In this document: positions 1 to 64,000 of the stretch, in pieces
How positions within the stretch are numbered: position 1 is the stretch's first letter
How the letters are laid out: every line of letters starts with the position of its first letter
Assembly: GCA_045863475.1 (NCBI GenBank)
Contig: BTUR01000002.1
Span: forward strand, 410-64,409
DNA: 64,000 bases
Source: Candidatus Campbellbacteria bacterium
GTDB lineage: Bacteria > Patescibacteriota > Minisyncoccia > Phycocordibacterales > EsbW-18
Reading direction: 5' to 3'
The notes under the pieces: generated by a model
Told to the model about the DNA's origin: nothing
Database searches by the model: none
Seen by the model: the letters and a program-made list of their open reading frames with translations, nothing else
Program-made: the position numbers and the translations under genes

Positions 1-1427
1 AAAAGTTAGATGGTGTTGGCATATTAGCGTGGCATCCTGATCGCCTCGCGCGTAATTCGATTGACGGTGGACGAGTTATTTACGCCGTAGACACTCGAAA
101 AGTTGTGTCTTTGCGCTTTCCGACATTTTGGTTTGAACCAACCCCGCAAGGGCTCTTTATGCTGCAAGTGGCGTTTGGTCAATCCAAATATTATTCGGAT
201 AACTTATCGGACAATATCAAGCGTGGTGTCCGCCAAAAACTGCGTCGTGGAGAATGGTTGAACTTAGCTCCCTTTGGCTATCAGAATAACCCCCGTATTA
301 GAAATATCGAACCTCATCCAACAAATGCTCGCGTAGTGAAGTTGGCTTTTGAAGAATACGCCAAAGGGTCGCACACTTTTATTTCGCTCGCACAATTTTT
401 GGCGGACTTGGGCGTGGTGACTCGTAACCAAACGCCACTTGCCAAAGTTTCCATCAAACGACTTTTGACACACAGAGCATATCTCGGCTTCGTCAAACAT
501 GGTGATGAATGGTTTGATGGAAACTTTGAGCCAATTGTTACTCCCGCATTGTTTGAAGCCGTGCAGAAAGTATTGCAAACAAAAGAAAGGCCGCGCAAAA
601 GGAAAATCAAGCACGATTTTCCTTTCACTGGACTTTTTCGATGCGCCGAGTGTGGGAGTATGATTTCCGCGCAATGGGCGACTGGAAAATCTGGTGGTCG
701 CTATCGGTATTATCGGTGCTCGAAAAAGCGCGGCCACTGTTCGCAAGCGTATTTGCAAGAAAGCGAACTTACTCGGCAAATCTGTGCACGGCTTCAAACA
801 ATCTCGCTTTGCGATCGCTATACCAACTGGATGTTGGACAAAGTGAGACTATGGGAGCGTGAGGAAATTGGAGCGTCGCAAAGCGAGGTTCAAAATCTTT
901 CGAGTGGAATCAAAGCGAACGAGGAGCGCATGGAAAAACTGCTCTCGGCGTATCTTGATGGCGATGTACCGAAAGATGTTTATCTCAAGCGAAAAGATAC
1001 GCTCATGCGCTCTCTCGCCGCTTTGAAGGAACAAATGAAAGATTTTGAACGCGGGAGAAACAATTGGGTCGAACCCTTGCGGGAATGGATTTTAGATACG
1101 AAACAAGCCAATTTTTTGTCCTCCTCCTCTGATTTGTACCAAATCAAGTCGTTCGTCCAAAAAATCGGAACGAACCCCTTGGTTCGTGACAAATCCGCCC
1201 ATTTCGCCCTGCCCATTCCGTCCCAATTCGTCGCGAAGCGACGCCACCTTTTGCCCAGCCCCGCGCCAAAGGCGCGTGGCGCATCTCGGCTTTCAGAACA
1301 GGAAGTTTCTTTCTGCGGTGAGGGTGGGATTCGAACCCACGGTCCAGTTTCCCGGACACCACATTTCGAGTGTGGCGCTTTCGACCACTCAGCCACCTCA
1401 CCAAAATCAAAACTCAAGATGAGGTAG
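1..1427 (+). CDS. Large serine recombinase (integrase/resolvase family), 5'-partial. The resolvase catalytic domain runs off the window start. The open frame reads antisense through tRNA-Ser with no earlier stop.
   Basis: Translation from nt 3 gives KLDGVGILAWHPDRLARNS.. (DRLxR resolvase motif), then a recombinase domain, a zinc-ribbon (CAECGS..YYRC..C) and a coiled-coil tail. Codon usage is lower-GC (Q=CAA, K=AAA) than the core genes. Confidence 0.8.
   Translation, partial: KLDGVGILAWHPDRLARNSIDGGRVIYAVDTRKVVSLRFPTFWFEPTPQGLFMLQVAFGQSKYYSDNLSDNIKRGVRQKLRRGEWLNLAPFGYQNNPRIRNIEPHPTNARVVKLAFEEYAKGSHTFISLAQFLADLGVVTRNQTPLAKVSIKRLLTHRAYLGFVKHGDEWFDGNFEPIVTPALFEAVQKVLQTKERPRKRKIKHDFPFTGLFRCAECGSMISAQWATGKSGGRYRYYRCSKKRGHCSQAYLQESELTRQICARLQTISLCDRYTNWMLDKVRLWEREEIGASQSEVQNLSSGIKANEERMEKLLSAYLDGDVPKDVYLKRKDTLMRSLAALKEQMKDFERGRNNWVEPLREWILDTKQANFLSSSSDLYQIKSFVQKIGTNPLVRDKSAHFALPIPSQFVAKRRHLLPSPAPKARGASRLSEQEVSFCGEGGIRTHGPVSRTPHFECGAFDHSATSPKSKLKMR
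1316..1402 (-). tRNA. tRNA-Ser(CGA), long variable arm
   Basis: The reverse complement GGTGAGGTGGCTGAGTGGTCGAAAGCGCCACACTCGAAATGTGG...GTGGGTTCGAATCCCACCCTCACCG folds as a cloverleaf with a CGA anticodon and a long extra arm. Confidence 0.85.
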
Positions 1428-1601
1428 CTGAGTGTTCGACAAGTCGTCCACCTCGTCCGTTTTCAACGGACTCGGATGAATGCTGTCTAAACAGCCTTCA
1501 TCCACTCAGCCACCTCACCAGGTGTTGATTTGCCGCCTCATTTTGCCATATTTCCTTAAAAATGCTATATTTTTTCGCGTCGGTAGAAGGGAAAAGAATA
1601 C

Positions 1602-1676
1602 GGCCTCATCGTCTAGCCTGGTCTAGGACGTCACCCTTTCACGGTGAAAACTCGGGTTCGAATCCCGATGAGGTCA
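1602..1676 (+). tRNA. tRNA-Glu(UUC)
   Basis: GGCCTCATCGTCTAGCCTGGTCTAGGACGTCACCCTTTCACGGTGAAAACTCGGGTTCGAATCCCGATGAGGTCA has the acceptor, D, anticodon (loop CTTTCAC) and T arms. Confidence 0.9.
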
Positions 1677-1677
1677 C

Positions 1678-2640
1678 ATGAAATTTGAAAGACCCCCCAG
1701 CAATCCTGCGGAGACCCAGTACGGCTCATATCTCGAGAAAAACGAAACGCTCATTGAACGGGCGCACGAGAAAGCGGCAGCCCTCATCGCTCGTGAAGCT
1801 GTCGACCCGAAAGGGTTTGATGACGTGTACTCGTCCGATGAGATTGAAAATGACTTGAAGCGCGTTGCAGAGCGCACGGCGACGTTTGAGAACAAAGACC
1901 GTTCGTCGCTTATGGATAAGGCGGCGCTTGCAGCGGAGGCGCTCATGTACGAGCAGGTTGGCAAGAGCGACTGGCTGTCCGGAGAAGGGGTGAAAGTATA
2001 TCCGGAGAAAACAACTGACTCCGATGATATTTTCAATAAGACCGACTTGGTGCTGACGTTTGAAACAGGGGAAGACGAGGAACCGCTTGCGGTGACGGTT
2101 GATGTGACCATCGGTATGCGCACGCTCACCGAGAAAATTCACTCAATTAAACAGGAAATTGATACGCAGTCACTGACGACGGTTAAGTATCACGAAACAC
2201 CGTCAGGAGAACATGTACCGCTGGAAAAAGCACCGCGGGTTATTCTTGGGATAGAGCCGGAGACGCTCATGGAGCTCCTGCCGTTATGGCTGACAGGTGA
2301 TGCACAAGGCAGGGAACGACTCAAGACACACCCGGTACAACTGGATGTGGCACTGGCGATTGAGATGCAGCTGAAGGCCTATGAAGAGTATGCGCGTACT
2401 ACAGGAAAGGAAAACACGGCCGATCGTTTTAAAGCTGCCTCGGGTATTATTACAGCGATTTGTCGGGGAAAAGTACGAAGCAGCACTGAACCTGTGAAAA
2501 GAAAAGAAGGCCGCCTGTTGCGTGACTTGCGTACGGCACTTGATTCCCAACTCTTGAACCCTTCATCAAAAAAGGTTCTGAAAGAAAGTTCTCTTGAGGA
2601 GCGTAAACGTTTGGAGATTATCAAACGTTTGCGGCGCTAG
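1678..2640 (+). CDS. Hypothetical protein (320 aa), acidic, no recognisable domain
   Basis: Long ORF with native-like codon usage that begins 2 nt after tRNA-Glu. Function unknown. Confidence 0.5.
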   Translation: MKFERPPSNPAETQYGSYLEKNETLIERAHEKAAALIAREAVDPKGFDDVYSSDEIENDLKRVAERTATFENKDRSSLMDKAALAAEALMYEQVGKSDWLSGEGVKVYPEKTTDSDDIFNKTDLVLTFETGEDEEPLAVTVDVTIGMRTLTEKIHSIKQEIDTQSLTTVKYHETPSGEHVPLEKAPRVILGIEPETLMELLPLWLTGDAQGRERLKTHPVQLDVALAIEMQLKAYEEYARTTGKENTADRFKAASGIITAICRGKVRSSTEPVKRKEGRLLRDLRTALDSQLLNPSSKKVLKESSLEERKRLEIIKRLRR

Positions 2641-3605
2641 AGTGCAGACACCCTCTCGTTGCCGCATTCTTTCTGTATCGTCGTACCGTCTTTCTCCAGA
2701 TAGACGGTCGTTTCTTTTGTGGTGTACGAAAAATCTTCCGGGTTGATGGAGAGTGTTACGAAAAGGCCGCAGCGAACGTTGTCGTTCCAGTACTGGTCAA
2801 AGACGAGATTACCGAGCGAGTAATAAATGTCTTTTCCGTTGTAGGTCTCGCGTGTCTGTATGACGTGCGGGTGGCCGCCAACGATAAAATCTGCTCCGGC
2901 ATCAATGAACTCCCGAGCAAGGGCTTTCTGATATTCGTTCGGCTCATTCGTGTATTCGTATCCCCAATGCGTGAACACGACCACGAAATCTGTCGTCGTT
3001 GCGAGCGAGCGGATAGTGGCAACGACATCGTCTTTTCCCGGTGGAAAGAATTCGTTAAATCCGACGAAACCAATGCGTGTTCCGCGGATGTCCTGTATGT
3101 GGTGCGTCTGCGCGAACGGCTCGCCGAAGTATGAGAGTCCAACGTCGCTGAGATGTTGTTTTGTCTGTGAAAGTCCCGGGTTGCCGAAATTAAATACGTG
3201 GTTGTTGGCGAGCGAGAGTACGCCGATATTGGCGCTCGTGAGTGCCTCGACCGTCTTCGGTGAGAACGTAAACACGTAGTTGTTCTGCTCAAGCGGCTTT
3301 GAGCCCTGGCTGACCGATTCGAATGTGGTGACCGATCCCTCCAGATTCGCAACAACAACATCGTGTGATGAGAAGAGAGGCGCGAGAGGTGCAAGGATGG
3401 CGTCATACCCAAGCAGTTCTGCTTTTTGACGGATGTATCGGTCAAACATGAGGTCACCACCGAAGCCGATGACAACGGGTTCTTGTTTTGGAGAAAGGCG
3501 ATTGACGATGTGTTGCAGCGGCGTCGGCGCACCTGCGGGGCGCGGGAAGGTGAGTATTCCGGCAACAAGTGCGACAACGACAATAATCAACCAGCCCTTT
3601 TTCAT
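2637..3605 (-). CDS. CapA/PgsA-family metallophosphatase (poly-gamma-glutamate synthesis-type), membrane-anchored
   Basis: MKKGWLIIVVVALVAG signal/TM, then calcineurin-like motifs (GDLMFDR, GGHPH). The upstream ORF extension overlaps tRNA-Val and is discarded. Confidence 0.7.
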   Translation of the reverse strand: MKKGWLIIVVVALVAGILTFPRPAGAPTPLQHIVNRLSPKQEPVVIGFGGDLMFDRYIRQKAELLGYDAILAPLAPLFSSHDVVVANLEGSVTTFESVSQGSKPLEQNNYVFTFSPKTVEALTSANIGVLSLANNHVFNFGNPGLSQTKQHLSDVGLSYFGEPFAQTHHIQDIRGTRIGFVGFNEFFPPGKDDVVATIRSLATTTDFVVVFTHWGYEYTNEPNEYQKALAREFIDAGADFIVGGHPHVIQTRETYNGKDIYYSLGNLVFDQYWNDNVRCGLFVTLSINPEDFSYTTKETTVYLEKDGTTIQKECGNERVSAL

Positions 3606-3649
3606 GGTGCAGTTATAGCACGAAAAAAGTCCCGAAAAAACAAAAGGTG

Positions 3650-3723
3650 TGGGCGATACAGGACTCGAACCTGTGACCTTCACAATGTCAATGTGACGCT
3701 CTAACCAGCTGAGCTAATCGCCC
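3650..3723 (-). tRNA. tRNA-Val(GAC)
   Basis: The reverse complement GGGCGATTAGCTCAGCTGGTTAGAGCGTCACATTGACATTGTGAAGGTCACAGGTTCGAGTCCTGTATCGCCCA has anticodon loop TTGACAT. Confidence 0.9.
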
Positions 3724-3804
3724 GAACGCGAAGCCATTGTAGACCAAAGTGGCAGTTTTCTCAATATTTGTTTTTTTCGTCTGTACGCGTACAAATTCTA
3801 CACA

Positions 3805-5235
3805 TTACTCCTCCTCCCATGTGATGGTGGTGTATTGGTCAGTTACCAACGGGAATGACGGTGGTGGTCCGTACAAGAGGCTTCCGTCGTAGTTGATGTT
3901 TCTTGTCTGGTATCCGGTATTGTCGGTGTAGGCAAAACCGTATCGCTGACTGGTCGCAATCATACCCCACAGTGTTATGGTTTGCCGTGTGTGGTACGGC
4001 GAGCATCGCTGTGAGTTGCCGCTCGGTCCGCGGTAGTAGTATCGTCCGACACGGCCATTCTGTGCGATGAGTGCGCCATCAATTCTCAAATCGTCTTCAC
4101 TTACCAATCCGACGGTCACGTTGCCTTGCGCAATGAGACCGAGCACATCAGTGCCATCATAATTTGTGTAGAGGAGATCATTGTTTACGACTATGTTTTT
4201 TCGGAACGGCGGATTGTCAGGAAGAAACGCGGCAACGATGGTGAGACGGCCGCCGTCTATCTGCCCATCAACAAAGATGTCGTCTTCCAAAAAGATGATG
4301 CCATTTTCCGGGAACGGATATGTGTCAATCAAATGCTGGTTTCGTATGCTCCATGTCCCCCAACCGGACTGATCTGCACTGTTCGTGCATCCCGACGGTG
4401 CGTTGGTAAAGCCCGTGACGCGATAGAGATCAAACGTGTCGTCGGTCTTCAACACGATGTGGTACCCCAATGCGCCCGCACTCGGCCGGTAGAAACCTGC
4501 AGTTTGCGCGTCGGTTTTCATTTGTGCGAGATCGGTGGTGATACCGAAGAAGTCCACGGCCGGAACAGGGAACTGGCGGCCGATTTGGAACACATCGGTT
4601 CGGTTTGGTACCGCCGACGGCGGAAGCGGGTCAACAGGAGCGACGTGGGTGTGCACACCAAACTCGTTTCCTCCCGTATGGTCAGGATCGTTGTAGGTGG
4701 CAACCGCGCTTGAAATCACGTTGTGCGCGATACCATCAAAGCGCACGCCTTGGTTGGAGTGAACGGGTCCGAACACCTCTGTACCTTCTCCGAACCGCAT
4801 AACGTCGTTTGCGGCAACGGCATATTTTGCGATGGACGGTTTGGCAAACTGCACTGCGATTTCACGATCAAGCGTTTCGTTGTCGGCCACGTTTCCTTTT
4901 GATGAGACCTGAACGAGTGTGGAACCAAGCGGTGGCGGTGTAATGTCGAGGGTGAATTGACCGACAACATTGTCGTCTTTGTCGCGGAAGTCATGCGTGT
5001 ACGGGCCTGAGGTGCCGGTTCCGTCTTGGAAGTCCTCAGGCGCGTGCGCGAGGTGCCATCGGTAGTAATCAATACCCGCCTCCGCAATCTGAAGTGTCTT
5101 CTCACGGTCCACGGCTTGTCGTCCCGCTTTCACATTGAGGAGTGCCCACGACGCGGACGCGTTCAGGAGATATACGGCGACTGAGCCGAAAATGATTACC
5201 GGTGCCAATATGAATCCTGCGGTGCGCGTGCTCAT
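3805..5235 (-). CDS. Pilus-associated protein (PilX/minor-pilin-like), N-terminal TM anchor. Last gene of the pilin-like operon.
   Basis: N-terminal hydrophobic helix and a Gly/Thr/Asp-rich extracellular body. Its start overlaps the stop of the upstream pseudopilin gene by 4 nt. Confidence 0.5.
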   Translation of the reverse strand: MSTRTAGFILAPVIIFGSVAVYLLNASASWALLNVKAGRQAVDREKTLQIAEAGIDYYRWHLAHAPEDFQDGTGTSGPYTHDFRDKDDNVVGQFTLDITPPPLGSTLVQVSSKGNVADNETLDREIAVQFAKPSIAKYAVAANDVMRFGEGTEVFGPVHSNQGVRFDGIAHNVISSAVATYNDPDHTGGNEFGVHTHVAPVDPLPPSAVPNRTDVFQIGRQFPVPAVDFFGITTDLAQMKTDAQTAGFYRPSAGALGYHIVLKTDDTFDLYRVTGFTNAPSGCTNSADQSGWGTWSIRNQHLIDTYPFPENGIIFLEDDIFVDGQIDGGRLTIVAAFLPDNPPFRKNIVVNNDLLYTNYDGTDVLGLIAQGNVTVGLVSEDDLRIDGALIAQNGRVGRYYYRGPSGNSQRCSPYHTRQTITLWGMIATSQRYGFAYTDNTGYQTRNINYDGSLLYGPPPSFPLVTDQYTTITWEEE

Positions 5236-5855
5236 AGGTTGTCTTTGAGGTTTCTCATTGAAACTTGCGTCGTCAGGGTGATTGCCCCCGGCGGCTCCTG
5301 GGCGTCTTTGTCGATGACTATTGTTATTTTTGCCAACCGTACGGTGGATATGTCCACGGGGTCGGAAAGCGGGTCCGTTGTGCCGTCATAGCTGTCGTCG
5401 TAGTAGGCGAAGACGGACGTCGTGCCGTTGGCAACGTCGTGAATGAATTCAGTCACGACTTCGTCGCCAGGGTTGTAGGTCAGTGGTGATCCGGTCGGTT
5501 TTGTGATGCCTTTTTTCAGTATTGTACCGTCGAGGAAGTATCGCACATGCTCTTTGAGTTGGTCGTCGTCCACGTTGCGGTAGAAGGCAATTGATGATGA
5601 GGAAGTTTCTGACAGGGCGTATGCACCGAGACTGGACGGGGAAGCGGAACGAATCTCCGCACTCATCATTTTAAGTCCTCGACGCGCCTCATTCTGTGCC
5701 GTCAGGCTTTCCGAGATGACTCGGTTTATTGAGAAGACATCTTTCTGGAACGCATAGAGGACAAGTCCGAGCACAATGAGCAGTGCAATACCGAAGAGCA
5801 TTTCAACGACAGTGAACCCGAAACGGAAACGATTTTTATTGCGGTGTGCGTTCAT
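5232..5855 (-). CDS. Prepilin-type N-terminal cleavage/methylation domain protein (pseudopilin/minor pilin)
   Basis: N-terminus MNAHRNKNRFRFGFTVVEMLFGIALLIV matches the class III signal (G|FTxxE + hydrophobic helix). Confidence 0.7.
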   Translation of the reverse strand: MNAHRNKNRFRFGFTVVEMLFGIALLIVLGLVLYAFQKDVFSINRVISESLTAQNEARRGLKMMSAEIRSASPSSLGAYALSETSSSSIAFYRNVDDDQLKEHVRYFLDGTILKKGITKPTGSPLTYNPGDEVVTEFIHDVANGTTSVFAYYDDSYDGTTDPLSDPVDISTVRLAKITIVIDKDAQEPPGAITLTTQVSMRNLKDNL

Positions 5856-5858
5856 GGT

Positions 5859-7661
5859 TTACGGTGATAAGGTGATTTCTCGCTGCTGCCACGATTCGTC
5901 CATCGAGACGGTATCGGTGGATTGCTGGTAACCGGATTTGGAGACCGTCAGCGTGTACGTACCTGCACCAAGACCGGTGAAGAGTGCCTGGCCCGGCGGT
6001 ACACACGACGACGTGAAAGTGAATGAGACGTCGGAGATTGTCGGTGTCCACGTTGTACTTGCGGTTTGCAGGTACGCTTTGTAGCGCAGATATCGTGAAC
6101 CGTCATGCAGTGCGTTGATGTTTTGGTCGGCCGCGGTGTAGTAGGAAGCGGATGTGCCGTCCGGTCCCACAAAATTCCATGCGAGCTTGTCGTTGTTTGT
6201 GGCGATTTGAAAACGGACACTGTCTGCACCCGTCGGCGGCGGCTGATCTTGCGGTTGCCAAAGAATTTGATGGAAATTTGCCGATGATGAACCGACGTCA
6301 AACGTTGAGGAAATAAGCCAGCCGGATGTCTGGTATTCATCAAGAATTTGTCTCAAGTGAAATTCGCCGGCAGGGTCGTTTGTTCGGATGTCTCCGTCGG
6401 AGTCGAAATATTCAGTTGTGTTGACGTAGTCTTCCTGTCCCGATCCTCCTGACCAGTCGGTCTGGCGTATAAAACCTTGTCCGGTGGTCAGTGTTTCGTC
6501 GTAGCCGGTTTTCTCGAGCCGGACGGTTGCGTCAGTAAGCGGAAGCTGTGTTGACGCGTCTTTGACGGTTACCAGCAGTGTTCGCGGGGTTTTTGGCGTG
6601 ACGATGAACTTCAGGTCTTGTGTCGAGTCAGGATTAAGTGATAACGGCAAAAGTGGAATGGTTCCCGCGAGGTCGTAGACGCCGTCGGTGAGGTCTACGT
6701 CGTATGTGTCCCACTCAAGCCCGGACACGTTTCGGTCTCCCGCGGCATTGGTTGAGAATGAAGCATCGTACTTCAGAATCTCAGGGTCCGTACCGATGAG
6801 TTTGGAGCCGAACAGGGAGAACCCGACGGAGGGAACAGGTGTGCAGGTATCCGTCATGCTCGAGATTGAAAGTGAGCTCGTGCGGTCAATGGAGAAGCTG
6901 ATTTGTGTGAGCTGTTGGAGGGCCACGGTTGCGTGCGGTTTAACCGGGTTGGGGTTGTCTTCATCGCCTGAAGGATACGTCATGTCCGTTGAGTAGCCGG
7001 ACTTCGAGACGGTTACCTCATATGCTTCGACGCCGGGCGGTGCATCGACGATTTGGAGCAGTCCGTTGTTATTCGTTGAGTCGTCAATAACGATGGAGGA
7101 CGTCCCTTGATTGTTTTCTACGTGCACATCGGCATCGACTATCGGTTGTCCCGACGCATCAAAAACCTGAACAAAGAGCGCGCCGTTCGTTGAAGCGGTT
7201 TCAAGCGCTCGCGGTCCGACGTGCGTGGTGAAGGAAAGTGGTGTGAAATTTCTGCACGACGCACAGCTGATTTCCAATTCAATGAGTTTGTAGTCGCTCG
7301 GAGAAAGGTCCGTAGGACTGCCGTCTATTGTGCCGTCAAACGGGTCGTCAATGTTGCGTATGGTGGTTTCCACGGAGAACTCATTGCCATCGCGCGTCAG
7401 CGTCTGTATGTGGGGAATCTTGCCGTCCGGAATACCATCGGGTATACCGACATCCGTGTACGGCAGGTTGCGGATGATTTCAAATTGTTCATTGGCAAGC
7501 GCCGCAGCTGCGACTTTGAGACGAGACGCTTCAATCGCGCGCATAGTTACGATATACCCCTGGTAGACACTGACCGCGATGACGAGAAAAACGAATATCC
7601 CGACGAGGGATTCTACGAGCGTAAATCCGTGCTGTGATTTAGAGGCGTGCATGACAAGCAA
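5859..7661 (-). CDS. Large prepilin-type N-terminal domain protein (600 aa) with beta-rich carboxypeptidase-regulatory-like repeats
   Basis: HGFTLVESLVGIFVFLVIA prepilin signature near the N-terminus. First gene of a three-gene co-directional cluster. Confidence 0.7.
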   Translation of the reverse strand: MLVMHASKSQHGFTLVESLVGIFVFLVIAVSVYQGYIVTMRAIEASRLKVAAAALANEQFEIIRNLPYTDVGIPDGIPDGKIPHIQTLTRDGNEFSVETTIRNIDDPFDGTIDGSPTDLSPSDYKLIELEISCASCRNFTPLSFTTHVGPRALETASTNGALFVQVFDASGQPIVDADVHVENNQGTSSIVIDDSTNNNGLLQIVDAPPGVEAYEVTVSKSGYSTDMTYPSGDEDNPNPVKPHATVALQQLTQISFSIDRTSSLSISSMTDTCTPVPSVGFSLFGSKLIGTDPEILKYDASFSTNAAGDRNVSGLEWDTYDVDLTDGVYDLAGTIPLLPLSLNPDSTQDLKFIVTPKTPRTLLVTVKDASTQLPLTDATVRLEKTGYDETLTTGQGFIRQTDWSGGSGQEDYVNTTEYFDSDGDIRTNDPAGEFHLRQILDEYQTSGWLISSTFDVGSSSANFHQILWQPQDQPPPTGADSVRFQIATNNDKLAWNFVGPDGTSASYYTAADQNINALHDGSRYLRYKAYLQTASTTWTPTISDVSFTFTSSCVPPGQALFTGLGAGTYTLTVSKSGYQQSTDTVSMDESWQQREITLSP

Positions 7662-7718
7662 TATGAATACTCTTTATGATAGCAAAAGAAAAAACCTTTT
7701 TGCTATAAAACAGAGGGT

Positions 7719-8639
7719 TTAGTGAGCTCGCGCTTTCAGGTGGAGATACAGGTCTTCAAGTGCGCGCACGGCGTCGCCGGCGGCGATGTTGTTTTGATGG
7801 TAGCGGACGTTCGTGCAGTCACCCGCGGCCCAAATCCCCGGAATGTTTGTTGCGTTGGTCCACGGGTCGATTTCGATGCGTCCGTATTCGTCCAGCGCAA
7901 GAAGTTCTTTCGCAAAATCCGTGTTCGGCAACATGCCGATTTCCACAAAGATGCCGGTGACGGGAAGTGTGTGCTCACCACTCTGGTCTTCGTAGGTGAG
8001 GCCGGAGACAAACGCGTCTCCCGTAACCCCTGTGATGCGCGCGCCGGTGATGACCTTCATGTTGGGGTGGGCGGATACTTTTTGTACCGTTATGGCGTCT
8101 GCTTTGAACGTGTCGCTTCGGTTGAGCAAGGTGACTGATGTGCAGTAGGCGAGGAGTTGTGCGGCGCTTTCAAATCCGGCGTTGCCGCCGCCGATGACCG
8201 CAACGTCTTGGCCCGCGAAGACGGGACCGTCACATGATGCGCAGTACGAGATACCTTTGTTCTCAAACTGTTCCGCGCCGGGAACGTCGAGTTTTTTGCG
8301 TGACGAACCGCTTGTTATGAGAATGCTCCGCGTTGTGTAGGATGCCTTATCGGTTGCAACGGAGAATTCGTCATCTTTCTTTGTGATGCCGGTAACCCGC
8401 TCTCCCGTGTTAATAGTGATGAACGAGTCTGCGTACGCGCGGATGTGGGCCTCAAATGCTTTTGCAAGTTCGTTGCCGGGAATAGACGGTGTGCCGATCC
8501 AGTTTTGTATGTCGGGGGAGACGACGCTCTGTCCGCCGAAATCAGGTGTAATGAGCAGTGTTTTGAGTTGTTTGCGCGCCGCGTAGACCGCTGCTGCGGT
8601 TCCTCCGGGTCCTGCGCCGATGATGATGAGGTCGTACAT
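7719..8639 (-). CDS. trxB: Thioredoxin-disulfide reductase
   Basis: GAGPGG FAD motif, CASC redox-active site, GGGNAG NADPH motif. 306 aa. Confidence 0.9.
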   Translation of the reverse strand: MYDLIIIGAGPGGTAAAVYAARKQLKTLLITPDFGGQSVVSPDIQNWIGTPSIPGNELAKAFEAHIRAYADSFITINTGERVTGITKKDDEFSVATDKASYTTRSILITSGSSRKKLDVPGAEQFENKGISYCASCDGPVFAGQDVAVIGGGNAGFESAAQLLAYCTSVTLLNRSDTFKADAITVQKVSAHPNMKVITGARITGVTGDAFVSGLTYEDQSGEHTLPVTGIFVEIGMLPNTDFAKELLALDEYGRIEIDPWTNATNIPGIWAAGDCTNVRYHQNNIAAGDAVRALEDLYLHLKARAH

Positions 8640-8673
8640 GAAAACCAGTATACCAGAGGATGAAATGGGAACG

Positions 8674-8708
8674 AAAAAAACCGTCCCGGCATACCGGGAC
8701 GGTTTTCG
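8674..8708 (-). terminator. Intrinsic terminator downstream of ftsZ (minus strand)
   Basis: GC hairpin ACCGTCCCGG cataccggg ACGG flanked by an A-run on the plus strand, which is a T-run on the minus strand. Confidence 0.6.
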
Positions 8709-8738
8709 CGCTTTCAGAAATATAAGGTGAACGGAGCG

Positions 8739-9956
8739 TTATTTTTTGCGGCGGAGGAATGCGGGAATTGCACCCCACTCGTCCTCTTCCTCTTCCACTG
8801 CTTTTGGCTTCAACTCCGTCTTTTCAACAGGTGCTGCCTTTTCGACAACAACCTCCTCCTTCCGCTCTTCTTTCTTCTCCTCCTTCTTTATGTCGCTCGC
8901 GGTTGTTTTTGTGAATGAATTGAAGATTCCTGTCGCTGCAGCTTCTTCTTTTTCCTTTCGCGCCGCTGCGCCGAAGAGTGAAGGTGAAACCGCGTTGCCC
9001 TCCGGGAATCCGGATGCGATGACAGTTACCTTGAGCTCGTTCTTCTTGAGGCGTTCGTCGCGAACCGCACCGAAGATAATCTTTGCTTCCTTGTCCACGT
9101 TTTCGGTGATGATTTTCGCGGCATCCTGGATTTCCATCATCGTGAGATCGTCACCGCCGGCGATTGCAAAGAGTACGCCCTTTGCACCCGATACGGATAC
9201 GTCGAGGAGCGGTGAGTTGATTGCAAGCTGTGCGGCTTCGACTGCACGTCGTTCACCACCGGCAACACCGATACCCATGAGGGCCGAGCCGGTGTTTTGC
9301 AACACAGCGCGAATGTCGGCGAAGTCGAGGTTGATGATACCCGGCATGGTGATGAGGTCAGCAATACCTTCAACTGCCTGGCGGAGCACCTCGTCACACA
9401 ACGCGAATGCGTTGCGGAGCGTCGTGTCTTTCTGGATAACGTTGAATAGTCGATCGTTGGGGATGACGACAAGTGAGTCCACCTCTTTCTTGAGCTCGTC
9501 GATACCCTGTTGGGCGATGCGCTGACGCTGCATACCCTCAAAGGAGAACGGTTTTGTGACGACACCGACAACGAGTGCGCCGAGTTCTCGCGCAACCTGC
9601 GCGACAGTCGCGGATGCACCTGTTCCCGTGCCGCCTCCCATACCGCACGTGATGAACACCATGTCAGCGCCTTTGAGCGCCTCCTGCATTTCTTCTTTTG
9701 TTTCTTCTGCCGCACGTCGTCCGACAGTCGGATCCATACCTGCACCGAGACCCTTCGTCAGGTTCTTGCCGATGTGAATTTTTTTCTTCGCAATCGAGTG
9801 GTGCAAATCCTGCGCATCGGTGTTTATAGAAATGAATTCAACGCCACGCACCTTTTGGTTGATCATGTGGTTGACTGCGTTGAGTCCTGAACCACCAATA
9901 CCAACGACTTTTATTCGGGCAAATGACTCTACTTCCGGTTCTATTTTTGTTGCCAT
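8739..9956 (-). CDS. ftsZ: Cell division GTPase FtsZ
   Basis: GGGTGTG tubulin signature, NTDAQ, and a C-terminal acidic/Lys-rich tail. Confidence 0.95.
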   Translation of the reverse strand: MATKIEPEVESFARIKVVGIGGSGLNAVNHMINQKVRGVEFISINTDAQDLHHSIAKKKIHIGKNLTKGLGAGMDPTVGRRAAEETKEEMQEALKGADMVFITCGMGGGTGTGASATVAQVARELGALVVGVVTKPFSFEGMQRQRIAQQGIDELKKEVDSLVVIPNDRLFNVIQKDTTLRNAFALCDEVLRQAVEGIADLITMPGIINLDFADIRAVLQNTGSALMGIGVAGGERRAVEAAQLAINSPLLDVSVSGAKGVLFAIAGGDDLTMMEIQDAAKIITENVDKEAKIIFGAVRDERLKKNELKVTVIASGFPEGNAVSPSLFGAAARKEKEEAAATGIFNSFTKTTASDIKKEEKKEERKEEVVVEKAAPVEKTELKPKAVEEEEDEWGAIPAFLRRKK

Positions 9957-10107
9957 ACAGACTAGAGGGAGGCCTGCATCCCGTGCACGCCGCTTAATTA
10001 ACCCCGTAATACTGCCATCGTATCAGATACGGGCGTGTGGTGCTACACCTTTCGCGTCTGGGTGGGGAAATTGACGCGGTGGCACTTCTGTTTCTTAATC
10101 AGCTCCT

Positions 10108-11313
10108 TTACGGGAGTAGTTTTCTAAAAAGATTTCCTAGTGCCGAACCGATACCTTTAAACCCTTTAGAGCCGTTGCCTGAAAGGCTTGAAAGTGCACT
10201 GCCTGCTGAAACATCCGGAGAAAGACCCAACAGTGAGAGTCCGTATGCGACTGTCCATGACGGATCGTACACCTGCCCGTGTGCGGTTGCGTTGACTTCG
10301 ATGACACCGAGACGCGAGGGGAGCGACAAGACGCTGCGCGCAAGTTCTTGTACGCTTTCGGTCTGTGCGCCGCCACCGGTGATGACGATACCCGCGGGCA
10401 GCAGTCCGTTCTTACCGATTTTTTTAAGATGTGTTTCGACGAGGTCAAAGATGTCGCGGAGTCGTGCATTTACGATTTCGTCGAACTTCTTTTTCGGTAC
10501 ATTGATACTGTTCATGTCACCGAGCACCTTTGCTCTCTCCGCATCTTCAAGTGAGACGCGCAACCCGAGCGCAAGATCTTTTGTGATGTCGTGTGCACCG
10601 CGGGGAAATACTTTGAGCGAAATTGGCACATCGTTCTCATAGACGATGAGTGAGATGGTCTCTGCACCGATGTCGACGAGTACACACCCGGCAATACGTT
10701 GTGTCTTTGAGAGTACCGCAACGGCTGACGCAATCGGTGCGGCGACAATCTCACGCACCTCAATATTTGCACTCTCCACTGCATCGATGAGGTCGGCGAG
10801 GTGTTGTTCAAGCGCGGTGACGAATATCGTTTTTACTTCAAGCTTCAATCCTTTCATGCCAAGGACGCGACCGAGCACTTCTTTACCGTCGAGTTTGTAG
10901 GAAAGCGGTATCGTGTGGATCGTTTTGCGGTTGAGTTTTGCCGCGTCGGGGAGCGCTTCTTCGGAGGCTTCAATGGCACGCGAAACATCGAGTTCCGTAA
11001 TCTCGGAGTCAGCGCGCGAAATCATTGCGGTACCGCTCGTGACGAACGCTTCAAGCCCTGTACCGCCGACGGCAAGCATCACGCTCTGAATTGGTGTGCG
11101 TGCGCTCTTCTGTGCGGCAAGGAGCGCTCGCGTGACGTTGCGCGTGACGTTGGTTGCGTCCACGATGTAGCCGTGCCGCAGACCTGTGGATTCCGATTCT
11201 CCGGTACCGATGATGCGCCGAACCGGTCCGCGTTCAGCGCGCGCGTATTCGGAAACGACCGCCCGCACCGTCATTGTGCCGACGTCTAAGCCTGTGGAAA
11301 CTATTCTGCTCAT
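10108..11313 (-). CDS. ftsA: Cell division protein FtsA
   Basis: Actin-like ATPase fold motifs (GLDVGT, VDIGAETI, ITGGGA). Located immediately upstream of ftsZ. Confidence 0.9.
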   Translation of the reverse strand: MSRIVSTGLDVGTMTVRAVVSEYARAERGPVRRIIGTGESESTGLRHGYIVDATNVTRNVTRALLAAQKSARTPIQSVMLAVGGTGLEAFVTSGTAMISRADSEITELDVSRAIEASEEALPDAAKLNRKTIHTIPLSYKLDGKEVLGRVLGMKGLKLEVKTIFVTALEQHLADLIDAVESANIEVREIVAAPIASAVAVLSKTQRIAGCVLVDIGAETISLIVYENDVPISLKVFPRGAHDITKDLALGLRVSLEDAERAKVLGDMNSINVPKKKFDEIVNARLRDIFDLVETHLKKIGKNGLLPAGIVITGGGAQTESVQELARSVLSLPSRLGVIEVNATAHGQVYDPSWTVAYGLSLLGLSPDVSAGSALSSLSGNGSKGFKGIGSALGNLFRKLLP

Positions 11314-11385
11314 ATTTCAATTTTCAGTATAACAAAAAAGCCCGCACAAAGGCGTTTTTTGGTGGATTGCGCAATGTGGAAAAGA

Positions 11386-11793
11386 TTACCGGCCTGTTTC
11401 TCGGTAAAACTTTTTCATCACCTCGCGCTCCAGGCGCTCCATGCGCGCACCGTGGTCAAGACCTTTGAGGTGCAGGAGTCCGTGTACGAACAGAAAGTAG
11501 ACGTGGCGGTGGGGCGTTGCGTCAAAGAGCGGTGCCTCGCGCATGCACAGCGGTAAGTCGAGGTACAGCTCACCGCTGTTTTTGGAGAGGGGAAAGGAGA
11601 GTACGTTCGTCGGCTTATCTTTTCTGCGGTACGTCCGGTTAAGCGTCCGGGAGCGCGCGTCGCCGACGAAGACAACGGAGAGGTCGTATGAACGACCGAG
11701 CACCGACGTTGCAATACGTTCTAAAAGACGACCCTCTTTCTGAAGGGAAAGAGGGGTCGTGCGTGAAAGTGTCGAGGAAAACGAAACGGTCAT
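11386..11793 (-). CDS. ybeY: rRNA maturation endoribonuclease YbeY
   Basis: HGLLHLKGLDHG metal-binding motif. 135 aa. Confidence 0.85.
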   Translation of the reverse strand: MTVSFSSTLSRTTPLSLQKEGRLLERIATSVLGRSYDLSVVFVGDARSRTLNRTYRRKDKPTNVLSFPLSKNSGELYLDLPLCMREAPLFDATPHRHVYFLFVHGLLHLKGLDHGARMERLEREVMKKFYRETGR

Positions 11794-11796
11794 GGA

Positions 11797-12024
11797 TTAG
11801 ACGCGATCGAGGTGGCCGAGCTTGAACAGTCGTACGCGGGTCTCTTTCTTCTCAATGGCGCGCAAGCGGTTCTTTTTCGTGACGTACGATGAAAGATCGC
11901 GCTTGTGGTATCGCTTTGAACGGACCTTGCGCAAACCGCCCCATTCATTCACCTTCTGCCGAAAACGGCGAAGGATGCTCATGTTGTTCTCGCGGTCCGA
12001 TCTGGTTATGTGAATATTTGCCAT
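11797..12024 (-). CDS. rpsU: 30S ribosomal protein bS21
   Basis: MANIHITRSDRENNMSILRRFRQKV.. aligns to the S21 N-terminus (ALRRFKR). Basic 75 aa protein. Confidence 0.75.
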   Translation of the reverse strand: MANIHITRSDRENNMSILRRFRQKVNEWGGLRKVRSKRYHKRDLSSYVTKKNRLRAIEKKETRVRLFKLGHLDRV

Positions 12025-12066
12025 ACGAGTCGCCATGGTACCACGGCAAAAAAGGGCCTGCAAGGC

Positions 12067-13251
12067 CTAGCCGCGCTTTGCGCGGTCTTTGAGATAGTCA
12101 GGAAGCCGAGAGAGCGGTATAGAATCCTGCTGGTTGGTTGCGATGTGCCGGACGAGTGCTGTGCCGTCGTAGACCTCTTTTTGGCCGATGATGACGATGA
12201 AGGGGGTTCCCAGGAGCCGTGCGCGGTCCATCTGTTCGGCGACGTTGTTTTGGTGCAGTGTCGTGCGGACGCGGATGCGTGCTCGGCGAAGGTTTTCCCC
12301 GATGGCAAGCGTTCTGATTTTCGCCTGCAAACCGACCTGTACGACGAATACGGACGGTGTTTTTGCCGGGCGCTTGTTGATGACGTAGCGTTCGCGGGAC
12401 GAGCGCATTGGCAGTGAGAGCGTTGCCTGAAGTGCGGGGATACTTTTTTTATGACCTATCTTGCGGGAGAGGTGATCGTACCGTTCTCCGTAGGCGAGCG
12501 GTCCGTCCAGATTTTCAGTTTCTCCTGTAGGTGCAAATGAGAATACGGTTCGTGAGGTGTAGTGTTCGGGGCCAACGAGAAACGGGTCAACGTTATACGG
12601 AATCTCAAGTGATTCAAGATACTCAAGCACTTCTTTGAAATGGGCGCGGCTCGGCTCCGACAGATAGTTGAGCGACTGCGGTGCTTCGGTGCGCACCTCG
12701 AGGCATTTGTGGTGCGTGCAACGCAGTGGAGCAAACACGCTTTCTTTGAATGCTTCACGACACGATCCTTCAAGGTCGTTGAGCCGCGGGCGGTAGTATG
12801 CGGCAAGCGCCTGCGCGTATGCGGCGACTGATTCGCGTCCGCCGACGGAGTTGATGGTTGTTGTCAGGTCGCGGTAGCCGTACTCATGCAGGATTGCCTG
12901 CACGGTCTGGAAGAGCAGTCCTTCCGCGGAGCTTTCGCGGTCGCCGATGACCTCAAGACGAAGCTCAAGGTTCTTTTTGTAGGGCGCTTTGCGTGTGTGT
13001 GCAGCCAGAACAACATTACCTTGATGCACATCGTTGGTGACGAAGGTGCGGAGTGCTGCGGCGTGGTGTACCGGGCAGTTGTGCTTCTGCTCACACATCC
13101 TGTCCTCTTTTGAAATGGTAAGCGGACGCGAGAGCGAGAAACCGTAGTAGTCGGCAATCTCAATGGCCCGCTTCAAGTCGCCTTCGTATCCGTATGACGC
13201 ATCCTCAAATGAATGAACACGGCGGCTTTTTAGTTGAGGTGTGTGGTGCAT
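12067..13251 (-). CDS. hisS: Histidine--tRNA ligase (class II), start trimmed to avoid overlap with lepB
   Basis: GERYDHL (GGRYD-like HisRS motif), class II motif 3, and a C-terminal anticodon-binding domain (PFIVIIGQKE). The N-terminus is atypical. Confidence 0.65.
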   Translation of the reverse strand: MHHTPQLKSRRVHSFEDASYGYEGDLKRAIEIADYYGFSLSRPLTISKEDRMCEQKHNCPVHHAAALRTFVTNDVHQGNVVLAAHTRKAPYKKNLELRLEVIGDRESSAEGLLFQTVQAILHEYGYRDLTTTINSVGGRESVAAYAQALAAYYRPRLNDLEGSCREAFKESVFAPLRCTHHKCLEVRTEAPQSLNYLSEPSRAHFKEVLEYLESLEIPYNVDPFLVGPEHYTSRTVFSFAPTGETENLDGPLAYGERYDHLSRKIGHKKSIPALQATLSLPMRSSRERYVINKRPAKTPSVFVVQVGLQAKIRTLAIGENLRRARIRVRTTLHQNNVAEQMDRARLLGTPFIVIIGQKEVYDGTALVRHIATNQQDSIPLSRLPDYLKDRAKRG

Positions 13252-13267
13252 ACGATAGGTGGATACA

Positions 13268-13906
13268 TTACTCCGTTTCGGTGGCGTCATCGACGAGCAC
13301 GTACTCGTGCTCACCCGGGAACAGTGCCGCTTTTGTTACCGGGAGCAGTCGGACAAGTGCGCGCCCGATGATAAAGTCGCGCTCAAGCGGCCCCCAGACG
13401 CGCGAGTCAGAACTTGCGGGTCGATTGTCTCCCATGACGAAGTATTCGGTGTCATCAAGAACGACGGTCATGTCGCCGAGTGTCGGGTGTGATAGGTATG
13501 TTTCGTCGAGCTTGAAGCCTTCAGGGTTGGCATCGTTTTGTATGATGACCGAACTTGCCGAGACGATGACCCGCTCTCCGGGCAATCCGATGATGCGCTT
13601 GATGAAGAACTTCGTCGGGTCGTTCGGGTACTTGAAAATGACCACATCGCCGCGCGCCGGCTCCTCAAATCGGTATGAAATTTCATCAACAATGAGGTAT
13701 TCGCCGTTTTTAAACGTCGGGTCCATAGAAGATCCCGACACAATGAACGGCTGTGCGATGAAGACGCGAATAGGCAGTACGACGAAGACAGCAATAAGTA
13801 CGAAGCGAATAAGTTCAGAGAAGAAAACACTCGAACCGCTTTTCGCAGGTTGTGGTGATGGCGTCGCTGTAAGTTGTTCGTGCGATTCCATTTTTGTTTG
13901 TGTCAA
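13268..13906 (-). CDS. lepB: Signal peptidase I
   Basis: TM helix plus SGSSMDPT (Ser box), KRIIGLPGE (Lys box) and GDNRxxSxDSR. Confidence 0.9.
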   Translation of the reverse strand: MTQTKMESHEQLTATPSPQPAKSGSSVFFSELIRFVLIAVFVVLPIRVFIAQPFIVSGSSMDPTFKNGEYLIVDEISYRFEEPARGDVVIFKYPNDPTKFFIKRIIGLPGERVIVSASSVIIQNDANPEGFKLDETYLSHPTLGDMTVVLDDTEYFVMGDNRPASSDSRVWGPLERDFIIGRALVRLLPVTKAALFPGEHEYVLVDDATETE

Positions 13907-13970
13907 TTGTATGCGTGCGTTGCTCTTGACGCAAGATTTTTAATCGTGTTGCAACTCTTTTTATGTTTCA

Positions 13971-13999
13971 TTGACGACGGATTCGCGTCTGACTACAAT
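13971..13999 (+). promoter_or_regulatory. sigma70-like promoter of pth (TTGACG-17-TACAAT) that ends 11 nt before the ATG, so the mRNA is near-leaderless
   Basis: TTGACGacggattcgcgtctgacTACAAT. No SD between the -10 and the ATG. Confidence 0.5.
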
Positions 14000-14010
14000 G
14001 ACATGCACAT

Positions 14011-14604
14011 ATGAACTACCTCATTATCGGTTTGGGAAATCCCGGAGAGAACTACGAAGGCACGCGGCACAACGTTGGACGCATGTTTGTTGATTTTGTG
14101 CGCACACAGGAAGATTTTCCGGAGTGGGAGAATGAAAAAAAAGCGGTCGCGCAGCTCTCAAAGGGAAAAATAGGAAAACATGACGTGTTTTTGTCGCTTC
14201 CGGACACCTTTATGAACAAATCAGGGAGCGCGGCGGCGTATCTTGCCCGAGCCAGAAAGGTAAAATCGGAGCACGTCGTCGTCGCGTATGACGACATTGA
14301 TTTGCCGCTCGGCACGCTCAAAATTTCTTTCGACCGCGGATCCGGCGGACATCGCGGACTTGAATCGGTTATCAAGGCGCTGAAGACGCGCGAATTTTTG
14401 CGCGTCCGCTTCGGTATCTCGGGTGCGACACCAAAAGGTAAGACGAAGAAACCGCAGGGAGAAGAGAAGGTGTTGAAGTTCCTGCTCGGTGCATTTAAGA
14501 AAGAGGAACTCACTGCGCTCAAAAAAATATTCAAGAAAGCGCACGAGGCGATTGAGGTTGCTATTACAGAGGGAAGAGAGAAGGCGATGTCGCAATTCAA
14601 TTAG
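14011..14604 (+). CDS. pth: Peptidyl-tRNA hydrolase
   Basis: MNYLIIGLGNPG..RHNVG N-terminal signature. Confidence 0.9.
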   Translation: MNYLIIGLGNPGENYEGTRHNVGRMFVDFVRTQEDFPEWENEKKAVAQLSKGKIGKHDVFLSLPDTFMNKSGSAAAYLARARKVKSEHVVVAYDDIDLPLGTLKISFDRGSGGHRGLESVIKALKTREFLRVRFGISGATPKGKTKKPQGEEKVLKFLLGAFKKEELTALKKIFKKAHEAIEVAITEGREKAMSQFN

Positions 14605-14633
14605 GGAACAGGGACTCGTGAACAGAGGATGGA

Positions 14634-14672
14634 AAACAAAAACGGTTCGCCAGGGGCGAACCGTTTTTGTTT
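14634..14672. terminator. Bidirectional intrinsic terminator between pth and rpsA
   Basis: AAAAACGGTTCGCC aggg GCGAACCGTTTTTG, with A/T runs on both sides. Confidence 0.7.
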
Positions 14673-14685
14673 ACTCGAAGCGAAT

Positions 14686-15804
14686 TTACTTCTTTTCGGG
14701 AACGTAGGAGAGCGTCATGCGCTGTTCCTTCGGATCGAAGAGATTAATCTTGAACGTGTATGACTTACCAAGCTCAAGCTGTTCGCGAAGTTTGTCGATA
14801 GATTCAAACTCCGAGACGTGCACCAATCCGGCGACACCTTCTTCAACCGATGCGAGTGCACCGTGCTTGTTGTACTTGATGATGACCGCGGAAACCACGT
14901 CATCCTTCGTGTACTTCTTGCCGGCGGAAACCCACGGGTTTTCCTTGAGTGCCTTGATTGAGAGTGAAATCTTGCCGTCTTTTATCTCAATAATCTTCGC
15001 GCGGACTTTTTCACCGACGGAGAAGATCTTGCGCGGGTCTTCAACGAGACCCCAGTCGAGCTCCGAGATGTGCGCGAGTCCTTCGAGGCCGTCTTCAACT
15101 TTCATGAATACACCGAAGTCCACAATGCCGGTAATTTCACCTTCAACTTCGTCGCCGACACCGTATTTTTCGATGAGTACTTCTTTTTCTTTCTCACCGA
15201 TACCTTTCTCAGAGAAAATGAGTTTTCCTTCCTTCGGGTCTGCAGTGATAATGACGACCGTGAGGAGTTCACCGACGAGTTTTGCCAACTCATCGAAGAT
15301 GCGCTCTTTGTCGCCGCCGTCAACGCGCGGGTAGTGCTCTTTGCCGAGCTGGGATGCCGGCAAGAAGCCCGCAATACCTTGCCACTCGACAATGAGACCG
15401 CCCTTGTTCGCTTCTTTGACAGGAAGGACGAAGGTCTTCTTTTCTTTTACCGCCTTCTCCGCGTCGCTCCAGATGATTGCCTGGCGTGCTTCGCGCAGTG
15501 AGAGTTCGTAATAACCGTCTTCATTGTTCGTCTCGACGATGGTACCCGATACCTCGTCGCCGATGGCGATGTTTTTGATGATGTCACGCGCGTTGTTGTA
15601 CTCGCGTCCGAAGATGATACCCGAGCCGAATGGCGGGATATCAACGATGACTGAGGACTTGTGGAGCGCAATGACGCGTCCTTCCACGATGTCGCCGACG
15701 GAGGGCGGTGTTTTGCTCGCAGCGAGCATCAACCCCATCGGGCTTTGATCTACTGCCGGTGCCTCGTCTGTCGTCTGCTTGTCTTTTGTAATACTTGCTT
15801 CCAT
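14686..15804 (-). CDS. rpsA: 30S ribosomal protein S1 (four S1 domains)
   Basis: Repeated S1 OB-fold motifs (GxV..I..FGAFV-like: GRVIALHKSSVIVDI, GIVDFGVFMKV, etc.). Confidence 0.9.
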   Translation of the reverse strand: MEASITKDKQTTDEAPAVDQSPMGLMLAASKTPPSVGDIVEGRVIALHKSSVIVDIPPFGSGIIFGREYNNARDIIKNIAIGDEVSGTIVETNNEDGYYELSLREARQAIIWSDAEKAVKEKKTFVLPVKEANKGGLIVEWQGIAGFLPASQLGKEHYPRVDGGDKERIFDELAKLVGELLTVVIITADPKEGKLIFSEKGIGEKEKEVLIEKYGVGDEVEGEITGIVDFGVFMKVEDGLEGLAHISELDWGLVEDPRKIFSVGEKVRAKIIEIKDGKISLSIKALKENPWVSAGKKYTKDDVVSAVIIKYNKHGALASVEEGVAGLVHVSEFESIDKLREQLELGKSYTFKINLFDPKEQRMTLSYVPEKK

Positions 15805-15952
15805 ATATGTTGCGTCTGATACGCAAAAAAGGGCAAAAACCCCCGTGATGACCCGTCATGCGACGGCATCTATTGGTTTTGGTTACTTACTAATGGCCTT
15901 GTCCCCTTATGACAAAGACAGGGAAGAGTATAGCACGCGTATTACCGGAGAT

Positions 15953-16300
15953 TCAACTCTTCGGTTGAGTGACCCCGGCTTCGATTTCTGCATGGCAATT
16001 CTTACAAACAAGGGTGCATTTTTTTGCTTCTTTCACGATGCTTTCCCACGAATAGGAGAGTCCTTTAACACTTAATGCAAATTCCTTCTTTTTTGAATCA
16101 ATATGGTGAAAATCAAGAGCACCAATGTATTTTTTGTATCCGCAAACGGAGCATTTGCCGCCGAATAACTGTACAAGGCGAGCTTTCTTACCTCGCCTGT
16201 TTTTGACGACCCACGCAGACGCACATTTTCCGCAACGGTACGAACCATCGGGTCGAAGGAAATGTTTTGTTGAGCCGTGTTTTCTACAGATTCGATTCAT
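15953..16300 (-). CDS. Free-standing HNH endonuclease with Zn-finger, adjacent to the intron-containing tRNA
   Basis: CxxC..CxxC plus DFHHIDSKKKEF..CKNCHAEIE (HNH motif). AT-rich codon usage unlike the core genes. Confidence 0.7.
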   Translation of the reverse strand: MNRICRKHGSTKHFLRPDGSYRCGKCASAWVVKNRRGKKARLVQLFGGKCSVCGYKKYIGALDFHHIDSKKKEFALSVKGLSYSWESIVKEAKKCTLVCKNCHAEIEAGVTQPKS

Positions 16301-16381
16301 TGTGCGAACAGTATAACACCACGTGTTAAGGTTGTCTTTTCCCGATAATTCTCTATACTATTTTTAGATGTTCCACAATAT

Positions 16382-16680
16382 TCCGGTGTAGCTCAATGGT
16401 AGAGCAGCGCCCTGTAACACTTGCAGCTTTCTCGAGTAATCGAGATCGAACACGAGGTGAATTCGGTGAAACCCTTCATGTATTTGTGGGGCAATACCGA
16501 GCCAAGCCGCGCACGGCGCGGAAGGTGTAGAGACTATCCCTTCAGGGAGTACTTCTTCGGAAACGAAGCGGGAAGCGCCTCGCCCCCATCATGGTGGGGT
16601 GATGATATAGTCCATACCTGTAGGTAACTACGGGATTCTATGTAAGGCGTTGGTTGTAGGTTCGAATCCTACCACCGGAG
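16382..16680 (+). tRNA. tRNA-Asn(GUU) interrupted by a group I intron. Exon 1 is 16382..16415 and exon 2 is 16643..16680.
   Basis: The spliced product TCCGGTG TA GCTC AATGGTA GAGC A GCGCC CTGT|TAA GGCGT TGGTT GTAGG TTCGAAT CCTAC CACCGGA G has U1-A72 and a CUGUUAA loop, as in bacterial tRNA-Asn. Confidence 0.7.
16416..16642 (+). ncRNA. Group I self-splicing intron (about 227 nt, no internal ORF) in the anticodon loop between nt 35 and 36
   Basis: P1 (exon CUGU : IGS GCAG, U.G at the splice site), P2 CTCGA-GTAA-TCGAG, P7 GACUAU/AUAGUC with a G-binding site, GAAA and GUAA tetraloop hairpins (P8/P9), and an omega-G at 16642. Confidence 0.7.
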
Positions 16681-16693
16681 CTGAGGATAAAGA

Positions 16694-16719
16694 AAAAGCA
16701 CCCGAACGGGTGTTTTTTC
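16694..16719 (+). terminator. Intrinsic terminator after tRNA-Asn
   Basis: GCACCCG aa CGGGTG followed by TTTTTTC. Confidence 0.6.
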
Positions 16720-17012
16720 TTTCCATCCGAAGCGAACGGTGGCAATATAGTTATTACCACCGGAGCAAACATAGAATGGTCATAGATATAGAACTGACGT
16801 TGAATAGGTTCGGCTTTGGAAAGATTTCTGAAAATAAATTTCAGTTTCTTTGTTTTAGATTTTCTAAATGGGACATTCCAGATAAATATTCAATCTCTTT
16901 TGAAATAAACTGGCGAGTAAAAGGAAAGGTGTAGCGGTGTTTTCGACAGGGGGTTGGGGGATGAAAAGCCCCGTTTGCTATACTGGTCGAATTATTCGAC
17001 TAGTATAAAAAT

Positions 17013-17306
17013 ATGATTATCGTACACGACACTTTTGTTTGTAAGCCGGGGAATGCTTCAAAAATGGCGAAGTTGTTTAAGGAGGTTATGGAAAATCAAC
17101 CCGGGGTGCTGTATGTCATGACTGATATGACCGGACAGTGGCACAGAGTAATCATGGTAAGCCAGCACGAAAACCTGACTGCGTATGAAAAGAACTGGGA
17201 GAAGCACATGGAGGATACCGAGGAAAACAGAAAGATGGGAGAGAAAATGAAAGAGATCAATAATATGTACGTGTCCGGCTCCCGAGAGATATTTAAGGTT
17301 TGGTAG
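17013..17306 (+). CDS. Small AT-rich-codon protein (97 aa), possible ABM/dimeric alpha+beta-barrel fold
   Basis: MIIVHDTFVCKPGN..GVLYVMTDMTG.. alternating beta/alpha pattern. A perfect 15-nt palindrome GTCGAATTATTCGAC sits in its promoter region. Confidence 0.4.
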   Translation: MIIVHDTFVCKPGNASKMAKLFKEVMENQPGVLYVMTDMTGQWHRVIMVSQHENLTAYEKNWEKHMEDTEENRKMGEKMKEINNMYVSGSREIFKVW

Positions 17307-17323
17307 TGCCGCAGAACACCTGT

Positions 17324-17506
17324 ATGAATAAAAAAAGAGCACTTCTCTCCACTCTCGAAATCGTACTGGGGGTGCTCATGATTGTGTACGGCGGATACGA
17401 TGACAGTCCCGGAGCGCAGCTGCTCGGACTCGTGGCGGTTGTTTTCGGTGTCGTGGGTATGGTAAGAAACAGGAAGAAGAACGCTGTTCCACCGATTCAA
17501 AAATAA
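17324..17506 (+). CDS. Small membrane protein (about 60 aa)
   Basis: A single hydrophobic helix LSTLEIVLGVLMIVYGG and GLVAVVFGVVG. Confidence 0.3.
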   Translation: MNKKRALLSTLEIVLGVLMIVYGGYDDSPGAQLLGLVAVVFGVVGMVRNRKKNAVPPIQK

Positions 17507-17507
17507 A

Positions 17508-17535
17508 AAGAGCCCGTACGGGCTCTTTTTATTTC
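17508..17535. terminator. Bidirectional intrinsic terminator
   Basis: AAAGAGCCCG ta CGGGCTCTTTTT. Confidence 0.75.
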
Positions 17536-17945
17536 CCGTAGCGGTGCTTCTTCGCAATGCACCGACAGCCGTACGGCTTGATGTGTTCGTCAAAATATTC
17601 CTGCTGATAGTCGTACGTGAGTTCTTCACCCGACGCTATCTTTCGCAGTGCAAAAACGTAAATGCGTCCGCGCAGAATGTCGATTTTACAGTTCGGTGTG
17701 CAGGAGTGATTGATGTACCGCGCGATGTTTTTTCTGCTGCTGCCATCTATAAATCGGTTTTTGTTTGTTTCAAATAGGTACTTGCCACCGCGTGCGTCAG
17801 CCTGTGTAAGTGTCAGTACCGGTCCTGTGTATTCAATAACGAACCCGCGCCGCTCAATAGGCGCGTCGGTAAACAATCCCAGGCCACTGACACCGCGTCG
17901 TACACGCAGGGAACGGGTGATATGTCGGTATTTTTTAGGTAACAC
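17529..17945 (-). CDS. SET-domain protein (putative protein-lysine methyltransferase)
   Basis: GFVIEYTG, NHSCTPNC, ELTYDY and a post-SET Cys (CRC). Confidence 0.75.
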   Translation of the reverse strand: MLPKKYRHITRSLRVRRGVSGLGLFTDAPIERRGFVIEYTGPVLTLTQADARGGKYLFETNKNRFIDGSSRKNIARYINHSCTPNCKIDILRGRIYVFALRKIASGEELTYDYQQEYFDEHIKPYGCRCIAKKHRYGK

Positions 17946-18182
17946 AGACGCCAGTATGCCAGAGTGTCTTTAAAAATAAAGAGAAAAAGCATACCCGCGC
18001 ATTTTTCCACCAGTTATCACCTTTTTTATCCCCACATGGGGCTTTTTTTATTGACACACAACACTCTGCTCGCGACAATGAGTACAGGTTTCGGAGTCGG
18101 ACAGGCTGGATCGCAAGTGAAGGCCACGCACGTGAGGCTTCGGCCGATAGAGTGCTACGACTGTGTGACCTACTCAAAAATT

Positions 18183-18204
18183 CCTACGCAAGTAGGGATT
18201 TTTG
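18183..18204 (+). terminator. GNRA-loop hairpin terminator (CCTAC-GCAA-GTAGG + TTTTTG)
   Basis: Closes a roughly 150-nt promoter-to-terminator unit (TTGACA at 18052) with no credible ORF. Confidence 0.45.
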
Positions 18205-18223
18205 ATTTTAGGAGAGACAAGGG

Positions 18224-19423
18224 CTACTCAAAGATATCCCACATTTCTTTGTCTTCGTTGCCGTCGAATTTAAATATCGCAACACCTAAAAGGTCGTACT
18301 CTTTCGCGAGGTCCACTTTTTGCCGGATGGCTTCCGCATCGCTCCACGTCGCGTAGTAGAACACGGACGGCAAGCCTGTCTGTTTTGTATAAGCGAAACT
18401 CAGTGCCGCGGCACGGCTTGCGTCAGACGTTGTGTTCGGGATTGATACCGCACCGTTGAATTGAGGTGCGTTTTTGAGTGTCGGGAAGGAGAAGGAAAGT
18501 TCTCCGGCGTCACTTCGCTCAGGTGTCACACGCTCGTGTTTTGCGGTCTTACTGCCGTAGGATGGATTGAATGCGCCGGTTTTGTTGTAGGCCTGGTACG
18601 CGTCTGAATATACGACGACTTCGTACTCGTGCCCGTACGTGGGGATACCCAAACTAAGCTTTTCTTTCGGAATGGTTTGCAGTGTCAGTTCAATAACCTT
18701 TCGCACCCATGCGGGATCGGATACCGGAATATAGGGTTCACCGGGGTGGCTTTTGTTGAGTTTGAGGTCGGCGCGTTGCTGGTCGTACGTCATGATGTTG
18801 ACGTGGTCGCAGTACTTTGCGATTGCATTAAAATCGTTTGCGTAGCGAAGGTCCGCGGGCATTGTTGTATAGAGCGAGTCCGGCGGCGTGCGCGCTTCAA
18901 TGGTGCAGGAAAGTACTTTGTTTTTTCCAAGTTCATCTTTCAGCTCGCGCAGGAAAAGTGCAAAAGCATCGTGTGTTTCGGCGAGCTTGCCTTCGTAGTC
19001 GATGTCCACGCCGTCGTATTTTCCTTTGCGCACCATGTCACTGATTTCTTCAACGTGATTTTTTCGGAGGTCTTCATTGGTAAGTACCGCGTGCATCATG
19101 TACGTGTTGCTCCACATAACCGTCGGAATAACGAGGATGTCTTTTTTGCGCGCGGTTGAGAACAGTTTTTTCCACGTGCTTTTTTTGAGTTTTGCGAGAT
19201 CAGTGAGCGAGCCGTCGTTTTTTACCGTGTAAGCAAACGGGAAGATGACGGAGAGTTCGCTGAGGTGTTTGCGTGCATCACGCGTACCACTTGAGGCAGC
19301 CCAGTAGGGAATCCACCCGGACACTTCAAGGTCAGATGCAGCGAACAGCGGGGCGGGGGAAGCACCGAGTAGAAGCATTGTCGCGCAGAGCAGTACAAGT
19401 TTGTTTTGCAGTGCGTGTTTCAT
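18224..19423 (-). CDS. Secreted glycoside hydrolase family 18 (chitinase-like)
   Basis: Signal peptide MKHALQNKLVLLCATMLLLGA and the DGVDIDYE catalytic motif. The 126-aa upstream ORF extension is discarded. Confidence 0.8.
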   Translation of the reverse strand: MKHALQNKLVLLCATMLLLGASPAPLFAASDLEVSGWIPYWAASSGTRDARKHLSELSVIFPFAYTVKNDGSLTDLAKLKKSTWKKLFSTARKKDILVIPTVMWSNTYMMHAVLTNEDLRKNHVEEISDMVRKGKYDGVDIDYEGKLAETHDAFALFLRELKDELGKNKVLSCTIEARTPPDSLYTTMPADLRYANDFNAIAKYCDHVNIMTYDQQRADLKLNKSHPGEPYIPVSDPAWVRKVIELTLQTIPKEKLSLGIPTYGHEYEVVVYSDAYQAYNKTGAFNPSYGSKTAKHERVTPERSDAGELSFSFPTLKNAPQFNGAVSIPNTTSDASRAAALSFAYTKQTGLPSVFYYATWSDAEAIRQKVDLAKEYDLLGVAIFKFDGNEDKEMWDIFE

Positions 19424-19509
19424 ATACATACAGTATACCTTGCGATACACAAAACGTTTCAGATTATTTATCCGCACATTCATGTGTTCTTCAGGTGGTA
19501 TGGTGATAC

Positions 19510-19537
19510 TTGACAAAATACCGTAGAGTGCTATACT
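19510..19537 (+). promoter_or_regulatory. Near-consensus sigma70 promoter with extended -10 (TTGACA-16-TGcTATACT) driving cassette A
   Basis: TTGACAaaataccgtagagTGcTATACT. Confidence 0.55.
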
Positions 19538-19585
19538 GTACACGGACAATCGAATGGTCGATTGCCGGACGCTTCGGAGGCATTC

Positions 19586-19816
19586 ATGGCGAGCAACAAG
19601 AAGTTCTGGCGGAGGGACTGCGACAAGAGCCTGCGGAACATCGGACGCCGGAGCTACTGGTTCCGCGAGCCGAGCGCTCGTCGTGAAGCGGTTCTGCCGG
19701 GTTCGAAGCTCATCCGTACCGCCGTCGTGGCCGGGTTCGAGAAGAACCGTGAGCGGTTGCCGCCGAACGTGTTCAACAGCCGCGGGGGCTGCTGCCGCCA
19801 CTTCGGCATCGCCTAG
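19586..19816 (+). CDS. Cassette A: small Arg-rich protein (76 aa) with extreme GC3 and a strong SD. Compositionally foreign.
   Basis: GGAGG sits 5 nt before the ATG. Codon positions 3 are almost all G/C (AAG, GAG, TTC, CGG..). MASNKKFWRRDCDK...GGCCRHFGIA. Confidence 0.5.
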   Translation: MASNKKFWRRDCDKSLRNIGRRSYWFREPSARREAVLPGSKLIRTAVVAGFEKNRERLPPNVFNSRGGCCRHFGIA

Positions 19817-19838
19817 AAGTCGACCAAGAACTACCGAA

Positions 19839-19876
19839 GGCGCCTCAGCACACAGTGTGCAGAGGCGCTTTTCTCA
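19839..19876 (+). terminator. Intrinsic terminator of cassette A
   Basis: GGCGCCTC agcacacagtgtgcaga GAGGCGC followed by TTTTCTCATTT. Confidence 0.6.
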
Positions 19877-19894
19877 TTTGCTACAATTATATTC

Positions 19895-20464
19895 ATGACA
19901 AATGACGCGCGCGTGAACACAGAAAACGAAATCGCGGTGTTCGGCGGAGGATGTTTTTGGTGCACTGAAGCAGTTTTCAAAGAACTTCGCGGTGTAGTTT
20001 TCGTTGAGCCAGGATATACCGGCGGAACAAAAGAACGTCCAACGTACGAAGAGGTGTGCTCGGGAACGACCGGTCACGCAGAGGCGATTCGCATCACGTA
20101 TGACCCGAAGCTTATCGCGTTCCGCGATCTCCTCACCGTGTTTTTTGCGACGCACGATCCGACGACACCAAACCGGCAGGGAAATGACGTCGGCACGCAG
20201 TACCGCTCAGCGATTTTTTACACGACACCGCAACAAAAAGAAGAAGCAGAGCGTTTTATAGCCGAGCTTGAAAAGCAGAGCACACTCGGCGGACACGTGG
20301 TTACCGAAATTACTCCATTGAGTACGTTTTTTGAAGCGGAAGGATACCACCGAGACTACTTCGCGCGGAATCCGGAGAAAGCGTACTGTCAGCTTGTTAT
20401 CAATCCGAAACTGGAGAAGGTACAAAAACAGTTTGCGGAGCTTTTGAACGATCACACACTGTAA
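19895..20464 (+). CDS. msrA: Peptide methionine sulfoxide reductase MsrA
   Basis: GGGCFWC active-site motif. Confidence 0.9.
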   Translation: MTNDARVNTENEIAVFGGGCFWCTEAVFKELRGVVFVEPGYTGGTKERPTYEEVCSGTTGHAEAIRITYDPKLIAFRDLLTVFFATHDPTTPNRQGNDVGTQYRSAIFYTTPQQKEEAERFIAELEKQSTLGGHVVTEITPLSTFFEAEGYHRDYFARNPEKAYCQLVINPKLEKVQKQFAELLNDHTL

Positions 20465-20483
20465 CGATTAAAAACGCACAACA

Positions 20484-20513
20484 AAAAAGACCCCTGTGCA
20501 GGGGTCTTTTTTG
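20484..20513. terminator. Bidirectional intrinsic terminator
   Basis: AAAAAAGACCCCTG tgca GGGGTCTTTTTTG. Confidence 0.8.
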
Positions 20514-20542
20514 TTGTGCGTCACATCACGTGATGTGTACCG

Positions 20543-21967
20543 CTATGCTCCTGATTCGGTTGTCGTTGACAACTCATCCGACAAAGATGCGTTATCCGAT
20601 TCATCAACCGACTGCACTCTCAGGTAGTAGAGGGTGGCTGGTGAGAGATCCTCAATAACCAATTCGTGATCGGTTACGAGTGCGTCACTGCCGATGAATG
20701 CCCCTGTCTCGCTGACATCAACGGGTGTGCTTGTCCCGAAGAATGCCTTCGAGTCAGACGGCTCGTCGGTCGTCCACTGCACGACTATGGACTCATCTGC
20801 GGGGAGCATAATGATGTCGCTGATAACAGGCGGTACATCATCCGGCGGAGGCGGAACATCCTTGACCTCAACTGATGTCGTTGCTACCGCGGTTGCACCG
20901 GCGTCGTCTTGTACCGTGAAGGTGATGATGTACGAACCAGCCTCCGCGTATGTGTGCGTGAAGGTCGAGGTTTGTACAAACGGCTCGCCCATCATGATGC
21001 TGCTTCTGAGTGTTGCACTGTCGCCCCAGTCAACGGAGTAGGAAAGCGGTCCGTCCTCCGGATCAAGGGCGTTGACTGTCCATTCCCCTTCCGCGTCAAC
21101 CTCAATCGTCTCCGGTCCCGCAACCGATGTGATAACCGGGTCTTCGTTCTCGGGCGGCTCGACCGCCGGCGTCGTGAAGGTTACCTCAGACGATGTCGCC
21201 ACACCGCCGTCCCGTGTTTCTGAACGGGCGACTGCGTAGTACATGGTGTCGGGTTCAAGGTGCTTTAGGTTGATGACGTGGTGCTTTACCCGGCCGCGAC
21301 GGTGTACATCCGGGTCATCTGACATATCAACCGGGGATGAGGTGCTCACCCACACCGAACTGTCGGAGCGAATGTCGGTGTCCCACACAATCTTTGCCTT
21401 GTACGGCGACTTCACATCGACCGAAAGATCGGAGATTACCGGGGCCTGGACTTCATCGCCATCTACGCGCACCGTGACGGATGACTTTGCCGTGCGCCCC
21501 TCCTCATCCATCACCGTGAATCGAACGGTGTAGACGCCATCGTGGTCGTAGACGTGCGAGAAGGTTGCCGTTTGCACGAACTCTTGTTCAGCCTTGAATG
21601 CGCGAGAGAACATGTTGCTGTCTCCCCAATCAACGGCGTAGGAGAGGGAGCCGTCCTCGGGGTCCGATGCGCGAACCTCCCACGTACCTTCCTGTCCTGC
21701 GGATAGAACAGTCGGTGCGGTTATGCCGGAGATGACCGGCGCGCGATTTTCCGCTGCGAACGCTGAGCGCGTGCGGCCTTCCAAGAACTTACTCCAGAAG
21801 GAACCCCAGCGCGATGCGTCATCGCGAGAATCCGACTTGAATTCCGCGCGCGCCTTGGTTTCAGAATATGCACGACCGTCCTTCTTTTCAGCCAGCGCGA
21901 ATGCTGACGGAAAGGCGAGAGCGGCGAGCATAAGTGATCCAAGGACTATTTTTTGTGTTTTTCTCAT
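20543..21967 (-). CDS. Secreted repeat protein with 2x (PKD-like + FN3-like) modules
   Basis: A signal peptide, then two roughly 190-aa internal repeats (..DPEDGSLSYAVDWGDS.. and ..DPEDGPLSYSVDWGDS..), each followed by a PVISD..VWDTD / VQWTTD module. Confidence 0.7.
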   Translation of the reverse strand: MRKTQKIVLGSLMLAALAFPSAFALAEKKDGRAYSETKARAEFKSDSRDDASRWGSFWSKFLEGRTRSAFAAENRAPVISGITAPTVLSAGQEGTWEVRASDPEDGSLSYAVDWGDSNMFSRAFKAEQEFVQTATFSHVYDHDGVYTVRFTVMDEEGRTAKSSVTVRVDGDEVQAPVISDLSVDVKSPYKAKIVWDTDIRSDSSVWVSTSSPVDMSDDPDVHRRGRVKHHVINLKHLEPDTMYYAVARSETRDGGVATSSEVTFTTPAVEPPENEDPVITSVAGPETIEVDAEGEWTVNALDPEDGPLSYSVDWGDSATLRSSIMMGEPFVQTSTFTHTYAEAGSYIITFTVQDDAGATAVATTSVEVKDVPPPPDDVPPVISDIIMLPADESIVVQWTTDEPSDSKAFFGTSTPVDVSETGAFIGSDALVTDHELVIEDLSPATLYYLRVQSVDESDNASLSDELSTTTESGA

Positions 21968-22084
21968 GTGGTGTACCAGTGTGTACTGGTAAAGGTTAGT
22001 AACTCATAAAGGTGGCGTGCGCGACCGACGAAAGCGCGCGAACGCCGAGAGGTGAGTATAGACAAGGCACGTTGAGTTTTTGGT

Positions 22085-22106
22085 GAAGCCCGTAGGGCTT
22101 TTTTGG
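22085..22106 (+). terminator. Hairpin + T-run
   Basis: GAAGCCCG ta GGGCTTTTTTGG. Confidence 0.5.
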
Positions 22107-22158
22107 GATGTGTGGATAACTCACTTGCCAAGGTTTGGTGGTGGTGTAGCATCAATTC

Positions 22159-22190
22159 TGCAGATGTCTCCACGCAAGTGGGGACATTTG
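22159..22190 (+). repeat. GNRA-capped hairpin 1 (14-bp stem, GCAA loop)
   Basis: GCAGATGTCTCCAC-GCAA-GTGGGGACATTTGC. Confidence 0.6.
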
Positions 22191-22273
22191 CATTTTAGGA
22201 GGGAAAATGACAGAAACTGCCCGCTGTGGATAACGCGCTTGCACTCCTTTCTATGGTTTTGTACGATGGCTCC

Positions 22274-22307
22274 TGTAAACGTCTCCACGCAAGTGGAGGC
22301 GTTTACA
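22274..22307 (+). repeat. GNRA-capped hairpin 2. Same apical GTCTCCAC-GCAA-GTGGAG as hairpin 1, with a covarying basal stem.
   Basis: TGTAAACGTCTCCAC-GCAA-GTGGAGGCGTTTACA. Confidence 0.6.
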
Positions 22308-22332
22308 CGTTTATGGGAAAGTTTGTGAAAGA

Positions 22333-22581
22333 ATGGAAGACGGTATACTGTCGGCAATGCCCTATATACAGGTGAAAGTAACGCCGAGTGCCCGCACGGA
22401 ACGCTTTGAAGTTCGCAATGACGGCCTGTTCGTTATTGCGGTGAGAGAGAAGCCAAAAGACGATGAGGCGAACATTCGGGTGCTCGCTCTCTTGGCAAAG
22501 CATCTCAAAGTCCCTAAAACGAGTTTGCGTATCAAGCGCGGTCTCCGGGGCAGGAATAAGCTCATCGAGATCGCGGAATAA
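22333..22581 (+). CDS. DUF167/YggU-family small protein
   Basis: 82 aa with the ..KVTPSAR.ERFEV...L.I.V.E.P..GEAN..V..LLAK.L.VPK..L.I..G pattern. Confidence 0.55.
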   Translation: MEDGILSAMPYIQVKVTPSARTERFEVRNDGLFVIAVREKPKDDEANIRVLALLAKHLKVPKTSLRIKRGLRGRNKLIEIAE

Positions 22582-22742
22582 GTGCACGTGTAATAGAAAA
22601 GCACCGTACTGCGCGGTGCTTTTTCTAATCACCCCTATTTCTTGAAACCTTTCATGAAGTCTTCACTATATACATAGTATCCTTAGCCACAGCCGTACTA
22701 TGCAGTACATTTCCACGGCGTTAGCAGGTATAACACACACCC

Positions 22743-23417
22743 ATGCGTATACTCATCGTAGAAGACGAACAAAAACTCGCCGAGACGCTTGCCCAGGGTC
22801 TTGAGCGCAAAGGGTACGCAAGCGATATAATTGAAGATGGCGAAAAGGCGTTGACGCGCATCCTGATGCACCGCGACGATTACGACCTGATTATTCTTGA
22901 CCTCATGCTTCCGACGCTTGATGGTCGCGAAATATGCCGTCAGGTTCGGGAACAGAACATCACGGTGCCGATTCTCGTGCTCACTGCGCGCAATGAGACC
23001 GAGAACAAAGTTGATTTGCTCGAATCCGGAGCGGATGACTATCTCGTCAAACCGTTTTCGTTCAGCGAACTGCTCGCGCGCGTACAGGCGCTCTTGCGCC
23101 GGCCGACGACGATGTTGCCGGTGACGCTGCGATTTGCGGACATCGAGCTGGATGTCGCGCAGCACACGGTGACGCGCGACGGAAAACCGGTTCCACTGAC
23201 ACTCAAAGAGTTCACGCTCTTGGAGTACTTCATGCGGAATCCGGACACGGTTATTAACCGCGAAGATATTCTCAGCCACTTGTGGGACTTCAACTATGAA
23301 TCATTCAGCAACGTCGTCGACGTCCACGTCAAAAACCTCCGACACAAACTCAACGCCGGGGGTCGCCCGAATCTACTGGAAACGGTTCGCGGGGTTGGGT
23401 ACCGGCTTCGCGAATAA
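22743..23417 (+). CDS. OmpR-family response regulator
   Basis: Receiver domain (D at ILDLMLP) and a winged-helix C-terminus (VHVKNLRHKL..GYRLRE). Confidence 0.9.
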   Translation: MRILIVEDEQKLAETLAQGLERKGYASDIIEDGEKALTRILMHRDDYDLIILDLMLPTLDGREICRQVREQNITVPILVLTARNETENKVDLLESGADDYLVKPFSFSELLARVQALLRRPTTMLPVTLRFADIELDVAQHTVTRDGKPVPLTLKEFTLLEYFMRNPDTVINREDILSHLWDFNYESFSNVVDVHVKNLRHKLNAGGRPNLLETVRGVGYRLRE

Positions 23418-24492
23418 GTACCGGTCCGACATCTTTTTTCGCACGAAGACGAACATCATCGTGCTCCAGACCGGCTTTACGGTGCTGCTCATTGTGCTCA
23501 CCGGCGTCGGGTTCGACTATTTTTATAAAGATCTCTCAAGTGCGCTCATCGAAGAGGTCATTGAGAGTTTGCAGTCGTCTCCGAGCATGGAGCGAGCCGG
23601 CGTCATTGCCGCTGAACTTGAATACGTGAAGACGCGTGCGCTGATACTTGCGATTGCCGCAGTGCTTTCGGTCGCAGCCGTATTCGGTTATGGTGTCGCA
23701 CGTCTTACACTGGCCCCCACACGTAAGGCGCTTTCCTCACAAAAACGCTTTATCGGTGATCTTGCACACGAAATTCGAACACCGGTGACGATTCTCAAGA
23801 CCAATATGGAAGTTGCACTTTTGGAAGAGGGTCTGCCGTCGTCACAACGGAAAGCAATACGCAGTAACATTGAAGAGCTCGACCGTATCGCGGACCTTAT
23901 CAATAACTTACTTTCACTCAACGCGCTGTTTCGTCCGGAGCGGATGGAGTTTAAGGACATAGACTTCGGTGAAGTTGTCGATGACGCGCTGAGTAAGTTG
24001 TCTGAGTTTGCGGAGCACAAAAATCTTCATATCACGAAACGGAAGAGCACAACCCGCATGGTTCGCGGTAATGCAACTGCGCTCGGACAAGTTGCCATGA
24101 ACGTGCTTAAGAATGCGATGTGGTATACGCCGGAGAACGGCCAGATCGACATCGCCGTCATACCTGATTATCAAGGATTCATCGAACTGACCGTTCGAGA
24201 CTCCGGTATCGGCATTGCGCGCGATGATTTGTTCCATATTTTCGAACCGTTCTATCGTGCTGAGCGTTCGCGTGCGCGGCACAGCGGCGGTAGCGGGCTC
24301 GGGCTCGCCATTGTCAACGACATTGTAAAGCTACATAACGGCAAGATTGCAATTAAGAGTGCCCCAAAAAAAGGAACAACAATAATGATATCGATTCCGT
24401 GCGGCTCACCCGGCTCTGAAGCGGACACTCCCAAAAAACCCAAAGGGGAAGTTGCCGTCGATTTTTCTAACAAACAAAACGAAACTGTGTAG
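23296..24492 (+). CDS. Sensor histidine kinase (2 TM, HisKA + HATPase_c). The annotated ATG overlaps the regulator gene by 122 nt, so the true start is probably a downstream non-ATG codon.
   Basis: H-box IGDLAHEIRTPVT, N-box NVLKNAMWYTP, G-boxes DSGIGI and GGSGLGLAIV. Confidence 0.8.
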   Translation: MNHSATSSTSTSKTSDTNSTPGVARIYWKRFAGLGTGFANKYRSDIFFRTKTNIIVLQTGFTVLLIVLTGVGFDYFYKDLSSALIEEVIESLQSSPSMERAGVIAAELEYVKTRALILAIAAVLSVAAVFGYGVARLTLAPTRKALSSQKRFIGDLAHEIRTPVTILKTNMEVALLEEGLPSSQRKAIRSNIEELDRIADLINNLLSLNALFRPERMEFKDIDFGEVVDDALSKLSEFAEHKNLHITKRKSTTRMVRGNATALGQVAMNVLKNAMWYTPENGQIDIAVIPDYQGFIELTVRDSGIGIARDDLFHIFEPFYRAERSRARHSGGSGLGLAIVNDIVKLHNGKIAIKSAPKKGTTIMISIPCGSPGSEADTPKKPKGEVAVDFSNKQNETV

Positions 24493-24646
24493 CGCCGCTG
24501 CTCTTCTTCACCGCCCTTTCAGCACGAGGCGTGTATAGTGTGCGTTCGTCGGGGGGATAGCGCGGAGCACTGTGCTTCGCGCAGTACAACATATGCACAC
24601 AGCGCATGGTACAATAGGCACATTATCCATTGACCATACCTATCGT

Positions 24647-25027
24647 ATGATCAACATCAACTTGAAAGCATCGGGTATCGATTTGACGCCCGCGCTCCGC
24701 TCGTACGTAGACGACAAGATGAAGGCGTTGGAGAAATTTATTGATCCGAATATTGCCGCGCAAGCGGACGTTGAGATTGGTCAGACGACGCACCACCACC
24801 AGTCCGGGAAGATTTTTCGATGCGAAATAAATCTTGTGGTTCCCGGTGATCTTATTCGGGTAGTCGCGCAGGAGGAGGACCTCTACGCCGCGATTGACGT
24901 CGCCAAAGACGAATTGCTCGACAAAGTCAGAAAGCGCAAGGATAAGAAGACAAAGGACGTTCGGCGTGCCTCGCGCATGTTTAAAAGCGTGCTCCGCAAG
25001 TTTGGTTTTGGCAACGACGAGGCCTAA
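24647..25027 (+). CDS. hpf: Ribosome hibernation promoting factor (HPF/RaiA, short form)
   Basis: MININLKASGIDLTPALRSYVDDKM..KF matches the sigma54-modulation/RaiA family. Confidence 0.8.
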   Translation: MININLKASGIDLTPALRSYVDDKMKALEKFIDPNIAAQADVEIGQTTHHHQSGKIFRCEINLVVPGDLIRVVAQEEDLYAAIDVAKDELLDKVRKRKDKKTKDVRRASRMFKSVLRKFGFGNDEA

Positions 25028-25887
25028 CGGAGGAAATCCTCGTACGCCATCTCTTTTCTTCCTTCAGGAATGACGCGCTCAAGAATGAGCGCGTCATTCT
25101 CAATTCGTGCTGAGGTTACGACGACACGAACTCGAGCACCGTTTTTTTCTGCAAAAAAGTACGCACGCGGCCAGATGTCATAAGCGAGTATTGCGCGGTA
25201 ATTTTTTATCGGATCATCGGACAGGTCAATGCGCGCGTCGTCCTTTGTAATCATGGAACAGTACGTTGCGGCAGTGTCGTCTTGAGGCACGGGTGTGAGT
25301 GTGCCGGAGAGATACGGTGCAATGCTTCGTGTGAGGAGGTGTGCGCCACGCCTTGCCGCCAGTGCGCGCAGGCGCGATGCGGTAACGGGCCACTCGGGAA
25401 GCTCGTCGACGACGGACTCTTGCGCGAGCACTGGACCGTGGTCCATCTTTTCGTCCAAGAGCATTACCGAGACGCCCACATTCCGTGCGTTTGTTTCAGA
25501 GAGTATTTGTGACTCAATAGGCGAAGGTCCGCGGTGTTTCGGTAAGAGCGAGGGGTGCATATTGAGTGCACCGTGTTTCGGGATATCAAGAAGCGCTTGC
25601 GGAATAATTTTGCCGTACGCAACAACAATGAAGAGATCCGCACCGACGGCCCGGATATTTTCAACAACACTTTCCTCGGAGAGTTTTACAGGCTTGAGTA
25701 CGGGAACGCCGTGCGCGTGCGCCCATTGCGCCGCGTCCGACGGTGTTAACAACATACCGCGCCCTTTTTTCGTATCAGGTGCGGTGACGATAAGCGACGG
25801 TATCATGCCGGCGTCGTGGAGTGTCTGGAGGGACACGACCGCGATGTCAGGCGTGCCGAAAAAAACAAATCGGAAAGGGTTAGTCAT
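25024..25887 (-). CDS. fmt: Methionyl-tRNA formyltransferase
   Basis: FFGTPDIAV N-terminus, HPSLLPKHRG, and a C-terminal Fmt domain. The N-terminal ORF extension is discarded. Confidence 0.85.
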   Translation of the reverse strand: MTNPFRFVFFGTPDIAVVSLQTLHDAGMIPSLIVTAPDTKKGRGMLLTPSDAAQWAHAHGVPVLKPVKLSEESVVENIRAVGADLFIVVAYGKIIPQALLDIPKHGALNMHPSLLPKHRGPSPIESQILSETNARNVGVSVMLLDEKMDHGPVLAQESVVDELPEWPVTASRLRALAARRGAHLLTRSIAPYLSGTLTPVPQDDTAATYCSMITKDDARIDLSDDPIKNYRAILAYDIWPRAYFFAEKNGARVRVVVTSARIENDALILERVIPEGRKEMAYEDFLR

Positions 25888-26392
25888 TTTCTTTTGGCGG
25901 CGGAATATCACGTACGTCCCGGGCAGTGTCGGTGAACAAGACGCCGTTGAGGTGGTCGGTTTCGTGCTGAAATATTTGTGCGAGGAGCCCTGAACCGCCG
26001 AGGGTGAATTTCTTTCCGTTTTCATCATGTGCGGTGACCGTTGCTTTCAGTGCACGCGGCACCTCGCCGTACTTCCACCGCACCGACAAGCAGCCCTCTT
26101 CAAGCCATTCTCTTTCTTTTGAGAGTTTCGTGATGTTCGGGTTGATGAAAACGCGGTCGGGAGGCAGTGGTGCATCAATATCTTTTGCAAATACTTTTCC
26201 GGAGATGACAAAGATGCGCAGAGAGACGCCGATTTGTGGTGCGGCAATAGCAACACCGTCAGGCTCTTGTGCAAGTGCTTTCTGCATATCCGCAAGAATC
26301 TTTTTTAGCTTTGTGCTTCCGATATCTTGTATCGGCACGTCCTGCGCTATTGCGCGTAGCACCTTGTCCTCTGCTTGGACGATTTCTTTCAT
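25880..26392 (-). CDS. def: Peptide deformylase
   Basis: GVAIAAPQIG, EGCLS and HETDHL motifs. Overlaps the fmt start by 8 nt. Confidence 0.9.
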   Translation of the reverse strand: MKEIVQAEDKVLRAIAQDVPIQDIGSTKLKKILADMQKALAQEPDGVAIAAPQIGVSLRIFVISGKVFAKDIDAPLPPDRVFINPNITKLSKEREWLEEGCLSVRWKYGEVPRALKATVTAHDENGKKFTLGGSGLLAQIFQHETDHLNGVLFTDTARDVRDIPPPKEND

Positions 26393-26616
26393 GATGTCCC
26401 AGTATACATGGCGAGCGGCGCCGTTTCTATTTTGGACAAAAAGGCCCCTGGCAGAGGAGGGGTTCCCGCCAGGGGTTGAAGAAGCGAGCCGGTCGAGGGC
26501 GGAACGACACGCGCGTTCCGATGCAGACAGCCGACTCTGGACGCTCTGCACGGCCTCATCATACTGCCTGTCGGGGTCGCGTCAAACCGCTTGTCGGTGT
26601 GGTAGGCTGTCCTCGT

Positions 26617-27681
26617 ATGAGTCGCGTATATGTTGCAATGTCGGGTGGTGTTGATAGTTCAGTGTCGGCGGCGCTCCTCAAGCAAGCGGGGCACGAGGTG
26701 ACGGGTGTGTTTATAAAAACATGGCACCCACCGTTTTTGACGTGCACCTGGCGAGAAGAGCGAAAGGACGCAATGGCCGTGTGTGCGACGCTTGGCATTC
26801 CGTTCCAAACGATTGACTTGGAGGCTGAATATAAAAAAGAGGTGGTTGACTACATGCTTGCTGAGTATGCCGCGGGACGGACGCCGAATCCGGACGTTAT
26901 GTGTAACGACAAAATAAAATTTGGTGCGTTTTTTGATGCCGCACAGCGTGCCGGGGCAGAGTATGTGGCAACGGGGCACTACGCACGGGTTGTCACTGAT
27001 GCAGCGGGACAAACACACCTCCTCGCGGGTGTTGATGGTAATAAAGACCAATCATATTTTTTGTGGCGTCTGCGGCAGGAAACACTCACGCATGTGCTAT
27101 TTCCCGTCGGTGACCTGCAGAAACCGCGTGTGCGGGAACTCGCACACGAATTTGGATTGCCAGTCGCGGATAAAAAAGACAGTCAGGGCGTTTGTTTCTT
27201 AGGTCATGTTGATATTAAGGATTTTTTGAAACGATTTATTACCATCACACCAGGGAGCGTGTTGGACGAAACGGGGGGGGTTATCGGCACGCATGACGGT
27301 GCGATCCTCTACACGCTCGGACAACGGCACGGTTTTTCGGTGACGCGCAAGCAGCCTGAAGACGGTGCGTTTTATGTTGTCGCGAAAAACGTGTCAGAGA
27401 ACACCATTACGGTGTCGCGGCACCTTACAACAACGAATACGTTCGACGTGTCATCGGTTGTGCTTGAAAATTGCAATTGGGTTGCGGGTGTTGCAGCTGA
27501 AAGCGGCGAGTACCTCGCGCGGTTCCGCTATCGCCAGCCGCTGTTTGAATGTGTCTATGATGCTGACACGGCGGCCGTACGTTTTTCCTCCCCGCAGAAA
27601 TCTGTTGCGCCAGGCCAGTCGCTGACACTGTATCGCGGAGACGAACTTATCGGCGGCGGTGTGGTTAGTGCAGTGTCGTGA
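26617..27681 (+). CDS. mnmA: tRNA 2-thiouridine(34) synthase MnmA
   Basis: VAMSGGVDSSV PP-loop and MnmA catalytic Cys residues. Confidence 0.9.
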   Translation: MSRVYVAMSGGVDSSVSAALLKQAGHEVTGVFIKTWHPPFLTCTWREERKDAMAVCATLGIPFQTIDLEAEYKKEVVDYMLAEYAAGRTPNPDVMCNDKIKFGAFFDAAQRAGAEYVATGHYARVVTDAAGQTHLLAGVDGNKDQSYFLWRLRQETLTHVLFPVGDLQKPRVRELAHEFGLPVADKKDSQGVCFLGHVDIKDFLKRFITITPGSVLDETGGVIGTHDGAILYTLGQRHGFSVTRKQPEDGAFYVVAKNVSENTITVSRHLTTTNTFDVSSVVLENCNWVAGVAAESGEYLARFRYRQPLFECVYDADTAAVRFSSPQKSVAPGQSLTLYRGDELIGGGVVSAVS

Positions 27682-27698
27682 TGTGATACGATACAAGC

Positions 27699-28526
27699 AT
27701 GCTCGTCACTAAACTTGACGGAACACTTGAAGAATTTGAGCCGCAGAAGCTCGCTGACTCGCTCCGCCGTGCGGGTGCAGCAGAAGATGTTGTTCAGTCC
27801 ATCGTTTCACATATTGAAAAAGAAGTGGCCGAGGGAATGACGACGTCGCATATCTACAAACAGGCGCTGCACATGCTGCGAAAAACGACGCACGCGCCTG
27901 TTGCCGCACGCTACTCATTGCGGCGCGCTATTCTTGAGCTCGGCCCGTCAGGGTATCCGTTTGAGCAGTTGCTTGGCGAGGTGCTGCGTTCAAAAGGCTA
28001 CAAAATCGACGTCGGCGCAACGCTCAGAGGAAAGTGCGTGACGCACGAAATCGATGTCGTGGCGCAAAACGATAAAGAGCTTATTTTAGTTGAGGCGAAA
28101 TTTCATAACGCGCAGGGGTTCAAGACCGATGTGAAAGTTGCGTTGTATATCCACGCACGAATGCTTGATTTGCGCGACAACCACTATGACAATCTCTGTC
28201 CGCCGGGTGGCACCTGTTCGTCGTGGCTTGTGACGAATACAAAATTTACCGAAAACGCAATTGCATACGGCAAATGCGCGGGCATGCACCTCATTGGCTG
28301 GGGATATCCGCACCACGGGCACCTTGAACAACTTATTGAAGAGACAAAACTGCACCCGCTGTCGTGTCTGACGACGCTGTCGCAAAAGGAACGCCAGATT
28401 ATGTATCAACGCGGCATCGTGTTGTGTAAGGACGTGACGCAGAATCCGAACGTGTTGGAAAGTGTCGGTGTCACCGGTAAGAAAGTTGATGCGGTGTTGC
28501 AAGAGGCGCGACGTTTGTGTGTGTAA
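27699..28526 (+). CDS. ATP-cone domain fused to a restriction-endonuclease-like (Mrr-type PD-(D/E)xK) domain
   Basis: N-terminus MLVTKLDGTLEEFEPQKLADSLRRAG is an ATP-cone. The C-terminus ..HEIDVVAQNDKELILVEAKF.. has an E-x-D-x-K-like nuclease core. Confidence 0.55.
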   Translation: MLVTKLDGTLEEFEPQKLADSLRRAGAAEDVVQSIVSHIEKEVAEGMTTSHIYKQALHMLRKTTHAPVAARYSLRRAILELGPSGYPFEQLLGEVLRSKGYKIDVGATLRGKCVTHEIDVVAQNDKELILVEAKFHNAQGFKTDVKVALYIHARMLDLRDNHYDNLCPPGGTCSSWLVTNTKFTENAIAYGKCAGMHLIGWGYPHHGHLEQLIEETKLHPLSCLTTLSQKERQIMYQRGIVLCKDVTQNPNVLESVGVTGKKVDAVLQEARRLCV

Positions 28527-28557
28527 TGTTTTATATATAAAAATGTAACGTACGTAT

Positions 28558-29028
28558 ATGGAGTCATTTATTTCATTTTTAAACGATTCGCACGCCGTGC
28601 AGTTGCTTGTCGCACTGCTCCTCGGTGTGTTTGTTGGCGCTGAGCGCTCACGGGCGGGGAAGACGGCGGGATTGCGCACGTACGGCCTCGTGTCACTCGG
28701 TTCATGTCTCTTTGTGCTTGTCTCGGTTGCGGTTGTGCCGTCGGTGGTCGGTGTCACCGGTGCTGACGTCATGCGCGTTGTTGCGGGTGTGGTCACTGGT
28801 ATCGGCTTCTTGGGTGCCGGCGCCATCATCATGCGTGGGGAGACACTCACGGGACTCACGACTGCAGCAGGGCTGTGGGTATCCGCCGGCATCGGTGTTG
28901 CGGTTGCCCTTGAACTCTACGCACTGGCAGTTGTAACAACCGTCCTGACCTTACTGGCGTTTACTGTTTTGTGGTCTGTGGAACACAAGGTTGTGGGTGT
29001 TGATGACAAAATAGACGGGAACTACTAA
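28558..29028 (+). CDS. MgtC/SapB-family membrane protein
   Basis: 4-5 TM helices and a GLTTAAGLWVSAGIG motif. Confidence 0.75.
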   Translation: MESFISFLNDSHAVQLLVALLLGVFVGAERSRAGKTAGLRTYGLVSLGSCLFVLVSVAVVPSVVGVTGADVMRVVAGVVTGIGFLGAGAIIMRGETLTGLTTAAGLWVSAGIGVAVALELYALAVVTTVLTLLAFTVLWSVEHKVVGVDDKIDGNY

Positions 29029-29029
29029 C

Positions 29030-29059
29030 TTGACTTTTTTGACATTTGTGTAGTATAAT
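29030..29059 (+). promoter_or_regulatory. Consensus sigma70 promoter (TTGACT-18-TATAAT) for cassette B
   Basis: TTGACTtttttgacatttgtgtagTATAAT. Confidence 0.55.
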
Positions 29060-29089
29060 CTACACGGATTCCGAAAGGAGAGATTTCCG

Positions 29090-29362
29090 ATGGCAAAGGC
29101 CTTCTACCGAAAGGAAGAGGCTCTTGAGAGGGGTTTTTGCCCGAGCTGTGGCTGGGAAAAGGACAACGAGGACAGGTCGCAGTCGAACTGTTTCGACTGC
29201 TGTGTCCTCCCGCCGACCACCCGGACTCGCTCAGCAACCCCGACCTCTCCCAAGAGACAGTCGAGGCGAAGCACTCCGAAGAGCGTTGCTTACCGCAAGG
29301 TGCAGTCGCTCTGCCAGATGGCCGAGTCTCGGAACAACCCGAGACGCACGCCGCGCTGGTGA
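29090..29362 (+). CDS. Cassette B: small protein with an N-terminal zinc-ribbon (CPSCGW..CFDCC) and an Arg/Ser/Thr/Pro-rich tail. Extreme GC3 with a strong SD.
   Basis: AAAGGAGAG sits 7 nt before the ATG. A GC-rich hairpin + T-run terminator follows at about 29383-29424. Confidence 0.45.
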   Translation: MAKAFYRKEEALERGFCPSCGWEKDNEDRSQSNCFDCCVLPPTTRTRSATPTSPKRQSRRSTPKSVAYRKVQSLCQMAESRNNPRRTPRW

Positions 29363-29438
29363 AGGTCTCCCTCGCACATGGTCCCCAAAGCGGTTTTCCG
29401 CAGCGGGGGCTTTCTTTTTTCATGGTACACTGCACGCT

Positions 29439-30233
29439 ATGGCAGGATATCGGCAAAAACTTTTTGACCCGGAGTCGAAAGAGCCGTTCAAGCTCTCTCG
29501 TTCCAAAATCGATCTCTTTACGCAGTGCCCTCGTTGCTTTTATCTCGACCGACGCCTCGGTGTTTCGCGCCCCTCGATGCCCGGCTTTACGCTCAACGTC
29601 GCAGTCGACCATCTTTTAAAGAAGGAATTTGATACGCACCGCGCAGCCGGCAGCGCGCATCCGCTCATGCAACAGTACGGCGTTGATGCGGTGCCGTTTG
29701 ATCACGTCAATATGGATGTGTGGCGCGAGAACTTCAAGGGTGTTCAGTACACAGATCCGGAAACGAACTTTTTGATTACCGGTGCCGTTGACGATATTTG
29801 GGTAAATTCCAAAGGAGAACTTCACGTCGTTGATTACAAAGCAACGTCAAAAGAAGAGGACCCGAACCTCGACGGTATCTGGCAGCAGGGATACAAGCGG
29901 CAAATGGAGGTGTACCAATGGCTGCTGCGTAAAAACGGATTTGATGTTTCAAACACCGGCTACTTTGTGTACGTGAACGGCAAGAAAGACCGCGCGGCGT
30001 TTGATGCAAAACTTGAGTTTGATGTGCTTCTCATTCCGTACGACGGTGATGATGCGTGGATAGCAACAACACTTGCCGCCGCGCGCGAAACGCTTTCAAA
30101 GAATGAGTTGCCGCCGGTCGGAGACCGCTGTGAGTACTGTCCATACCGTGAAGCAGCGGGCAAGTCGCTGCAGGCGCTCGTTAAAAAAGGTCATGCAAAA
30201 CAAAAAGAAGGAGAAGAAACCCTTTTCGGGTAG
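29439..30233 (+). CDS. PD-(D/E)xK nuclease with 4-Cys cluster (Cas4/RecB-family, DUF83-like)
   Basis: N-terminal Cys (QCPRCFY), core VVDYKATSK (D..K), QMEVYQWLL, and a C-terminal CEYCPY. The 130-aa upstream ORF extension is discarded. Confidence 0.65.
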   Translation: MAGYRQKLFDPESKEPFKLSRSKIDLFTQCPRCFYLDRRLGVSRPSMPGFTLNVAVDHLLKKEFDTHRAAGSAHPLMQQYGVDAVPFDHVNMDVWRENFKGVQYTDPETNFLITGAVDDIWVNSKGELHVVDYKATSKEEDPNLDGIWQQGYKRQMEVYQWLLRKNGFDVSNTGYFVYVNGKKDRAAFDAKLEFDVLLIPYDGDDAWIATTLAAARETLSKNELPPVGDRCEYCPYREAAGKSLQALVKKGHAKQKEGEETLFG

Positions 30234-30492
30234 TACGACCGCGTTTGCGCAAAAGGTGTACGCAGTCGTCGCAAAAATTCCGAAAGGCATGATGATGACG
30301 TACGCGGGGGTTGCAAAGTGCGCCGGGCGCCCACACGCCGCGCGCGCCGTGGGAACCATCATGAGCCGCAATCGCGATACACGCGTGCCGTGTCATCGCG
30401 TCATTCGCTCCGACGGCGGGATGGGCGGGTACGCGTTCGGCGGTCCCGCAAAGAAACGCGCTCTCCTCAAGCGGGAAGGCGCCATGCTATAA
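30193..30492 (+). CDS. ogt: Methylated-DNA--protein-cysteine methyltransferase, DNA-binding/catalytic domain only (Ogt-like)
   Basis: [36 protein letters not shown] has the canonical PCHR active site. Overlaps the 3' end of the nuclease gene in another frame. Confidence 0.7.
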   Translation: MQNKKKEKKPFSGSTTAFAQKVYAVVAKIPKGMMMTYAGVAKCAGRPHAARAVGTIMSRNRDTRVPCHRVIRSDGGMGGYAFGGPAKKRALLKREGAML

Positions 30493-30502
30493 TCAGCGTG
30501 CC

Positions 30503-31054
30503 ATGGCATATAATTTCACACACCTGAAGACAAAAACGAAAGAAATCGGCGACTGGCTCGGGAAGGAACTTTCTGCAATTCACACCGGTCGTGCAAGCGC
30601 CGCGCTTCTTGACGGTATCCGTGTGTCTGCATACGGCAGCATGATGCCGATTAATCAACTCGCCAACATCGGTGTTGAAGACGCGCGCACAGTGCGCATT
30701 ACGCCGTGGGATCACAGCGTGGCCAGCGGTATTGAAAAAGCGATTCAAGACGCGTCGCTCGGCGTATCAGTCGGCAACGACGGCAAGGGTATACGCGTTT
30801 CGTTTCCGGAGCTGACCGGCGAGAGTCGGGAGAAGTACGTGAAAATTGTCGGCAAGAAGCTCGAAGAAGCACGCATTTCGGTACGTTCTGCTCGTGAGGA
30901 AGTATGGAGCGATATTCAGAAACAGGAGAAGGATGGCGCAATGAGCGAAGATGACAAATTCCGCGCGAAAGAAGAAATGGAAAAAATAATCAAAGAAGGC
31001 AACGAGGCGCTCGACGCACTCGCTGAGAAAAAGGAAAAGGAAATCCTCGGCTAG
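30503..31054 (+). CDS. frr: Ribosome recycling factor
   Basis: Full-length RRF pattern (..LGKELSAIHTGRAS..LDGIRV..YG..). Confidence 0.9.
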   Translation: MAYNFTHLKTKTKEIGDWLGKELSAIHTGRASAALLDGIRVSAYGSMMPINQLANIGVEDARTVRITPWDHSVASGIEKAIQDASLGVSVGNDGKGIRVSFPELTGESREKYVKIVGKKLEEARISVRSAREEVWSDIQKQEKDGAMSEDDKFRAKEEMEKIIKEGNEALDALAEKKEKEILG

Positions 31055-31055
31055 C

Positions 31056-32159
31056 ATGACCGTTATTCTTTTCATCGTCGTACTTGCAGTGCTCGTGTTC
31101 GCGCATGAACTCGGGCATTTTCTTGCTGCGAAACAGTGCGGTGTTCGCGTCAGTGAGTTCGGTATCGGATTCCCGCCGCGCTTGTATGCCTGGAAACCGG
31201 CGGCAAGCGAAACGACCTACTCTATAAACTGGATACCGTTCGGCGGTTTTGTGAAGCTCTTCAAAGAAGACGAAGATACCGGCGCACTGCCCCGTGAAGA
31301 ATTTGAGAAGACACTTGATGCACGGCCGTGGTGGCAGAGACTGTGGGTGTTGTTCGCCGGCGTCTTTTTCAACGTGCTGTTGGCATGGGGACTACTGTCC
31401 ATCGGGCTGTTCATTGGATTGCCGATGTCCGTAGATGAAGACACACGGGGCGTCGTTGGGGAGCCTTCGGTTGTTGCAATTCACGTGGAAGAAAATACAC
31501 CCGCATATGAAGCGGGGTTTATCCCGGGCGACGTTGTTCTGGCGGTTGTTGACGAAGAGGGCGAGCAGTCCGGTTCGTCTATTGAAGATGTGCAGGCATT
31601 CATAGCCGCCCACGAAGGGAAGGAACTCTCATTTACCGTACAGCGCAAGGATGTGGAAGAAACGCTCGTTGCGATGCCTGTTGCGCGCGAGCTAGACGGG
31701 GAGACGCGGGCGGTCGTGGGTATCGCACTGGACACTGTGGCGGTTGTTCGTTTGCCGGTGTGGGACGCACTTGTTACCGGCGGGAAGACGACGCTGTTTG
31801 CACTCAAGGCGGTTGCCATCGGTCTCGGGGAATTTCTTTTCCAGGCGGTTACGGGTCGCGCGGACTTCTCACAAGTCGCAGGGCCGGTCGGTATTGCAGG
31901 GCTTACCGGAGATGCGGCGCGCCTGGGACTTGCGGCACTCCTGTCATTTGCAGCGATGCTGTCGCTCAACCTCGCAATCATCAACTTGGTTCCGTTTCCG
32001 GCGCTTGATGGCGGGCGCATACTTTTCACCTTCATTGAGGTGGTGAAAGGGTCTCCGATACGGCCGAGCATCGCCAACACAATGAACTTCATCGGATTTG
32101 CACTCCTTATTTTATTGATGATCGCGGTGACTATCCACGACATCCTGAAGCTTTTGTAG
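31056..32159 (+). CDS. rseP: Site-2 protease RseP-family zinc metalloprotease with PDZ domain
   Basis: HELGHFLAAK HExxH motif, a PDZ segment, and a C-terminal LDG motif. Confidence 0.85.
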   Translation: MTVILFIVVLAVLVFAHELGHFLAAKQCGVRVSEFGIGFPPRLYAWKPAASETTYSINWIPFGGFVKLFKEDEDTGALPREEFEKTLDARPWWQRLWVLFAGVFFNVLLAWGLLSIGLFIGLPMSVDEDTRGVVGEPSVVAIHVEENTPAYEAGFIPGDVVLAVVDEEGEQSGSSIEDVQAFIAAHEGKELSFTVQRKDVEETLVAMPVARELDGETRAVVGIALDTVAVVRLPVWDALVTGGKTTLFALKAVAIGLGEFLFQAVTGRADFSQVAGPVGIAGLTGDAARLGLAALLSFAAMLSLNLAIINLVPFPALDGGRILFTFIEVVKGSPIRPSIANTMNFIGFALLILLMIAVTIHDILKLL

Positions 32160-32161
32160 AT

Positions 32162-32202
32162 AAAAAAATCGAGCCGCGGCGCCTCTCTGGGGCGTCGCGG
32201 CT
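32162..32202 (-). terminator. Intrinsic terminator of cassette C (minus strand)
   Basis: AGCCGCGGCGCC tctct GGGGCGTCGCGGCT followed by a T-run on the minus strand. Confidence 0.6.
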
Positions 32203-32212
32203 TCGTACGTCT

Positions 32213-32473
32213 TCACACGGGAACGGCATGCTCGTCGTAGGAGATGTCGGTTCCTGACAGCGCCGAGAGGAGTGCCAGATTGCGATCGGCGTCCGACATC
32301 GGGTCATGTCGCAGGTCTTCGATGAGCTCGCTCGCGGCGCGAAGATGCTTCTCGACCTTGTTGCGGCGCTCTCCCGCAGGAAGCTGTCCTATCTGCTTGA
32401 GCAGTCCGCTGATGCGTACCTTGAAGTTCCCGATCCAGTGTTCGTGTCCGGAATGCGGAGCAATCTTCCTCAT
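32213..32473 (-). CDS. Cassette C: small helical protein (86 aa) with extreme GC3 and a strong SD
   Basis: GGGAGGAAACC immediately precedes the ATG. The extended -10 TGgTACGAT lies upstream. MRKIAPHSGHEHWIGNFKVRISGLLKQ... Confidence 0.5.
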   Translation of the reverse strand: MRKIAPHSGHEHWIGNFKVRISGLLKQIGQLPAGERRNKVEKHLRAASELIEDLRHDPMSDADRNLALLSALSGTDISYDEHAVPV

Positions 32474-32556
32474 GGTTTCCTCCCGGGTGGTCGTTCTGCC
32501 CGGCATCGTACCACACTTCTTGTTGAAAATGCGACCACCACGTACAATGTTTTTAT

Positions 32557-33816
32557 ATGCGACAATCACAGCTGTTTACCAAAACACGAAAAGAAGCGCC
32601 GTCGGACGAAGTGGCGAAGAACGCACAACTGCTTATTCGTGCCGGGTTTGTGCACAAAGAAATGGCGGGGGTGTACGACTTGCTTCCGTTGGGGTTACGT
32701 GTATTGAACAGGATACGAAAAATAATCGGGGAAGAGATGGAAAAACTTGGCTCACAAGAGATTATTATGTCGGCACTTCAGGATAAGGCGGTGTGGGAAA
32801 AAACTGATCGGTGGGATGATGAAAAAGTTGATATTTGGTTTAAATCAAAATTGAAATCAGGCAATGAAGTTGGGTTTGGATGGTCACATGAGGAGCCTAT
32901 TACAAATATGATGGTGCCGCATATCGCCAGCTATAACGATTTGCCGCGATACGTTCACCAGTTCCAAACAAAGCTTCGAAATGAGACACGTGCAAAAAGC
33001 GGTCTTCTTCGTGGCAGGGAGTTTGTTATGAAGGATATGTACTCTTACGCCGTATCAGAGGAGGACCATATGGCATTTTACGAAAAAGCACAGGAAGCAT
33101 ATATGAATGTTTTTCGTCGTATGGGGTTAGGTGACATCACCTATGTTACATCGGCCTCGGGCGGCTTTTTTACCGATAAATTTAGCCATGAATTCCAAAC
33201 GCTTTGTGATGCAGGTGAAGACACAATTTATATCAACGCAAAAGAAAATTACGCCATAAACGGAGAGGTGTTCAATGCAGAGACGCTTGCAAAATTAGGA
33301 GCAAAAGAGTCTGATTTTGAAGCAAAAAAGGCGGCGGAGGTTGGGAATATATTCACGTTCGGAACAAGTAAGTGTGAGGAACTTGGTTTGATGTATACCA
33401 CAAAAGAAGGTGTGCGTGTGCCAGTGTTCCTGGGTTCGTACGGTATCGGTCTAACAAGACTGATGGCTGTTATTGCCGAAGTGTACGGTGACGAAAAAGG
33501 ATTGCGCTGGCCGAAGGAGGTCGCACCGTTTGACGTGCATGTTGTTGTGCTTGAAAGTCGCGAAGGAAAAGGCGTGCACACGTACGCTGAAAAAATTGTT
33601 ATGGAGCTTGAGCGCGAAGGCAGAGCGGTGCTCTACGATGACCGTGCTGTCTCAGCGGGAGAGAAGTTTGCGGATTCGGATCTTATCGGTATTCCGGTTC
33701 GCGTCGTCATATCGGAGAAACATCTGGAAGGGAAGACTGTCGAGCTTAAACGGCGTGACAGCGACACGGCGGAGGTTATCCCGGAGTCGGAACTTTCCCG
33801 TGCCCTTGACGCGTAG
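32557..33816 (+). CDS. proS: Proline--tRNA ligase (short bacterial form lacking the editing domain)
   Basis: N-terminus MRQSQLFTKTRKEAPSDEVAKNAQLLIRAGF aligns to ProRS, with class II motifs and a C-terminal anticodon-binding domain. Confidence 0.85.
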   Translation: MRQSQLFTKTRKEAPSDEVAKNAQLLIRAGFVHKEMAGVYDLLPLGLRVLNRIRKIIGEEMEKLGSQEIIMSALQDKAVWEKTDRWDDEKVDIWFKSKLKSGNEVGFGWSHEEPITNMMVPHIASYNDLPRYVHQFQTKLRNETRAKSGLLRGREFVMKDMYSYAVSEEDHMAFYEKAQEAYMNVFRRMGLGDITYVTSASGGFFTDKFSHEFQTLCDAGEDTIYINAKENYAINGEVFNAETLAKLGAKESDFEAKKAAEVGNIFTFGTSKCEELGLMYTTKEGVRVPVFLGSYGIGLTRLMAVIAEVYGDEKGLRWPKEVAPFDVHVVVLESREGKGVHTYAEKIVMELEREGRAVLYDDRAVSAGEKFADSDLIGIPVRVVISEKHLEGKTVELKRRDSDTAEVIPESELSRALDA

Positions 33817-33926
33817 CTATTGTATAGCCCCTATCGTTGGATGAAATTTTGATGCCTGCAAGCGCACGTATATACTACGTGCATATATTCATGTGGGAGA
33901 AACTACGACAGAGGCTGCAAGGCCTC

Positions 33927-34955
33927 ATGAGCGATGATATTGGTATCGACCTCGGGACGGCCAATACACTGGTGTACGTCCGCGGCCGCGGCATCATCAT
34001 CAATGAACCGACGGTCGTTGCACTCAATCAAAAAACCGGTCAGGTGGTTGCTACTGGAACGGAGGCAAAACGAATGCTCGGCAGAACACCCGAACATATC
34101 GTTGCGGTGCGACCGCTTGTTGACGGTGTTATCTCCGACTTTGAAGTTGCAGAAGAATTTCTTGCGCACCTCATTCGTCGCGTACAAGAAGGAAAGAAAA
34201 AACTATTTGGTCCGCGTGTCGTCATCGGCGTTCCGTTTGGTACGACGAACGTGGAGCGAAGAGCGGTTCGTGATGCCGCGCTCAATGCCGGTGCTCGTGA
34301 GGTTCATGTTGTTGAACAGCCCATGGCAGCGGCAATCGGTATTCGACTGCCGATTGAGGATGCGTCCGGATCGATGATCGTGGACATCGGCGGCGGAACG
34401 ACCGATATCACGGTGATGTCGTTAAACGGTGTGGTTAACGGCAAAAACATCAAAGTTGCGGGAAACCGCCTCAATAATGACATCATTTCGTACATCCGGG
34501 ATGAGTTTAAAATTCTTATCGGGGAACGTACGGCCGAGGACCTCAAAATTCAGGCCGGTTCCATCATCCCAGGCCCGACACCGATTGAGGTAACTATTCG
34601 CGGACGTGACCTGGTAACGGGATTGCCGCGCGAAGTGGTTGTGACCGATGCCGATGTGCGCGAGGCAATTGCACCGTCCATTGATGCGCTTGTTGAAGCA
34701 ATCAAAGAAGTACTTGAGACGACGCCGCCGGAAATTCTCTCAGACGTCATGCGTCGCGGTATCTACCTTGTCGGCGGCGGCGCACTCATCCGCGGCTTTG
34801 ATGAATTCTTGCGCGAGTGGCTCAAGCTTCCGGTGTACATCGCCGACGATCCGCTGACGTCCGTTGCACGCGGTACGGGAATCGTTTTGGAAGACATAGA
34901 ACGTTTTGCCGAGGTAATCATTAATGAAGAACATGCGCTTCCCCCACAACTATAG
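33927..34955 (+). CDS. mreB: Rod shape-determining protein MreB
   Basis: DIGIDLGTANTLVYV, then the actin-like fold to the C-terminus. Confidence 0.9.
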   Translation: MSDDIGIDLGTANTLVYVRGRGIIINEPTVVALNQKTGQVVATGTEAKRMLGRTPEHIVAVRPLVDGVISDFEVAEEFLAHLIRRVQEGKKKLFGPRVVIGVPFGTTNVERRAVRDAALNAGAREVHVVEQPMAAAIGIRLPIEDASGSMIVDIGGGTTDITVMSLNGVVNGKNIKVAGNRLNNDIISYIRDEFKILIGERTAEDLKIQAGSIIPGPTPIEVTIRGRDLVTGLPREVVVTDADVREAIAPSIDALVEAIKEVLETTPPEILSDVMRRGIYLVGGGALIRGFDEFLREWLKLPVYIADDPLTSVARGTGIVLEDIERFAEVIINEEHALPPQL

Positions 34956-35703
34956 ACGGCGACGCTTCAATACTGCGGGACTGCTTGGCATCGGCGCCTC
35001 ACTTTTTTTGGTTGTGCTCGCGGCTCTCACGCCAGATGTCCTTACCAAAACGTTTCTCGCGATAGGGCGTCCGCTACACCTCGTGCGCCAAAATACAACT
35101 GCCGCAGCCGAAGGGGCATTTGGCGGCTTTGCATCAAAAGAAGAACTGGTGGAGGATAACCGGCGCCTTACGGAGGAACTCAGAAAAGCGGAGATTAAAG
35201 CGGAATTGTTCGATGAGCTTCGCGGAAACATGTATGCGGGTCAAAGCGGCACGACGACTCTGCGCGCCGCACGCGTGCTCTCAACACCGCCGTTTTCTCC
35301 CTATGACACGCTCGTACTTGATCGCGGGTCTCGCGACGGCGTCGCGGTTGGTGACGTTGTGTCGTTTGACGACACGGTTGCACTCGGCACCATCGATACG
35401 GTGACGAATACAACTTCACGGGTGCAGCTGTACTCATCGCCCGGTACCGAGCAGTCCGTTCGCATTGGGAGTCATGACTTCCTGGTTGTTGCACGCGGGG
35501 AAGGCGGTGGCGCGTTTCGCATGCTTGTGTTGAAAGAGGAAGACGTTGGACGCGGCGACAGCGTCTTTTTGTCCGATGGTCGTCTGATGGCCCGCGTCGA
35601 AAAGGTTATTCCAAACGAATCTGACGCGTTTGCACTCGTGTATGCCGCCGTTCCGTTCAATCTTTTTGAAATCAGGGAAGTGATGATCAATCCGACCCGT
35701 TGA
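34924..35703 (+). CDS. mreC: Rod shape-determining protein MreC-like
   Basis: N-terminal TM, a coiled-coil (LTEELRKAEIKAELFDEL) and a beta domain. Sits directly after mreB. Confidence 0.6.
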   Translation: MKNMRFPHNYRRRRFNTAGLLGIGASLFLVVLAALTPDVLTKTFLAIGRPLHLVRQNTTAAAEGAFGGFASKEELVEDNRRLTEELRKAEIKAELFDELRGNMYAGQSGTTTLRAARVLSTPPFSPYDTLVLDRGSRDGVAVGDVVSFDDTVALGTIDTVTNTTSRVQLYSSPGTEQSVRIGSHDFLVVARGEGGGAFRMLVLKEEDVGRGDSVFLSDGRLMARVEKVIPNESDAFALVYAAVPFNLFEIREVMINPTR

Positions 35704-35972
35704 TTTTAGGCGCCATGCTCCGCTACCTCATCGCATTTTGTACCATTGTCAGCGCGTTTATGTTCCCGTGGTGGACGGCGCTTTTGTTTTCACTATACGG
35801 CGCGTTCCGATTCCCATGGTTTCTTGAGGCGCTCGTTGCCGGACTCATCATTGACTCCGTGTACGGCACGCACACAGTTCTCGGTGTACCCGGCATCGCG
35901 ACGGTAACCGCGCTGTGCATCGTGGGTGCCATGATGTTTTTCCGTCGGTACGTTCGCTATGAGAATCTTTAA
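35700..35972 (+). CDS. mreD: Small polytopic membrane protein, MreD-like by position
   Basis: 90 aa and very hydrophobic, between mreC and PBP2. Confidence 0.4.
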   Translation: MILGAMLRYLIAFCTIVSAFMFPWWTALLFSLYGAFRFPWFLEALVAGLIIDSVYGTHTVLGVPGIATVTALCIVGAMMFFRRYVRYENL

Positions 35973-37677
35973 TCGCACAAAGACCGTTGTTCACGATATT
36001 GCACCGGATGAAATATTTCTGGATGCGCACAACCTGCCGCATTTCAACCGCGATCAGTTCGAAGGAAAGATTGAGAAGCCTATTTCGCGCCGTGCGCTCT
36101 TTCTGTTCTCTATGTCACTGTGTCTGCTCGGCATGGTTGCCATCGGGCGCGTTTTTTTTCTACAGGTGGTGCAGGGCGAGTCGTACGCGCTCCATGCGCG
36201 GAACAACTGGCTTGATGAAGAGATTATCTTCTCACAGCGCGGACTAATTCTGGACCGCACGGGGGAGAAGCTCGCGTGGAACGAATCACGAATCGGCACG
36301 ACGACAGGCGAGGAGGCGGAGGACACGTTTCCGTTTCGCCGTTATGACCCGCATCCGGCACTCTCGCACATTCTCGGCTATGTTCGTTATCCGCAAAAAG
36401 ACCGTAACGGTAACTACTTCCAGGACGCGGTTGTGGGTGTTGAAGGGCTCGAGCGCGTCTATGACGACACGCTCTCCGGCGCGCAGGGACACGTTATTAC
36501 CGAGCGTGATGCGCTGAATACCGTCGTGTCACAGTCAACGATTGATACGCCCGTTGACGGGCAACCACTGCAACTGACGATTGATGCGCGGCTGCAGAAA
36601 GCGCTGTATGACTTTGCGGAAGAACTCTCCAAGGACGTCGGATTCTCGGGAGGTGCGGGTGTTGTCATTGACGTTGCCACGGGCGAGCTCATCGTTTCCA
36701 TGAGCATGCCCGGATACGACCCGAATGTGCTTGCAGACGCGTCCGACTCTGACGCGGTCCAGGCATACCTGGATGACCCGCAGGTGCCGTTTCTCAATCG
36801 CGCCGTCGGCGGTCTCTACACGCCCGGTTCCATTCTCAAACCGTTCTTTGCCATCGGTGCGCTTGCAGAAGGTATCGTGACGCCGGAAAAAGAATTTTAC
36901 AGCGACGGCGCACTGCGCGTGCCAAATCCATATAACCCGGACCAACCGACAATTTTCAAAGACTGGAAAGCGCACGGATGGGTTGATATGCGTCGCGCGC
37001 TTGCGGTGTCGTCCAACGTGTACTTCATGACCATCGGCGGCGGTTTCGGCGACCAAAAAGGTTTAGGTATTCAAAACATCGAGAAGTATGTGCGGATGTT
37101 TACTATTGCTCAGAAGACCGGCGTTGATATTCCCGGTGAAGTTGAAGGTGTCATTCCGAGCATCGCATGGAAGAAAAAGCTATTTCCTGATGATCCATGG
37201 CGGCTCGGTGACACGTACAACAGTTCTATCGGTCAGTACGGTTTTCAGGCAACACCACTGCAGATGGCGCGTGCGGTGGCGATGATTGCCAACGGCGGAC
37301 TCACCGTTGTTCCGCACGCGCACGCAGACACCACCGTCGTTCCTGTCGGCACCATCCCCATCTCTCAAGAGGTGTTTCAGGTCGTACGCGAAGGTATGAG
37401 GGCGTCGGTGCTTGATGGTACGGCGCGTGCGTTGAATGTCCCGTACGTCAACATTGCCGGAAAAACCGGCACCGCGGAACTCGGTGTGTCCAAGGAAAAG
37501 GTCAACTCGTGGATTATGGGATTCTGGCCGTATGAGAATCCTCGGTACGCGTTTGCAATGGTCATGGAGAAAGGACCGGTGACAAACCTTATCGGTTCGG
37601 CGTCAGTCATGCGTCGATTTTTCGACTGGATGCACCAGAATGCCCCCGAGTATCTTGACACGTCGGCGGGAGCGTAG
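35959..37677 (+). CDS. mrdA: Penicillin-binding protein 2 (elongasome transpeptidase)
   Basis: SILKPF (SxxK), SSN and KTGTAE motifs. Confidence 0.85.
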   Translation: MRIFNRTKTVVHDIAPDEIFLDAHNLPHFNRDQFEGKIEKPISRRALFLFSMSLCLLGMVAIGRVFFLQVVQGESYALHARNNWLDEEIIFSQRGLILDRTGEKLAWNESRIGTTTGEEAEDTFPFRRYDPHPALSHILGYVRYPQKDRNGNYFQDAVVGVEGLERVYDDTLSGAQGHVITERDALNTVVSQSTIDTPVDGQPLQLTIDARLQKALYDFAEELSKDVGFSGGAGVVIDVATGELIVSMSMPGYDPNVLADASDSDAVQAYLDDPQVPFLNRAVGGLYTPGSILKPFFAIGALAEGIVTPEKEFYSDGALRVPNPYNPDQPTIFKDWKAHGWVDMRRALAVSSNVYFMTIGGGFGDQKGLGIQNIEKYVRMFTIAQKTGVDIPGEVEGVIPSIAWKKKLFPDDPWRLGDTYNSSIGQYGFQATPLQMARAVAMIANGGLTVVPHAHADTTVVPVGTIPISQEVFQVVREGMRASVLDGTARALNVPYVNIAGKTGTAELGVSKEKVNSWIMGFWPYENPRYAFAMVMEKGPVTNLIGSASVMRRFFDWMHQNAPEYLDTSAGA

Positions 37678-37724
37678 CTCTCCACTTGTGCGCCTTCATC
37701 TTTGCGTGTATAGTGCTTGCCAAT

Positions 37725-38195
37725 ATGGGAGAGGATAAGCAGTATCTGACCGAAGCAAAATACAACGAGCTCAAAAATGAGCTTGATTTTTTAATTACAA
37801 CGCACCGCAACGAAGTCGCGCGTCAGCTTGAAACCGCACGCGCATTCGGTGACCTCTCTGAGAACGCGGAGTACCAGGAAGCGCGTCAGGAGCAGGGCAA
37901 AACGGAGTCGCGTATCAAATATCTCGCAGGCCTCCTTAAGAAAGCGGAAATCGTAAAAATACATCACAGCAGTGACGTTGAGGTAGGTTCAACGGTCACA
38001 CTTCAGAAAGCAGGGGAAAAAGAGAAGAAGGAATTTAGCATCGTGGGTTCTGAAGAGGCGGACACGGCAACAGGCCGTATCTCGTCGCACTCACCTCTGG
38101 GTCACGCACTCTTGGGTAAAAAGAAAGGGGAGACATTTACGTTTACAACGCCGTCCGGCAAAACGGTTGAGTATACCGTTGTTTCCATAGACTAG
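37725..38195 (+). CDS. greA: Transcription elongation factor GreA
   Basis: The DLSENAEY acidic finger motif and a C-terminal FKBP-like domain. Confidence 0.85.
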   Translation: MGEDKQYLTEAKYNELKNELDFLITTHRNEVARQLETARAFGDLSENAEYQEARQEQGKTESRIKYLAGLLKKAEIVKIHHSSDVEVGSTVTLQKAGEKEKKEFSIVGSEEADTATGRISSHSPLGHALLGKKKGETFTFTTPSGKTVEYTVVSID

Positions 38196-38251
38196 CCCGA
38201 CTGAGGACCTTCGTGTAGCATAGAGGTACAGCTTTTCGCTGTATCTCTATC

Positions 38252-39700
38252 ATGTCTTTGGAAGATATTCGGAACGAACGATTGAAGAAACTCGCACTGC
38301 TGAAAGAGCAGGGCATAAATCCGTATCCGGCAACGTCACGTCGCACGACAACCATCAGCAATCTCCTTGAGGGCTTTGATGGGAAAGTTGACGGTGCTTC
38401 CGTGACCATCGCAGGTCGCGTTATGTCCATCCGCGAACATGGCGGAACTATTTTTTGTGATTTGTATGACGGCACCGGAAAAATTCAGGGATATCTGAAA
38501 GAAGACGAACTCGGCGAGCACTTTGCGTCGTTTGGCCACACGGTCGACATCGGTGACTTCATTGACCTCTCCGGAACACCGACGAAAACGAAACGAGGTG
38601 AGAACAGCGTCTTGGCGTCATCGTGGACGATGCTCTCGAAGTCCTTGCGCACGCTTCCGGAGAAGTGGGTGGGTATTACCGACCCGGAGGAACGTCTGCG
38701 CCGTCGTTACCTTGATATTCTCTCCAACGAAGAGGCACGACGCATCGTTGAAAAACGATCCGTTTTTTGGAACAGCATGCGCACGTTTTTCCTTTCCCGC
38801 GGATACACGGAGGTGGAAACACCGGTGCTTGAAACCGTAACCGGCGGCGCCGAAGCCCGGCCGTTTGTTACACACCACAACGCGCTTGATATTGATGTGT
38901 TTTTGCGCATTTCAGCGGGAGAATTGTGGCAGAAGAAACTTATGGTTGCCGGCATTCCGAAAACCTTTGAAATCGGACGCATTTTTCGCAATGAAGGCAT
39001 GTCCGCAGAACACCTGCAGGATTACACCCAGATGGAGAGCTACGAAGCGTATGCGGATTTTGAAACGGGTATGCAGCTCGTGCAGGATTTGTATCGGACG
39101 GTTGCACAAGAGACATTCGGAACGACGACATTTACCATCGGTGAATTCAGCGTTGATTTGAATGGCGAGTGGCCGAAGCTTCACTTCTGCGAACTTATAG
39201 AGAAGGAATACGGCATTGACCCGCGAACCGTGTCAGAGAAAGAGGCGATTGCGCTGTATAAAAAAACACACCCGAAGATGCCTGTTCCTGAGACAAAGGA
39301 GCGCGCAGTAGACGGTCTCTGGAAAAATATTCGCAAGACCATCGGCGGTCCCGCATTCCTTATCGGTGTTCCGGTATATCTTGAACCGCTTGCAAAACGC
39401 TCACGAGATGACGACGCGACGGTGGAGCGCTTCCAGGTCATTCTTGCCGGCTCCGAAATGGGGAAGGGATTTTCTGAACTTAACGACCCGATTGACCAGC
39501 GGGAGCGATTCCTCCACCAACAGTCACTGCGGGACCGCGGTGATGAGGAGGCGCAGATGGCGGATCTCGAATATGTTGAAGCGATGGAATACGGCATGCC
39601 GCCGACCTTCGGTTTCGGTGTCTCCGAGCGCCTATTCAGCTTTCTGATGAATCTATCCGTCCGAGAAGGCCAGATTTTCCCGCTCATGCGGCCCCGATAA
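38252..39700 (+). CDS. lysS: Lysine--tRNA ligase (class II)
   Basis: N-terminal OB anticodon-binding domain, then the class II catalytic core (..FRNEG.., GGAEARPF). Confidence 0.9.
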   Translation: MSLEDIRNERLKKLALLKEQGINPYPATSRRTTTISNLLEGFDGKVDGASVTIAGRVMSIREHGGTIFCDLYDGTGKIQGYLKEDELGEHFASFGHTVDIGDFIDLSGTPTKTKRGENSVLASSWTMLSKSLRTLPEKWVGITDPEERLRRRYLDILSNEEARRIVEKRSVFWNSMRTFFLSRGYTEVETPVLETVTGGAEARPFVTHHNALDIDVFLRISAGELWQKKLMVAGIPKTFEIGRIFRNEGMSAEHLQDYTQMESYEAYADFETGMQLVQDLYRTVAQETFGTTTFTIGEFSVDLNGEWPKLHFCELIEKEYGIDPRTVSEKEAIALYKKTHPKMPVPETKERAVDGLWKNIRKTIGGPAFLIGVPVYLEPLAKRSRDDDATVERFQVILAGSEMGKGFSELNDPIDQRERFLHQQSLRDRGDEEAQMADLEYVEAMEYGMPPTFGFGVSERLFSFLMNLSVREGQIFPLMRPR

Positions 39701-39705
39701 GGACT

Positions 39706-40419
39706 ATGAAAGATAAGACGCTAGCTTCTGTAATCATCGGTGTGGGTGTACTGGTGGGTCTTGTAATTTTTCTTGGAGACGAGTTTTCAAAGGCACGGCG
39801 ATTTGCACGGCTAGAGAGTGAATGGGAGGGATTGTTGTTGGAACAGACGACAGGTTCTCAAGTAGGAGGGAACAAAAAAGAGAAAGAAAATTATGAGCGG
39901 AAATTAGCTGAATCTAAGGACGGTATTTTTTCAGACGGGGTAGAGGTGGGCATAAGACTCCCTCGGGAAAGTTTTTCTCCGGAGGGAAATTTTCGCTACC
40001 ATATTGAGTGTAAACCAGACACGGATTCATGCGGAGGGTTTGTTACGGACCTTCGTAAGAATGTAAGCGTTTTCGTTCCGACATTCCAAACACTTGCCTG
40101 GTATGAAGAAGAATATCTTGTCGGGTTGCCCACACTGATGGGTGGGAGCCAAGGACTTTTCTTTGTTCCGCTTGGTGAAATGGAGAAGTTGGAACAGTTT
40201 CAATCCCTTCAAGAGCATTTTGGGTTTTTTCAGCAGGCTTTTCAAATAAGCAACACCGCGTACAGTCCGGAGCGCGCTTTTATAAAAAACGTCAATTTGG
40301 TTTCGGATGGTGTGTACTATACTCGCTTCTACCCAGAATTGGGGAGGTTTTCAGATAGTTTTTATGACAGGGGATTACGTCGCTCGACCATGATCGCTGA
40401 CCAGGGGGAAAGCTACTAA
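39706..40419 (+). CDS. Hypothetical membrane-anchored protein with AT-rich codon usage
   Basis: N-terminal TM LASVIIGVGVLVGLVIFL. No known domain. Followed by a strong terminator. Confidence 0.5.
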   Translation: MKDKTLASVIIGVGVLVGLVIFLGDEFSKARRFARLESEWEGLLLEQTTGSQVGGNKKEKENYERKLAESKDGIFSDGVEVGIRLPRESFSPEGNFRYHIECKPDTDSCGGFVTDLRKNVSVFVPTFQTLAWYEEEYLVGLPTLMGGSQGLFFVPLGEMEKLEQFQSLQEHFGFFQQAFQISNTAYSPERAFIKNVNLVSDGVYYTRFYPELGRFSDSFYDRGLRRSTMIADQGESY

Positions 40420-40426
40420 ACAGGCT

Positions 40427-40470
40427 CAAAAACACCCCCGCCCGTAGACATACGGGCGGGGGTGTTTTGT
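40427..40470 (+). terminator. Strong intrinsic terminator
   Basis: AAAAACACCCCCGCCCG tagacata CGGGCGGGGGTGTTTTGT. Confidence 0.8.
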
Positions 40471-40480
40471 ACTCATAAAA

Positions 40481-40547
40481 GTGGATAAAAGTGCTTGATG
40501 GTGGGATAGGGTGGGGTAAAATAATAGTCATGTGGGACAAAGTGGGA
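40481..40547 (+). promoter_or_regulatory. Putative MraZ operator: six GTGGR repeats phased at 10 bp upstream of mraZ
   Basis: GTGGA(40481) GTGCT(40491) GTGGG(40501) GTGGG(40511) ... GTGGG(40532) GTGGG(40542). MraZ is known to bind direct TGGGN repeats in dcw promoters. Confidence 0.55.
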
Positions 40548-40616
40548 AACGACACTTTGTCGTTTCCCCTGTGTCCAAAAATGTTTACTGCAGGTCGTTC
40601 CTCATCTTTATCCATC

Positions 40617-41051
40617 ATGCTCATCGGCGAATACAAACATACGCTCGACGACAAGAAGCGACTTTCACTTCCGGTGAAGTTCCGTCAGGAACTCGGAAAG
40701 AAAATTGTCGTGACGCGTGGTCTTGAAGGATGTCTGTTTGTGTATTCGCAGAAAGAGTGGAAGGCGATAGCAGAGCAGCTTAAATCCTTGGGCATGGGCC
40801 AACAGGGCACGAGAGGATTTGCGCGCTTTATGCTTGCTGGCGCATCGGAGGTGGACGTGGATTCTGCGGGACGCATGTTGATACCGGATTTCTTGAGAGA
40901 CTTCGCGGAGCTGAAGGGAAAGGTGGTATTCGCGGGTGTTGCCTCGCGGGTTGAAATCTGGAATGAGCGTCAGTGGGATGCCTACACGCGACGCATTGAG
41001 AAAGAGGCCGATGTTCTCGCCGAGCAGCTCGGAGGAGTCGGCGCGATTTAG
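40617..41051 (+). CDS. mraZ: Transcriptional regulator MraZ
   Basis: MLIGEYKHTLDDKKRLSLP plus two DXXXR-containing halves. Confidence 0.85.
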   Translation: MLIGEYKHTLDDKKRLSLPVKFRQELGKKIVVTRGLEGCLFVYSQKEWKAIAEQLKSLGMGQQGTRGFARFMLAGASEVDVDSAGRMLIPDFLRDFAELKGKVVFAGVASRVEIWNERQWDAYTRRIEKEADVLAEQLGGVGAI

Positions 41052-41057
41052 AGAGGC

Positions 41058-41942
41058 ATGCACATTCCTGTTCTTTTACAAGAAGTGATCGACGGTTTGG
41101 CGATTGCCTCCGGCGACACCCTCATTGACGCGACGGTCGGCGGCGGCGGGTACACCCGAGCGCTGTGCGAGAAAGTCGGCGGCAAAGGAGTGGTCGTGGG
41201 ATTTGACCAAGACGGCGATGCAATTGCGCGTGCGCAAGCACTGCTTGTCGATGTTCCCTGTACGCTTCATCTCGTGTGTGCGAATTTTCGAGAGATGCGC
41301 GCCGAGCTCCAGAAGCTGGGCATACAGCACATCGACGGTGCAGCATTCGACCTCGGGTTCTCAAGCAATCAACTTGAGGAGTCGGGAAGAGGGTTCAGCT
41401 TTCTTGCAGACGAACCTCTTCACATGGCGCTTGCGACCGACAAGAAAAAAGTACCGTTTACCGCACGCGACATCGTGAACGAGTGGAACGAGGAAGATAT
41501 TGCCAATGTCGTATTCGGGTACGGAGAAGAACGCTACGCGCGCCGCATCGCAAAAGCAATTGTTGAGGCGCGGCAGGGTGAAGAAATCGCGACGACGAAT
41601 CAATTAGTCGCGATTATCAAGAACGCGGTTCCCGGACGATACAGAACCGGCGCGATTCACCCGGCGACACGAACGTTCCAGGCACTGCGCATTGCGGTCA
41701 ACGACGAGCTCAATGCTCTCCGAGAGGGACTGGAAGCGGCGTATGAGATGCTTTCTCCCGGAAAACGAATCGCCGTTGTCTCATTTCACAGTCTCGAGGA
41801 TCGCATCGTCAAAGAATTTTCGAAAGAAAAAGAGAAAGACGGGGCGGTGCGGGTGACGAAGAAGCCCATAACACCAAGCGAAGCAGAGATTCGGAGCAAT
41901 CCACGGTCACGTTCAGCAAAACTGCGCATCTTACAAAAATAA
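41058..41942 (+). CDS. rsmH: 16S rRNA (cytosine1402-N4)-methyltransferase RsmH
   Basis: MHIPVLLQEV..DATVGGGGYT SAM motif. Confidence 0.9.
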   Translation: MHIPVLLQEVIDGLAIASGDTLIDATVGGGGYTRALCEKVGGKGVVVGFDQDGDAIARAQALLVDVPCTLHLVCANFREMRAELQKLGIQHIDGAAFDLGFSSNQLEESGRGFSFLADEPLHMALATDKKKVPFTARDIVNEWNEEDIANVVFGYGEERYARRIAKAIVEARQGEEIATTNQLVAIIKNAVPGRYRTGAIHPATRTFQALRIAVNDELNALREGLEAAYEMLSPGKRIAVVSFHSLEDRIVKEFSKEKEKDGAVRVTKKPITPSEAEIRSNPRSRSAKLRILQK

Positions 41943-41958
41943 CTTTTATACAATACCT

Positions 41959-42276
41959 ATGGTACGAGAACTCCTACAACTCAATACGTTTCACAAAAAG
42001 GCGATTACCGCCTTGTTCGGTGTTCTCGTAATGCTTTTGTTTGCGTACGGACTGCTCATGTCCCGTGTCATTTTGCAGGTTATGGCACGCAACGATATTG
42101 AGCGCTCAATCGCGGGCGCTACCGCAGATATCGCGTTTTTGGAGTCTGAATACATGAAGATGGCTGACTCATTGACGCTTGCGCGAGCGCACGAGCTCGG
42201 TTTTGTTGATACACACGTCTCATTGTTCGTTTCGCGCCGCGCAGACGCGTTCTCTTTCCGTACCAACGCCGAATAA
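41959..42276 (+). CDS. ftsL: FtsL-like cell division protein (single TM + coiled coil)
   Basis: Position between rsmH and ftsI. TM helix ITALFGVLVMLLFAYGLLM. Confidence 0.5.
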   Translation: MVRELLQLNTFHKKAITALFGVLVMLLFAYGLLMSRVILQVMARNDIERSIAGATADIAFLESEYMKMADSLTLARAHELGFVDTHVSLFVSRRADAFSFRTNAE

Positions 42277-42282
42277 CCCTGC

Positions 42283-44010
42283 ATGAAGAGCGATACGCAT
42301 CACAGAAGGATCCACTTCCTCTTCGGGGTTTTTTTCGTCATCGCACTTGTTTTTATCGGCAAACTGTACCTCGTACAGATTGTGCAACATGATTCATGGG
42401 ACGATCGCGCCGATCGGCAATTCTCACTACCCTCAGGAAGAATTTTTGATCGCGGCACTATCTTTTTTCAAGACAAGGCAGGTGAACGCATATCAGCCGC
42501 AACACTTGCGTCCGGTTTAACGCTTGCCATACTGCCGGACAAACTCGAAGACCCAAGCGACGCGTACGACAAACTCTCCGCAATCGTTGCAATTGACAAA
42601 GATGAGTTCATGGAAAAAGCTGCGAAGAAAGGAGACCCGTATGAAATGATTACGCGGCGCATTGATGCAGAAGATGCAGAACAGATACTGTCTCTTGGTA
42701 TCGGCGGCGTCGTCTTGGAGAAGGAACGCTGGAGGTTGTACCCGGGAGACGAGCGCGCCGCAAACACCATCGGCTTTGTCGGTTTCGATGGGGATGACCT
42801 CGTCGGACGGTACGGACTTGAACAGTTTTACGAAGAGGTGTTGCAGCGTCGGGACGAGAAACTCTACAAGAATATTTTTGTTGAGGTGTTTTCCGGTGTT
42901 CAGGATGTCGCGAAAGCGCGAGAGAACGAAGCGCGCGGCGACGTGGTCACCTCTATCGAACCGAACGTGCAGAGTTACCTTGAAGGATTGCTCACCGGGC
43001 TTAACGAAGAACTTTCTCCACGATCGCTCGGCGGTGTCATTATGGACCCGATGACGGGAGAGATAGTTGCACTTGCCATTTTGCCGACGTTTGACCCGAA
43101 CGAATTTTATGATGTTGAAGACCCGCACGTGTTCGGCAATCCGGTCGTTGAAAGCATTTTTGAAATGGGTTCCATCATCAAACCGCTCACCATTGCCGCG
43201 GGTCTGGATGCCGGTGTGATTACGCCGCAGAGTACGTATAACGACCGCGGATTCGTTGAAGCAAACGGAAGAACAATTTGGAACCATGACGCAAAAGGCC
43301 GCGGACCGGGAACGTCCATACAGACGGTACTCGGTGAATCACTTAACACGGGTGTTGCACATATCGTCTCATTACTCGGCAATAAAAAGTTTGCCGACTA
43401 CATGCGAGCCTACGGGCTGGACCAGGAAACAGGCATTGACCTTCCCGGAGAGGTGCGGGGCAAACTGGGCAACCTCGACACGTCGCGTGACATCGAGTAC
43501 ATTACCGCCTCGTACGGACAGGGTATCGCACTAACACCGATTGCCACTGTTCGTGCGCTTGCCGCACTGGGCAACGGCGGCAAGCTCGTTGTGCCGCACA
43601 TAGCCACCGAAACGATAAGTGATCTTGGGATAGCAAAAACACTGACCCGTTCGGGAGAAAAGCAGGTGCTCTCTCCGGAGACAAGTGAAACCATTACACG
43701 GATGCTCGTTGAGGTTGTGGACAAGTATCTTCTGGGCGGTACGATTAAGAAGGACAACTACGCGATAGCAGCAAAGACGGGAACGGCACAGGTAACGAAT
43801 CCGGCGACGGGCAAGTACTACGAAGACCGATTTTTCCACTCGTTCTTCGGCTACTTCCCGGCGTATAACCCACGCTTCATTATCTTTTTCTACGCCGATG
43901 ACCCGAAGGGGACGAACTTCGCATCGCAGACATTCACGCTTCCGTTCCGAGATACTGTTGATTTTCTCATCAATTACTACGAGATTCCGCCTGACCGACA
44001 ACAACAATGA
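42283..44010 (+). CDS. ftsI: Penicillin-binding protein (FtsI-type transpeptidase)
   Basis: SIIKPL (SxxK), SLN and KTGTAQ motifs, with an N-terminal TM. Confidence 0.85.
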   Translation: MKSDTHHRRIHFLFGVFFVIALVFIGKLYLVQIVQHDSWDDRADRQFSLPSGRIFDRGTIFFQDKAGERISAATLASGLTLAILPDKLEDPSDAYDKLSAIVAIDKDEFMEKAAKKGDPYEMITRRIDAEDAEQILSLGIGGVVLEKERWRLYPGDERAANTIGFVGFDGDDLVGRYGLEQFYEEVLQRRDEKLYKNIFVEVFSGVQDVAKARENEARGDVVTSIEPNVQSYLEGLLTGLNEELSPRSLGGVIMDPMTGEIVALAILPTFDPNEFYDVEDPHVFGNPVVESIFEMGSIIKPLTIAAGLDAGVITPQSTYNDRGFVEANGRTIWNHDAKGRGPGTSIQTVLGESLNTGVAHIVSLLGNKKFADYMRAYGLDQETGIDLPGEVRGKLGNLDTSRDIEYITASYGQGIALTPIATVRALAALGNGGKLVVPHIATETISDLGIAKTLTRSGEKQVLSPETSETITRMLVEVVDKYLLGGTIKKDNYAIAAKTGTAQVTNPATGKYYEDRFFHSFFGYFPAYNPRFIIFFYADDPKGTNFASQTFTLPFRDTVDFLINYYEIPPDRQQQ

Positions 44011-45290
44011 GGTCGTTCTACAAAAAAATAATCGTTGCACTCCTTTTCTTTGAAGCTAAAGTAGCGCTGTGGATGCACCGACCGCGTATTGTCGGCGTCA
44101 CCGGTTCCGTCGGTAAGACATCAACGAAAGATGCCATTGCAAGTGTGGCGCGTCAGCTCGGGAGCACCCGCGCAAGCGCAAAAAGCTACAACTCCGAACT
44201 CGGACTCCCGCTTACCATTTTGGGTCTGGAAACGGCGTGGGGAAGCGTGTTCGGGTGGGCTCGAAATCTTATTCGTGGTCTGTTTTCGGCAATTTTCTCT
44301 TTTTCGTATCCAAAACTGCTCGTCCTTGAACTCGGAGTGGACCATCCTGGTGACATGGACCGTGCCATACGGCTGCTTTCATTGGATACGGCGGTTATCA
44401 CGCATATCGGAGAGGTGCCGGTGCACGTGGAGTTCTTCGAGTCTGCCCGCGGTGTCCTTCAGGAGAAGGCAAAAATTATACGGGGACTTTCCGAAGACAG
44501 TGTGCTTATTTTGACGTATGACGATGAACGCGTGCGGGAACTGAAAAATGAATGCAAATGCAGAGTTATCACATTCGGCAGGCAAGAAGGGGCGGATGTG
44601 CACGGTGATTACTACAACGTGATGTATGACGAGGCGGGGAGGCCCACGGGGGTGACGTTTAAGGTGCTCCATGGCGGCAACGTGGTGCCCATCGTACTCT
44701 CTGGTGTTCTTGGTAAACAAACCATGTACCCCTCACTTGCCGCTGCCGCATTCGGTATCACCCACGATTTGAATCTTGTAGAAGTCGGCGATGCGCTCTC
44801 ACAACGCGTGTTTCCGCCCGGACGCATGCGTGTTCTGGAAGGGTTGCATGGGACGACTATTATTGATGACACGTACAACGCATCCCCAATTGCGGTGCGC
44901 GAGGCACTCACCACACTCAAAGACCTCTCTGTGAAGGGAAAAAAAATTGCGGTGCTCGGCGACATGGCTGAGCTCGGTGAGCTTTCGGAACAGGCGCACG
45001 AGGACGTGGGCAGTCAGTGTGCCGGACTGGATGTACTCGTAACTGTAGGGAATCGCATGCGAGGAGCACGAGACGCGGCGAAAAGGACAGGTGTCGGGCG
45101 CATAGAGAGTTTTGAGAATGCGCGAGACGCGGGGTTGTTTGTCAAAAGTATTCTAAAAGAAGGAGACATCGTTCTTTTCAAAGGTTCACAGTCTATGCGT
45201 GTTGAGCGCGCGGTGGGAGAGATACTTGCACACCCAGAAAAGAAGCATGAGCTCCTTGTTCGGCAAGGTGGGGAATGGGGACGCCGGTAA
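44007..45290 (+). CDS. murF: UDP-N-acetylmuramoyl-tripeptide--D-alanyl-D-alanine ligase
   Basis: VGVTGSVGKTSTKD P-loop and the Mur ligase middle and C-terminal domains. Confidence 0.85.
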   Translation: MRSFYKKIIVALLFFEAKVALWMHRPRIVGVTGSVGKTSTKDAIASVARQLGSTRASAKSYNSELGLPLTILGLETAWGSVFGWARNLIRGLFSAIFSFSYPKLLVLELGVDHPGDMDRAIRLLSLDTAVITHIGEVPVHVEFFESARGVLQEKAKIIRGLSEDSVLILTYDDERVRELKNECKCRVITFGRQEGADVHGDYYNVMYDEAGRPTGVTFKVLHGGNVVPIVLSGVLGKQTMYPSLAAAAFGITHDLNLVEVGDALSQRVFPPGRMRVLEGLHGTTIIDDTYNASPIAVREALTTLKDLSVKGKKIAVLGDMAELGELSEQAHEDVGSQCAGLDVLVTVGNRMRGARDAAKRTGVGRIESFENARDAGLFVKSILKEGDIVLFKGSQSMRVERAVGEILAHPEKKHELLVRQGGEWGRR

Positions 45291-45306
45291 TCCTGATTTT
45301 AAAACA

Positions 45307-45343
45307 AACACGGCAACCTAAAGGTTCTTAGGTTGCCGTTTCT
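45307..45343. terminator. Bidirectional terminator between murF and cassette D
   Basis: CGGCAACCTAA aggttc TTAGGTTGCCG with T-runs on both strands. Confidence 0.65.
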
Positions 45344-45352
45344 CCATGTGGC

Positions 45353-45646
45353 CTAGCGGGTCAGGGGCCAGGACTTATCTCCGAACGTGTCAGTCCCAGT
45401 CGACCGCTCGCTTCCCGTGACGGTGGGAACGCGTTCGCGAGCGATCTCCACCATCTCGATGAAGAGGAGGTGTGCCTGGTAGTCAGGGTCGTCCTTGTCC
45501 GGGATGTCCAGGACACTCCACATCCTCAACAGCACCGGGAATGCCTTCTTGGGACCGACCTCCTTCGCGAAGACGTCGTACATCTTCTGTGCCCGCTCGC
45601 GAGTTTTCGCGAGTTCCTGGTGTACCTGGTCTGCTGTATCCGTCAT
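45353..45646 (-). CDS. Cassette D: small acidic helical protein (97 aa) with extreme GC3 and a strong SD
   Basis: AAAGGAGCATACCCC precedes the ATG on the minus strand. A TTGACAAAATAG box lies upstream. MTDTADQVHQELAKTRERAQKMYDVF... Confidence 0.5.
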   Translation of the reverse strand: MTDTADQVHQELAKTRERAQKMYDVFAKEVGPKKAFPVLLRMWSVLDIPDKDDPDYQAHLLFIEMVEIARERVPTVTGSERSTGTDTFGDKSWPLTR

Positions 45647-45939
45647 GGGGTATGCTCCTTTCTGGCGAGCACAATATTATAAAAAAACTATTTTGTCAAT
45701 AAACGAGCACGGCGACTCCGTACCGGAGTCGCCGTTGCGTTCACCCCACGACGCGCTTATAGAGCGTGTGTCCGATGGCGAACGTGAGAAGCGTTACGGA
45801 GATGCCCACCACGACAACCGTGGCCGTCAGCGTGACCCACTTTGGCATGGCGACCTCCTTTCTTTCTGAACCCATCATTCGCCTGTACCTTGAAAAAAGC
45901 AAGTGTGACAAAAAATACGCCCCGCGGGCGTATTTTCTA

Positions 45940-46017
45940 TGGTGACCTCATCGGGATTTGAACCCGAGTTTACGCCGTGAGAGGGCGTCGTCCTGGACCA
46001 GGCTAGACGATGAGGCC
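45940..46017 (-). tRNA. tRNA-Glu(CUC) with encoded CCA
   Basis: The reverse complement GGCCTCATCGTCTAGCCTGGTCCAGGACGACGCCCTCTCACGGCGTAAACTCGGGTTCAAATCCCGATGAGGTCACCA. A hairpin + T-run terminator follows at 45912-45938. Confidence 0.9.
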
Positions 46018-46066
46018 ATGTACCACGGCACCATGCGTCTGTGTAGTCCACGTTGTTCTCACGGTT

Positions 46067-46130
46067 CCGTGAGAGGGATTGAGGGCACTGGTGTGCCGTC
46101 AATCCGTAGACCAGGCTAGACGATGAGGCC
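46067..46130 (-). pseudogene. tRNA-Glu 5' fragment (24 nt identical to the tRNA-Glu(UUC) 5' end) plus an anticodon-loop-like remnant. Not a complete tRNA.
   Basis: The minus strand reads GGCCTCATCGTCTAGCCTGGTCTA..CCCTCTCACGG but lacks the 3' acceptor and T arm. Confidence 0.55.
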
Positions 46131-46188
46131 GTGCGGACAGAATACAAGAAAACGAAAGCCAAATCAATAAAAGGCGAGCGCAATTTGC

Positions 46189-46776
46189 GTGTTAAAATTC
46201 GATTACATGAAATCTAAGACTCGTTGCCCGTGGGTGCCGGAGGGAGACGCACTGTACGCGAAATATCACGACACCGAATGGGGTGTTCCCGTACGCACTG
46301 ACCGAAAACTCTTTGAGTTTCTCGTGCTTGAATCATTCCAGTCAGGGCTTTCCTGGCGCACTATCCTGCACAAACGGGAGAATTTCAGAAAAGCGTTTGC
46401 AGGTTTTGACCCGAAAAAAGTTGCTAAGTTTACCGCAAAGGATTTTAAACGCCTGATGCATGATGTGGGTATCGTGCGGAACCGTCTCAAAATAGCCGCG
46501 GCGATTGCAAACGCTAAAGCATTTTGTGCGGTGCAAAAAGAATTCGGCACATTCGCGAAGTATCAATGGTCATTTGTCGGCGGTACACCTATCAAACACT
46601 CATTAAAAACGCTCGCCGACTACCAGCCAACCATTCCCGAGGCACGTATCATGGCAAAAGACATGAAGAAGCGAGGATTCAAGTTTTTGGGTCCGACGAC
46701 ACTGTACGCACACATGCAAGCAGTCGGTATGGTCAACGATCACGTACGCAGCTGTTTTCGACGCGCAGAACGATAG
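46189..46776 (+). CDS. tag: DNA-3-methyladenine glycosylase I
   Basis: The CPWVPEGDALYAKYHDTEWG zinc-binding Tag signature. Confidence 0.85.
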   Translation: MLKFDYMKSKTRCPWVPEGDALYAKYHDTEWGVPVRTDRKLFEFLVLESFQSGLSWRTILHKRENFRKAFAGFDPKKVAKFTAKDFKRLMHDVGIVRNRLKIAAAIANAKAFCAVQKEFGTFAKYQWSFVGGTPIKHSLKTLADYQPTIPEARIMAKDMKKRGFKFLGPTTLYAHMQAVGMVNDHVRSCFRRAER

Positions 46777-46845
46777 TTTTCTGGTGAAAACGGGAGTATA
46801 GTTTCTGTAGCAAACAAACGTTCTTTGTCGCGGAAGGGGGGAGGT

Positions 46846-47196
46846 ATGAGAACAGCACTGCGACAGCACGGTCGGCGTCTCTTCGTCCGGTTCATGATGT
46901 GGTTCGCGAGTTGCAAGCCATGCCATGCCGATGACGGGGTTTCCTGGGAGTTTCACTGCTTCAATTTCTCAGGTGGTCCGCGCTTCTGCATCCTCCGCAA
47001 GGACGGTTTCATAGACGTCGGGTCCTGGTGGGCGATTCGAGTCCTGTTGAACAAGGACGGCGAGCTCGTCAACTGCCGGTTCTGGCGCAACGTCATGGAA
47101 CCCGGCGATGTGCGCACCACCGGCAAGAGGGCACAAGCGGCGTTTACCGCCTGGGTGGAATACCGGGATCCGTCTGCCGCAATCGGCTTGAGATGA
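46846..47196 (+). CDS. Cassette E: Cys/Trp-rich small protein (116 aa) with extreme GC3 and a strong SD
   Basis: GGGGGGAGGT immediately precedes the ATG. Two hairpin terminators follow at 47218-47265 and 47300-47325. Confidence 0.5.
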   Translation: MRTALRQHGRRLFVRFMMWFASCKPCHADDGVSWEFHCFNFSGGPRFCILRKDGFIDVGSWWAIRVLLNKDGELVNCRFWRNVMEPGDVRTTGKRAQAAFTAWVEYRDPSAAIGLR

Positions 47197-47343
47197 CAGC
47201 CCGCTCCGGGCCACGACTTTGCCGCCGCTATCGTTTTTACAACGATGACGGCGGCATTTCTTTTGTACCCTGTTGCTCCGCGGCATTTTTTGTTGTAGTA
47301 TCGTTTGCACCGCCCACGGGGCGACTTTTCTTTTATGGATGCC

Positions 47344-47455
47344 GTTAGAGATATCATAGGTTCTCTAAACAAAATGCATAAAAATACTGAGTATAGAAAA
47401 TAAATTTACGAAATCGACATCACTACGGAAAACAAAGTTTTCCCATCTCTAACGG
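47344..47455 (+). repeat. Perfect 11-bp inverted repeat pair (CCGTTAGAGAT ... ATCTCTAACGG) enclosing a 90-nt AT-rich spacer and ending 1 nt before the typA ATG
   Basis: Left arm 47344-47354, right arm 47445-47455. The same arms recur before rnc. Confidence 0.7.
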
Positions 47456-47456
47456 T

Positions 47457-49241
47457 ATGGAAGTACGAAATATAGCCATCATCGCGCACGTCGACCACGG
47501 AAAAACGACACTCACCGACGCCCTCTTACGTCAGTGCGGCGCCGTCGCCGAGGGTATTACCATGGACTCCAACACACTTGAACTTGAGCGTGGTATTACC
47601 ATTTACGCAAAAAATGCATCGGTGTCGTACCGTGGCACCAAAATCAATATTGTGGACACGCCCGGACACGCTGACTTCGGTTCAGAGGTGGAGCGCGTGC
47701 TTCGCTCGGTGGATTCCGTGCTGCTCGTTGTTGATGCGCAGGAAGGCCCCATGCCGCAAACTCGGTTTGTTTTGAAGAAGTCACTTGAGCTCGGCTTGCA
47801 CCCCATCGTCGTTATCAACAAAATCGATAAGCCGGCGGCAAATCCTGCACACGCGGAAGAGCTCGTGCTTGAGTTGTTTCTTGAACTCGGTGCAAACGAT
47901 GAACAGGCGAATTTTCCCGTGGTGTACGCAGTCGGCCGCGAGGGTATTGCCAAGAAAAAACTTGAAGACACTTCAACCGACCTCACACCGCTTCTTGACG
48001 TCATCCTTGAACACGTGCCGGCGGCAGGTGCGGGGGATGAGAATAAAACACTCCGTCTACAACCGTTTAACCTCGGCTATGACAACTTCCTCGGGCGTCT
48101 TGCCGTTGCGCGTGTCTATGAAGGCAGTGTGTCAGCGAACCAAAACGTGTTCATAAAAAAGGCAACCGGAGAAACGCGTGAGGGAAAAATCACCAAACTG
48201 TTTACATTCAAAGGACTTGAAAAGGTGGATTCTAAAGAAGCCGGTGCAGGTGACATTGTCATGATTGCCGGATTGCCGGATATTGATATTGGCGAGACGG
48301 TGACGACGGACGCATCCGTGGAGCCGTTGCCGGCGATTGCTGTTGATGAGCCGACCATCACGCTAAACTTTTTGGTGAACAACTCGCCGTTTACCGGACG
48401 CGAGGGAAAATTTGTGACCTCACGGCAGATTCGCGAGCGCCTGGAGCGCGAGCTTGAGGTGAACGTCGGATTACGCGTGGATTTCGATACATCTGAAAAC
48501 TTTGTCGTCTCGGGGCGCGGTGAACTGCACATCGCAATTTTGCTTGAAAACATGAGCCGCGAGGGGTATGAACTGCAGGTGTCACAGCCGCACGTCATCA
48601 CCCACGAAGAGAATGGAGTAAAAACGGAACCGTTTGAAGAAGTGGTTGTGGACACGCCGAACGAATTTCAAGGAGTCGTTATTGAACGCCTTGGTAAGCG
48701 CGGATTCGTCCTGCAAAACATGCGCATGCACGGAGAAACCGTCCGCCTCATTTTTGAAGGTCCGACGCGCGGTCTTTTGGGATACCGAAACCAATTCATT
48801 ATTGATACAAAAGGCGAGGGGATACTCTCCTCGCGCGTTGTCGGCTTCAAACCGTTTGCCGGCGAGATTGTGAAGCGTCCGACGGGTTCGATGATTTCCA
48901 TGGTCTCCGGCAAGACGCTCGGATATGCGCTCTGGAACTTGCAGGAGCGCGGCGTGCTGTACGTCGGTCCGGCGACTGAAGTGTATGAAGGCATGGTCAT
49001 CGGCAACACATCCAAGGGTGAGGAGATGCCAGTGAATCCGACGAAGGGAAAACAGCTGACCAACATGCGCGCATCTGGCTCTGATGAAGCGATTAACCTC
49101 GTGCCGCCGTTCACACTTTCCATTGAGCGCGGGCTGGAAGTCATGGCGGACGATGAGTATCTCGAAATCACACCGAAATCCGTTCGTCTGCGCAAACAAC
49201 ACCTCTCCGAGCTTGAACGAGCCCGCGCTCGCAGAAGTTAA
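47457..49241 (+). CDS. typA: Translational GTPase TypA/BipA
   Basis: [14 protein letters not shown]1, DTPGHADF G2/G3, NKIDK G4, and a C-terminal BipA domain. Confidence 0.9.
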
Positions 49242-49296
49242 TACGCAGATTGCGGGTACTGGACAAATACAAAAATTCAGGTTATTATTGTCCGCA

Positions 49297-49321
49297 GAAA
49301 GAGGCATCGTGCCTCTTTTTC
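49297..49321 (+). terminator. typA terminator
   Basis: GAAAGAGGCA tcgt GCCTCTTTTTC. Confidence 0.7.
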
Positions 49322-49350
49322 AGTTCTCTGACAACAAGGAGACAAAAGAG

Positions 49351-50430
49351 ATGAAGAGGGCATTCCGTCTGTTCGCAGTACTACTGCTTCTGCCGCTCTC
49401 AGCGTTCGCCCAGTCCCTGCTGGTCTGCGCCGCCGACACCCACATCGCCCGTAAGGGCGACTTCCTCAACGGTACGACCAGCGTCGTGGACCAGGGCGTC
49501 TGGGAGTGGGAGATCGATTCGGGCAACACCTACTCCAACATCCAGGGTGTTTCGGCTCACGGGATGCTGTACGCGACGAACTCGCTCAGCGATCCCATCT
49601 ACGCGTTGTCGGTGTTTTCCACCGCCAACCTGCTCGTCGGCCGCTACAACGCCAATCCGACGACGCGCCCGTACGCACAAGACGTGGACTTCCTCTGGGA
49701 CGTCTGCCTCTTCGATCCGGCCGCCTACGGGATGACCGTGGAGCTTTTCGAGGGCATGGAGGGGAACGATGGTTACTGCACGATGGCGACGGGTTACTAC
49801 GCTCGTCTCATCGGCCAGTTCCCGAACCCGTACGACAATGTCGACCGTCATCTGACGGCCGGGCGCGGTTCGCTTTCCGGCTGGGACCTCTCGGCGCACA
49901 TTCGCGCTTCGTGGCGTTCGGGATTCGTCTCGTACGCCCAGGGCATGGTGGAACGCATTCTGGAACGTCGTCCCGACTGGGAGCACGTGCTTCTCGGCGG
50001 ATACGACTACACGGAATCGTCCCACGGCGCACTCGCGCGTGTCATCGGCGAGATGCACGCGACGGGTGACGTCAACGAAGACGCATACCAGGAGAGCCTG
50101 GACCTCGTGGATCTGCTGCTTGCCGCACAGGCACCCGACGGGTCCTGGGGTCAGAGCGACTACCAGAGCACGGCGTACGTGCTTCTGGGGCTTCGCTCCG
50201 ACGAAGGGGGGTACACCGCCTCTGCTGCGCGTCGCACAGCAATCATCGCGGGTGAAAACTTCCTGCAGGACAGCGCGACCTCGTCGCCTTCGTGCGGCTG
50301 GAGTCATCCGCCGGAGTACGGCGAGATGAACAGCGAGGTCATCATGGCACTCTCACTCATCAACTCTCTGCCGTTCCTCGACGGCTTCGAGAGCGAGGAC
50401 ACTTCGGCCTGGACCGCCGCGGCGGAGTAA
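49351..50430 (+). CDS. Cassette H: secreted 359-aa protein with prenyltransferase/squalene-cyclase-like (alpha/alpha-toroid) repeat motifs. Extreme GC3 with a strong SD.
   Basis: AAGGAGA lies before the ATG. Signal peptide MKRAFRLFAVLLLLPLSAFA. DGSWGQSDYQSTAYVLLGL resembles the PFTB/SQHop repeat. A hairpin + T-run follows at about 50453-50505. Confidence 0.55.
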   Translation: MKRAFRLFAVLLLLPLSAFAQSLLVCAADTHIARKGDFLNGTTSVVDQGVWEWEIDSGNTYSNIQGVSAHGMLYATNSLSDPIYALSVFSTANLLVGRYNANPTTRPYAQDVDFLWDVCLFDPAAYGMTVELFEGMEGNDGYCTMATGYYARLIGQFPNPYDNVDRHLTAGRGSLSGWDLSAHIRASWRSGFVSYAQGMVERILERRPDWEHVLLGGYDYTESSHGALARVIGEMHATGDVNEDAYQESLDLVDLLLAAQAPDGSWGQSDYQSTAYVLLGLRSDEGGYTASAARRTAIIAGENFLQDSATSSPSCGWSHPPEYGEMNSEVIMALSLINSLPFLDGFESEDTSAWTAAAE

Positions 50431-50533
50431 CTCCGTCTTCTTGGTCCTTCGCCCCGCCTCTGTATTCGTGTTTGCCACGAGTGCAGTGTGCGGGGTTTTT
50501 CTTTTTCAACACACAGCGTGGTGGTACAGTGAT

Positions 50534-50860
50534 GTGGTGAAAAAAACAATCGGACCAACCTTTAGCGAGCGGGTTATCCGACTCGCGCAAAAAATTCCCC
50601 CAGGGCGCGTGACGACGTACGGGCGCATCGCGCGTGCAGCCGGCGGTGGCGGTATGGCGGCACAGAGTATTACGTCTATTTTAGCAAAAGCATCTGAGCA
50701 GGGAATTACAATTCCGTTTCACCGCATCGTGTACGCTGACGGCCGCATTTGGGTGAACGAAACGTACCGCGCAAAGCGCATGAAGGTATACAAACAAGAG
50801 GGAATAGAAATTGAAAACGATCGCATCAAGCATTTTTGGGACGTTTTGTACGAGTTTTAA
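50534..50860 (+). CDS. Alkyltransferase-like (ATL) protein: an MGMT DNA-binding domain with the active-site Cys replaced by Phe (PFHR). GTG start.
   Basis: KIPPGRVTTYGRIA..ITIPFHRIVYADGRI is homologous to the Ogt HTH + PCHR region but lacks the Cys acceptor. Confidence 0.5.
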   Translation: MVKKTIGPTFSERVIRLAQKIPPGRVTTYGRIARAAGGGGMAAQSITSILAKASEQGITIPFHRIVYADGRIWVNETYRAKRMKVYKQEGIEIENDRIKHFWDVLYEF

Positions 50861-50867
50861 TATATCC

Positions 50868-51263
50868 ATGACACCGATATCGCGCGAAGATTTTGAGGCG
50901 ATGATGGAAGAAGCGTTTTTGCGCTTGCCTGAAAAATTTCGGATACTGACGAAAAATGTTGCATTGCTTGCGGAGGATGTTGTGCCGCCTGACGTTGTAC
51001 GCGATATGAAACTTGAATCAAACAGGGAATTACTCGGGCTCTATCATGGCGTGCCGAGAACCGACCGGCACAACGATGCAGGATTCTCGTTTCCCGACAC
51101 GGTAACGCTCTATAAACTGCCCCTGGAAGAATATGCCGCAGAGACGGGTAAAACCCTGGAAAACGTCATATACGAGACACTGTGGCACGAAATCGGCCAC
51201 CACTTCGGCCTAGAGGAGGAAGAGGTGCGCAAACGGGAGGAGGAGAGGTTTGGCACGGAGTAG
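50868..51263 (+). CDS. Zincin-like metallopeptidase-family protein (HExxH)
   Basis: WHEIGHHFGL HExxH motif. Small soluble protein. Confidence 0.6.
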   Translation: MTPISREDFEAMMEEAFLRLPEKFRILTKNVALLAEDVVPPDVVRDMKLESNRELLGLYHGVPRTDRHNDAGFSFPDTVTLYKLPLEEYAAETGKTLENVIYETLWHEIGHHFGLEEEEVRKREEERFGTE

Positions 51264-51322
51264 GTTTCTCGCAGGTCCTTTTCCTGATACTCTCTTTTGG
51301 GGAGTTCTTGAGGAGGGTAAAT

Positions 51323-51544
51323 ATGCGGCGTCGTTGCCACAAGTGCAAAGTATGTATCGAAGCATGTTTTGGCTTCGTAAAGTCCGGGGATTTCCTCGAA
51401 GCATTGGAGGGAACGCGCGCGTGGGAGGATGTGCGCGAACTCTGCGGCAGGTGTGTCCTTGTGGTGTCGCTCAATCTCGATGGCACACCAAAACCCTACG
51501 AGGAGTTCTGTGCGCGCCTCGAAGAGATTTACGCTGCGGCGTAA
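51323..51544 (+). CDS. Small ferredoxin-like Cys-rich protein (CxxCxxCxxxC)
   Basis: CHKCKVCIEAC 4Fe-4S-type motif plus CGRC. GAGGAGGG SD before the ATG. Confidence 0.4.
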   Translation: MRRRCHKCKVCIEACFGFVKSGDFLEALEGTRAWEDVRELCGRCVLVVSLNLDGTPKPYEEFCARLEEIYAAA

Positions 51545-51596
51545 CAACAAGCCCGTCCCGGCTATGCCGAGGACGGGCTCTCACATAACAGATGTT

Positions 51597-53348
51597 TTAA
51601 AGCGCTCGCGAAGAAATCTCGTCTGAGAGTTTGGCGATGATGTCAGCGATTGAGAGCACCTCTTTTTCGCCGGAGCGCGACTCTAGGGTGAGTTCGTTGC
51701 TCTCTACTTCTTTGTCGCCCAGTACGATTGCATACGGAGTTTTTTCAACTTTCCACGCACGAATCTTTTTGCCGATAGTTTCATTGGAATCATCAAGAAG
51801 CACGCGAATGCCGGACGCCTTAAGCGAGTCTACAACACTCTGTGCGTAGGAGAGGTGTTTGTCCGAGATGGGGAGTACGCGCACTTGCACGGGCGAGAGC
51901 CACAGCGGGAATGCACCTGCGGTGTGCTCGATCAAAATAGACATAAAGCGTTCAATGGAACCCATGATTGCGGCGTGAATCATCACGATGCGCTCTTTCT
52001 CTCCCTTTTCATTTATGCACGAGAGGTCAAAGTTCTCAGGCATGTTCATGTCCAGCTGAATTGTTGCGACCTGCCACTGTCGTCCCAGGGAATCTTTTGC
52101 CATGAAATCAAGCTTCGGACCGTAGAAAGCCGCTTCGCCAAGACCGTCAATTGCATCAACATTTTTCTCTTTTACGATTTCGCGGAGCATTCCCTCGGCC
52201 TTTGCCCAGCGTGCTTCGTCACCGAGATATTTGTCCGGGTGTGCGGGATCGTGGGTGGAGAGACGTACTTCCAAGTCAAAACCGAATGCGCCGTAGAATT
52301 CGTAAATGATGTCCCACACCTTGAGGAACTCATCCTTTGCCTGTTCAAGGCGGCAGAATACGTGCGCGTCGTCCTGGGTGAAACTGCGTGCGCGCGAAAG
52401 TCCGGAAAGCTCGCCGGACTGTTCATCGCGGTAGCACATTGTCGTGTTCGCGTAGCGCTGGGGCAATTCGCGGTAACTCCACTGGCGACGTGCGTAAATT
52501 TGCGTGTGGTGCGGGCAGTTCATCGGCTTCATCGCAAAGAGGTGACCTTCGCGCGTCGTGATTTTGAACAGCTCGTCCTGGAACTTCGCCCAGTGACCAC
52601 TCTTTTCATACAGGTCTTTTTTGGTGATGTGCGGAATCTCCACACGCTCATACCCGCGTGCTGATCGCAATTCCCACACGAAGCTGTCGAGCAAATCGCG
52701 CAACATGGTGCCTTTCGGCGTCCACAGTGGCAGTCCTGAGCCGACTAAGTCGGAGAAGACGAAGATGTCCATCTCGCGGCCGAGTTTTTTGTGGTCGCGC
52801 TTTTTTGCTTCTTCAATCTGCGTTTTGTACGCATCGAGGTCTTCTTTGGTGGAGAAAGCGAGGCCGTAGACACGGGTGAGCATCGTGTTTTTTTCATCAC
52901 CGCGCCAATATGCACCTGCAAGATGTGAGAGCTCGAATGCATCCGGGTCAATGTCTTTTGACGGGTGCTCCACGTGGCCACCGCGGCACAAGTCGGTGAA
53001 CTCCCCGCACGTATAGAGCGTGAGTTTCTCACCGCGGGCGACAATCTCTTCAATGAGCTCCTGTTTGTACGGGTTGCCTTCAAAGCGTGAGAGCGCTTCT
53101 TCTTTAGAAACCTCCTCGTGAGAAAACTCTTTCCATGACGGAAGAAGTTTTCTCATTCGTTTCTCTACGTCCTTGAGATCGTCGTCGGTAATCGGTGTGG
53201 GGAATTCAAAATCGTAGTAAAAACCGTTGTCTATCGCGGGACCCAAGGTGAGGAGGGCGTCGGGGCGCACTTCCAGTATCGCAGCGGCCATGAGGTGCGA
53301 GAGCGTGTGACGCATTGCGGAGAGGTCCTGAGGTGCTTTTTTGGTCAT
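51597..53348 (-). CDS. thrS: Threonine--tRNA ligase (lacks the N-terminal TGS domain)
   Basis: Second additional (editing-like) domain, the class II core (..HRDLK.., FRLEQ..) and a C-terminal anticodon-binding domain. Confidence 0.9.
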   Translation of the reverse strand: MTKKAPQDLSAMRHTLSHLMAAAILEVRPDALLTLGPAIDNGFYYDFEFPTPITDDDLKDVEKRMRKLLPSWKEFSHEEVSKEEALSRFEGNPYKQELIEEIVARGEKLTLYTCGEFTDLCRGGHVEHPSKDIDPDAFELSHLAGAYWRGDEKNTMLTRVYGLAFSTKEDLDAYKTQIEEAKKRDHKKLGREMDIFVFSDLVGSGLPLWTPKGTMLRDLLDSFVWELRSARGYERVEIPHITKKDLYEKSGHWAKFQDELFKITTREGHLFAMKPMNCPHHTQIYARRQWSYRELPQRYANTTMCYRDEQSGELSGLSRARSFTQDDAHVFCRLEQAKDEFLKVWDIIYEFYGAFGFDLEVRLSTHDPAHPDKYLGDEARWAKAEGMLREIVKEKNVDAIDGLGEAAFYGPKLDFMAKDSLGRQWQVATIQLDMNMPENFDLSCINEKGEKERIVMIHAAIMGSIERFMSILIEHTAGAFPLWLSPVQVRVLPISDKHLSYAQSVVDSLKASGIRVLLDDSNETIGKKIRAWKVEKTPYAIVLGDKEVESNELTLESRSGEKEVLSIADIIAKLSDEISSRAL

Positions 53349-53430
53349 ACAATAAAAATTGCTCGTTCGTATCTTTGTAGTATATAGTTTCCGGCGGACT
53401 CTACAACTGCTCTTTTTAGAGGAGAAATCA

Positions 53431-53910
53431 GTGGCTCACACACACGACGCGATGCAAGAACGAGTCTTGACAGAAGCCCTCGCTCGCGGCTTTCCCGCAC
53501 GGCGCATCGAAACGGTGCGTCCAAACCGCGTCAAACTGTTGAGTAAGACGGATGTTTTTATCAACGGTCGGTTGTGCCATTTGCACCACCTCATTGGTTT
53601 CCGAAGAATGGACGAACGGTGCTACTCGATGCTGGGTGTCAGAAAATCATCACTCGCGTTATCGGCATTTACCTTCGTGCTGTGCAGAATGTGTGATGGC
53701 AGGGAACAGCTGTACATCATTCCCAGTCGGGTTCTCCTGAATGCTATGCGCGACAGCAAGGCTTTCAAGCGCTTTTACATTCCGCACCAGCCGAAGGACC
53801 GTTGGCGGATTGTGTTTCTCGGGAATCTCGACTGGTCCCTCTACGAAGACGCGTGGCACCTGCTCTCGCAGGAGTCCGTCGCTTCCAGCGCCTCAACCCG
53901 TACGGGTTGA
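53431..53910 (+). CDS. Hypothetical protein (159 aa), GTG start with an AGAGGAGA SD. Its C-terminus is encoded inside the terminator hairpin.
   Basis: ORF with His/Cys-rich segments (LCHLHHL, CRMCDG). Terminator GCCTCAACCCG ta CGGGTTGAGGC GTTTTT at 53887-53920. Confidence 0.45.
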   Translation: MAHTHDAMQERVLTEALARGFPARRIETVRPNRVKLLSKTDVFINGRLCHLHHLIGFRRMDERCYSMLGVRKSSLALSAFTFVLCRMCDGREQLYIIPSRVLLNAMRDSKAFKRFYIPHQPKDRWRIVFLGNLDWSLYEDAWHLLSQESVASSASTRTG

Positions 53911-53921
53911 GGCGTTTTTCT

Positions 53922-56900
53922 TTACATCTTTTTTACTTTATCGGCGAGGAGTGAGATTTCGCCGTTACGTTCCGAGATTTTTCCTTTCACGCCGATGCAC
54001 ATGCCCGGTACGACAATCTCGCGTGCCTCCGTGTAGCTTTTTGGAAAGAACACAACCTCGAGCATGCCGGTGAAGTCGCTTATGCGCACGAACGCCATAC
54101 GTTCTCCTTTCTTGGTAAGTATTGGACGGACCTCCTCAACAAGTCCGTAGGCAACCGATGTCATGTTTGGGTGGAGTTTTTTCAGTTTTTCAATGCTCAC
54201 ATTCGCAGCATCAAAGAATTTTTGATGCTTATCCAGCGGATGTCCGGAGATGTAGAGGCCGAGCAAATCTTTTTCCCATGCGAGTTTTTGTTCCTGGGGT
54301 GCGGGGTCAGCCGGGGCGAGTGTGAGATGAGAGAGAAACGGACCGGCACCACCGAAGAGTGAGTCTTGTGCTGCACCGCGACTCCCGGACTCTTTGTTGA
54401 ACGCAAGGAGCAGATTGATGTTCCCGAGCATTTGTCCGCGTTCTCCGAAACGGTCGAGTGAGCCGGATTGGATGAGCGACTCAAGGGATTTTTTATTGAG
54501 ATTGCGGTCGTGGATGCGTGTGAGGAAGTCTTCAAGCGACGCGTACGCGCCATTTGCTTTGCGTTCCTCAATAATAATGTCGCCGATGCCTTGCCCGAAG
54601 TTTTTTATGGAGTAGAGACCGAAGCGGATCTTTTCGGTGCCATCGTTGGTTTTTTCTTTTGGCACGACGGAGAAGTCTCCGAAGGATTCGTTGATGTCCG
54701 GCGGGAGCACTTCAATACCCATCTGTTTGCAGCCTCCGATGAGTCCGGAGATTTTTTCCACGTCACCGGCGTCAGCGGAAAGCACCGCCGCCATGTACGC
54801 GGTCGGATAGTGCGCTTTCATGTACGCGGTTTGGTATGCGAGACGTCCGTAGGAAGCCGCGTGCGCTTTGTTGAAACCGTATCCCTGGAACGGCTCAAAG
54901 AGCGCCCAGAGACCTTCCGCCTGTTGTGCGGTCATGCCGGAGTGCTCAATGCATCCTTTCACGAAAATTTCGTGCTGCTTTGCCATCTCTTCGGGAATTT
55001 TCTTTCCAACGGCTTTACGGAATTTGTCCACCGTTTCCCACGTGTAGCCGGCAAGTTCAAGCGCGGTGGAGAGAAGATCATCTTGATACACCAAGATACC
55101 GTACGAACGCTCCAAGAAATTTTTCATCTTAGGGTGGTAGTACGTGATTTGTTTATGGCCGTGTTTGCGCGCGATGTACTCCGGGATGTTTTTCATCGGA
55201 CCCGGGCGGTAGAGGGCGACCATCGCGTTGATGTCGTGAATGGTCGACGGGCGGAGTTCTTTGAGGAACTGCGTCATCGCATCGCCTGAGAGCTGGAAGA
55301 CCGCCATGGTGTCACCTCTCGCCAACATCTCAAATGTTTTTTTGTCATCAAGCGGAAGCTCTTCAACGTCGACCTCTTCACCGTAGACGGCGCGTACGCG
55401 GCGGACAGCCTCAGCTAAGATGGCAAGGTTTTTGAGGCCGAGGAAGTCAAATTTTAGCAGTCCGACATCTTCAACGGCATGCATGTCGTACTGGGTGAGT
55501 TGTTTGCCTTCACCCTTCGGATCCCATTGCGTGGGGACGACTTCATCGAGGTGTACGGGTGAGATGACGACACCGGCGGCGTGCACGGAGATGTGACGGG
55601 CACATCCTTCAATCTTGCGCGCCATGTCCACAATTGCCTTCGTGTCCTCATCGCTTTGATAGAGTTTTTTGAAATCGGGCTCTTCTTCAAGCGCGCGGTC
55701 AATGGACATCGGGAATCCCTGCGAACCGAACGGGATGAGTTTGGCGATGCGGTCGGCAAGTGCAAGGTCATAGCCGAGTGCGCGCGCGGTATCGCGCACA
55801 GCACCGCGTGCCATCATCGTTCCGAAGGTTCCGATTTGTGCGACATTATCCGCACCGTACTTTTCGCGCGCGTATGCAATCATTTCATCGCGCCGGTTAT
55901 CCGCGATGTCCAGATCGATATCAGGCGGGGACGGACGCAGTGGGTTGAGGAAGCGTTCAAACGGCAGCTGGTACTCAAGCGGATTGACGGTTGTGATGCC
56001 TAAAACGTACGAAACCAGTGAGCCGGCGACGGATCCTCTCGTGTTGGTGAAAATTTTGTGCTCGCGCGCGTAGCGCAGCAAGTCGCCGACGACGAGGAAG
56101 TACGGCGCGTAGCCCTTATCAATAATCGTTGAGAACTCGTATTCAATTCTCTCAGTTATCTCGGGAGAAAGTTCGAGTCCGCGTCTCAAAATTCCGTCGG
56201 TAACCTGTCGTCGAAGCTCCGTGGCGTGGTTTGAATTCTCCGGGACGGGAAACGCGGGAAACATCCAGCTCCCCAGGGGAATTTCCAGGTCGCAGAGAGC
56301 AGCAATGCGCACGGTGTTGTCGACGGCTTCCGGTGTGTCGGCAAACACCTCGCGCATGCGCGCTTCGTCGATAAATGAGAAATCAGCATCCGTGTCGGTG
56401 AATCCGCCCCGGCGGTTCTCACCGCTGGATTGTACCGAGAGTAGTGTGCGGCGCGCCGGCGCATCATCAGGAGAGAGGTACTGCACATCGTTTGATGCAA
56501 CCAGTGGCGTGTTGGTCTCTTTCGCAAATGTGATGACGCGTTTCACGCGCTCGGCGTGGTTATCAATTTCCGGGTGGTGTGTAATTTCAAGGAAGACACT
56601 GTCATCACCGTAGAGTTTTTTGTAGAACGACAGTGTTTCGTGCGCACGCTCGTCGTTGCTGCTTGCAAGCGCGTTTGCGACGGCGCCGTTGAACACGGGG
56701 ACAACAGCGACGAGTCCCTCGTGATATTTCTCAAGCAGTTCGCGGTCCACACGGGGTTTGTAGTAAAACCCTTCAAGGTGCGAGTACGTGACGAGTTTGA
56801 TGAGGTTTTTGTAACCGTCGTGATTCTTCGCAAGCAGGATGAGGCGCTCGCGTTTGCTGTCGATGCCGGATTCGCGGTCAAATCTCGTGCGTGCCGCGAG

Positions 56901-57110
56901 ATAGAAGTCTACGCCGAGTATCGGCTTGATGTCGGCTTTTTTGCACGCCTTATAGAACTCAATGGCTCCGTAGAGATTACCGTTATCGGTGAGTGCAAGA
57001 GCGGGCATCCCGAATTCCTTTGCGCGTTTCACCAAATCAGGCACCTGTGGCAGCGCAGAGAGGAGTGAATAGTGCGAATGCGTGTGTAGATGGACGAACC
57101 CTCCGTTCAT
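53922..57110 (-). CDS. dnaE: DNA polymerase III alpha subunit
   Basis: PHP domain N-terminus (VHLHTHSHYSLL), the polymerase core and an OB-fold C-terminus. 1062 aa. Confidence 0.95.
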   Translation of the reverse strand: MNGGFVHLHTHSHYSLLSALPQVPDLVKRAKEFGMPALALTDNGNLYGAIEFYKACKKADIKPILGVDFYLAARTRFDRESGIDSKRERLILLAKNHDGYKNLIKLVTYSHLEGFYYKPRVDRELLEKYHEGLVAVVPVFNGAVANALASSNDERAHETLSFYKKLYGDDSVFLEITHHPEIDNHAERVKRVITFAKETNTPLVASNDVQYLSPDDAPARRTLLSVQSSGENRRGGFTDTDADFSFIDEARMREVFADTPEAVDNTVRIAALCDLEIPLGSWMFPAFPVPENSNHATELRRQVTDGILRRGLELSPEITERIEYEFSTIIDKGYAPYFLVVGDLLRYAREHKIFTNTRGSVAGSLVSYVLGITTVNPLEYQLPFERFLNPLRPSPPDIDLDIADNRRDEMIAYAREKYGADNVAQIGTFGTMMARGAVRDTARALGYDLALADRIAKLIPFGSQGFPMSIDRALEEEPDFKKLYQSDEDTKAIVDMARKIEGCARHISVHAAGVVISPVHLDEVVPTQWDPKGEGKQLTQYDMHAVEDVGLLKFDFLGLKNLAILAEAVRRVRAVYGEEVDVEELPLDDKKTFEMLARGDTMAVFQLSGDAMTQFLKELRPSTIHDINAMVALYRPGPMKNIPEYIARKHGHKQITYYHPKMKNFLERSYGILVYQDDLLSTALELAGYTWETVDKFRKAVGKKIPEEMAKQHEIFVKGCIEHSGMTAQQAEGLWALFEPFQGYGFNKAHAASYGRLAYQTAYMKAHYPTAYMAAVLSADAGDVEKISGLIGGCKQMGIEVLPPDINESFGDFSVVPKEKTNDGTEKIRFGLYSIKNFGQGIGDIIIEERKANGAYASLEDFLTRIHDRNLNKKSLESLIQSGSLDRFGERGQMLGNINLLLAFNKESGSRGAAQDSLFGGAGPFLSHLTLAPADPAPQEQKLAWEKDLLGLYISGHPLDKHQKFFDAANVSIEKLKKLHPNMTSVAYGLVEEVRPILTKKGERMAFVRISDFTGMLEVVFFPKSYTEAREIVVPGMCIGVKGKISERNGEISLLADKVKKM

Positions 57111-57208
57111 ACCGTGTATGGTACACGAAGCATCGCCAAGCGGCTTAGTGGATTGTGCGCTGTGCGGTTTCCGCGGCTCGTTGTAAAGGGATGCTACACT
57201 AAAAATCC

Positions 57209-57793
57209 ATGAAAACCGTCATCGGCATAGACGAAGCAGGCAGGGGACCACTAGCCGGACCGGTTGCCGTCGGATGTGTGGTGATTCGCTCACGCGCGGT
57301 GTACAAAGCGTTTCCACGCGTACGGGATTCCAAGAAGCTTTCACCGCAACGTCGCGATGAGTGGTTTGCCAAAATCCGTCGTCTCAAAAGGGAAGGTGCA
57401 CTTTCATATGCCGTTCGAATGGTTAGTGCGTCCCTCATAGATACACACGGCATCGTTTGGGCGATTTCACGCGGGATTACGTCGGCGCTGAAGGGTGTTG
57501 ATGCCCGCCCGGGTATGAATGTGCTTTTAGACGGCGGATTACGTGCCCCACAGGAATACACACACCAAACAACCATTATTAAAGGAGATGAAAAAGAGCT
57601 TGCGATTGCGCTTGCTTCCATTGCGGCGAAAGTGACACGCGATCGGTACATGGTGAGAGTTGGGAAGCAATACCCGCGCCATGGATTCGGGATTCATAAA
57701 GGATATGGGACAAAAGCGCATGCGCGGGCAATACGAAAATTTGGAGTGACGCCCCTACACCGAAAGACGTTTTGCCGTGCTTTGACAAAATAG
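57209..57793 (+). CDS. rnhB: Ribonuclease HII
   Basis: GIDEAGRGPLAGPV signature. Confidence 0.9.
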   Translation: MKTVIGIDEAGRGPLAGPVAVGCVVIRSRAVYKAFPRVRDSKKLSPQRRDEWFAKIRRLKREGALSYAVRMVSASLIDTHGIVWAISRGITSALKGVDARPGMNVLLDGGLRAPQEYTHQTTIIKGDEKELAIALASIAAKVTRDRYMVRVGKQYPRHGFGIHKGYGTKAHARAIRKFGVTPLHRKTFCRALTK

Positions 57794-57810
57794 AAATAAA
57801 ATGATACTAT
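57782..57810 (+). promoter_or_regulatory. sigma70 promoter with extended -10 (TTGACA-17-TGaTACTAT) for cassette F
   Basis: TTGACAaaatagaaataaaaTGaTACTAT. It overlaps the rnhB stop. Confidence 0.5.
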
Positions 57811-57871
57811 TGATACCGGCAAAAGGTTCCTTCTTAAATAAACCAGCTTCACTGAGAGATAGGGGGTTACT

Positions 57872-58405
57872 GTGGGAAGTGGTGCAGAGTGGTTCTGCGC
57901 GGGGACGAAAGCTCCCGCTGGAAAGGCCGAGCTACTTGTCGGCAGGTACTACCCGGACTTCAAAAGAGATCCGGAGCACTTCCAGATCAAGTTCCTCGGA
58001 GGTACCCAGAAGGTCACAAAGGGTGTGTGTGAAAGCACTCCTGAGGAAACGCTGTATCGGGAGATGCTCGAGGAGGTACTCGCACCCGGCGGACGAGTAA
58101 TGTCCTGCGAGCAAATCGATGCCGCAACCGTTTCACTCCCCGGCCACAAGAAGTGCTTCTATCTCATCACACTCGAGGGGCCGCTTCGTGAAAGCGATCT
58201 CTACGAGATCGAGTACGACGTGCGACTGAAGCGCGATCGCACCGAGAAGCTCTCGCCGCCGTTCTACATGGACGTGCGCGAGCTGTGGCACGCGATCTTT
58301 CCAGGGCACCGTGAGGCGCTTAGGCAAATCATCTACTATCTTGCCGCGCGTCGGCCCGAGTGGGCGTGGGCGGCAGCAGATCTCGCCGAGGAGCTTGCCG
58401 CTTGA
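57872..58405 (+). CDS. Cassette F: 177-aa protein with a possible degenerate NUDIX-like box (REMLEEV). Extreme GC3, GTG start and a strong SD.
   Basis: AGGGGG precedes the GTG. K=AAG and E=GAG throughout. Terminator GGCCTGAAGTTG...CAACTTCGGGCC TTTTCG at 58409-58460. Confidence 0.45.
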   Translation: MGSGAEWFCAGTKAPAGKAELLVGRYYPDFKRDPEHFQIKFLGGTQKVTKGVCESTPEETLYREMLEEVLAPGGRVMSCEQIDAATVSLPGHKKCFYLITLEGPLRESDLYEIEYDVRLKRDRTEKLSPPFYMDVRELWHAIFPGHREALRQIIYYLAARRPEWAWAAADLAEELAA

Positions 58406-58496
58406 TACGGCCTGAAGTTGTTTGACCGAAAAGGTCCAGCAACTTCGGGCCTTTTCGTTTGCACAAAAAACCCATATTTGTTATAGTGTTTTTTGT

Positions 58497-58769
58497 ATGA
58501 CAGTCCGAATGCGTCACACGAAAGGCCACACCGGCAACCGCCGGTCGCACCACGCCCTTAAAGGGCCGCGTTTTTCCGTGTGTGCATCATGCGGAAGCTC
58601 ACACATCCGGCACCAGGCGTGCCCGACGTGCGGCAACTACCGCGGACGGACGGTCATTGATATGAAGTCCCGCCAGGACAGAGCGCTTGCTCGCAAGCAG
58701 GCGAAACTCCGCGCACGGGGCGAGAATGCCAAGGAGGCAGCGAAAAACGAGTCAAAGGACTCGAAGTAG
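58497..58769 (+). CDS. rpmF: 50S ribosomal protein bL32 with a Lys/Ala-rich C-terminal extension
   Basis: MTVRMRHTKGHTGNRRSHHAL...CxxCG..H..CP.CG.Y zinc-ribbon L32 signature. Confidence 0.75.
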   Translation: MTVRMRHTKGHTGNRRSHHALKGPRFSVCASCGSSHIRHQACPTCGNYRGRTVIDMKSRQDRALARKQAKLRARGENAKEAAKNESKDSK

Positions 58770-58809
58770 GAGTTTGACACTTCCGCGCCGCGCATCGGCG
58801 CGCACATAA

Positions 58810-59709
58810 ATGAGTAATCGCCACTTAGCGAGATCAGTTGTTCTTCAGACGCTTTTCCAGATCGATTTCTCCTCGGTATCACCGAAGGAGGCCGATGGGA
58901 TTCTATCGCATGTCGCGGACGAATACGCGCCCGGCATCAGCGAGAAGGATTTCATGAGATCGCTCTTGAAAGGAGTTATCCAGAAGCGTAAGGATCTCGA
59001 CACCATCATCGAGAAGGCCGCACCTGAGTGGCCGATAGACAAAATCTCGCTTGTTGACCGAAACGTTCTGCGTCTCGGACTCTTCGAACTTCTGTTCGGC
59101 GACCGCGCGCACGTACCGGCGAAAGTCGCCATCAACGAAGCCATCGAGCTTGCCAAAAGCTTCGGTGGGGACTCAAGCGGTCGCTTCGTCAACGGCGTGC
59201 TCGGTTCCGTCTACAAAGAACTCGGCGAGCCGGGGAAAAACGAAACGTCAAAGAAGAAAAAAGATGTGCCGTATGATGAGATGCCGCAAGAAGTACTCGG
59301 CGGTGCATTCGTCTACGCGCGCCACGAGGATGACATCTACATCGCGTTTGTGCACGACGTATTCGGTCACTGGACGCTTTCCAAGGGTCGGATTGAAAAC
59401 GGTGAAGACGTGCGCACGGGAACGGCGCGCGAGATTCAGGAAGAATTGGGTCTGGAGGTGGCGATTCAGGAAGAAATTGGCAGCAACGAGTACATCGCAT
59501 CGCATCCGGAGAAGGGAAAAATGCGCAAGCGCGTCACGTACTTTATTGCAGAGGCACCGTTTCGCGATTTGAAACTTGGCACGTCCGGCGGTCTCGACGA
59601 TGCTCGATGGTTCCGCCTCAGTGAAATCGTGAATCTCAATATCTACGACGACATTCTGCCGCTCATCACAAAAGCAATCACTCTGCTCTCACAAAAGCAG
59701 CACACGTAA
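58810..59709 (+). CDS. nusB: NusB (antitermination factor) fused to a C-terminal NUDIX hydrolase domain
   Basis: N-terminus ARSVVLQTLFQIDF...AINEAIELAKSFGGDSSGRFVNGVL is NusB. The C-terminus has GRIENGEDVRTGTAREIQEELGL, a canonical NUDIX box. Confidence 0.75.
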   Translation: MSNRHLARSVVLQTLFQIDFSSVSPKEADGILSHVADEYAPGISEKDFMRSLLKGVIQKRKDLDTIIEKAAPEWPIDKISLVDRNVLRLGLFELLFGDRAHVPAKVAINEAIELAKSFGGDSSGRFVNGVLGSVYKELGEPGKNETSKKKKDVPYDEMPQEVLGGAFVYARHEDDIYIAFVHDVFGHWTLSKGRIENGEDVRTGTAREIQEELGLEVAIQEEIGSNEYIASHPEKGKMRKRVTYFIAEAPFRDLKLGTSGGLDDARWFRLSEIVNLNIYDDILPLITKAITLLSQKQHT

Positions 59710-59717
59710 TCATGAAT

Positions 59718-59817
59718 CCCGTTAGAGACCACTCGCGTATGTTCGTGCCCACTATTCAAAAAATATTGATGTATTGTTCGTATGCACACGAAAGTGTGAT
59801 AACCATTCTCTAACGGG
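59718..59817 (+). repeat. Second copy of the inverted-repeat pair (CCCGTTAGAGA ... TCTCTAACGGG) with a 78-nt spacer, ending 1 nt before the rnc ATG
   Basis: Left arm 59718-59728, right arm 59807-59817. The spacer is unrelated to the copy before typA. Confidence 0.7.
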
Positions 59818-60510
59818 ATGAAAGATTTTGCTCCACTAGAAAAAAAAATCGGACACACATTCGCCGACCAGTTTTTGCTTACAACGGCGTTGACGCATCG
59901 CTCCTTTATCAATGAGTCACGCAAGCACGGCGGCACGCACAACGAGCGTCTTGAGTTTTTGGGCGACGCGGTCTTGGAACTCATCACGACGGAATTTTTG
60001 TATGCACGCTACCCGCACAAAGCGGAAGGCGATCTCACCTCGTACCGTGCAGGACTCGTCAATACGTCCACACTTGCAACGGTTGCACTAGAGCTGGGTG
60101 TCAACGACTTTTTGCTGCTGTCAAAAGGAGAGTCAAAAGATACCGGTCGCGCGCGGCAGTATATTCTTGCCAACGCGTTTGAGGCAATCGTCGGTGCGTT
60201 GTTTCTCGACGGCGGTTACGAAGCCGCCCGTGCATTCGTTTCAAAGTTCCTCTTGCCGCTGACGGAAGATATTGTCGGCAAACACCTTTGGCGCGACGCA
60301 AAAAGCCGTTTTCAGGAAAAAGCGCAGGAGAAAGTCGGTATCACACCGTCGTACAAAACAACCCGGGAAGTAGGACCCGACCACGACCGCGAATTTACCG
60401 TTGCCGTTTTTTTGGGCGACGAGAAAGTTGCCGAAGGGGCGGGGAAGAGCAAGCAGGAAGCGGAACAGTCCGCTGCGGGCAACGCACTTGAGAAGAAACA
60501 CTGGTCTTAA
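59818..60510 (+). CDS. rnc: Ribonuclease III
   Basis: ERLEFLGDAVL RNase III signature and a C-terminal dsRBD. Confidence 0.9.
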   Translation: MKDFAPLEKKIGHTFADQFLLTTALTHRSFINESRKHGGTHNERLEFLGDAVLELITTEFLYARYPHKAEGDLTSYRAGLVNTSTLATVALELGVNDFLLLSKGESKDTGRARQYILANAFEAIVGALFLDGGYEAARAFVSKFLLPLTEDIVGKHLWRDAKSRFQEKAQEKVGITPSYKTTREVGPDHDREFTVAVFLGDEKVAEGAGKSKQEAEQSAAGNALEKKHWS

Positions 60511-60606
60511 ATAGCTATTGACGTAGTACCATTTTTCGTGGTACGTTCCATGCGGATTTTGTTTCGCGTCAACTACATGTCCTTGAGTGGACAGAAAGGA
60601 AGAAGA

Positions 60607-60981
60607 ATGAGAAGTGACGTTCTGGAGTTCGGTCTCTCGAAGGAAATCGCGTGCGTGGCCCTCATCGGCTACGACGGGAGGGAGATCAACCCGACCATCC
60701 TGGTGCGCTCCTGGCCGCACGAGAACTCGAACAAGACGGTCATCGTGACCGGGACTCTGAAACCGGAGCTTGTGCACGGCAGGATCGCCAAGGGATGCCA
60801 CCATTACCTGGACGGGAAGGCCTGCTCGCTCCGCACAACCCCCAGCGGCCCTATCCTCGTTGTGTGGATGTGGAGCGACGGCAAGCCTCTCCCGGAGGAA
60901 GACGAGCGGGGGTTTCAGGAGGAGTTCGACCGCGTCGCGAAGGCGATGCGCGGTCTCGCAGGACTCGCCAGCGCTGCCTGA
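60607..60981 (+). CDS. Cassette G: 124-aa protein with extreme GC3 and a strong SD
   Basis: AAGGAAGAAGA precedes the ATG. TTGACG-17-TGgTACGTT lies upstream. Terminator GCGGTGTCACC aaatcaa GGTGGCACCGC TTTTCG at 61001-61036. Confidence 0.5.
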   Translation: MRSDVLEFGLSKEIACVALIGYDGREINPTILVRSWPHENSNKTVIVTGTLKPELVHGRIAKGCHHYLDGKACSLRTTPSGPILVVWMWSDGKPLPEEDERGFQEEFDRVAKAMRGLAGLASAA

Positions 60982-61074
60982 GACGCGCAAGCACCCCAGG
61001 GCGGTGTCACCAAATCAAGGTGGCACCGCTTTTCGCATGGAAGGATTCACATTTTTTTGAGATAATAGACAGGT

Positions 61075-63375
61075 ATGTATCTGAAATCGCTCGAACTTTC
61101 CGGATTCAAGTCCTTCGCCAAGAAAGCAACGCTTGAATTCAAAACACCCATTACCGCGATTGTCGGCCCTAACGGCTCCGGCAAGTCCAATGTCGCTGAG
61201 GCGTTTCGCTTTGTGCTCGGTGAACAGTCGCTTAAATCCATGCGCGGAAAGCGCACCGAAGACCTCATTTGGAACGGTTCGAAAGACGCACCGAAGAGCA
61301 ACCGCGCGCATGTCAAACTCACCTTTGACAACAACCCGTCCGCAGGACAAGACGGAAAGCGACTTTTTGATATTGATTTTGATGACGTAACGCTTGAGCG
61401 CATCATTTTCCGCGATGCGTCGTCGGAATACCAACTCAATGGCTCCCCCTCTCGGCTGAAAGATATCTTTGAACTGCTCTCCGGCGCGCATATCGGCGCG
61501 TCAGGTCACCACATCATCTCGCAAGGAGAAGCCGACCGAATTTTGTCCGTCAATTCGCGGGAACGAAAAACAATGGTGGAAGACGCGCTCGGTCTTAAAA
61601 TTTACCAGTACAAAAAAGAGGAAAGCATCCGAAAGCTCGACCGCACGCGGGAGAATTTGGATAAAGCGGAAAGCATTCGCCGCGAACTGAAACCACATCT
61701 TAAATTCCTGGAGAAGCAGGTAGCAAAGGTTGCAAAAGCGCGCGAACTCGCGGAACTCCTCGTCAAAGACTACAAAGAGTACTTCGCACGCGAAAAGCAC
61801 TACCTCACACAGCAGCGTTCGCGTATTGAGGACGAACTTATCCCCGAGGAGAAGCGAATGCACCACTTGGAGAGTGAGATAACAACCGCGCGCGAGCGTT
61901 TACAGAAACTTTCGCAGAAAGATACGACATCAGATGCGCTCCTCTCCGGCGAAGAAAAATTGCGCGATATCCGAAAAGAAAAGGATGAGAAGGTGCGCGA
62001 TGCCGGACGGCTTGAAGGAGAGATGTCGGCACTCAAAACGCTTATTGCGCGTGAAGAAAAACGGCAGACGGAGGACGCGCACCGCACCGTGCCGTTTTCA
62101 TCTGTGTCGAACATGGCGACCAAGCTTTTGGGGAGCATCACAAACGCACTCTCGCTTTCAGATGTTGCCGCGCTTAAACAGACGCTTACTGATATGAAAG
62201 CGCTTGTGTCGGAGTTTATTGGAGCGGTTTCCGGAGTCGAACACGCATCAGATAAGGAGCTCGCGGATTTGCGCGAGCAATTTGCAAACCTCGAGCATGA
62301 GCGTACGGCGGTGAACAAGGAAATTGAACGCATCGAACGGGAAGAAAAAGAGCGCGAAGGAGAGTACAAACGCATTCAATCAACAATCGAAGAAGACCTT
62401 ACATCTGGCCGCGAAATGGAGCGCACCATTTTTGCGCTGTCCAATGAACAGCAGGAGGTTCGCATGCGCGTACAAACGCTCAGGGCAACGCTGCAATCAC
62501 TCGCGCTTGAGGAAGAAGAATTTAAACGGGAACTCATGGAAGCGGGGGCGCTTGCGGGCGTTGAAGCGGTACGCTTCGGTGAAATTACACGACTGCTTGA
62601 GGAATCAGATACCTCAGAGGACCGCAAAGAACAACTTGCGCGCAAGAAAGAAATTGAGCGCATGAAAATCCGCCTTGAGGAAGCGGGGAGTGCCGGCGGA
62701 GACGACGTGATGAAAGAGTATGAAGATGTTTCAGCGCGTGATGCGTTTTTGGAAAAAGAAATCACTGACTTGCTTGCATCGGCCGACGCACTCAAACTCC
62801 TCATTGAAGACCTCGATGCAACGCTGTCGCGCGAGTTTGCCGAGGGTATCAAGAAAATCAATACGGAATTCAGCGCGTTCTTCGGATTGATGTTTGGCGG
62901 CGGAACCGCTTCCTTGGAAGTTGTACGCGAGGTGAAACGCTCACGCAAAGACACCGAACTGGAAGAAATACTTGAAGGAGACGTCCCCGAGGAATCCGAC
63001 GGGGAGGAAGAAAAGGTGCTTGAGGGTGTTGAGATTCACGTATCACTGCCGCGCAAGAAAATCCGCGGACTTGAAATGCTCTCGGGTGGTGAACGCGCAC
63101 TTACGTCAATCGCGCTTATCTTTGCGATGTCACAGGTCAATCCGCCGCCGTTTATCATTCTTGATGAGACGGACGCGGCGCTTGATGAGGCAAACAGCAA
63201 GCGTTACGGCGACATGATTGAAAATCTCGCGCAAAAAACGCAGCTTATTTTGATAACACACAACCGCGAGACAATGTCCCGTGCGGGAGTCCTCTACGGT
63301 GTCACCATGGGACACGACGCGGTATCGCAACTCCTGTCGGTTTCGTTTACAGAGGCCGTGGCGGTCGCGAAATAA
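61075..63375 (+). CDS. smc: SMC-family chromosome segregation ATPase (short, 766 aa)
   Basis: N-terminal Walker A GPNGSGKSN with FKSF, long coiled coils, and a C-terminal LSGGERALTSIALIFA signature/Walker B (ILDETD). Confidence 0.8.
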   Translation: MYLKSLELSGFKSFAKKATLEFKTPITAIVGPNGSGKSNVAEAFRFVLGEQSLKSMRGKRTEDLIWNGSKDAPKSNRAHVKLTFDNNPSAGQDGKRLFDIDFDDVTLERIIFRDASSEYQLNGSPSRLKDIFELLSGAHIGASGHHIISQGEADRILSVNSRERKTMVEDALGLKIYQYKKEESIRKLDRTRENLDKAESIRRELKPHLKFLEKQVAKVAKARELAELLVKDYKEYFAREKHYLTQQRSRIEDELIPEEKRMHHLESEITTARERLQKLSQKDTTSDALLSGEEKLRDIRKEKDEKVRDAGRLEGEMSALKTLIAREEKRQTEDAHRTVPFSSVSNMATKLLGSITNALSLSDVAALKQTLTDMKALVSEFIGAVSGVEHASDKELADLREQFANLEHERTAVNKEIERIEREEKEREGEYKRIQSTIEEDLTSGREMERTIFALSNEQQEVRMRVQTLRATLQSLALEEEEFKRELMEAGALAGVEAVRFGEITRLLEESDTSEDRKEQLARKKEIERMKIRLEEAGSAGGDDVMKEYEDVSARDAFLEKEITDLLASADALKLLIEDLDATLSREFAEGIKKINTEFSAFFGLMFGGGTASLEVVREVKRSRKDTELEEILEGDVPEESDGEEEKVLEGVEIHVSLPRKKIRGLEMLSGGERALTSIALIFAMSQVNPPPFIILDETDAALDEANSKRYGDMIENLAQKTQLILITHNRETMSRAGVLYGVTMGHDAVSQLLSVSFTEAVAVAK

Positions 63376-63378
63376 AAA

Positions 63379-63987
63379 CTAGGCTCGGTTTGAGAGTATC
63401 TCGCCGTGCGCCCGCATAATGGTTTCTTTTACCAACATCGGGTTGGCGGCGTTTTTGATGGTAAAGCCTGGTTCAAGATTATTGCCCACTCCGTGCAGTT
63501 CTCCTCCGGCGGTGTGAATGTGAATGTCGCCGAAGTGGAGAAATGTCGCAAACACGCCGTTGACGGACACGGTCACGTCTTGCACTTGTTCAAGTCGCGT
63601 CACCGAGATGTCGCGGCGGAAAACACCTTTTTGTTCTATGTCAAAAATCCTGCGGTTCGTGATGACCCACACATCAAGGTAGTAGTCAGTCCAGTAGTAG
63701 AAAAAGAGCACCCATAAAAAGAGACACCACAGTAAAAAGAAGAATCCTGAGACAATACCGCCGAAATCTCCTCCGGTTATTCGATCGATGACGGCGGCAA
63801 TGCCGGGCACGAAGAGCAACGGTGCAAAGAAAAACACGAGCAGTGCCGCAACGCGGCCGTAGAGAATGAACATATGCCGACGGACTTCCAAGAGAATGTT
63901 TTCTCCCGGCTCAAGATTGATGAGCTCTTGGATGTTTTGATCCGGTGCGGCGGCGTGTTTGGCGCCGGCGGTGTAAGGATTGTGCAT
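63379..63987 (-). CDS. Membrane protein with a bacterial PH (bPH_2/YdbT-like) domain
   Basis: Two TM helices followed by a PH-like beta segment. Confidence 0.55.
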   Translation of the reverse strand: MHNPYTAGAKHAAAPDQNIQELINLEPGENILLEVRRHMFILYGRVAALLVFFFAPLLFVPGIAAVIDRITGGDFGGIVSGFFFLLWCLFLWVLFFYYWTDYYLDVWVITNRRIFDIEQKGVFRRDISVTRLEQVQDVTVSVNGVFATFLHFGDIHIHTAGGELHGVGNNLEPGFTIKNAANPMLVKETIMRAHGEILSNRA

Positions 63988-64000
63988 ACTACAGTGAAAA

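Follow-up and report, generated by a model that had tools for sequence, protein, structure and literature searches.

How did eight short genes with mainly G/C-ending codons, each with a promoter, a Shine-Dalgarno (SD) site and a terminator of its own, come to lie singly among housekeeping genes that seem to do without SD sites? The question was raised by a stretch of 64,000 nucleotides (the window) from the Candidatus Campbellbacteria bacterium MAG AMXMBFR44 (NCBI; Parcubacteria group, Patescibacteria). The chromosome is of the tiny-genome Patescibacteria type. A preliminary description had proposed that the eight units, here called cassettes C1 to C8, were acquired recently and piecemeal from a high-GC, SD-using donor, or were inserted artificially. 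Our analysis favours, with a probability of about 0.6, that the eight loci are genuine, long-resident atypical accessory genes with native-type promoters and an ultimately foreign, GC-richer origin, in a genome of leaderless type.

All eight ORFs were found in frame and with the starts previously described, and the NCBI annotation carries proteins for all of them. Their signals are of the textbook E. coli kind (TTGACA/TATAAT, AGGAG, hairpin and T-run), as expected of an engineered insert; however, the runs DRR491768 and DRR491769, assembled separately, gave independent contigs that matched the window at 99.98-100% over every cassette junction, and metagenomes of other studies hold related cassettes. 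As far as assemblies can show, the suspicion that the cassettes are chimeras or artificial insertions is already refuted, and we give it practically no weight. The units, with promoters and terminators as predicted, are the following.

19510-19537, plus strand: C1 promoter, TTGACA, 16 nt, TATACT, TG-extended, starting with TTGACAAAATA.
19586-19816, plus strand: C1 ORF (GMU74097.1 at NCBI), 76 aa, Arg-rich, GC3 0.88, SD GGAGG 5 nt from the ATG.
19836-19879, plus strand: C1 intrinsic terminator, GGCGCCTC...GAGGCGC then TTTTCTC; its end directly precedes the leaderless-type msrA promoter.
29003-29059, plus strand: C2 promoter region, with aTGACAAAATA, a single-mismatch form of the C1 11-mer, then TTGACT, 18 nt, TATAAT (11/12).
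29090-29362, plus strand: C2 ORF, 90 aa, Cys-rich N-terminus, R/S/T/P-rich tail, GC3 0.75, SD AAGGAG; in a 410-nt gap between mgtC and a PD-(D/E)XK gene (true start of the latter, 29439).
29380-29420, plus strand: C2 terminator, hairpin and T-run.
32161-32205, minus strand: C3 terminator, GCCGCG...CGCGGC then TCGATTTTTTT.
32213-32473, minus strand: C3 ORF, 86 aa (97 aa from the start at 32506 chosen by gene callers), GC3 0.71, SD GGAGG.
About 32505-32515, minus strand: C3 extended -10, TGTGGTACGAT.
45299-45339, minus strand: C4 terminator, 12-bp perfect stem ACGGCAACCTAA and GTTTGTTTT.
45353-45646, minus strand: C4 ORF, 97 aa, GC3 0.79, SD AAGGAG; 3' of tRNA-Glu(ctc).
45671-45699, minus strand: C4 promoter, TTGACA, 17 nt, TATTGT, starting with the exact 11-mer.
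46797-46802, plus strand: C5 candidate -10 box TATAGT, with no good -35; the weakest promoter call.
46846-47196, plus strand: C5 ORF, 116 aa (99 aa from the NCBI start), 5 Cys, GC3 0.74, G-rich SD-like run GGAAGGGGGGAGG.
47220-47265, plus strand: C5 terminator, 16-nt arms TGCCGCCG... and TTTCTTTTG.
49260-49288, plus strand: C6 promoter, TGGACA, 17 nt, TATTAT.
49298-49318, plus strand: C6 leader stem-loop, AAAGAGGCA-TCG-TGCCTCTTT.
49351-50430, plus strand: C6 ORF (AMXMBFR44_3320 at NCBI), GC3 0.81, SD AAGGAG; its 359 aa include a signal peptide and are predicted to fold as an (alpha/alpha)6 toroid.
50451-50506, plus strand: C6 terminator, CCCCGC...GCGGGG then TTTTTCTTTTT; conserved in the related genome L082.
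57782-57810, plus strand: C7 promoter, TTGACA, 17 nt, TACTAT, TG-extended, with the exact 11-mer.
57872-58405, plus strand: C7 ORF, 177 aa, GTG start, GC3 0.69, Lys AAG/AAA 8/2.
58409-58459, plus strand: C7 terminator; L082 conserves about 80% of it, and the leaderless-type rpmF promoter is next.
60518-60547, plus strand: C8 candidate promoter, TTGACG, 18 nt, TACGTT (TGG-extended).
60607-60981, plus strand: C8 ORF, 124 aa, GC3 0.83, SD-like AAGGAA; the only two homologues have N-termini that support this start.
60998-61037, plus strand: C8 terminator, GGCGGTGTCACC...GGTGGCACCGC then TTTTCGC.

C1 was also considered as an antisense shadow of an overlapping GH18 ORF of 525 aa and rejected; that ORF really begins near 19423, with a signal peptide starting MKHALQ.

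Third-position GC, pooled, was 0.78 in the eight cassette ORFs vs 0.59 in 60 native genes (mean 0.594, sd 0.058). When GC3 z-scores were conditioned on the amino-acid composition of each protein and on the native codon table, we obtained 7.7 for C6, 5.7 for C8, 5.4 for C1, 3.6 for C4, 3.0 for C5, 2.9 for C2, 2.8 for C7 and 2.4 for C3, the weakest member, and the top native genes reached 3.4, 2.7 and 2.6. By this measure four cassettes stand out clearly, three moderately and C3 marginally; the GC3 of C3 and C7 overlaps the native upper tail. Pooled codon choice was decisive in separating cassettes from native genes, with Lys AAG/AAA of 42/4 vs 396/662 (P=1e-13), Glu GAG/GAA of 57/20 vs 588/746 and Phe TTC/TTT of 40/6 vs 395/403. 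The G/C bias first described is real, and native genes do use AAA and GAA freely, but the words 'extreme' and 'almost exclusively G/C' overstated a GC3 that is only 0.69-0.88. The bias is not tied to expression, because rpsP, rpoB and typA have a GC3 of 0.53, 0.62 and 0.59, respectively.

SD pairing, expressed as the predicted duplex energy with the canonical anti-SD, which may not be this organism's own 16S sequence, ranged from -5.9 to -11.9 kcal/mol in the cassettes (-8 or lower in seven of the eight) vs a native median of -2.1 kcal/mol, with -6 or lower in 3 of 59 native genes and -8 or lower in orf73 only (Mann-Whitney P=6e-6). An AGGAG-like SD 5-9 nt from the start had been ascribed to every cassette; a GGAG core at that distance was found in C1, C2, C3, C4 and C6, but the sequence is AAGGAA in C8 and GGGGG in C7, and the GGAGG of C5 is just 1 nt away from its ATG. 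The five best sigma70-like promoters (10-11/12 matches; 19-39 kb and 44-64 kb scanned) were located upstream of C1, C2, C4, C6 and C7, and a blind scan of the whole window for promoter, leader and SD returned only C1, C2, C4 and C6. At the 3' side of all eight cassettes, rather than of seven, a stable hairpin precedes a T-run. At native genes, a TAnnnT box, often TGnTAnnnT, ended 6-12 nt before the start codon in at least 15 of the 38 starts inspected; leaderless mRNAs are therefore predicted, which agrees with the near-leaderless character proposed earlier.

The contrast in composition and expression signals between cassettes and backbone is thus not noise, and the cassette proteins are indeed unrelated to one another. 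C6 is the only cassette protein with a signal peptide, and its predicted fold is an alpha/alpha toroid, so that it fits its description as a secreted toroid protein; the 'NUDIX-like' label of C7 found no support.

The 11-mer at the start of the C1 promoter occurs four times in the window, exactly at C1, C4 and C7 and with a single mismatch at C2, every time before a cassette; about 0.03 exact occurrences would be expected from length alone. In seven other Parcubacteria loci the exact 11-mer is likewise paired with a properly spaced -10 box, which identifies this kind of promoter as native to the lineage and argues against the idea that the expression signals came from a donor.

A foreign link could be demonstrated for C6. 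Homologues at 56-66% identity and of matching composition (gene GC 0.67-0.70) are found in genomes of 69-75% GC. In Patescibacteria the gene has a GC of 0.58-0.63 between flanks of 0.48-0.56, all five copies being GC-richer than their surroundings by 2-14 points (9-14 in four of them). To this extent the high-GC donor stands, but a single host donor is unsupported, also in view of the nearly orphan C8 family, for which 1.84 billion representatives yielded just two relatives. In a neighbour-joining tree of the C6 family the Patescibacteria copies were not nested within the high-GC clade, and it is composition that suggests the direction of transfer. All five copies in Patescibacteria keep the leader stem-loop, 6 of its 8 pairs showing compensatory changes, and conservation of promoter and hairpin extends over Campbell-, Wolfe- and Moranbacteria (the window shares its -35 region CTGGACAAAT with the copy of Wolfebacteria); no such leader was visible upstream of the high-GC copies. 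Synonymous sites are saturated between distant Patescibacteria copies, but their GC3 remains in the range 0.66-0.81 irrespective of host GC (48-56% in the five genomes), which slow amelioration of one ancient transfer would not predict and which points to a maintained bias or to repeated transfer.

In L082, whose TypA is 91% identical (aa) to that of the window genome, C6 occupies the same typA-thrS neighbourhood (83% aa identity, SD, GC3 0.76) and C7 the same rnhB-rpmF neighbourhood (positional orthologue h170, 23% aa identity, E=5e-9, SD, GC3 0.79). Both keep the flanking promoter and terminator, with TTGACAAAAcA at the C7 promoter position, and the SD, GTG start and GC3 bias of C6/C7 recur there. 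Four-fold sites of C6 were 0.54 identical between the two genomes, near the 0.42-0.48 of typA, thrS, dnaE and rnhB, so that C6 seems to have diverged together with core genes. Recent piecemeal acquisition is contradicted by these two of the four testable cassettes; C4 and C5, in turn, have no counterpart at the L082 locus.

Two further units of the window bear on the class.

51323-51544, plus strand: orf73, small Cys-rich gene, SD AGGAGG (-12 kcal/mol), GC3 0.62 (ordinary).
45741-45878, minus strand: orf45, 45 aa, GC3 0.77, Lys AAG/AAA 3/0, weak SD; own terminator at 45709-45735.

Overlooked earlier, orf73 has its counterpart in L082 h65 (59% identity, same slot) and, judged by its signals, would be of the same expression class as the cassettes, with ordinary GC3; orf152 is likewise SD-led, conserved in L082 and ordinary in GC3. 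As for orf45, it is possibly a ninth member. Among other Parcubacteria loci, 36 cassette-type units had z>3 in 19% of cases vs 5% for leaderless-type units, and their overall GC3 shift was a tendency only (P=0.19).

Recent captures from a high-GC, SD-using organism such as an epibiont's host, each bringing a foreign promoter, SD and terminator, would fit the GC-rich composition, the C6 homologues in GC-rich genomes, the L082 locus devoid of C4 and C5, and the position of C4 next to a tRNA gene. They are at odds with the placement and core-like divergence of C6 and C7 in L082, with a closest high-GC C6 homologue only 66% identical, with the Parcubacteria-typical 11-mer, with a C6 leader common to Patescibacteria and with the scarcity of C8 relatives; moreover, neither an integrase, a target-site duplication nor a shared flank was found at the cassettes, and these had no plasmid or phage matches. 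We consider such captures improbable. It is very doubtful that the shortest units (C1, C2, perhaps C3) are small RNAs or spurious ORFs in GC-rich transcribed spacers. These three have no homologues or family matches, C1 and C2 are missing from the Logan gene calls retrieved for their regions, and their composition is odd (18 K+R in the 76 aa of C1; GC2 above GC1 in C2, with its R/S/T/P-rich tail); more generally, no relative of C1-C5 was detected where searched, and the two database searches that included C1-C5, C7 and C8 had concatenated queries, missed even the self-matches and are therefore uninformative. Against a non-coding nature speak the strong three-base periodicity (GC1/GC2/GC3 of 0.55/0.53/0.88 in C1), Lys AAG/AAA counts of 5/0, 6/0 and 5/0 in C1, C2 and C3, a correctly placed SD before each ATG, the annotation of all three by NCBI and the absence of Rfam matches at them.

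The bias might also be no relic at all and be actively maintained in leadered, SD-dependent genes of variable slots, a reading that we hold to be unlikely but tenable. Selection (for mRNA stability, or for SD-led translation in a leaderless-tuned cell) could be the cause, and so could GC-biased gene conversion at often-recombining loci. The persistent GC3 of C6 would be accounted for, as would C7 and its L082 orthologue, which at 23% identity both prefer AAG (8/2 and 9/0) and G/C-ending codons between non-coding flanks about 80% conserved, and the excess of GC3 outliers among cassette-type units elsewhere. However, orf73 and orf152 show ordinary GC3, the overall shift at other loci is not significant, and repeated transfer out of GC-rich genomes would give the same pattern.

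According to the reading that we prefer, that of long-resident accessory genes, each cassette would be a self-contained monocistronic unit in which a sigma70-type -35/-10 promoter, starting in four cases with the lineage-typical 11-mer, is followed by a leader of about 24-60 nt bearing the SD site, a short ORF of mainly G/C-ending codons and an intrinsic terminator that closes the unit; transcription would presumably start ahead of this leader and translation would depend on the SD. The interleaved housekeeping genes would be transcribed from extended -10 promoters 6-12 nt from the ATG into leaderless mRNAs lacking an SD. Atypical composition would mark the cassettes as GC-richer and foreign in origin, a link demonstrated for C6 and suggested by composition for C1-C5, C7 and C8. 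C6 and C7 would already have been present in the ancestor common to L082, and C6 as a complete unit, with promoter, 5' stem-loop, SD and ORF, is common to distant Patescibacteria classes. Because at least two cassettes are old residents and the promoters belong to a type that the lineage itself uses, the cassettes are not likely to be fresh or artificial DNA. Rather than fresh captures from a host, they would correspond to old 'atypical genes', or to genes circulating within the phylum, that occupy variable intergenic slots.

The DNA under study has a GC content of 52.7% and encodes a TypA protein with 66-78% identity to the TypA proteins of Parcubacteria/Paceibacteria MAGs. The protein of cassette C6 was identical to the NCBI protein AMXMBFR44_3320, from a 141-kb contig of a Candidatus Campbellbacteria bacterium MAG, and the NCBI annotation of this MAG contains all eight cassette proteins, as hypothetical proteins. 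Seven Logan contigs, assembled independently from the runs DRR491768 and DRR491769, matched the window at 99.98-100% and spanned every cassette junction. The artificial insertion or chimeric assembly considered in the preliminary description can therefore be set aside. The eight cassette ORFs, all of them in frame, and two further small genes are the following.

Cassette ORFs in window coordinates, (-) marking the reverse strand, with the GC3 excess (z-score; each protein was simulated with the native synonymous-codon table), and two further genes
C1, 19586-19816, z = 5.4
C2, 29090-29362, z = 2.9
C3, 32213-32473 (-), z = 2.4
C4, 45353-45646 (-), z = 3.6
C5, 46846-47196, z = 3.0
C6, 49351-50430, z = 7.7
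C7, 57872-58405, z = 2.8
C8, 60607-60981, z = 5.7
orf45, 45741-45878 (-), possible ninth cassette
orf73, 51323-51544 (+), small gene led by a Shine-Dalgarno (SD) site

GC3 was between 0.69 and 0.88 in the cassettes as against 0.594 ± 0.058 in 60 native genes, in which the top excesses were z = 3.4, 2.7 and 2.6, and the cassette positions were the window maxima in a sliding phase-specific GC scan. When codons were pooled, the cassettes had AAG/AAA counts of 42/4 for Lys, GAG/GAA counts of 57/20 for Glu and TTC/TTT counts of 40/6 for Phe, whereas the native genes had 396/662, 588/746 and 395/403 (P=1e-13 to 4e-7), with pooled GC3 values of 0.777 and 0.587, respectively. Both the z-scores (2.4-7.7) and the pooled codon choice therefore showed that the cassettes depart significantly from the resident genes and that the proposed G/C bias at the third position is real and strong; it is not "almost exclusive", as had been claimed, and C3 and C7 lie at the native edge. 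Codon bias linked to expression was rejected as its cause because GC3 is not high in the genes for ribosomal proteins and RNA polymerase (rpsP 0.53, rpoB 0.62; typA has 0.59).

Codon composition was heterogeneous in both directions, in the window as well as in the related genome fragment L082 (Logan run SRR31091721; TypA 91% identical in amino acids to that of the window). Native outliers in the opposite direction were found at 105-1427, 32557-33816 (proS), 39706-40419 and 57209-57793, with GC3 of 0.44-0.49 and z of -3.1 to -4.8, and three genes upstream of tag in L082 had GC3 of 0.31-0.37. The gene at 20543-21967 (-), encoding a 474-aa PKD/Fn3-domain protein, has no SD and a GC3 of 0.64, yet its AAG/AAA and TTC/TTT counts are 14/2 and 16/2; it may be a further atypical gene, one that is missed when GC3 is the only criterion.

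With the canonical anti-SD, the cassettes had predicted pairing energies of -5.9 to -11.9 kcal/mol against a native median of -2.1 kcal/mol, and among 59 native genes only orf73 fell below -8 kcal/mol. Energies of -6 or lower occurred at 5% of the native starts and at 13.7% of random ATGs, the native starts being, if anything, depleted. At least 15 of the 38 native gene starts inspected had a TAnnnT box, in many cases TGnTAnnnT, whose end was 6-12 nt upstream of the start codon. A -10 box so close to the ATG is the mark by which leaderless transcription is recognised in "group C" genomes (PMC6028130), and the combination of such boxes with the lack of SD sites would give the native genes an organisation of this leaderless type.

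The cassettes had a different set of signals around them. In two scanned stretches of 20 kb, the five top sigma70-like promoter matches were upstream of C1, C2, C4, C6 and C7, and a stable hairpin with a T-run was found at the 3' end of all eight cassettes. A blind regular-expression scan of the whole window for a -35, a -10, a leader, an SD, a start and an ORF of at least 60 aa matched C1, C2, C4 and C6 only. The 11-mer common to cassette promoters, TTGACAAAATA, occurred in the 64 kb as three exact copies and one with a single mismatch, before C1, C2, C4 and C7 and nowhere else. It was also found with a correctly spaced -10 box at seven other Parcubacteria loci, where the genes that follow are one DEAD-box helicase and several small hypotheticals. 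This promoter type is therefore the lineage's own and is unlikely to have arrived with a foreign donor.

Within the window, the SD and the -35 promoter are associated with small, atypically composed accessory ORFs, and SD-led core genes are very rare. Two SD-led small genes, orf73 and orf152, had no GC3 bias and have orthologues in the same slots of L082. The former, overlooked in the preliminary description, has the SD AGGAGG, a CxxC...CxxC pattern and 59% identity to the L082 gene h65; the latter (53431/53452-53910) probably starts with the GTG at 53431, which GAGGAG precedes, and shares 35% identity with the L082 gene h173.

The backbone order tag-typA-...-thrS-dnaE-rnhB-rpmF is kept in L082, where we found a C6 orthologue (83% amino acid identity, GC3 0.76, SD AAGGAG) with a conserved terminator. 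The rnhB-rpmF slot of L082 holds a 170-aa gene that is a divergent C7 homologue (23% identity, E=5e-9), with a GTG start, the SD AAGGAGG, a GC3 of 0.79, Lys AAG/AAA counts of 9/0, the promoter TTGACAAAAcA and a terminator that is conserved to about 80% with that of C7. Identity at four-fold sites between the window and L082 was 0.54 for C6, as compared with 0.42-0.48 for core genes and 0.26-0.32 at saturation; the divergence of C6 has therefore kept pace with that of the chromosome. Counterparts of C4 and C5 are lacking in L082, whose tag-typA gap holds other genes. Two of the four cassettes covered by L082 (C6, C7) are thus present there and two (C4, C5) absent, and a recent acquisition is not supported. 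A tblastn search with all eight proteins at 80 Parcubacteria typA loci, from relatives too distant for the purpose (TypA identity of at most 78%), gave no match.

Approximately 49 homologues of C6 were found, and they seem to form an undescribed family with some 50 detectable members. The gene has a GC of 0.67-0.70 and a GC3 of 0.80-0.97, and matches its flanks, in five genomes of 69-75% GC; one of these genomes has complex I genes, and another C6 homologue is labelled Thermoanaerobaculia. A metagenome scan with C6 gave two loci only, both high-GC. Five copies come from Patescibacteria genomes, namely the window, L082, a Wolfebacteria MAG, a Moranbacteria MAG and L096/L097 (the last placed in the phylum from context); there the gene has a GC of 0.58-0.63 and a GC3 of 0.66-0.81, and its contigs or flanks have a GC of 0.48-0.56. 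Such a pattern is classic for a gene that, judged by its composition, would be foreign to Patescibacteria and of GC-rich origin. The foreign high-GC origin advanced in the preliminary description thus stands for C6, with its GC-matched homologues, and is plausible for the other cassettes. In a neighbour-joining tree most Patescibacteria copies of C6 grouped together, although the tree did not resolve the direction of transfer.

The Patescibacteria copies of C6 share a promoter (CTGGACAAAT / CTAGACA / TTGACA), a leader stem-loop near the 5' end and an SD, none of which was evident upstream of the high-GC copies. The stem-loop, at 49298-49318, showed compensatory changes in six of its eight pairs across five copies (the window, L082 and the loci L093, L095 and L096), and in three of these (window, L082 and L095) a T-rich run follows it; it may act as a 5' hairpin that stabilises the mRNA, or as an attenuator. 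Between the window and the Wolfebacteria and Moranbacteria copies, 0.39-0.41 of the four-fold sites of C6 were identical, with 0.33-0.34 expected, that is, they are saturated.

The AF2 model of C6 was all-helical (pLDDT 89, pTM 0.87), and Foldseek matched it to GH88, GH105, GH76 and class II terpene cyclases with a probability of 1.00 and TM of 0.43-0.56 (1vd5, 3qwt and 4ce7: E=3e-4, TM about 0.5, sequence identity 9-15%). C6 is thus predicted to be a secreted (alpha/alpha)6 toroid of six hairpins with an N-terminal signal peptide. It resembles these families in its predicted all-helical toroid but differs from them in sequence, with 9-15% identity and no Pfam or NCBIfam match. The residues R172, W178, D179, E211, D219, W266, E325, N327 and E329 are invariant. 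Most of the homologues P0003-P0035 have a C-terminal extension of approximately 20-30 aa after the conserved LPFVDGFE-DTSAW block, with a conserved motif at its end (...RPAALPVR / ...IQPIR), and the window and L082 copies stop right behind this block. The extension may be a sorting or anchoring signal lost in this lineage.

None of the cassette proteins matched Pfam, NCBIfam, PHROGs or PADLOC, and they are mutually unrelated, as had been noted. Seven of them, concatenated, had no match by tblastn among INPHARED phages and PLSDB plasmids, and six scans of IMG/VR with cassette proteins gave no relatives. C8 had two true relatives (62% and 39% identity) among 1.84 billion representatives, a third match being rejected as a spurious repeat protein; their N-termini support its start at 60607, and such a scarcity of relatives does not support the single high-GC host donor that had been proposed. 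C7 had been called NUDIX-like, a description not borne out by our searches: it has no Pfam match at E<=1, no PDB sequence match, and neither the Nudix box GX5EX7REUXEEXGU nor PF00293. In hhalign, C7 and its orthologue matched the window's own NUDIX protein with a probability of 0.1%; the single-sequence AF2 model of C7 (pLDDT 38) was too poor for use.

The cassettes have no shared flanks, target-site repeats or flanking direct repeats, and neither an integrase nor shared ends were found around them. C4 and orf45 sit 3' of tRNA-Glu(ctc) without any att-like repeat bounding them. Just upstream of this intact tRNA gene (45940-46017, -), part of its 5' half is duplicated at 46067-46133, with one repeat of 25 nt that is 96% identical and another of 11 nt that is exact; this could be a tRNA remnant or the scar of an old attachment site. 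Another tRNA gene, tRNA-Asn(GTT) at 16382-16681 (+), is interrupted: its anticodon loop contains a group I intron 227 nt long (Rfam hit RF00028 at 16405-16634, 60 bits). ARAGORN finds this tRNA only with introns allowed. An HNH-endonuclease-like ORF (15953-16300, -) adjoins it, and the 1.5 kb around the intron is the stretch of lowest GC in the window (0.44). Two separate small ORFs, 30193-30492 (99 aa) and 50609-50860 (83 aa), matched only the DNA_binding_1 domain (MGMT C-terminal); the first overlaps the end of a PD-(D/E)XK gene and has a GC3 of 0.70.

Automatic gene calls were misled at two of the cassettes. The GH18 chitinase-like gene at 18224-19801 (-) is over-extended by about 126 codons, to 525 aa, hiding C1. 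C1 as an antisense artefact was rejected, since the N-terminus of the overlapping 525-aa ORF is implausible, being rich in Ala, Pro and Arg; the GH18 signal peptide (MKHALQNKLVLL...) begins near 19423, 8 nt after a TATACT box, and the true start is most likely located there. C6, an ORF of 359 aa, was called by Logan as 405 aa, in overlap with typA.

Taken together, the window shows a leaderless-type genome in which a minority of the genes form a class of their own: they are accessory, small and fast-evolving, bear a persistent G/C-ending bias and appear to be expressed from complete, lineage-typical promoter-SD-terminator units. Neither recency, nor a single host donor, nor artificiality of the cassettes is supported. 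A single ancient transfer of C6 followed by neutral amelioration should have removed the bias by now; since the four-fold sites are saturated and the GC3 bias is kept, either the bias is maintained or the C6 cassette keeps moving from GC-richer sources. Initiation mode, the architecture of the promoter and codon usage are tightly coupled here, and this coupling persists past synonymous saturation. One reading, to which we give a probability of only about 15%, is that Parcubacteria have two expression tiers, a leaderless core and "plug-and-play" cassettes that circulate in the phylum and whose codon usage and SD dependence are actively maintained. Each cassette would combine a -35 promoter with the 11-mer, a leader with a 5' stem-loop, an SD, codons ending in G/C and a terminator. 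It would, for example, be translated or stabilised only in certain situations, host contact among them, and the bias would then not be a fading relic of transfer.

Patescibacteria are mostly uncultured and their gene expression is almost unstudied. Our results suggest that at least this lineage may initiate most of its housekeeping genes without leaders or SD sites, and that a small set of lineage-restricted, fast-evolving genes may use full promoter, SD and terminator units together with a persistent G/C-ending bias. If the pattern is genome-wide, it offers a simple sequence rule for picking the accessory genes of such genomes (that these are host-interaction genes is speculative), a warning on start sites for gene callers, with two errors here (GH18 across C1 and C6 into typA), and a test case for maintained atypical codon usage versus obligatory amelioration. 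C6 would define an undescribed family of secreted alpha/alpha-toroid proteins common to high-GC bacteria and Patescibacteria.

Like integron gene cassettes, C1 to C8 are single small ORFs of unrelated function with an inverted repeat behind each. In contrast to them, they do not form an array but lie dispersed over 41 kb, every one with a promoter and an SD of its own; the repeats are ordinary T-run terminators with no attC-like consensus or common motif, and no integron integrase (intI) is present. Since C1 to C8 have neither flanks nor repeats in common, both integron cassettes and a common mobile element were rejected. The model of Lawrence and Ochman reportedly deals with horizontally transferred "atypical" genes and their amelioration. 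The cassettes resemble such genes as outliers at codon position 3 and in their patchy distribution, and C6 also in having homologues in genomes whose composition matches the gene. They differ in their native-type promoters, in the absence of mobility genes and, as regards amelioration, in a bias that persists in co-diverged orthologues and synonymously saturated copies. In the GeneMarkS-2 classification (Lomsadze et al. 2018; PMC6028130), "group C" genomes, mainly in Actinobacteria and Deinococcus-Thermus, have frequent leaderless transcripts with a Pribnow box approximately 6-10 nt before the start, the remaining genes being SD-led, and "atypical" genes deviating in GC, some 8-9% of genes, are likely horizontal acquisitions. 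We found no report of the group C organisation, or of a pattern of two classes, for Patescibacteria in the searchable literature. The window agrees with group C in the -10 box 6-12 nt before many native starts and in the minority of genes with an SD and leaders, but here the separation of the two classes is almost perfect. Among described frameworks, leaderless "group C" genomes combined with "atypical genes" (PMC6028130) come closest.

Follow-up and report, generated by a model that had tools for sequence, protein, structure and literature searches.

The two inverted-repeat pairs that precede typA and rnc in the window (the whole 64-kb stretch of DNA analysed) are young insertions of a MITE-like element. 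Each copy lies between duplications of its target at a site that is empty in close relatives, and each rebuilds the start codon into which it fell; both belong to a family with many copies elsewhere, the orientation of which is biased relative to the adjacent gene. The reading favoured here, to which we give a probability of about 0.8, is that the pairs are independent, lineage-specific insertions of one non-autonomous transposable element (MITE).

Structure of the two window copies

Both pairs consist of the 10-bp arms CCGTTAGAGA and TCTCTAACGG (Table 1). The exact 10-mer CCGTTAGAGA was found four times in the 64-kb window, twice in each orientation, against about 0.12 occurrences expected for a random 10-mer over both strands of 64 kb, and no third copy was detected in the window with up to three mismatches allowed or by the covariance model. 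The perfect repeat measures 11 bp in copy 1 (CCGTTAGAGAT/ATCTCTAACGG), where it encloses an interior of 92 nt with 30% GC, and 13 bp in copy 2 (ATCCCGTTAGAGA/TCTCTAACGGGAT). The preliminary description had recognised the 11-bp repeat before typA and had placed the end of the right arm correctly at 47455, but its spacer of 90 nt is corrected here to 92-94 nt and its start, 47344, lies 2 nt too high (47342). The single nucleotide that it reported between right arm and ATG recurs with the same spacing at both genes (T at typA, G at rnc). Two features had been missed: each copy sits between direct repeats that hold the start codon (tATGGA-TG-[arms]-T-ATGGAagt for copy 1 and ATGAA-TC-[arms]-G-ATGAAaga for copy 2), and both share an interior hairpin immediately 5' of the right arm. 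The spacers, described as unrelated, do differ apart from this hairpin.

Table 1. Positions of the two element copies and neighbouring features in the window
Feature	Position	Strand	Remarks
Native typA leader	47296-47334	+	-10-like TAGTAT 47296-47301; GC hairpin CGCCCACGGGGCG 47311-47323; T-run abutting the original start codon
Left copy of original typA start	47335-47403	+	ATG 47335-47337, now first codon of a 22-codon uORF (MDAVRDIIGSLNKMHKNTEYRK, then stop)
Left TSD of copy 1, TGGA	47336-47339	+	direct repeat with 47458-47461
MITE copy 1, 118 bp	47340-47457	+	covariance model 76.7 bits; AT-rich interior
Left TIR of copy 1, TGCCGTTAGAGAT	47340-47352	+	
Arm pair 1, CCGTTAGAGA...TCTCTAACGG	47342-47351 / 47446-47455		followed by T 47456 and typA ATG 47457
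Subterminal hairpin of copy 1, GGAAAAC-AAA-GTTTTCC	47427-47443	+	
Right TIR of copy 1, ATCTCTAACGGTA	47445-47457	+	terminal A forms the first base of the typA ATG
typA CDS	47457-49241	+	TypA/BipA GTPase, 594 aa; Pfam GTP_EFTU and BipA_C
Right TSD of copy 1, TGGA	47458-47461	+	bases 2-5 of the typA CDS
Left copy of original rnc start	59712-59813	+	ATG 59712-59714, 2 nt past the nusB-NUDIX stop; heads a 33-codon uORF
Left TSD of copy 2, TGAA	59713-59716	+	
MITE copy 2, 102 bp	59717-59818	+	covariance model 53.5 bits
Left TIR of copy 2, TCCCGTTAGAGA	59717-59728	+	
Arm pair 2, CCGTTAGAGA...TCTCTAACGG	59719-59728 / 59807-59816		followed by G 59817 and rnc ATG 59818
Hairpin of copy 2, CACAC-GAAA-GTGTG	59785-59798	+	
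Right TIR of copy 2, TCTCTAACGGGA	59807-59818	+	terminal A forms the first base of the rnc ATG
rnc CDS	59818-60510	+	RNase III, 230 aa; Pfam Ribonuclease_3 and dsrm
Right TSD of copy 2, TGAA	59819-59822	+	bases 2-5 of the rnc CDS

The GC hairpin of the native typA leader was terminator-like in the scan. The uORF of copy 2 ends at a TAA within the right arm (59811-59813), 4 nt upstream of the rnc ATG. Upstream of this copy, the window encodes NusB fused to a NUDIX hydrolase domain (58810-59709, 299 aa), with rnc 2-3 nt downstream, a layout that is kept in relatives with L32 upstream and SMC downstream; the SMC of the window is a short form. The NusB-NUDIX fusion and the short SMC, together with a closer named Rnc homologue (76% identity) that bears the label Campbellbacteria, mark the window organism as a Patescibacterium of the Parcubacteria type.

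Elsewhere in the window, an Rfam group I intron (16405-16634, + strand, 60.3 bits) is followed from about 16650 by DNA with the translation 'VVGSNPT', typical of tRNA T-arm DNA, and is adjoined by an HNH-like ORF (CxxC...HHID...CxxCH; 15953-16300, - strand); the intron in this region (15953-16700) probably splits a tRNA gene that ARAGORN did not call. At about 26000 the genes change from lying mostly on the minus strand (1-26 kb) to lying mostly on the plus strand (26-64 kb), a change like that seen at a replication origin; GC skew is positive across the whole window.

Empty sites and target duplications

At rnc, a relative whose Rnc is 97% identical to that of the window (L202) reads nusB ...cacaagTAAtc/ATGAAAGATTTTGCC (nusB-TAA-tc-ATGAAAGAT), with the element absent, and removal of 106 bp from the window gives a gapless alignment to this genome of 1595 nt at 91.9% identity. 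Relatives at 84-86% identity are likewise empty (empty sites at rnc, L202-L206). At typA, L209-L211 read ...ggggcgacttttctttt/ATGGAAGTT (...cttttctttt-ATGGAAGTT); in the empty relative whose TypA is 92% identical, the same leader (TAGTAT, GC hairpin and T-run) directly joins ATGGAAGTT, and the empty orthologous typA sites in close relatives comprise L209-L212. A wider sample of 80 metagenomic typA loci (68-78% identity) was empty at 79, the sole occupied locus (L170) carrying a copy with variant arms. The three occupied typA sites (the window, L074 and L170) are polyphyletic by TypA identity and their interiors are unrelated, showing that the same nucleotide position was struck independently. 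The covariance model found only the 2 copies in the window and 3 copies in 465 kb of relatives.

Identical 4-bp flanks in a fixed register were present in 92 of 139 elements among the copies listed; TGAA was commonest, followed by TAAA and TGGA, and the majority conformed to TNNA. About one third of the copies listed were without a perfect duplication, a share that is high for copies chosen by their perfect arms. Several copies that end in C..G read aATGAA-CC...GG-TGAA ahead of a long ORF with a GTG start, from which it follows that the duplication is 4 bp long and that the base completing the start codon belongs to the element.

The preliminary description had argued that the pair was not a MITE. 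This view has to be abandoned, since both copies are flanked by target duplications, their sites are exactly empty in close relatives, and they belong to a multi-copy family with TIRs. The element thus combines TIRs, a TSD, empty orthologous sites and a small, multi-copy form without a transposase ORF; the remaining attribute of a MITE, a cognate autonomous IS with the same TIRs, was not found in 1.38 Mb of loci, the annotated window or viral contigs.

The element family

The pattern CCGTTAGAGA-N70-100-TCTCTAACGG was searched in one genome per species (596 Gb) and gave at least 120 matching genome stretches, where chance alone would give about 17 in a collection of this size. Hosts among the matches listed include many Patescibacteria lineages, Omnitrophota, Planctomycetota, Elusimicrobiota and delta-proteobacteria, together with Nitrospirota-type bins, WOR-3 and Ignavibacteria, and some genomes hold several copies per 8 kb. 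The element measures about 100-120 bp overall (90-121 bp between arm ends), with total lengths clustering at 112-119 bp among the copies listed; it has TIRs of about 12 bp (12-14 bp), 5'-YCCCGTTAGAGA...TCTCTAACGGGR-3', and is without an ORF of its own, containing only short, non-conserved uORFs.

When 69 copies were oriented by their internal asymmetry and then aligned, the consensus was 5'-[TNNA]-Y-C-CCGTTAGAGA-Y...AT-rich...A-C-GG-(stem-loop-stem)-CC-T-R-TCTCTAACGG-G-R-[TNNA]-3'. The outermost pair was T..A in 48 and C..G in 20 of these 69 copies, and the pair immediately inside the 10-mer was T..A in 38 and C..G in 27. Long-range pairing of the arms was kept in 99% of cases over the 69 copies. 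The subterminal hairpin, which is GC-rich, variable in sequence and placed immediately inside one arm, showed compensatory changes at five of its seven pairs with 86% of cells paired, a level that shuffled and slid controls came nowhere near; the aligned interiors held no other conserved sequence. Variant subfamilies have both arms changed symmetrically (CCGTTAGAAA/TTTCTAACGG, CCGTTAGAAG/CTTCTAACGG and CCGTACGAAA/TTTCGTACGG), a pattern that selection for pairing could likewise produce.

In Patescibacteria, Omnitrophota, Planctomycetota and others the arm core is flanked by CC..GG, and only the outermost pair differs (T..A or C..G). The identity of the 10-bp arm core across phyla indicates horizontal spread among ultra-small and groundwater lineages.

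Tandem or nested arrays were observed at three loci (L038, 5474-5709; L006, 5900-6277; L147, 230-440), where neighbouring elements share one duplicated ATGAA, which shows repeated insertion into a regenerated target; some of these arrays mix arm variants (CCGTAGTAGAAAA and CCGTACGAAA). In a further subfamily the arm occurs a third time, inside the element, and this internal copy is able to pair with the adjacent terminal arm (L005, L010, L014, L037, L040, L056, L066, L083, L085, L109 and L117). Hosts of this subfamily are Omnitrophota, delta-proteobacteria, WOR-3 and Nitrospirota-type bins; it has two GC-rich hairpins (such as CCACCGAC-TAAA-GTCGGTGG), and its flanks are nearly always GTAAA.

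Insertion at start codons and orientation

Copies ending in T..A, essentially all of which are from Patescibacteria, lay exactly 1 nt before the ATG or GTG of a long ORF in 63 of the 75 cases among the copies listed. The preliminary description had named random placement relative to start codons as an outcome that would speak against its motif, and on this point it was borne out, the phasing being both non-random and general for copies of the Patescibacteria type. In this phylum the point of insertion lies within a start codon, the A being parted from the TG (A/TGRA, the slash marking the point of insertion, with a 4-bp TSD that is mostly TGAA). The duplicated TG, together with the terminal A of the element, then rebuilds ATG at the right junction, or GTG through a terminal G in the C...G-ended variant, and the left junction retains the original ATG or, in ATGA junctions, the overlapping stop codon of the upstream gene. 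The fixed 1-nt distance from arm to start arises because insertion at A/TGRA regenerates the start codon.

Counted in the same loci after removal of the elements, the pentamer ATGRA occurs 168 times at called starts, 489 times between genes and 2076 times within coding sequence. Starts would be expected to take about 6% of random ATGRA insertions, and about 26% if all coding insertions were lost, whereas the observed occupancy of start codons is 84%. Target preference combined with the loss of coding insertions does not explain this excess. The reconstructed targets show a preference only for ATG-R-A, and no extended motif was found upstream of the ATG in the target profile. The occupied start abuts or overlaps the stop codon of the upstream gene in 17 of 52 cases, and 8 of these 17 are ATGA overlaps, at which the TGA is kept at the left junction and the downstream ATG is rebuilt at the right by way of the duplicated TGAA. 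Such stop/start overlaps are "safe harbours" for insertion; loci of this kind include L022, L021, L063, L075, L093, L099:3090, L106 and others.

The element also has a preferred orientation. In the T..A class the hairpin faced the gene in 42 copies and pointed away from it in 4 (copies listed). Replication-strand bias was considered as the source of this asymmetry and rejected, since orientation follows the gene: where the adjacent gene lay on the minority strand of its locus, the hairpin faced the gene in 10 of 10 cases. The C..G-ended copies, found mostly in SD-using phyla, are usually sited elsewhere than at a start codon; here the hairpin end pointed toward an ORF 8-21 nt away in 15 copies, against 2 in which it was distal, and the element is frequently directly upstream of GGAG.

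At one locus (L071, 2776-2888) two divergent ORFs, a TGT of 405 aa and one of 89 aa, each start 1 nt from an arm, and the flanks are inverted, not direct, repeats (gcgctcATC...GATgagcgc). Recombination between two copies may have produced this element.

Translation context and a possible role in initiation

SD-like motifs precede 9.5% of ORFs at T..A-class loci (background 8.2%) and 24.7% at C..G-class loci (background 9.7%). In many of the inserted genes the left ATG is preceded, at a distance of 6-9 nt, by a -10-like box, the layout of leaderless genes. The same holds in the window, where gene starts (for example 2637-3605, 7719-8639, 19895-20464 and 30503-31054) are without Shine-Dalgarno motifs and many genes have a TAnnnT box 6-9 nt 5' of the ATG, as in leaderless mRNAs. 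The layout of the typA leader (promoter-like box, GC hairpin and T-run abutting the ATG) is present in most of the 80 relatives, its sequence differing and its layout remaining the same (window 47296-47334; L123-L201); this leader may act in attenuation or offer ribosomes a landing site that does not depend on an SD. The right arm itself was considered as the -10 box of a leaderless start and set aside on inspection, its spacing and sequence not fitting TAnnnT.

The element would be co-transcribed with the gene that it precedes, and its RNA is predicted to fold so that a long-range stem of 13-14 bp stacks on the hairpin. The copies that endure would be only those whose site and orientation still allow translation of the downstream gene. 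More than 60 independent Patescibacteria genes, many of them essential, carry the element in hosts that apparently do without Shine-Dalgarno use; a structured insert of 115 nt between ribosome entry and ORF should be lethal, yet it is tolerated in one orientation, and this makes the rules of start-site selection in uncultivated bacteria directly testable.

These observations raise the possibility, a doubtful one in our judgement, that the element is a mobile translation-start module, targeted to, or retained only at, initiation regions, with its hairpin-proximal end serving the downstream gene. Such a role would add to the MITE reading and not exclude it. It might be exercised through an RNA-processing site that yields a 5'-terminal AUG and hence a new leaderless mRNA (cf. 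tRNA punctuation and RNase III sites), through a ribosome relay by way of the uORF from the left ATG, or through an insulating structure. In its favour are an occupancy of starts above that predicted from target motif and selection, an orientation that follows the adjacent gene, independently of the strand majority of the locus, and the presence of copies before essential genes (PheT, DnaG, SMC, PriA and TypA); T..A-class hosts are non-SD with many inserted genes of leaderless type, where an insert of this size should silence the gene unless compensated, and in SD-using phyla the family keeps its gene-proximal hairpin and its place before the ATG, upstream of GGAG. Against this, the insertions are sporadic and young, without clade-wide conservation, and the hairpin is the only conserved feature of the interior. 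Mismatches within the hairpin gave no RNA-strand signal either (13 G-T against 9 A-C).

The uORF evidence points both ways. A uORF from the left ATG reaches a TAA or TGA in the right arm in 10 of 52 copies, compared with 4.5 in shuffles (p=0.014), and does so in copy 2, which gives the layout of a relay from nusB through the uORF to rnc; however, the end point is variable and is not conserved in about 80% of copies, and reaching the right arm had no clear link with coupled stop/start sites. A conserved uORF was accordingly rejected, given the variable end points and an excess reaching the right arm that is only weak. A translated insertion, an intron or a translational bypass was rejected as well, the periods of the element not being multiples of 3.

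A wider form of the module proposal, which we consider rather doubtful, would see in these sequences a cross-phylum mobile family specialised in initiation sites, occupying the start codon itself in SD-less bacteria and the position just upstream of the SD in SD-using phyla, and actively re-establishing downstream expression by a processed 5'-terminal AUG ("punctuation") or a uORF ribosome relay, so that it would be a portable translation-start module and not a passive parasite.

On the practical side, gene callers will encounter start codons in duplicate at element sites, along with spurious 'MNPVRD...' peptides, and the element is a useful marker of recent strain divergence.

Mobilisation

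Under the MITE reading, a putative transposase supplied in trans would make a 4-nt staggered cut at the target. Searches of 1.38 Mb of loci, of the annotated window and of viral contigs revealed neither an autonomous copy nor a transposase, and the mobilising enzyme and mechanism therefore remain a proposal; the viral contigs contained no match to the element itself. Arm pairs 130-4000 bp apart were considered as candidate autonomous forms and rejected, as they enclose no transposase (L002 and L105 hold ordinary genes).

Site-specific or single-strand recombination (by a tyrosine or serine recombinase, integron-like attC chemistry or an HUH/IS110-type enzyme) in place of a DDE transposase, with TGAA as a crossover core and not a staggered-cut duplication, is unlikely. 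The core shows a strong bias, toward TGAA among T...A-ended copies and toward TAAA among C...G-ended ones, the element has a set orientation at a target that is itself asymmetric, the flanks are non-identical in one third of copies, and abutted ends would give a lox-like palindrome, TCTCTAACGGGA-TGAA-TCCCGTTAGAGA, which is seen in tandem copies; a subterminal hairpin is typical of single-strand transposons, and by inspection the arm GTTAGAG/CTCTAAC resembles the attC core GTTRRRY. Nevertheless, at least 16 different flanking 4-mers occur, usually identical on both sides, as in a duplication and not a fixed core, and HUH elements are not known to leave a duplication. The attC-like boxes are moreover in inverted order. 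An attC site is ordered 5'-R'' (RYYYAAC)...L''/L'...R' (GTTRRRY)-3', with extrahelical bases; in the element GTTAGAG stands at the 5' end and CTCTAAC at the 3' end, L boxes are absent and the interior of 80-100 nt is not one continuous stem, so that an integron attC site was rejected.

Regulatory and DNA-switch readings

The preliminary description took the pair for a functional cis element: a conserved RNA stem, or paired operator half-sites, controlling ribosome-associated genes by sequestering the initiation region. This is now very improbable. Both window genes are indeed ribosome-related, and in the predicted folds of both copies a long-range stem closes the element and pairs the AU of the AUG (energy z-scores -2.5 and -3.5), so that the stem stands as a prediction but its dedication to typA and rnc does not. 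Neither gene has the element in its closest relatives, and 79 of the 80 typA loci are without it as well, which is hard to reconcile with a dedicated regulator, and its target duplications mark the copies as insertions; nothing was found in favour of regulator half-sites. Elsewhere the genes behind the element encode an amidase, glycosyltransferases, PriA, DnaG, SMC, UvrC, PheT, TGT and transketolase. With downstream functions so diverse, the expected enrichment before ribosome-related genes is not seen, and the ribosome link in the window is a coincidence. Rfam scans of the window copies, the element region and 18 element-bearing loci assigned no family to the elements. The cis-regulatory reading is largely refuted by the empty sites.

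An inverton, in which the arms would be invertase recombination sites flipping a promoter-bearing interior, is hardly credible: short inverted repeats do surround an AT-rich segment directly 5' of genes, and the same arms recur at many loci, but the traits of an inverton (an internal promoter, both orientations, a nearby invertase) were not observed: a consensus scan found no sigma-70-like promoter in either window copy, a position-weight matrix over 69 copies gave no forward-strand excess (mean 5.6 bits forward, 6.4 bits reverse), the assembled orientation is biased 42 to 4, the annotated parts of the window hold no recombinase gene, and direct-repeat flanks with empty sites denote insertion.

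Comparison with known systems

DDE transposons of the IS1380/piggyBac type have ends CC(C)...(G)GG and a TSD that is TTAA in piggyBac and 4-5 bp in IS1380. The element resembles them only in its end dinucleotides and in a 4-bp duplication with T first and A last, a resemblance that suggests a possible kinship and does not classify the element.

Mycobacterial MIRUs (Supply et al. 1997) are reportedly intercistronic and operon-oriented, with small ORFs that overlap the flanking stop and start codons as a translational relay. Window copy 2, between nusB-NUDIX and rnc, has the same relay layout; MIRUs, however, are tandem direct repeats without TIRs, and the relay frame of the element is intact in only about 20% of copies.

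A full-text literature search with the arm sequences returned only primer-like coincidences, nothing relevant was found on MITEs in Patescibacteria or at start codons, and neither 'start codon' nor 'translation initiation' occurs in the text of a 2024 MITE review. MITEs are known to create promoters, terminators and RNase sites, and we found no described case in which one rebuilds a start codon; none of Correia, ERIC, RUP, REP2 or MIRUs is reported as inserting into a start codon. The element is apparently undescribed.

Among bacterial MITEs, Correia/CREE (Neisseria), ERIC and RUP are co-transcribed with neighbouring genes, and in Correia elements an expression signal, a -10 box derived from TA, arises where the element joins the duplicated target, and the stem formed by the TIRs is cleaved by RNase III (PMC10969869, PMC3184786, PMC2649163). 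The present element has in common with MITEs of this type a length of about 100-150 bp, TIRs, a TSD, multiple copies, the lack of an ORF and, by prediction, a long hairpin in mRNA. It differs from Correia in its TIR sequence, in arms of 12 bp and not 26 bp, in a 4-bp TNNA duplication in place of TA, and in its hosts, which belong to several phyla other than that of Neisseria; it also sits inside the start codon, regenerates ATG or GTG, and carries no detected promoter signal. A parallel in placement is with Neisseria REP2 and the Borrelia upstream repeats (PMC3184786), which like the element lie directly upstream of many unrelated genes, fused to the translational start. REP2 brings its own promoter, RBS and ATG (PMC3184786), whereas the element contributes no more to the start codon than its A or G, and it shows TIRs, duplications and empty sites.

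Follow-up and report, generated by a model that had tools for sequence, protein, structure and literature searches.

In Escherichia coli, the gene rnc for RNase III is autoregulated, and the rncO stem-loops upstream of it are cut by RNase III, whose typical substrates extend over roughly two helical turns. Insertion sequences of the IS1380 family, as classified in ISfinder, have repeats beginning with CC and produce target duplications of 4-5 bp. In eukaryotes, introner elements are known in which the end of a DNA transposon and the target duplication together recreate a splice site. The Rickettsia palindromic elements (RPEs) are small, palindromic and mobile, and essential genes tolerate them in their interior or at their margins (PMC10969869). 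The Correia elements of Neisseria (CREE/NEMIS) can alter the expression of adjacent genes, and their RNA hairpins are bound or cut by RNase III, as described in a report on these elements (PMC2649163) and in a review (PMC10969869). This review, published in 2024 on prokaryotic MITEs, contains neither the term 'start codon' nor the name 'Patescibacteria'.

Here we describe an inverted repeat directly upstream of rnc in the window, by which we mean the whole stretch of DNA analysed (64 kb). A first-pass annotation had taken the repeat for a regulatory leader. The presumed leader is built like an inserted transposon: it has terminal inverted repeats and a target-site duplication, and relatives show the corresponding sites empty. 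We consider it probable (roughly 0.85) that the element is a MITE-like insertion of about 102 bp, non-coding and non-autonomous, which is incidental to rnc and rebuilt the ATG of the gene with its own end.

Two start-codon copies in the window

The features around rnc are as follows.

58810-59709, + strand: NusB-NUDIX fusion gene, upstream (Pfam NusB 9.9e-33, NUDIX 1.1e-12; stop codon TAA at 59707-59709)
59712-59716, + strand: left target copy (A plus TGAA), the ancestral rnc start codon by comparison with the empty site of relative L123
59712-59813, + strand: upstream ORF of 33 codons (MNPVRD...), with the old ATG as start
59717-59728, + strand: left terminal inverted repeat TCCCGTTAGAGA, 12 nt, with positions invariant in an alignment of 47 family members that were themselves chosen by exact arms
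59729-59806, + strand: element interior, 78 nt, GC 0.40 versus 0.527 in the window
59785-59798, + strand: local hairpin CACAC-GAAA-GTGTG within the interior, predicted in the MFE and centroid folds
59807-59818, + strand: right terminal inverted repeat TCTCTAACGGGA, which ends with the A of the rnc start codon
59819-59822, + strand: right copy of the 4-bp target-site duplication, TGAA
59818-60510, + strand: rnc (RNase III, 230 aa; Pfam Ribonucleas_3_3 3.6e-38, dsrm 5.2e-16)

The left arm CCCGTTAGAGA at 59718-59728 and its exact reverse complement TCTCTAACGGG at 59807-59817 are separated by 78 nt, exactly as the first-pass annotation had it. The single nucleotide that it had placed between the right arm and the rnc ATG (59818-59820) does not exist, the gap being 0 nt. 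The stem of about 11 bp that it had described is based on real arms and is one pair longer, since the pairing amounts to 12 bp once T59717/A59818 is counted, A59818 being the A of the rnc ATG; the 13th, inner position of the arms is a mismatch in this copy. The direct repeat ATGAA, which the first-pass annotation had missed (as it had the one at typA), brackets the copy at 59712-59716 and 59818-59822, so that the site reads ATGAA-T-CCCGTTAGAGA ... TCTCTAACGGG-ATGAA. In the predicted folds of the rnc transcript (MFE and centroid), the arms are paired over a 13-position stem that encloses the A of the ATG, and the predicted stem comprises 12-13 paired positions and a 4-bp extension into the flanks. 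The upstream ORF starts 2 nt past the nusB-NUDIX stop, is terminated by the TAA at 59811-59813 within the right repeat, and ends 4 nt ahead of the rnc ATG. The gene preceding it encodes NusB and a NUDIX hydrolase fused in one protein of 299 aa (58810-59709), and this fusion is kept in all relatives examined.

The sister copy, 12 kb upstream, lies on the start codon of typA.

47335-47461, + strand: typA sister copy on the start codon, consisting of ATGGA, TGCCGTTAGAGA, a 94-nt interior, TCTCTAACGGTA and the duplicated TGGA

Its arms (47341-47351 and 47446-47456) carry one mismatch each, and the direct repeat ATGGA brackets the copy at 47335-47339 and 47457-47461, in the order ATGGA-T-GCCGTTAGAGA ... 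TCTCTAACGGT-ATGGA. Both copies directly adjoin an ATG, and the phasing with start codons that had been noticed for them holds. The interiors, which had been called unrelated, are 51.5% identical between the rnc and typA copies, which is the background level. Four arm-like matches with at most one mismatch were observed in the window versus 0.72 expected, and none of 100 shuffles gave four, in agreement with the earlier view that two such copies are not due to chance. The symmetry alone could also be that of paired operator half-sites for a DNA-binding regulator, or of a chance palindrome; chance is excluded by the shuffles, and the insertion polymorphism and duplications described below are unexpected of operators, so that we give this explanation a negligible likelihood. 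Rfam 15 at the gathering score had no match at either element site in the window, and permissive Rfam scans of the rnc copy and of one canonical copy returned only noise (E > 0.6).

The sites are empty in relatives

The closest relative, L123, has an Rnc that is 97% identical and no element between the nusB-NUDIX stop and rnc, the junction being TAA-tc-ATGAAAGAT. To this empty site, TAAtcATGAAAGATTTT, corresponds TAAtcATGAA / T-element- / ATGAAAGATTTT in the window, where the rnc site is otherwise the same but longer by 106 bp, with ATGAA repeats as the borders of the extra sequence. The element was missing upstream of rnc in all five relatives (L123, L124/L125, L126/L127 and L128; Rnc identity 78-97%), in which the distance from the nusB-NUDIX stop to the rnc ATG is 2-4 nt, but 38 nt in L126/L127. 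Because a relative with a 97% identical Rnc does not carry the element, the insertion at rnc is recent.

The first-pass annotation had drawn a connection between the stem and RNase III itself, and the empty sites bear on whether the stem is a dedicated leader of rnc, acting as a substrate or sensor of RNase III through which the gene is autoregulated. The element does lie directly ahead of rnc with the predicted stem given above, and in one report RNase III binds or cleaves other MITEs, the Correia elements of Neisseria (PMC2649163). At rnc, however, the element is missing in every relative examined, including the one with the 97% identical Rnc, and identical arms precede dozens of unrelated genes. 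The stem is also below the length of about two helical turns. We consider a dedicated rnc leader very unlikely, and the proposed link with RNase III is not supported.

The typA site is likewise empty in L129 (TypA 92% identical), L132, L134 and L136, where it reads ...gacttttcttttATGGAAGT (TypA identity range 81-92%). The insertion at typA measures 122 bp; both this and the 106-bp insertion at rnc are outside the ORF and not in frame. An outgroup, L073 (TypA 74% identical), has an element at the same ATGGA of typA, and its interior is 50% identical to that of the window copy, as compared with 49 +/- 4.5% for random pairs. Since the two interiors are no closer than random ones, the start of typA was most likely hit twice, independently, by unrelated members of the subfamily. 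In-frame elements read as N-terminally extended TypA proteins were considered and rejected, as none of the proteins starts with M-x-PVRD.

The native leader of typA is itself conserved in the window (47258-47334) and in L129, L132 and L134. It has a -10-like TTGTTGTAGTAT, a GC hairpin whose stem covaries (CGCCC-ACG-GGGCG / GCCC-GAGA-GGGC), and then a U tract running into the AUG, and it resembles a terminator or attenuator directly ahead of the start codon.

A covariance model was built from 47 elements, all from other genomes. In the 64 kb of the window it found only the two copies (typA, 68.7 bits, E 1.5e-12; rnc, 53.0 bits, E 4e-09), and in 74 kb from relatives it found one more, at 994-1101 of L128. 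This variant copy, with the compensated arms CACGTTAGAGA / TCTCTAACGTG, is located just after the gene for RNase HII. Its target was the TTGA within a perfect TTGACA-N16/17-TATAAT promoter, the -35 box of which is restored by the duplication, and the window is empty at the corresponding site (about 57790-57800).

Members of the family in other genomes

A public scan of one genome per species with the pattern CCGTTAGAGA-N70-100-TCTCTAACGG gave at least 120 loci, whereas the rough chance expectation for 20 specified bases in the scanned collection is about 17. Judged by record title, the hosts among the matches listed are mostly Patescibacteria, and they also include Omnitrophota, Planctomycetota, delta-proteobacteria, Elusimicrobiota and others. 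We found no paper on the arm sequences, on MITEs of CPR/Patescibacteria or on start-codon MITEs, and the family is large and apparently undescribed. Its members are 95-130 bp long (median 119) and contain only short ORFs of variable length. Their ends are a terminal inverted repeat of 12-13 bp, (T/C)CCCGTTAGAGA(Y), with a matched short direct repeat in the flanks. The 13th terminal pair covaries (UA 23, CG 20), and variant subfamilies show compensating changes in the inner arms (AGAAG/CTTCT, AGAAA/TTTCT and CACGTTAG/CTAACGTG).

We refer to the copies whose right repeat ends in A as the A-ended subtype, which was found in Patescibacteria-labelled genomes among the matches listed. An exact 5-nt flank match is present in 46 of 65 such copies (ATGAA in 31, ATGAG in 6, ATGGA in 5, and others), and the matched flanks differ from copy to copy. 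In L016, L029 and L114, a left flank with GTG or TTG corresponds to a right flank with ATG, so that the A belongs to the repeat and the duplication is 4 bp (TGNN). The base before the duplicated TG in the left flank is A, G or T, and rarely C. In this subtype, the terminal A and the duplicated TG regenerate an ATG.

The interiors in the family are AT-rich and diverse. Two pairs of copies at different sites of the same genome have similar interiors, with identities of 98.8% (L055/L065) and 84.7% (L053/L114) against a background of 49 +/- 4.5%, and the interior of the rnc copy has no similarity to any other family interior compared. A genome can hold multiple copies, with two in the 64-kb window and two or three loci in several MAGs. 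Solo arms in the fetched loci were mostly chance 9-mers, and viral contigs gave 0 matches. In about 0.97 Mb of loci, a search for repeat pairs 160-4000 bp apart with matching duplications revealed tandem arrays and one 190-bp copy only, and no autonomous insertion sequence with the family repeats. Since no autonomous element or transposase was found there, we infer the mobility of the element from the comparison of genomes only. At the level of sequence, the insertion, the duplication, the large multi-copy family, and the start-codon and orientation bias described below are well documented.

Some members have unusual arrangements. Tandem arrays of two or three copies occur in L037 (5474-5709) and L005 (5900-6277), with one GATGAATC common to each junction, and the middle member of the L005 array has diverged yet complementary arms (CCCGTAGT.. 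/ ..ACTACGGG). At 2776-2888 of L070, an element lies between divergent genes with inverted flanks (GCGCTCAT / element / ATGAGCGC), so that at either end ATGAGCGC faces an ORF of 60 codons or more. A nested extra arm near one end (CCGTTAGAGAAC-TTCG-TCCTCTAACGG) was seen in L004, L084, L055, L065, L116, L013, L039 and L108. This nested-arm subfamily, from Omnitrophota, delta-proteobacteria and other MAGs, has two further covarying hairpins, and every arm has a local and a distal pairing partner.

Preference for start codons and a covarying hairpin

In the A-ended subtype, the junction ATG opens an ORF of 60 codons or more in at least 57 of 70 copies. A further eight have only a short ORF at the junction, and tandem arrays account for at least some of these, as their inner members. 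The junction ORFs that were tested (RuvC, RNase H, ribosomal protein L9, an exonuclease, PheT, an epimerase, two adenylate kinases, MetRS and DnaG) were real genes in ten of ten cases, with Pfam domains starting at residues 1-9. Under a crude gene model, the unoccupied ATGRR sites in the same loci comprised 179 ORF starts, 722 other non-coding sites and 3342 sites inside ORFs. From the 179 starts and 722 other non-coding sites, even tolerance would predict about 20% of insertions at starts; the observed occupancy of start codons is at least 81%, about four times that expected from tolerance alone. The plain MITE model does not explain this bias.

Many copies also have a hairpin near the gene, 2 nt inside the arm (AC, GG-N5, loop, N5-CC). 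In the typA copy it is GGAAAAC-AAA-GTTTTCC at 47427-47443, and the 68.7-bit match of the covariance model to this copy is full-length and includes the hairpin. In 38 copies the hairpin is next to the gene, and in only 3 does it lie at the far end; of 76 copies, 28 have a perfect 7-bp stem on the gene side and 4 have one on the opposite side, with 30 distinct stem sequences. Double changes were seen in all five aligned pairs of the hairpin, and none of 500 shuffles matched the observed covariation. By strand, the model scored 68.7 bits in the sense of the gene versus 32.6 bits.

The fixed orientation bears on an invertible promoter switch, in which the inverted repeats would be recombination sites for flipping the interior and turning rnc and typA on and off. 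An AT-rich segment between inverted repeats directly upstream of a gene is what such a switch would look like. However, 38 of the 41 informative copies have the interior in the same orientation with respect to the gene, the empty sites and target duplications indicate insertion rather than inversion, and no recombinase was present among the neighbouring window ORFs that were checked. Moreover, the 78-94 nt between the arms are too short for known invertases. A switch of this kind is extremely unlikely.

The same data raise the possibility that the gene-proximal end of a once-mobile element (AC, the 7-bp hairpin, UR, UCUCUAACGGG and AUG) now serves as a 5' leader or translation start region and is kept by selection. 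This would be compatible with insertion as a MITE, and would explain both the fixed orientation and the exact position on start codons; the excess of hairpins at the gene end with many different stem sequences, the covariation in all five pairs, the higher score on the sense strand and the fourfold occupancy of start codons all point towards it. Against it, the rnc copy does not have the canonical hairpin: its CACAC-GAAA-GTGTG hairpin is out of the canonical register, and the alignment to the model skips the canonical hairpin positions there. Promoter-like sites are not enriched in the sense orientation (39 sense, 39 antisense and 33 in shuffled sequences), and an outward promoter in the element was rejected on these counts; a simple promoter scan found none at the rnc or typA copy. 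Element-free genes do not have a comparable hairpin ahead of the start, and the idea that the hairpin mimics a native leader was discarded. Finally, G-U versus A-C mismatches had no significant sense-strand bias (9 versus 6 in the hairpin, 4 versus 6 in the arms), so that the mismatches do not favour a role of the hairpin in RNA over one in DNA. We regard the exapted leader as a tentative possibility, one that we would not favour on the present data. The wider proposal that the A-ended subtype is a start-codon-specific mobile leader, either through transposition that recognises start sites and not TGNN alone, or through selection that, in Patescibacteria with no Shine-Dalgarno sites, keeps the hairpin and the UCUCUAACGGG-AUG leader, seems to us similarly doubtful. 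The high occupancy of start codons, the rarity of C ahead of the TG, the two hits on typA and the 38:3 orientation of the hairpin speak for it. If it is true, a selfish element would also supply housekeeping genes with 5' ends that are portable and exchangeable.

Probable translation of rnc behind the element

On the preferred reading, a MITE-like insertion, the element entered the ancestral start codon of rnc at its TG and duplicated the 4-bp target TGAA; the terminal A of the right repeat and the duplicated TGAA then rebuilt ATGAA. Because the right repeat ends in A, ATGAA is intact and the reading frame of rnc is untouched. The old start codon now opens the short upstream ORF, which runs into the element.

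A stop and a start codon a few nucleotides apart are the classic arrangement for translational coupling, and from the stop-start spacing in the relatives, rnc was probably coupled in this way to nusB-NUDIX before the insertion. Motifs like the Shine-Dalgarno sequence precede 10.8% of the well-defined starts in 65 Patescibacteria loci and the window, versus 12.4% of random 17-mers; the values are 15.2% for the genes of the window and 1.8% upstream of the old start copies. These bacteria thus do not appear to use Shine-Dalgarno sites, and loss of such a site by the insertion was set aside as not applicable, there being no enrichment in the genomes. Given the lack of Shine-Dalgarno use and the coupling of nusB-NUDIX with rnc, ribosomes that finish nusB-NUDIX probably restart on the old ATG and translate the 33-codon ORF through the element. 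A ribosome on this ORF would melt the 12-bp stem, in which the A of the rnc start codon is otherwise paired, terminate at the TAA in the right repeat, and restart 4 nt further on at rnc.

Such a relay from NusB-NUDIX through the upstream ORF to rnc might operate, and would then be specific to the rnc copy. An upstream ORF stays open as far as in the rnc copy in 20% of shuffles of the interior. Within the family, the stop codon of the upstream ORF falls inside the element in 45 of 54 cases, and no fusion in frame occurs; coupling through upstream ORFs was rejected as a family-wide mechanism on these grounds. As most members do not have an open upstream ORF, the relay would be limited to the rnc copy. 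A promoter inside the element would be an alternative to the relay, but the promoter-like sites counted above show no excess in the sense direction.

Significance

The analysis removes a false lead, in that no conserved stem for self-regulation stands ahead of rnc. In its place there is a family of elements of about 100-120 bp, with 12-bp ends identical from Patescibacteria to Omnitrophota and Planctomycetota, one subtype of which repairs the start codons of essential genes. The family may be regarded as a natural experiment on translation start in bacteria that seem to do without Shine-Dalgarno sites, and as a means of tracing recent gene flow between uncultured lineages that occur together. 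It is also a likely source of start-codon mis-annotation and of spurious short upstream ORFs in metagenome-assembled genomes.

Another feature of the window is a group I intron (RF00028, 60.3 bits, 16405-16634) that interrupts an apparent tRNA gene at 16375-16680 on the + strand. The split tRNA halves around it are 5' TCCGGTGTAGCTCAATGGTAGAGCAGCGCCCTGT and 3' ...GGTTCGAATCCTACCACCGGAGC, and ARAGORN made no tRNA call there.

Comparison with described elements

The family has the features by which MITEs are recognised, namely terminal inverted repeats, a target duplication, small size without a transposase, multiple copies and precise empty sites. Two other classes were considered and rejected: an integron attC-like site, because the order of the core is reversed, and an IS200/IS605-like end, because the flanks are true matched duplications. 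The (T/C)CCCG... ends and the 4-bp duplication fit the IS1380 family, but unlike IS1380, no IS1380-like transposase or full-length element with the family ends was seen in about 0.97 Mb.

The rncO region of E. coli and the rnc copy are alike in that a structured region lies directly upstream of rnc. In contrast to rncO, the element at rnc is not conserved in relatives, its stem is short, and the same sequence stands before unrelated genes.

The Neisseria CREE/NEMIS elements resemble the rnc family in more respects, since both are non-coding and about 100-150 bp long, are bounded by terminal inverted repeats and a short duplication of the target, adjoin genes in many copies, and show insertion polymorphism between strains. 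They differ in the repeats (12-13 bp in the rnc family versus 26 bp in Correia elements) and in the duplication (TGNN, 4 bp, versus TA). Unlike Correia elements, the Patescibacteria subtype is placed exactly on start codons with the ATG rebuilt, keeps one orientation and carries a hairpin that covaries at one of its ends, and the arms of the family are identical across several phyla.

In their relation to coding sequence, the rnc and typA copies (106 and 122 bp) are outside the ORF, whereas RPEs are translated within the host protein. The family does have RPE-like relatives, which are G-ended and lie in frame inside long ORFs with lengths that are multiples of three. These members, from Omnitrophota, Planctomycetota and other MAGs, are found in L084 (2768-2876), L093 (4673-4772), L075 (6330-6426) and L032 (6336-6423 and 6920-7019), as insertions of 117, 108, 105, 96 and 108 bp in frames of up to 2666 codons. 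Their lengths in open frames suggest, on sequence grounds, that they are translated in-frame insertions like RPEs.

Introner elements belong to another domain of life and recreate a splice-site signal, while no splicing is involved in the rnc family. Like introners, however, the rnc family recreates the signal that it interrupts, which is the start codon or, in L128, the TTGACA -35 box.
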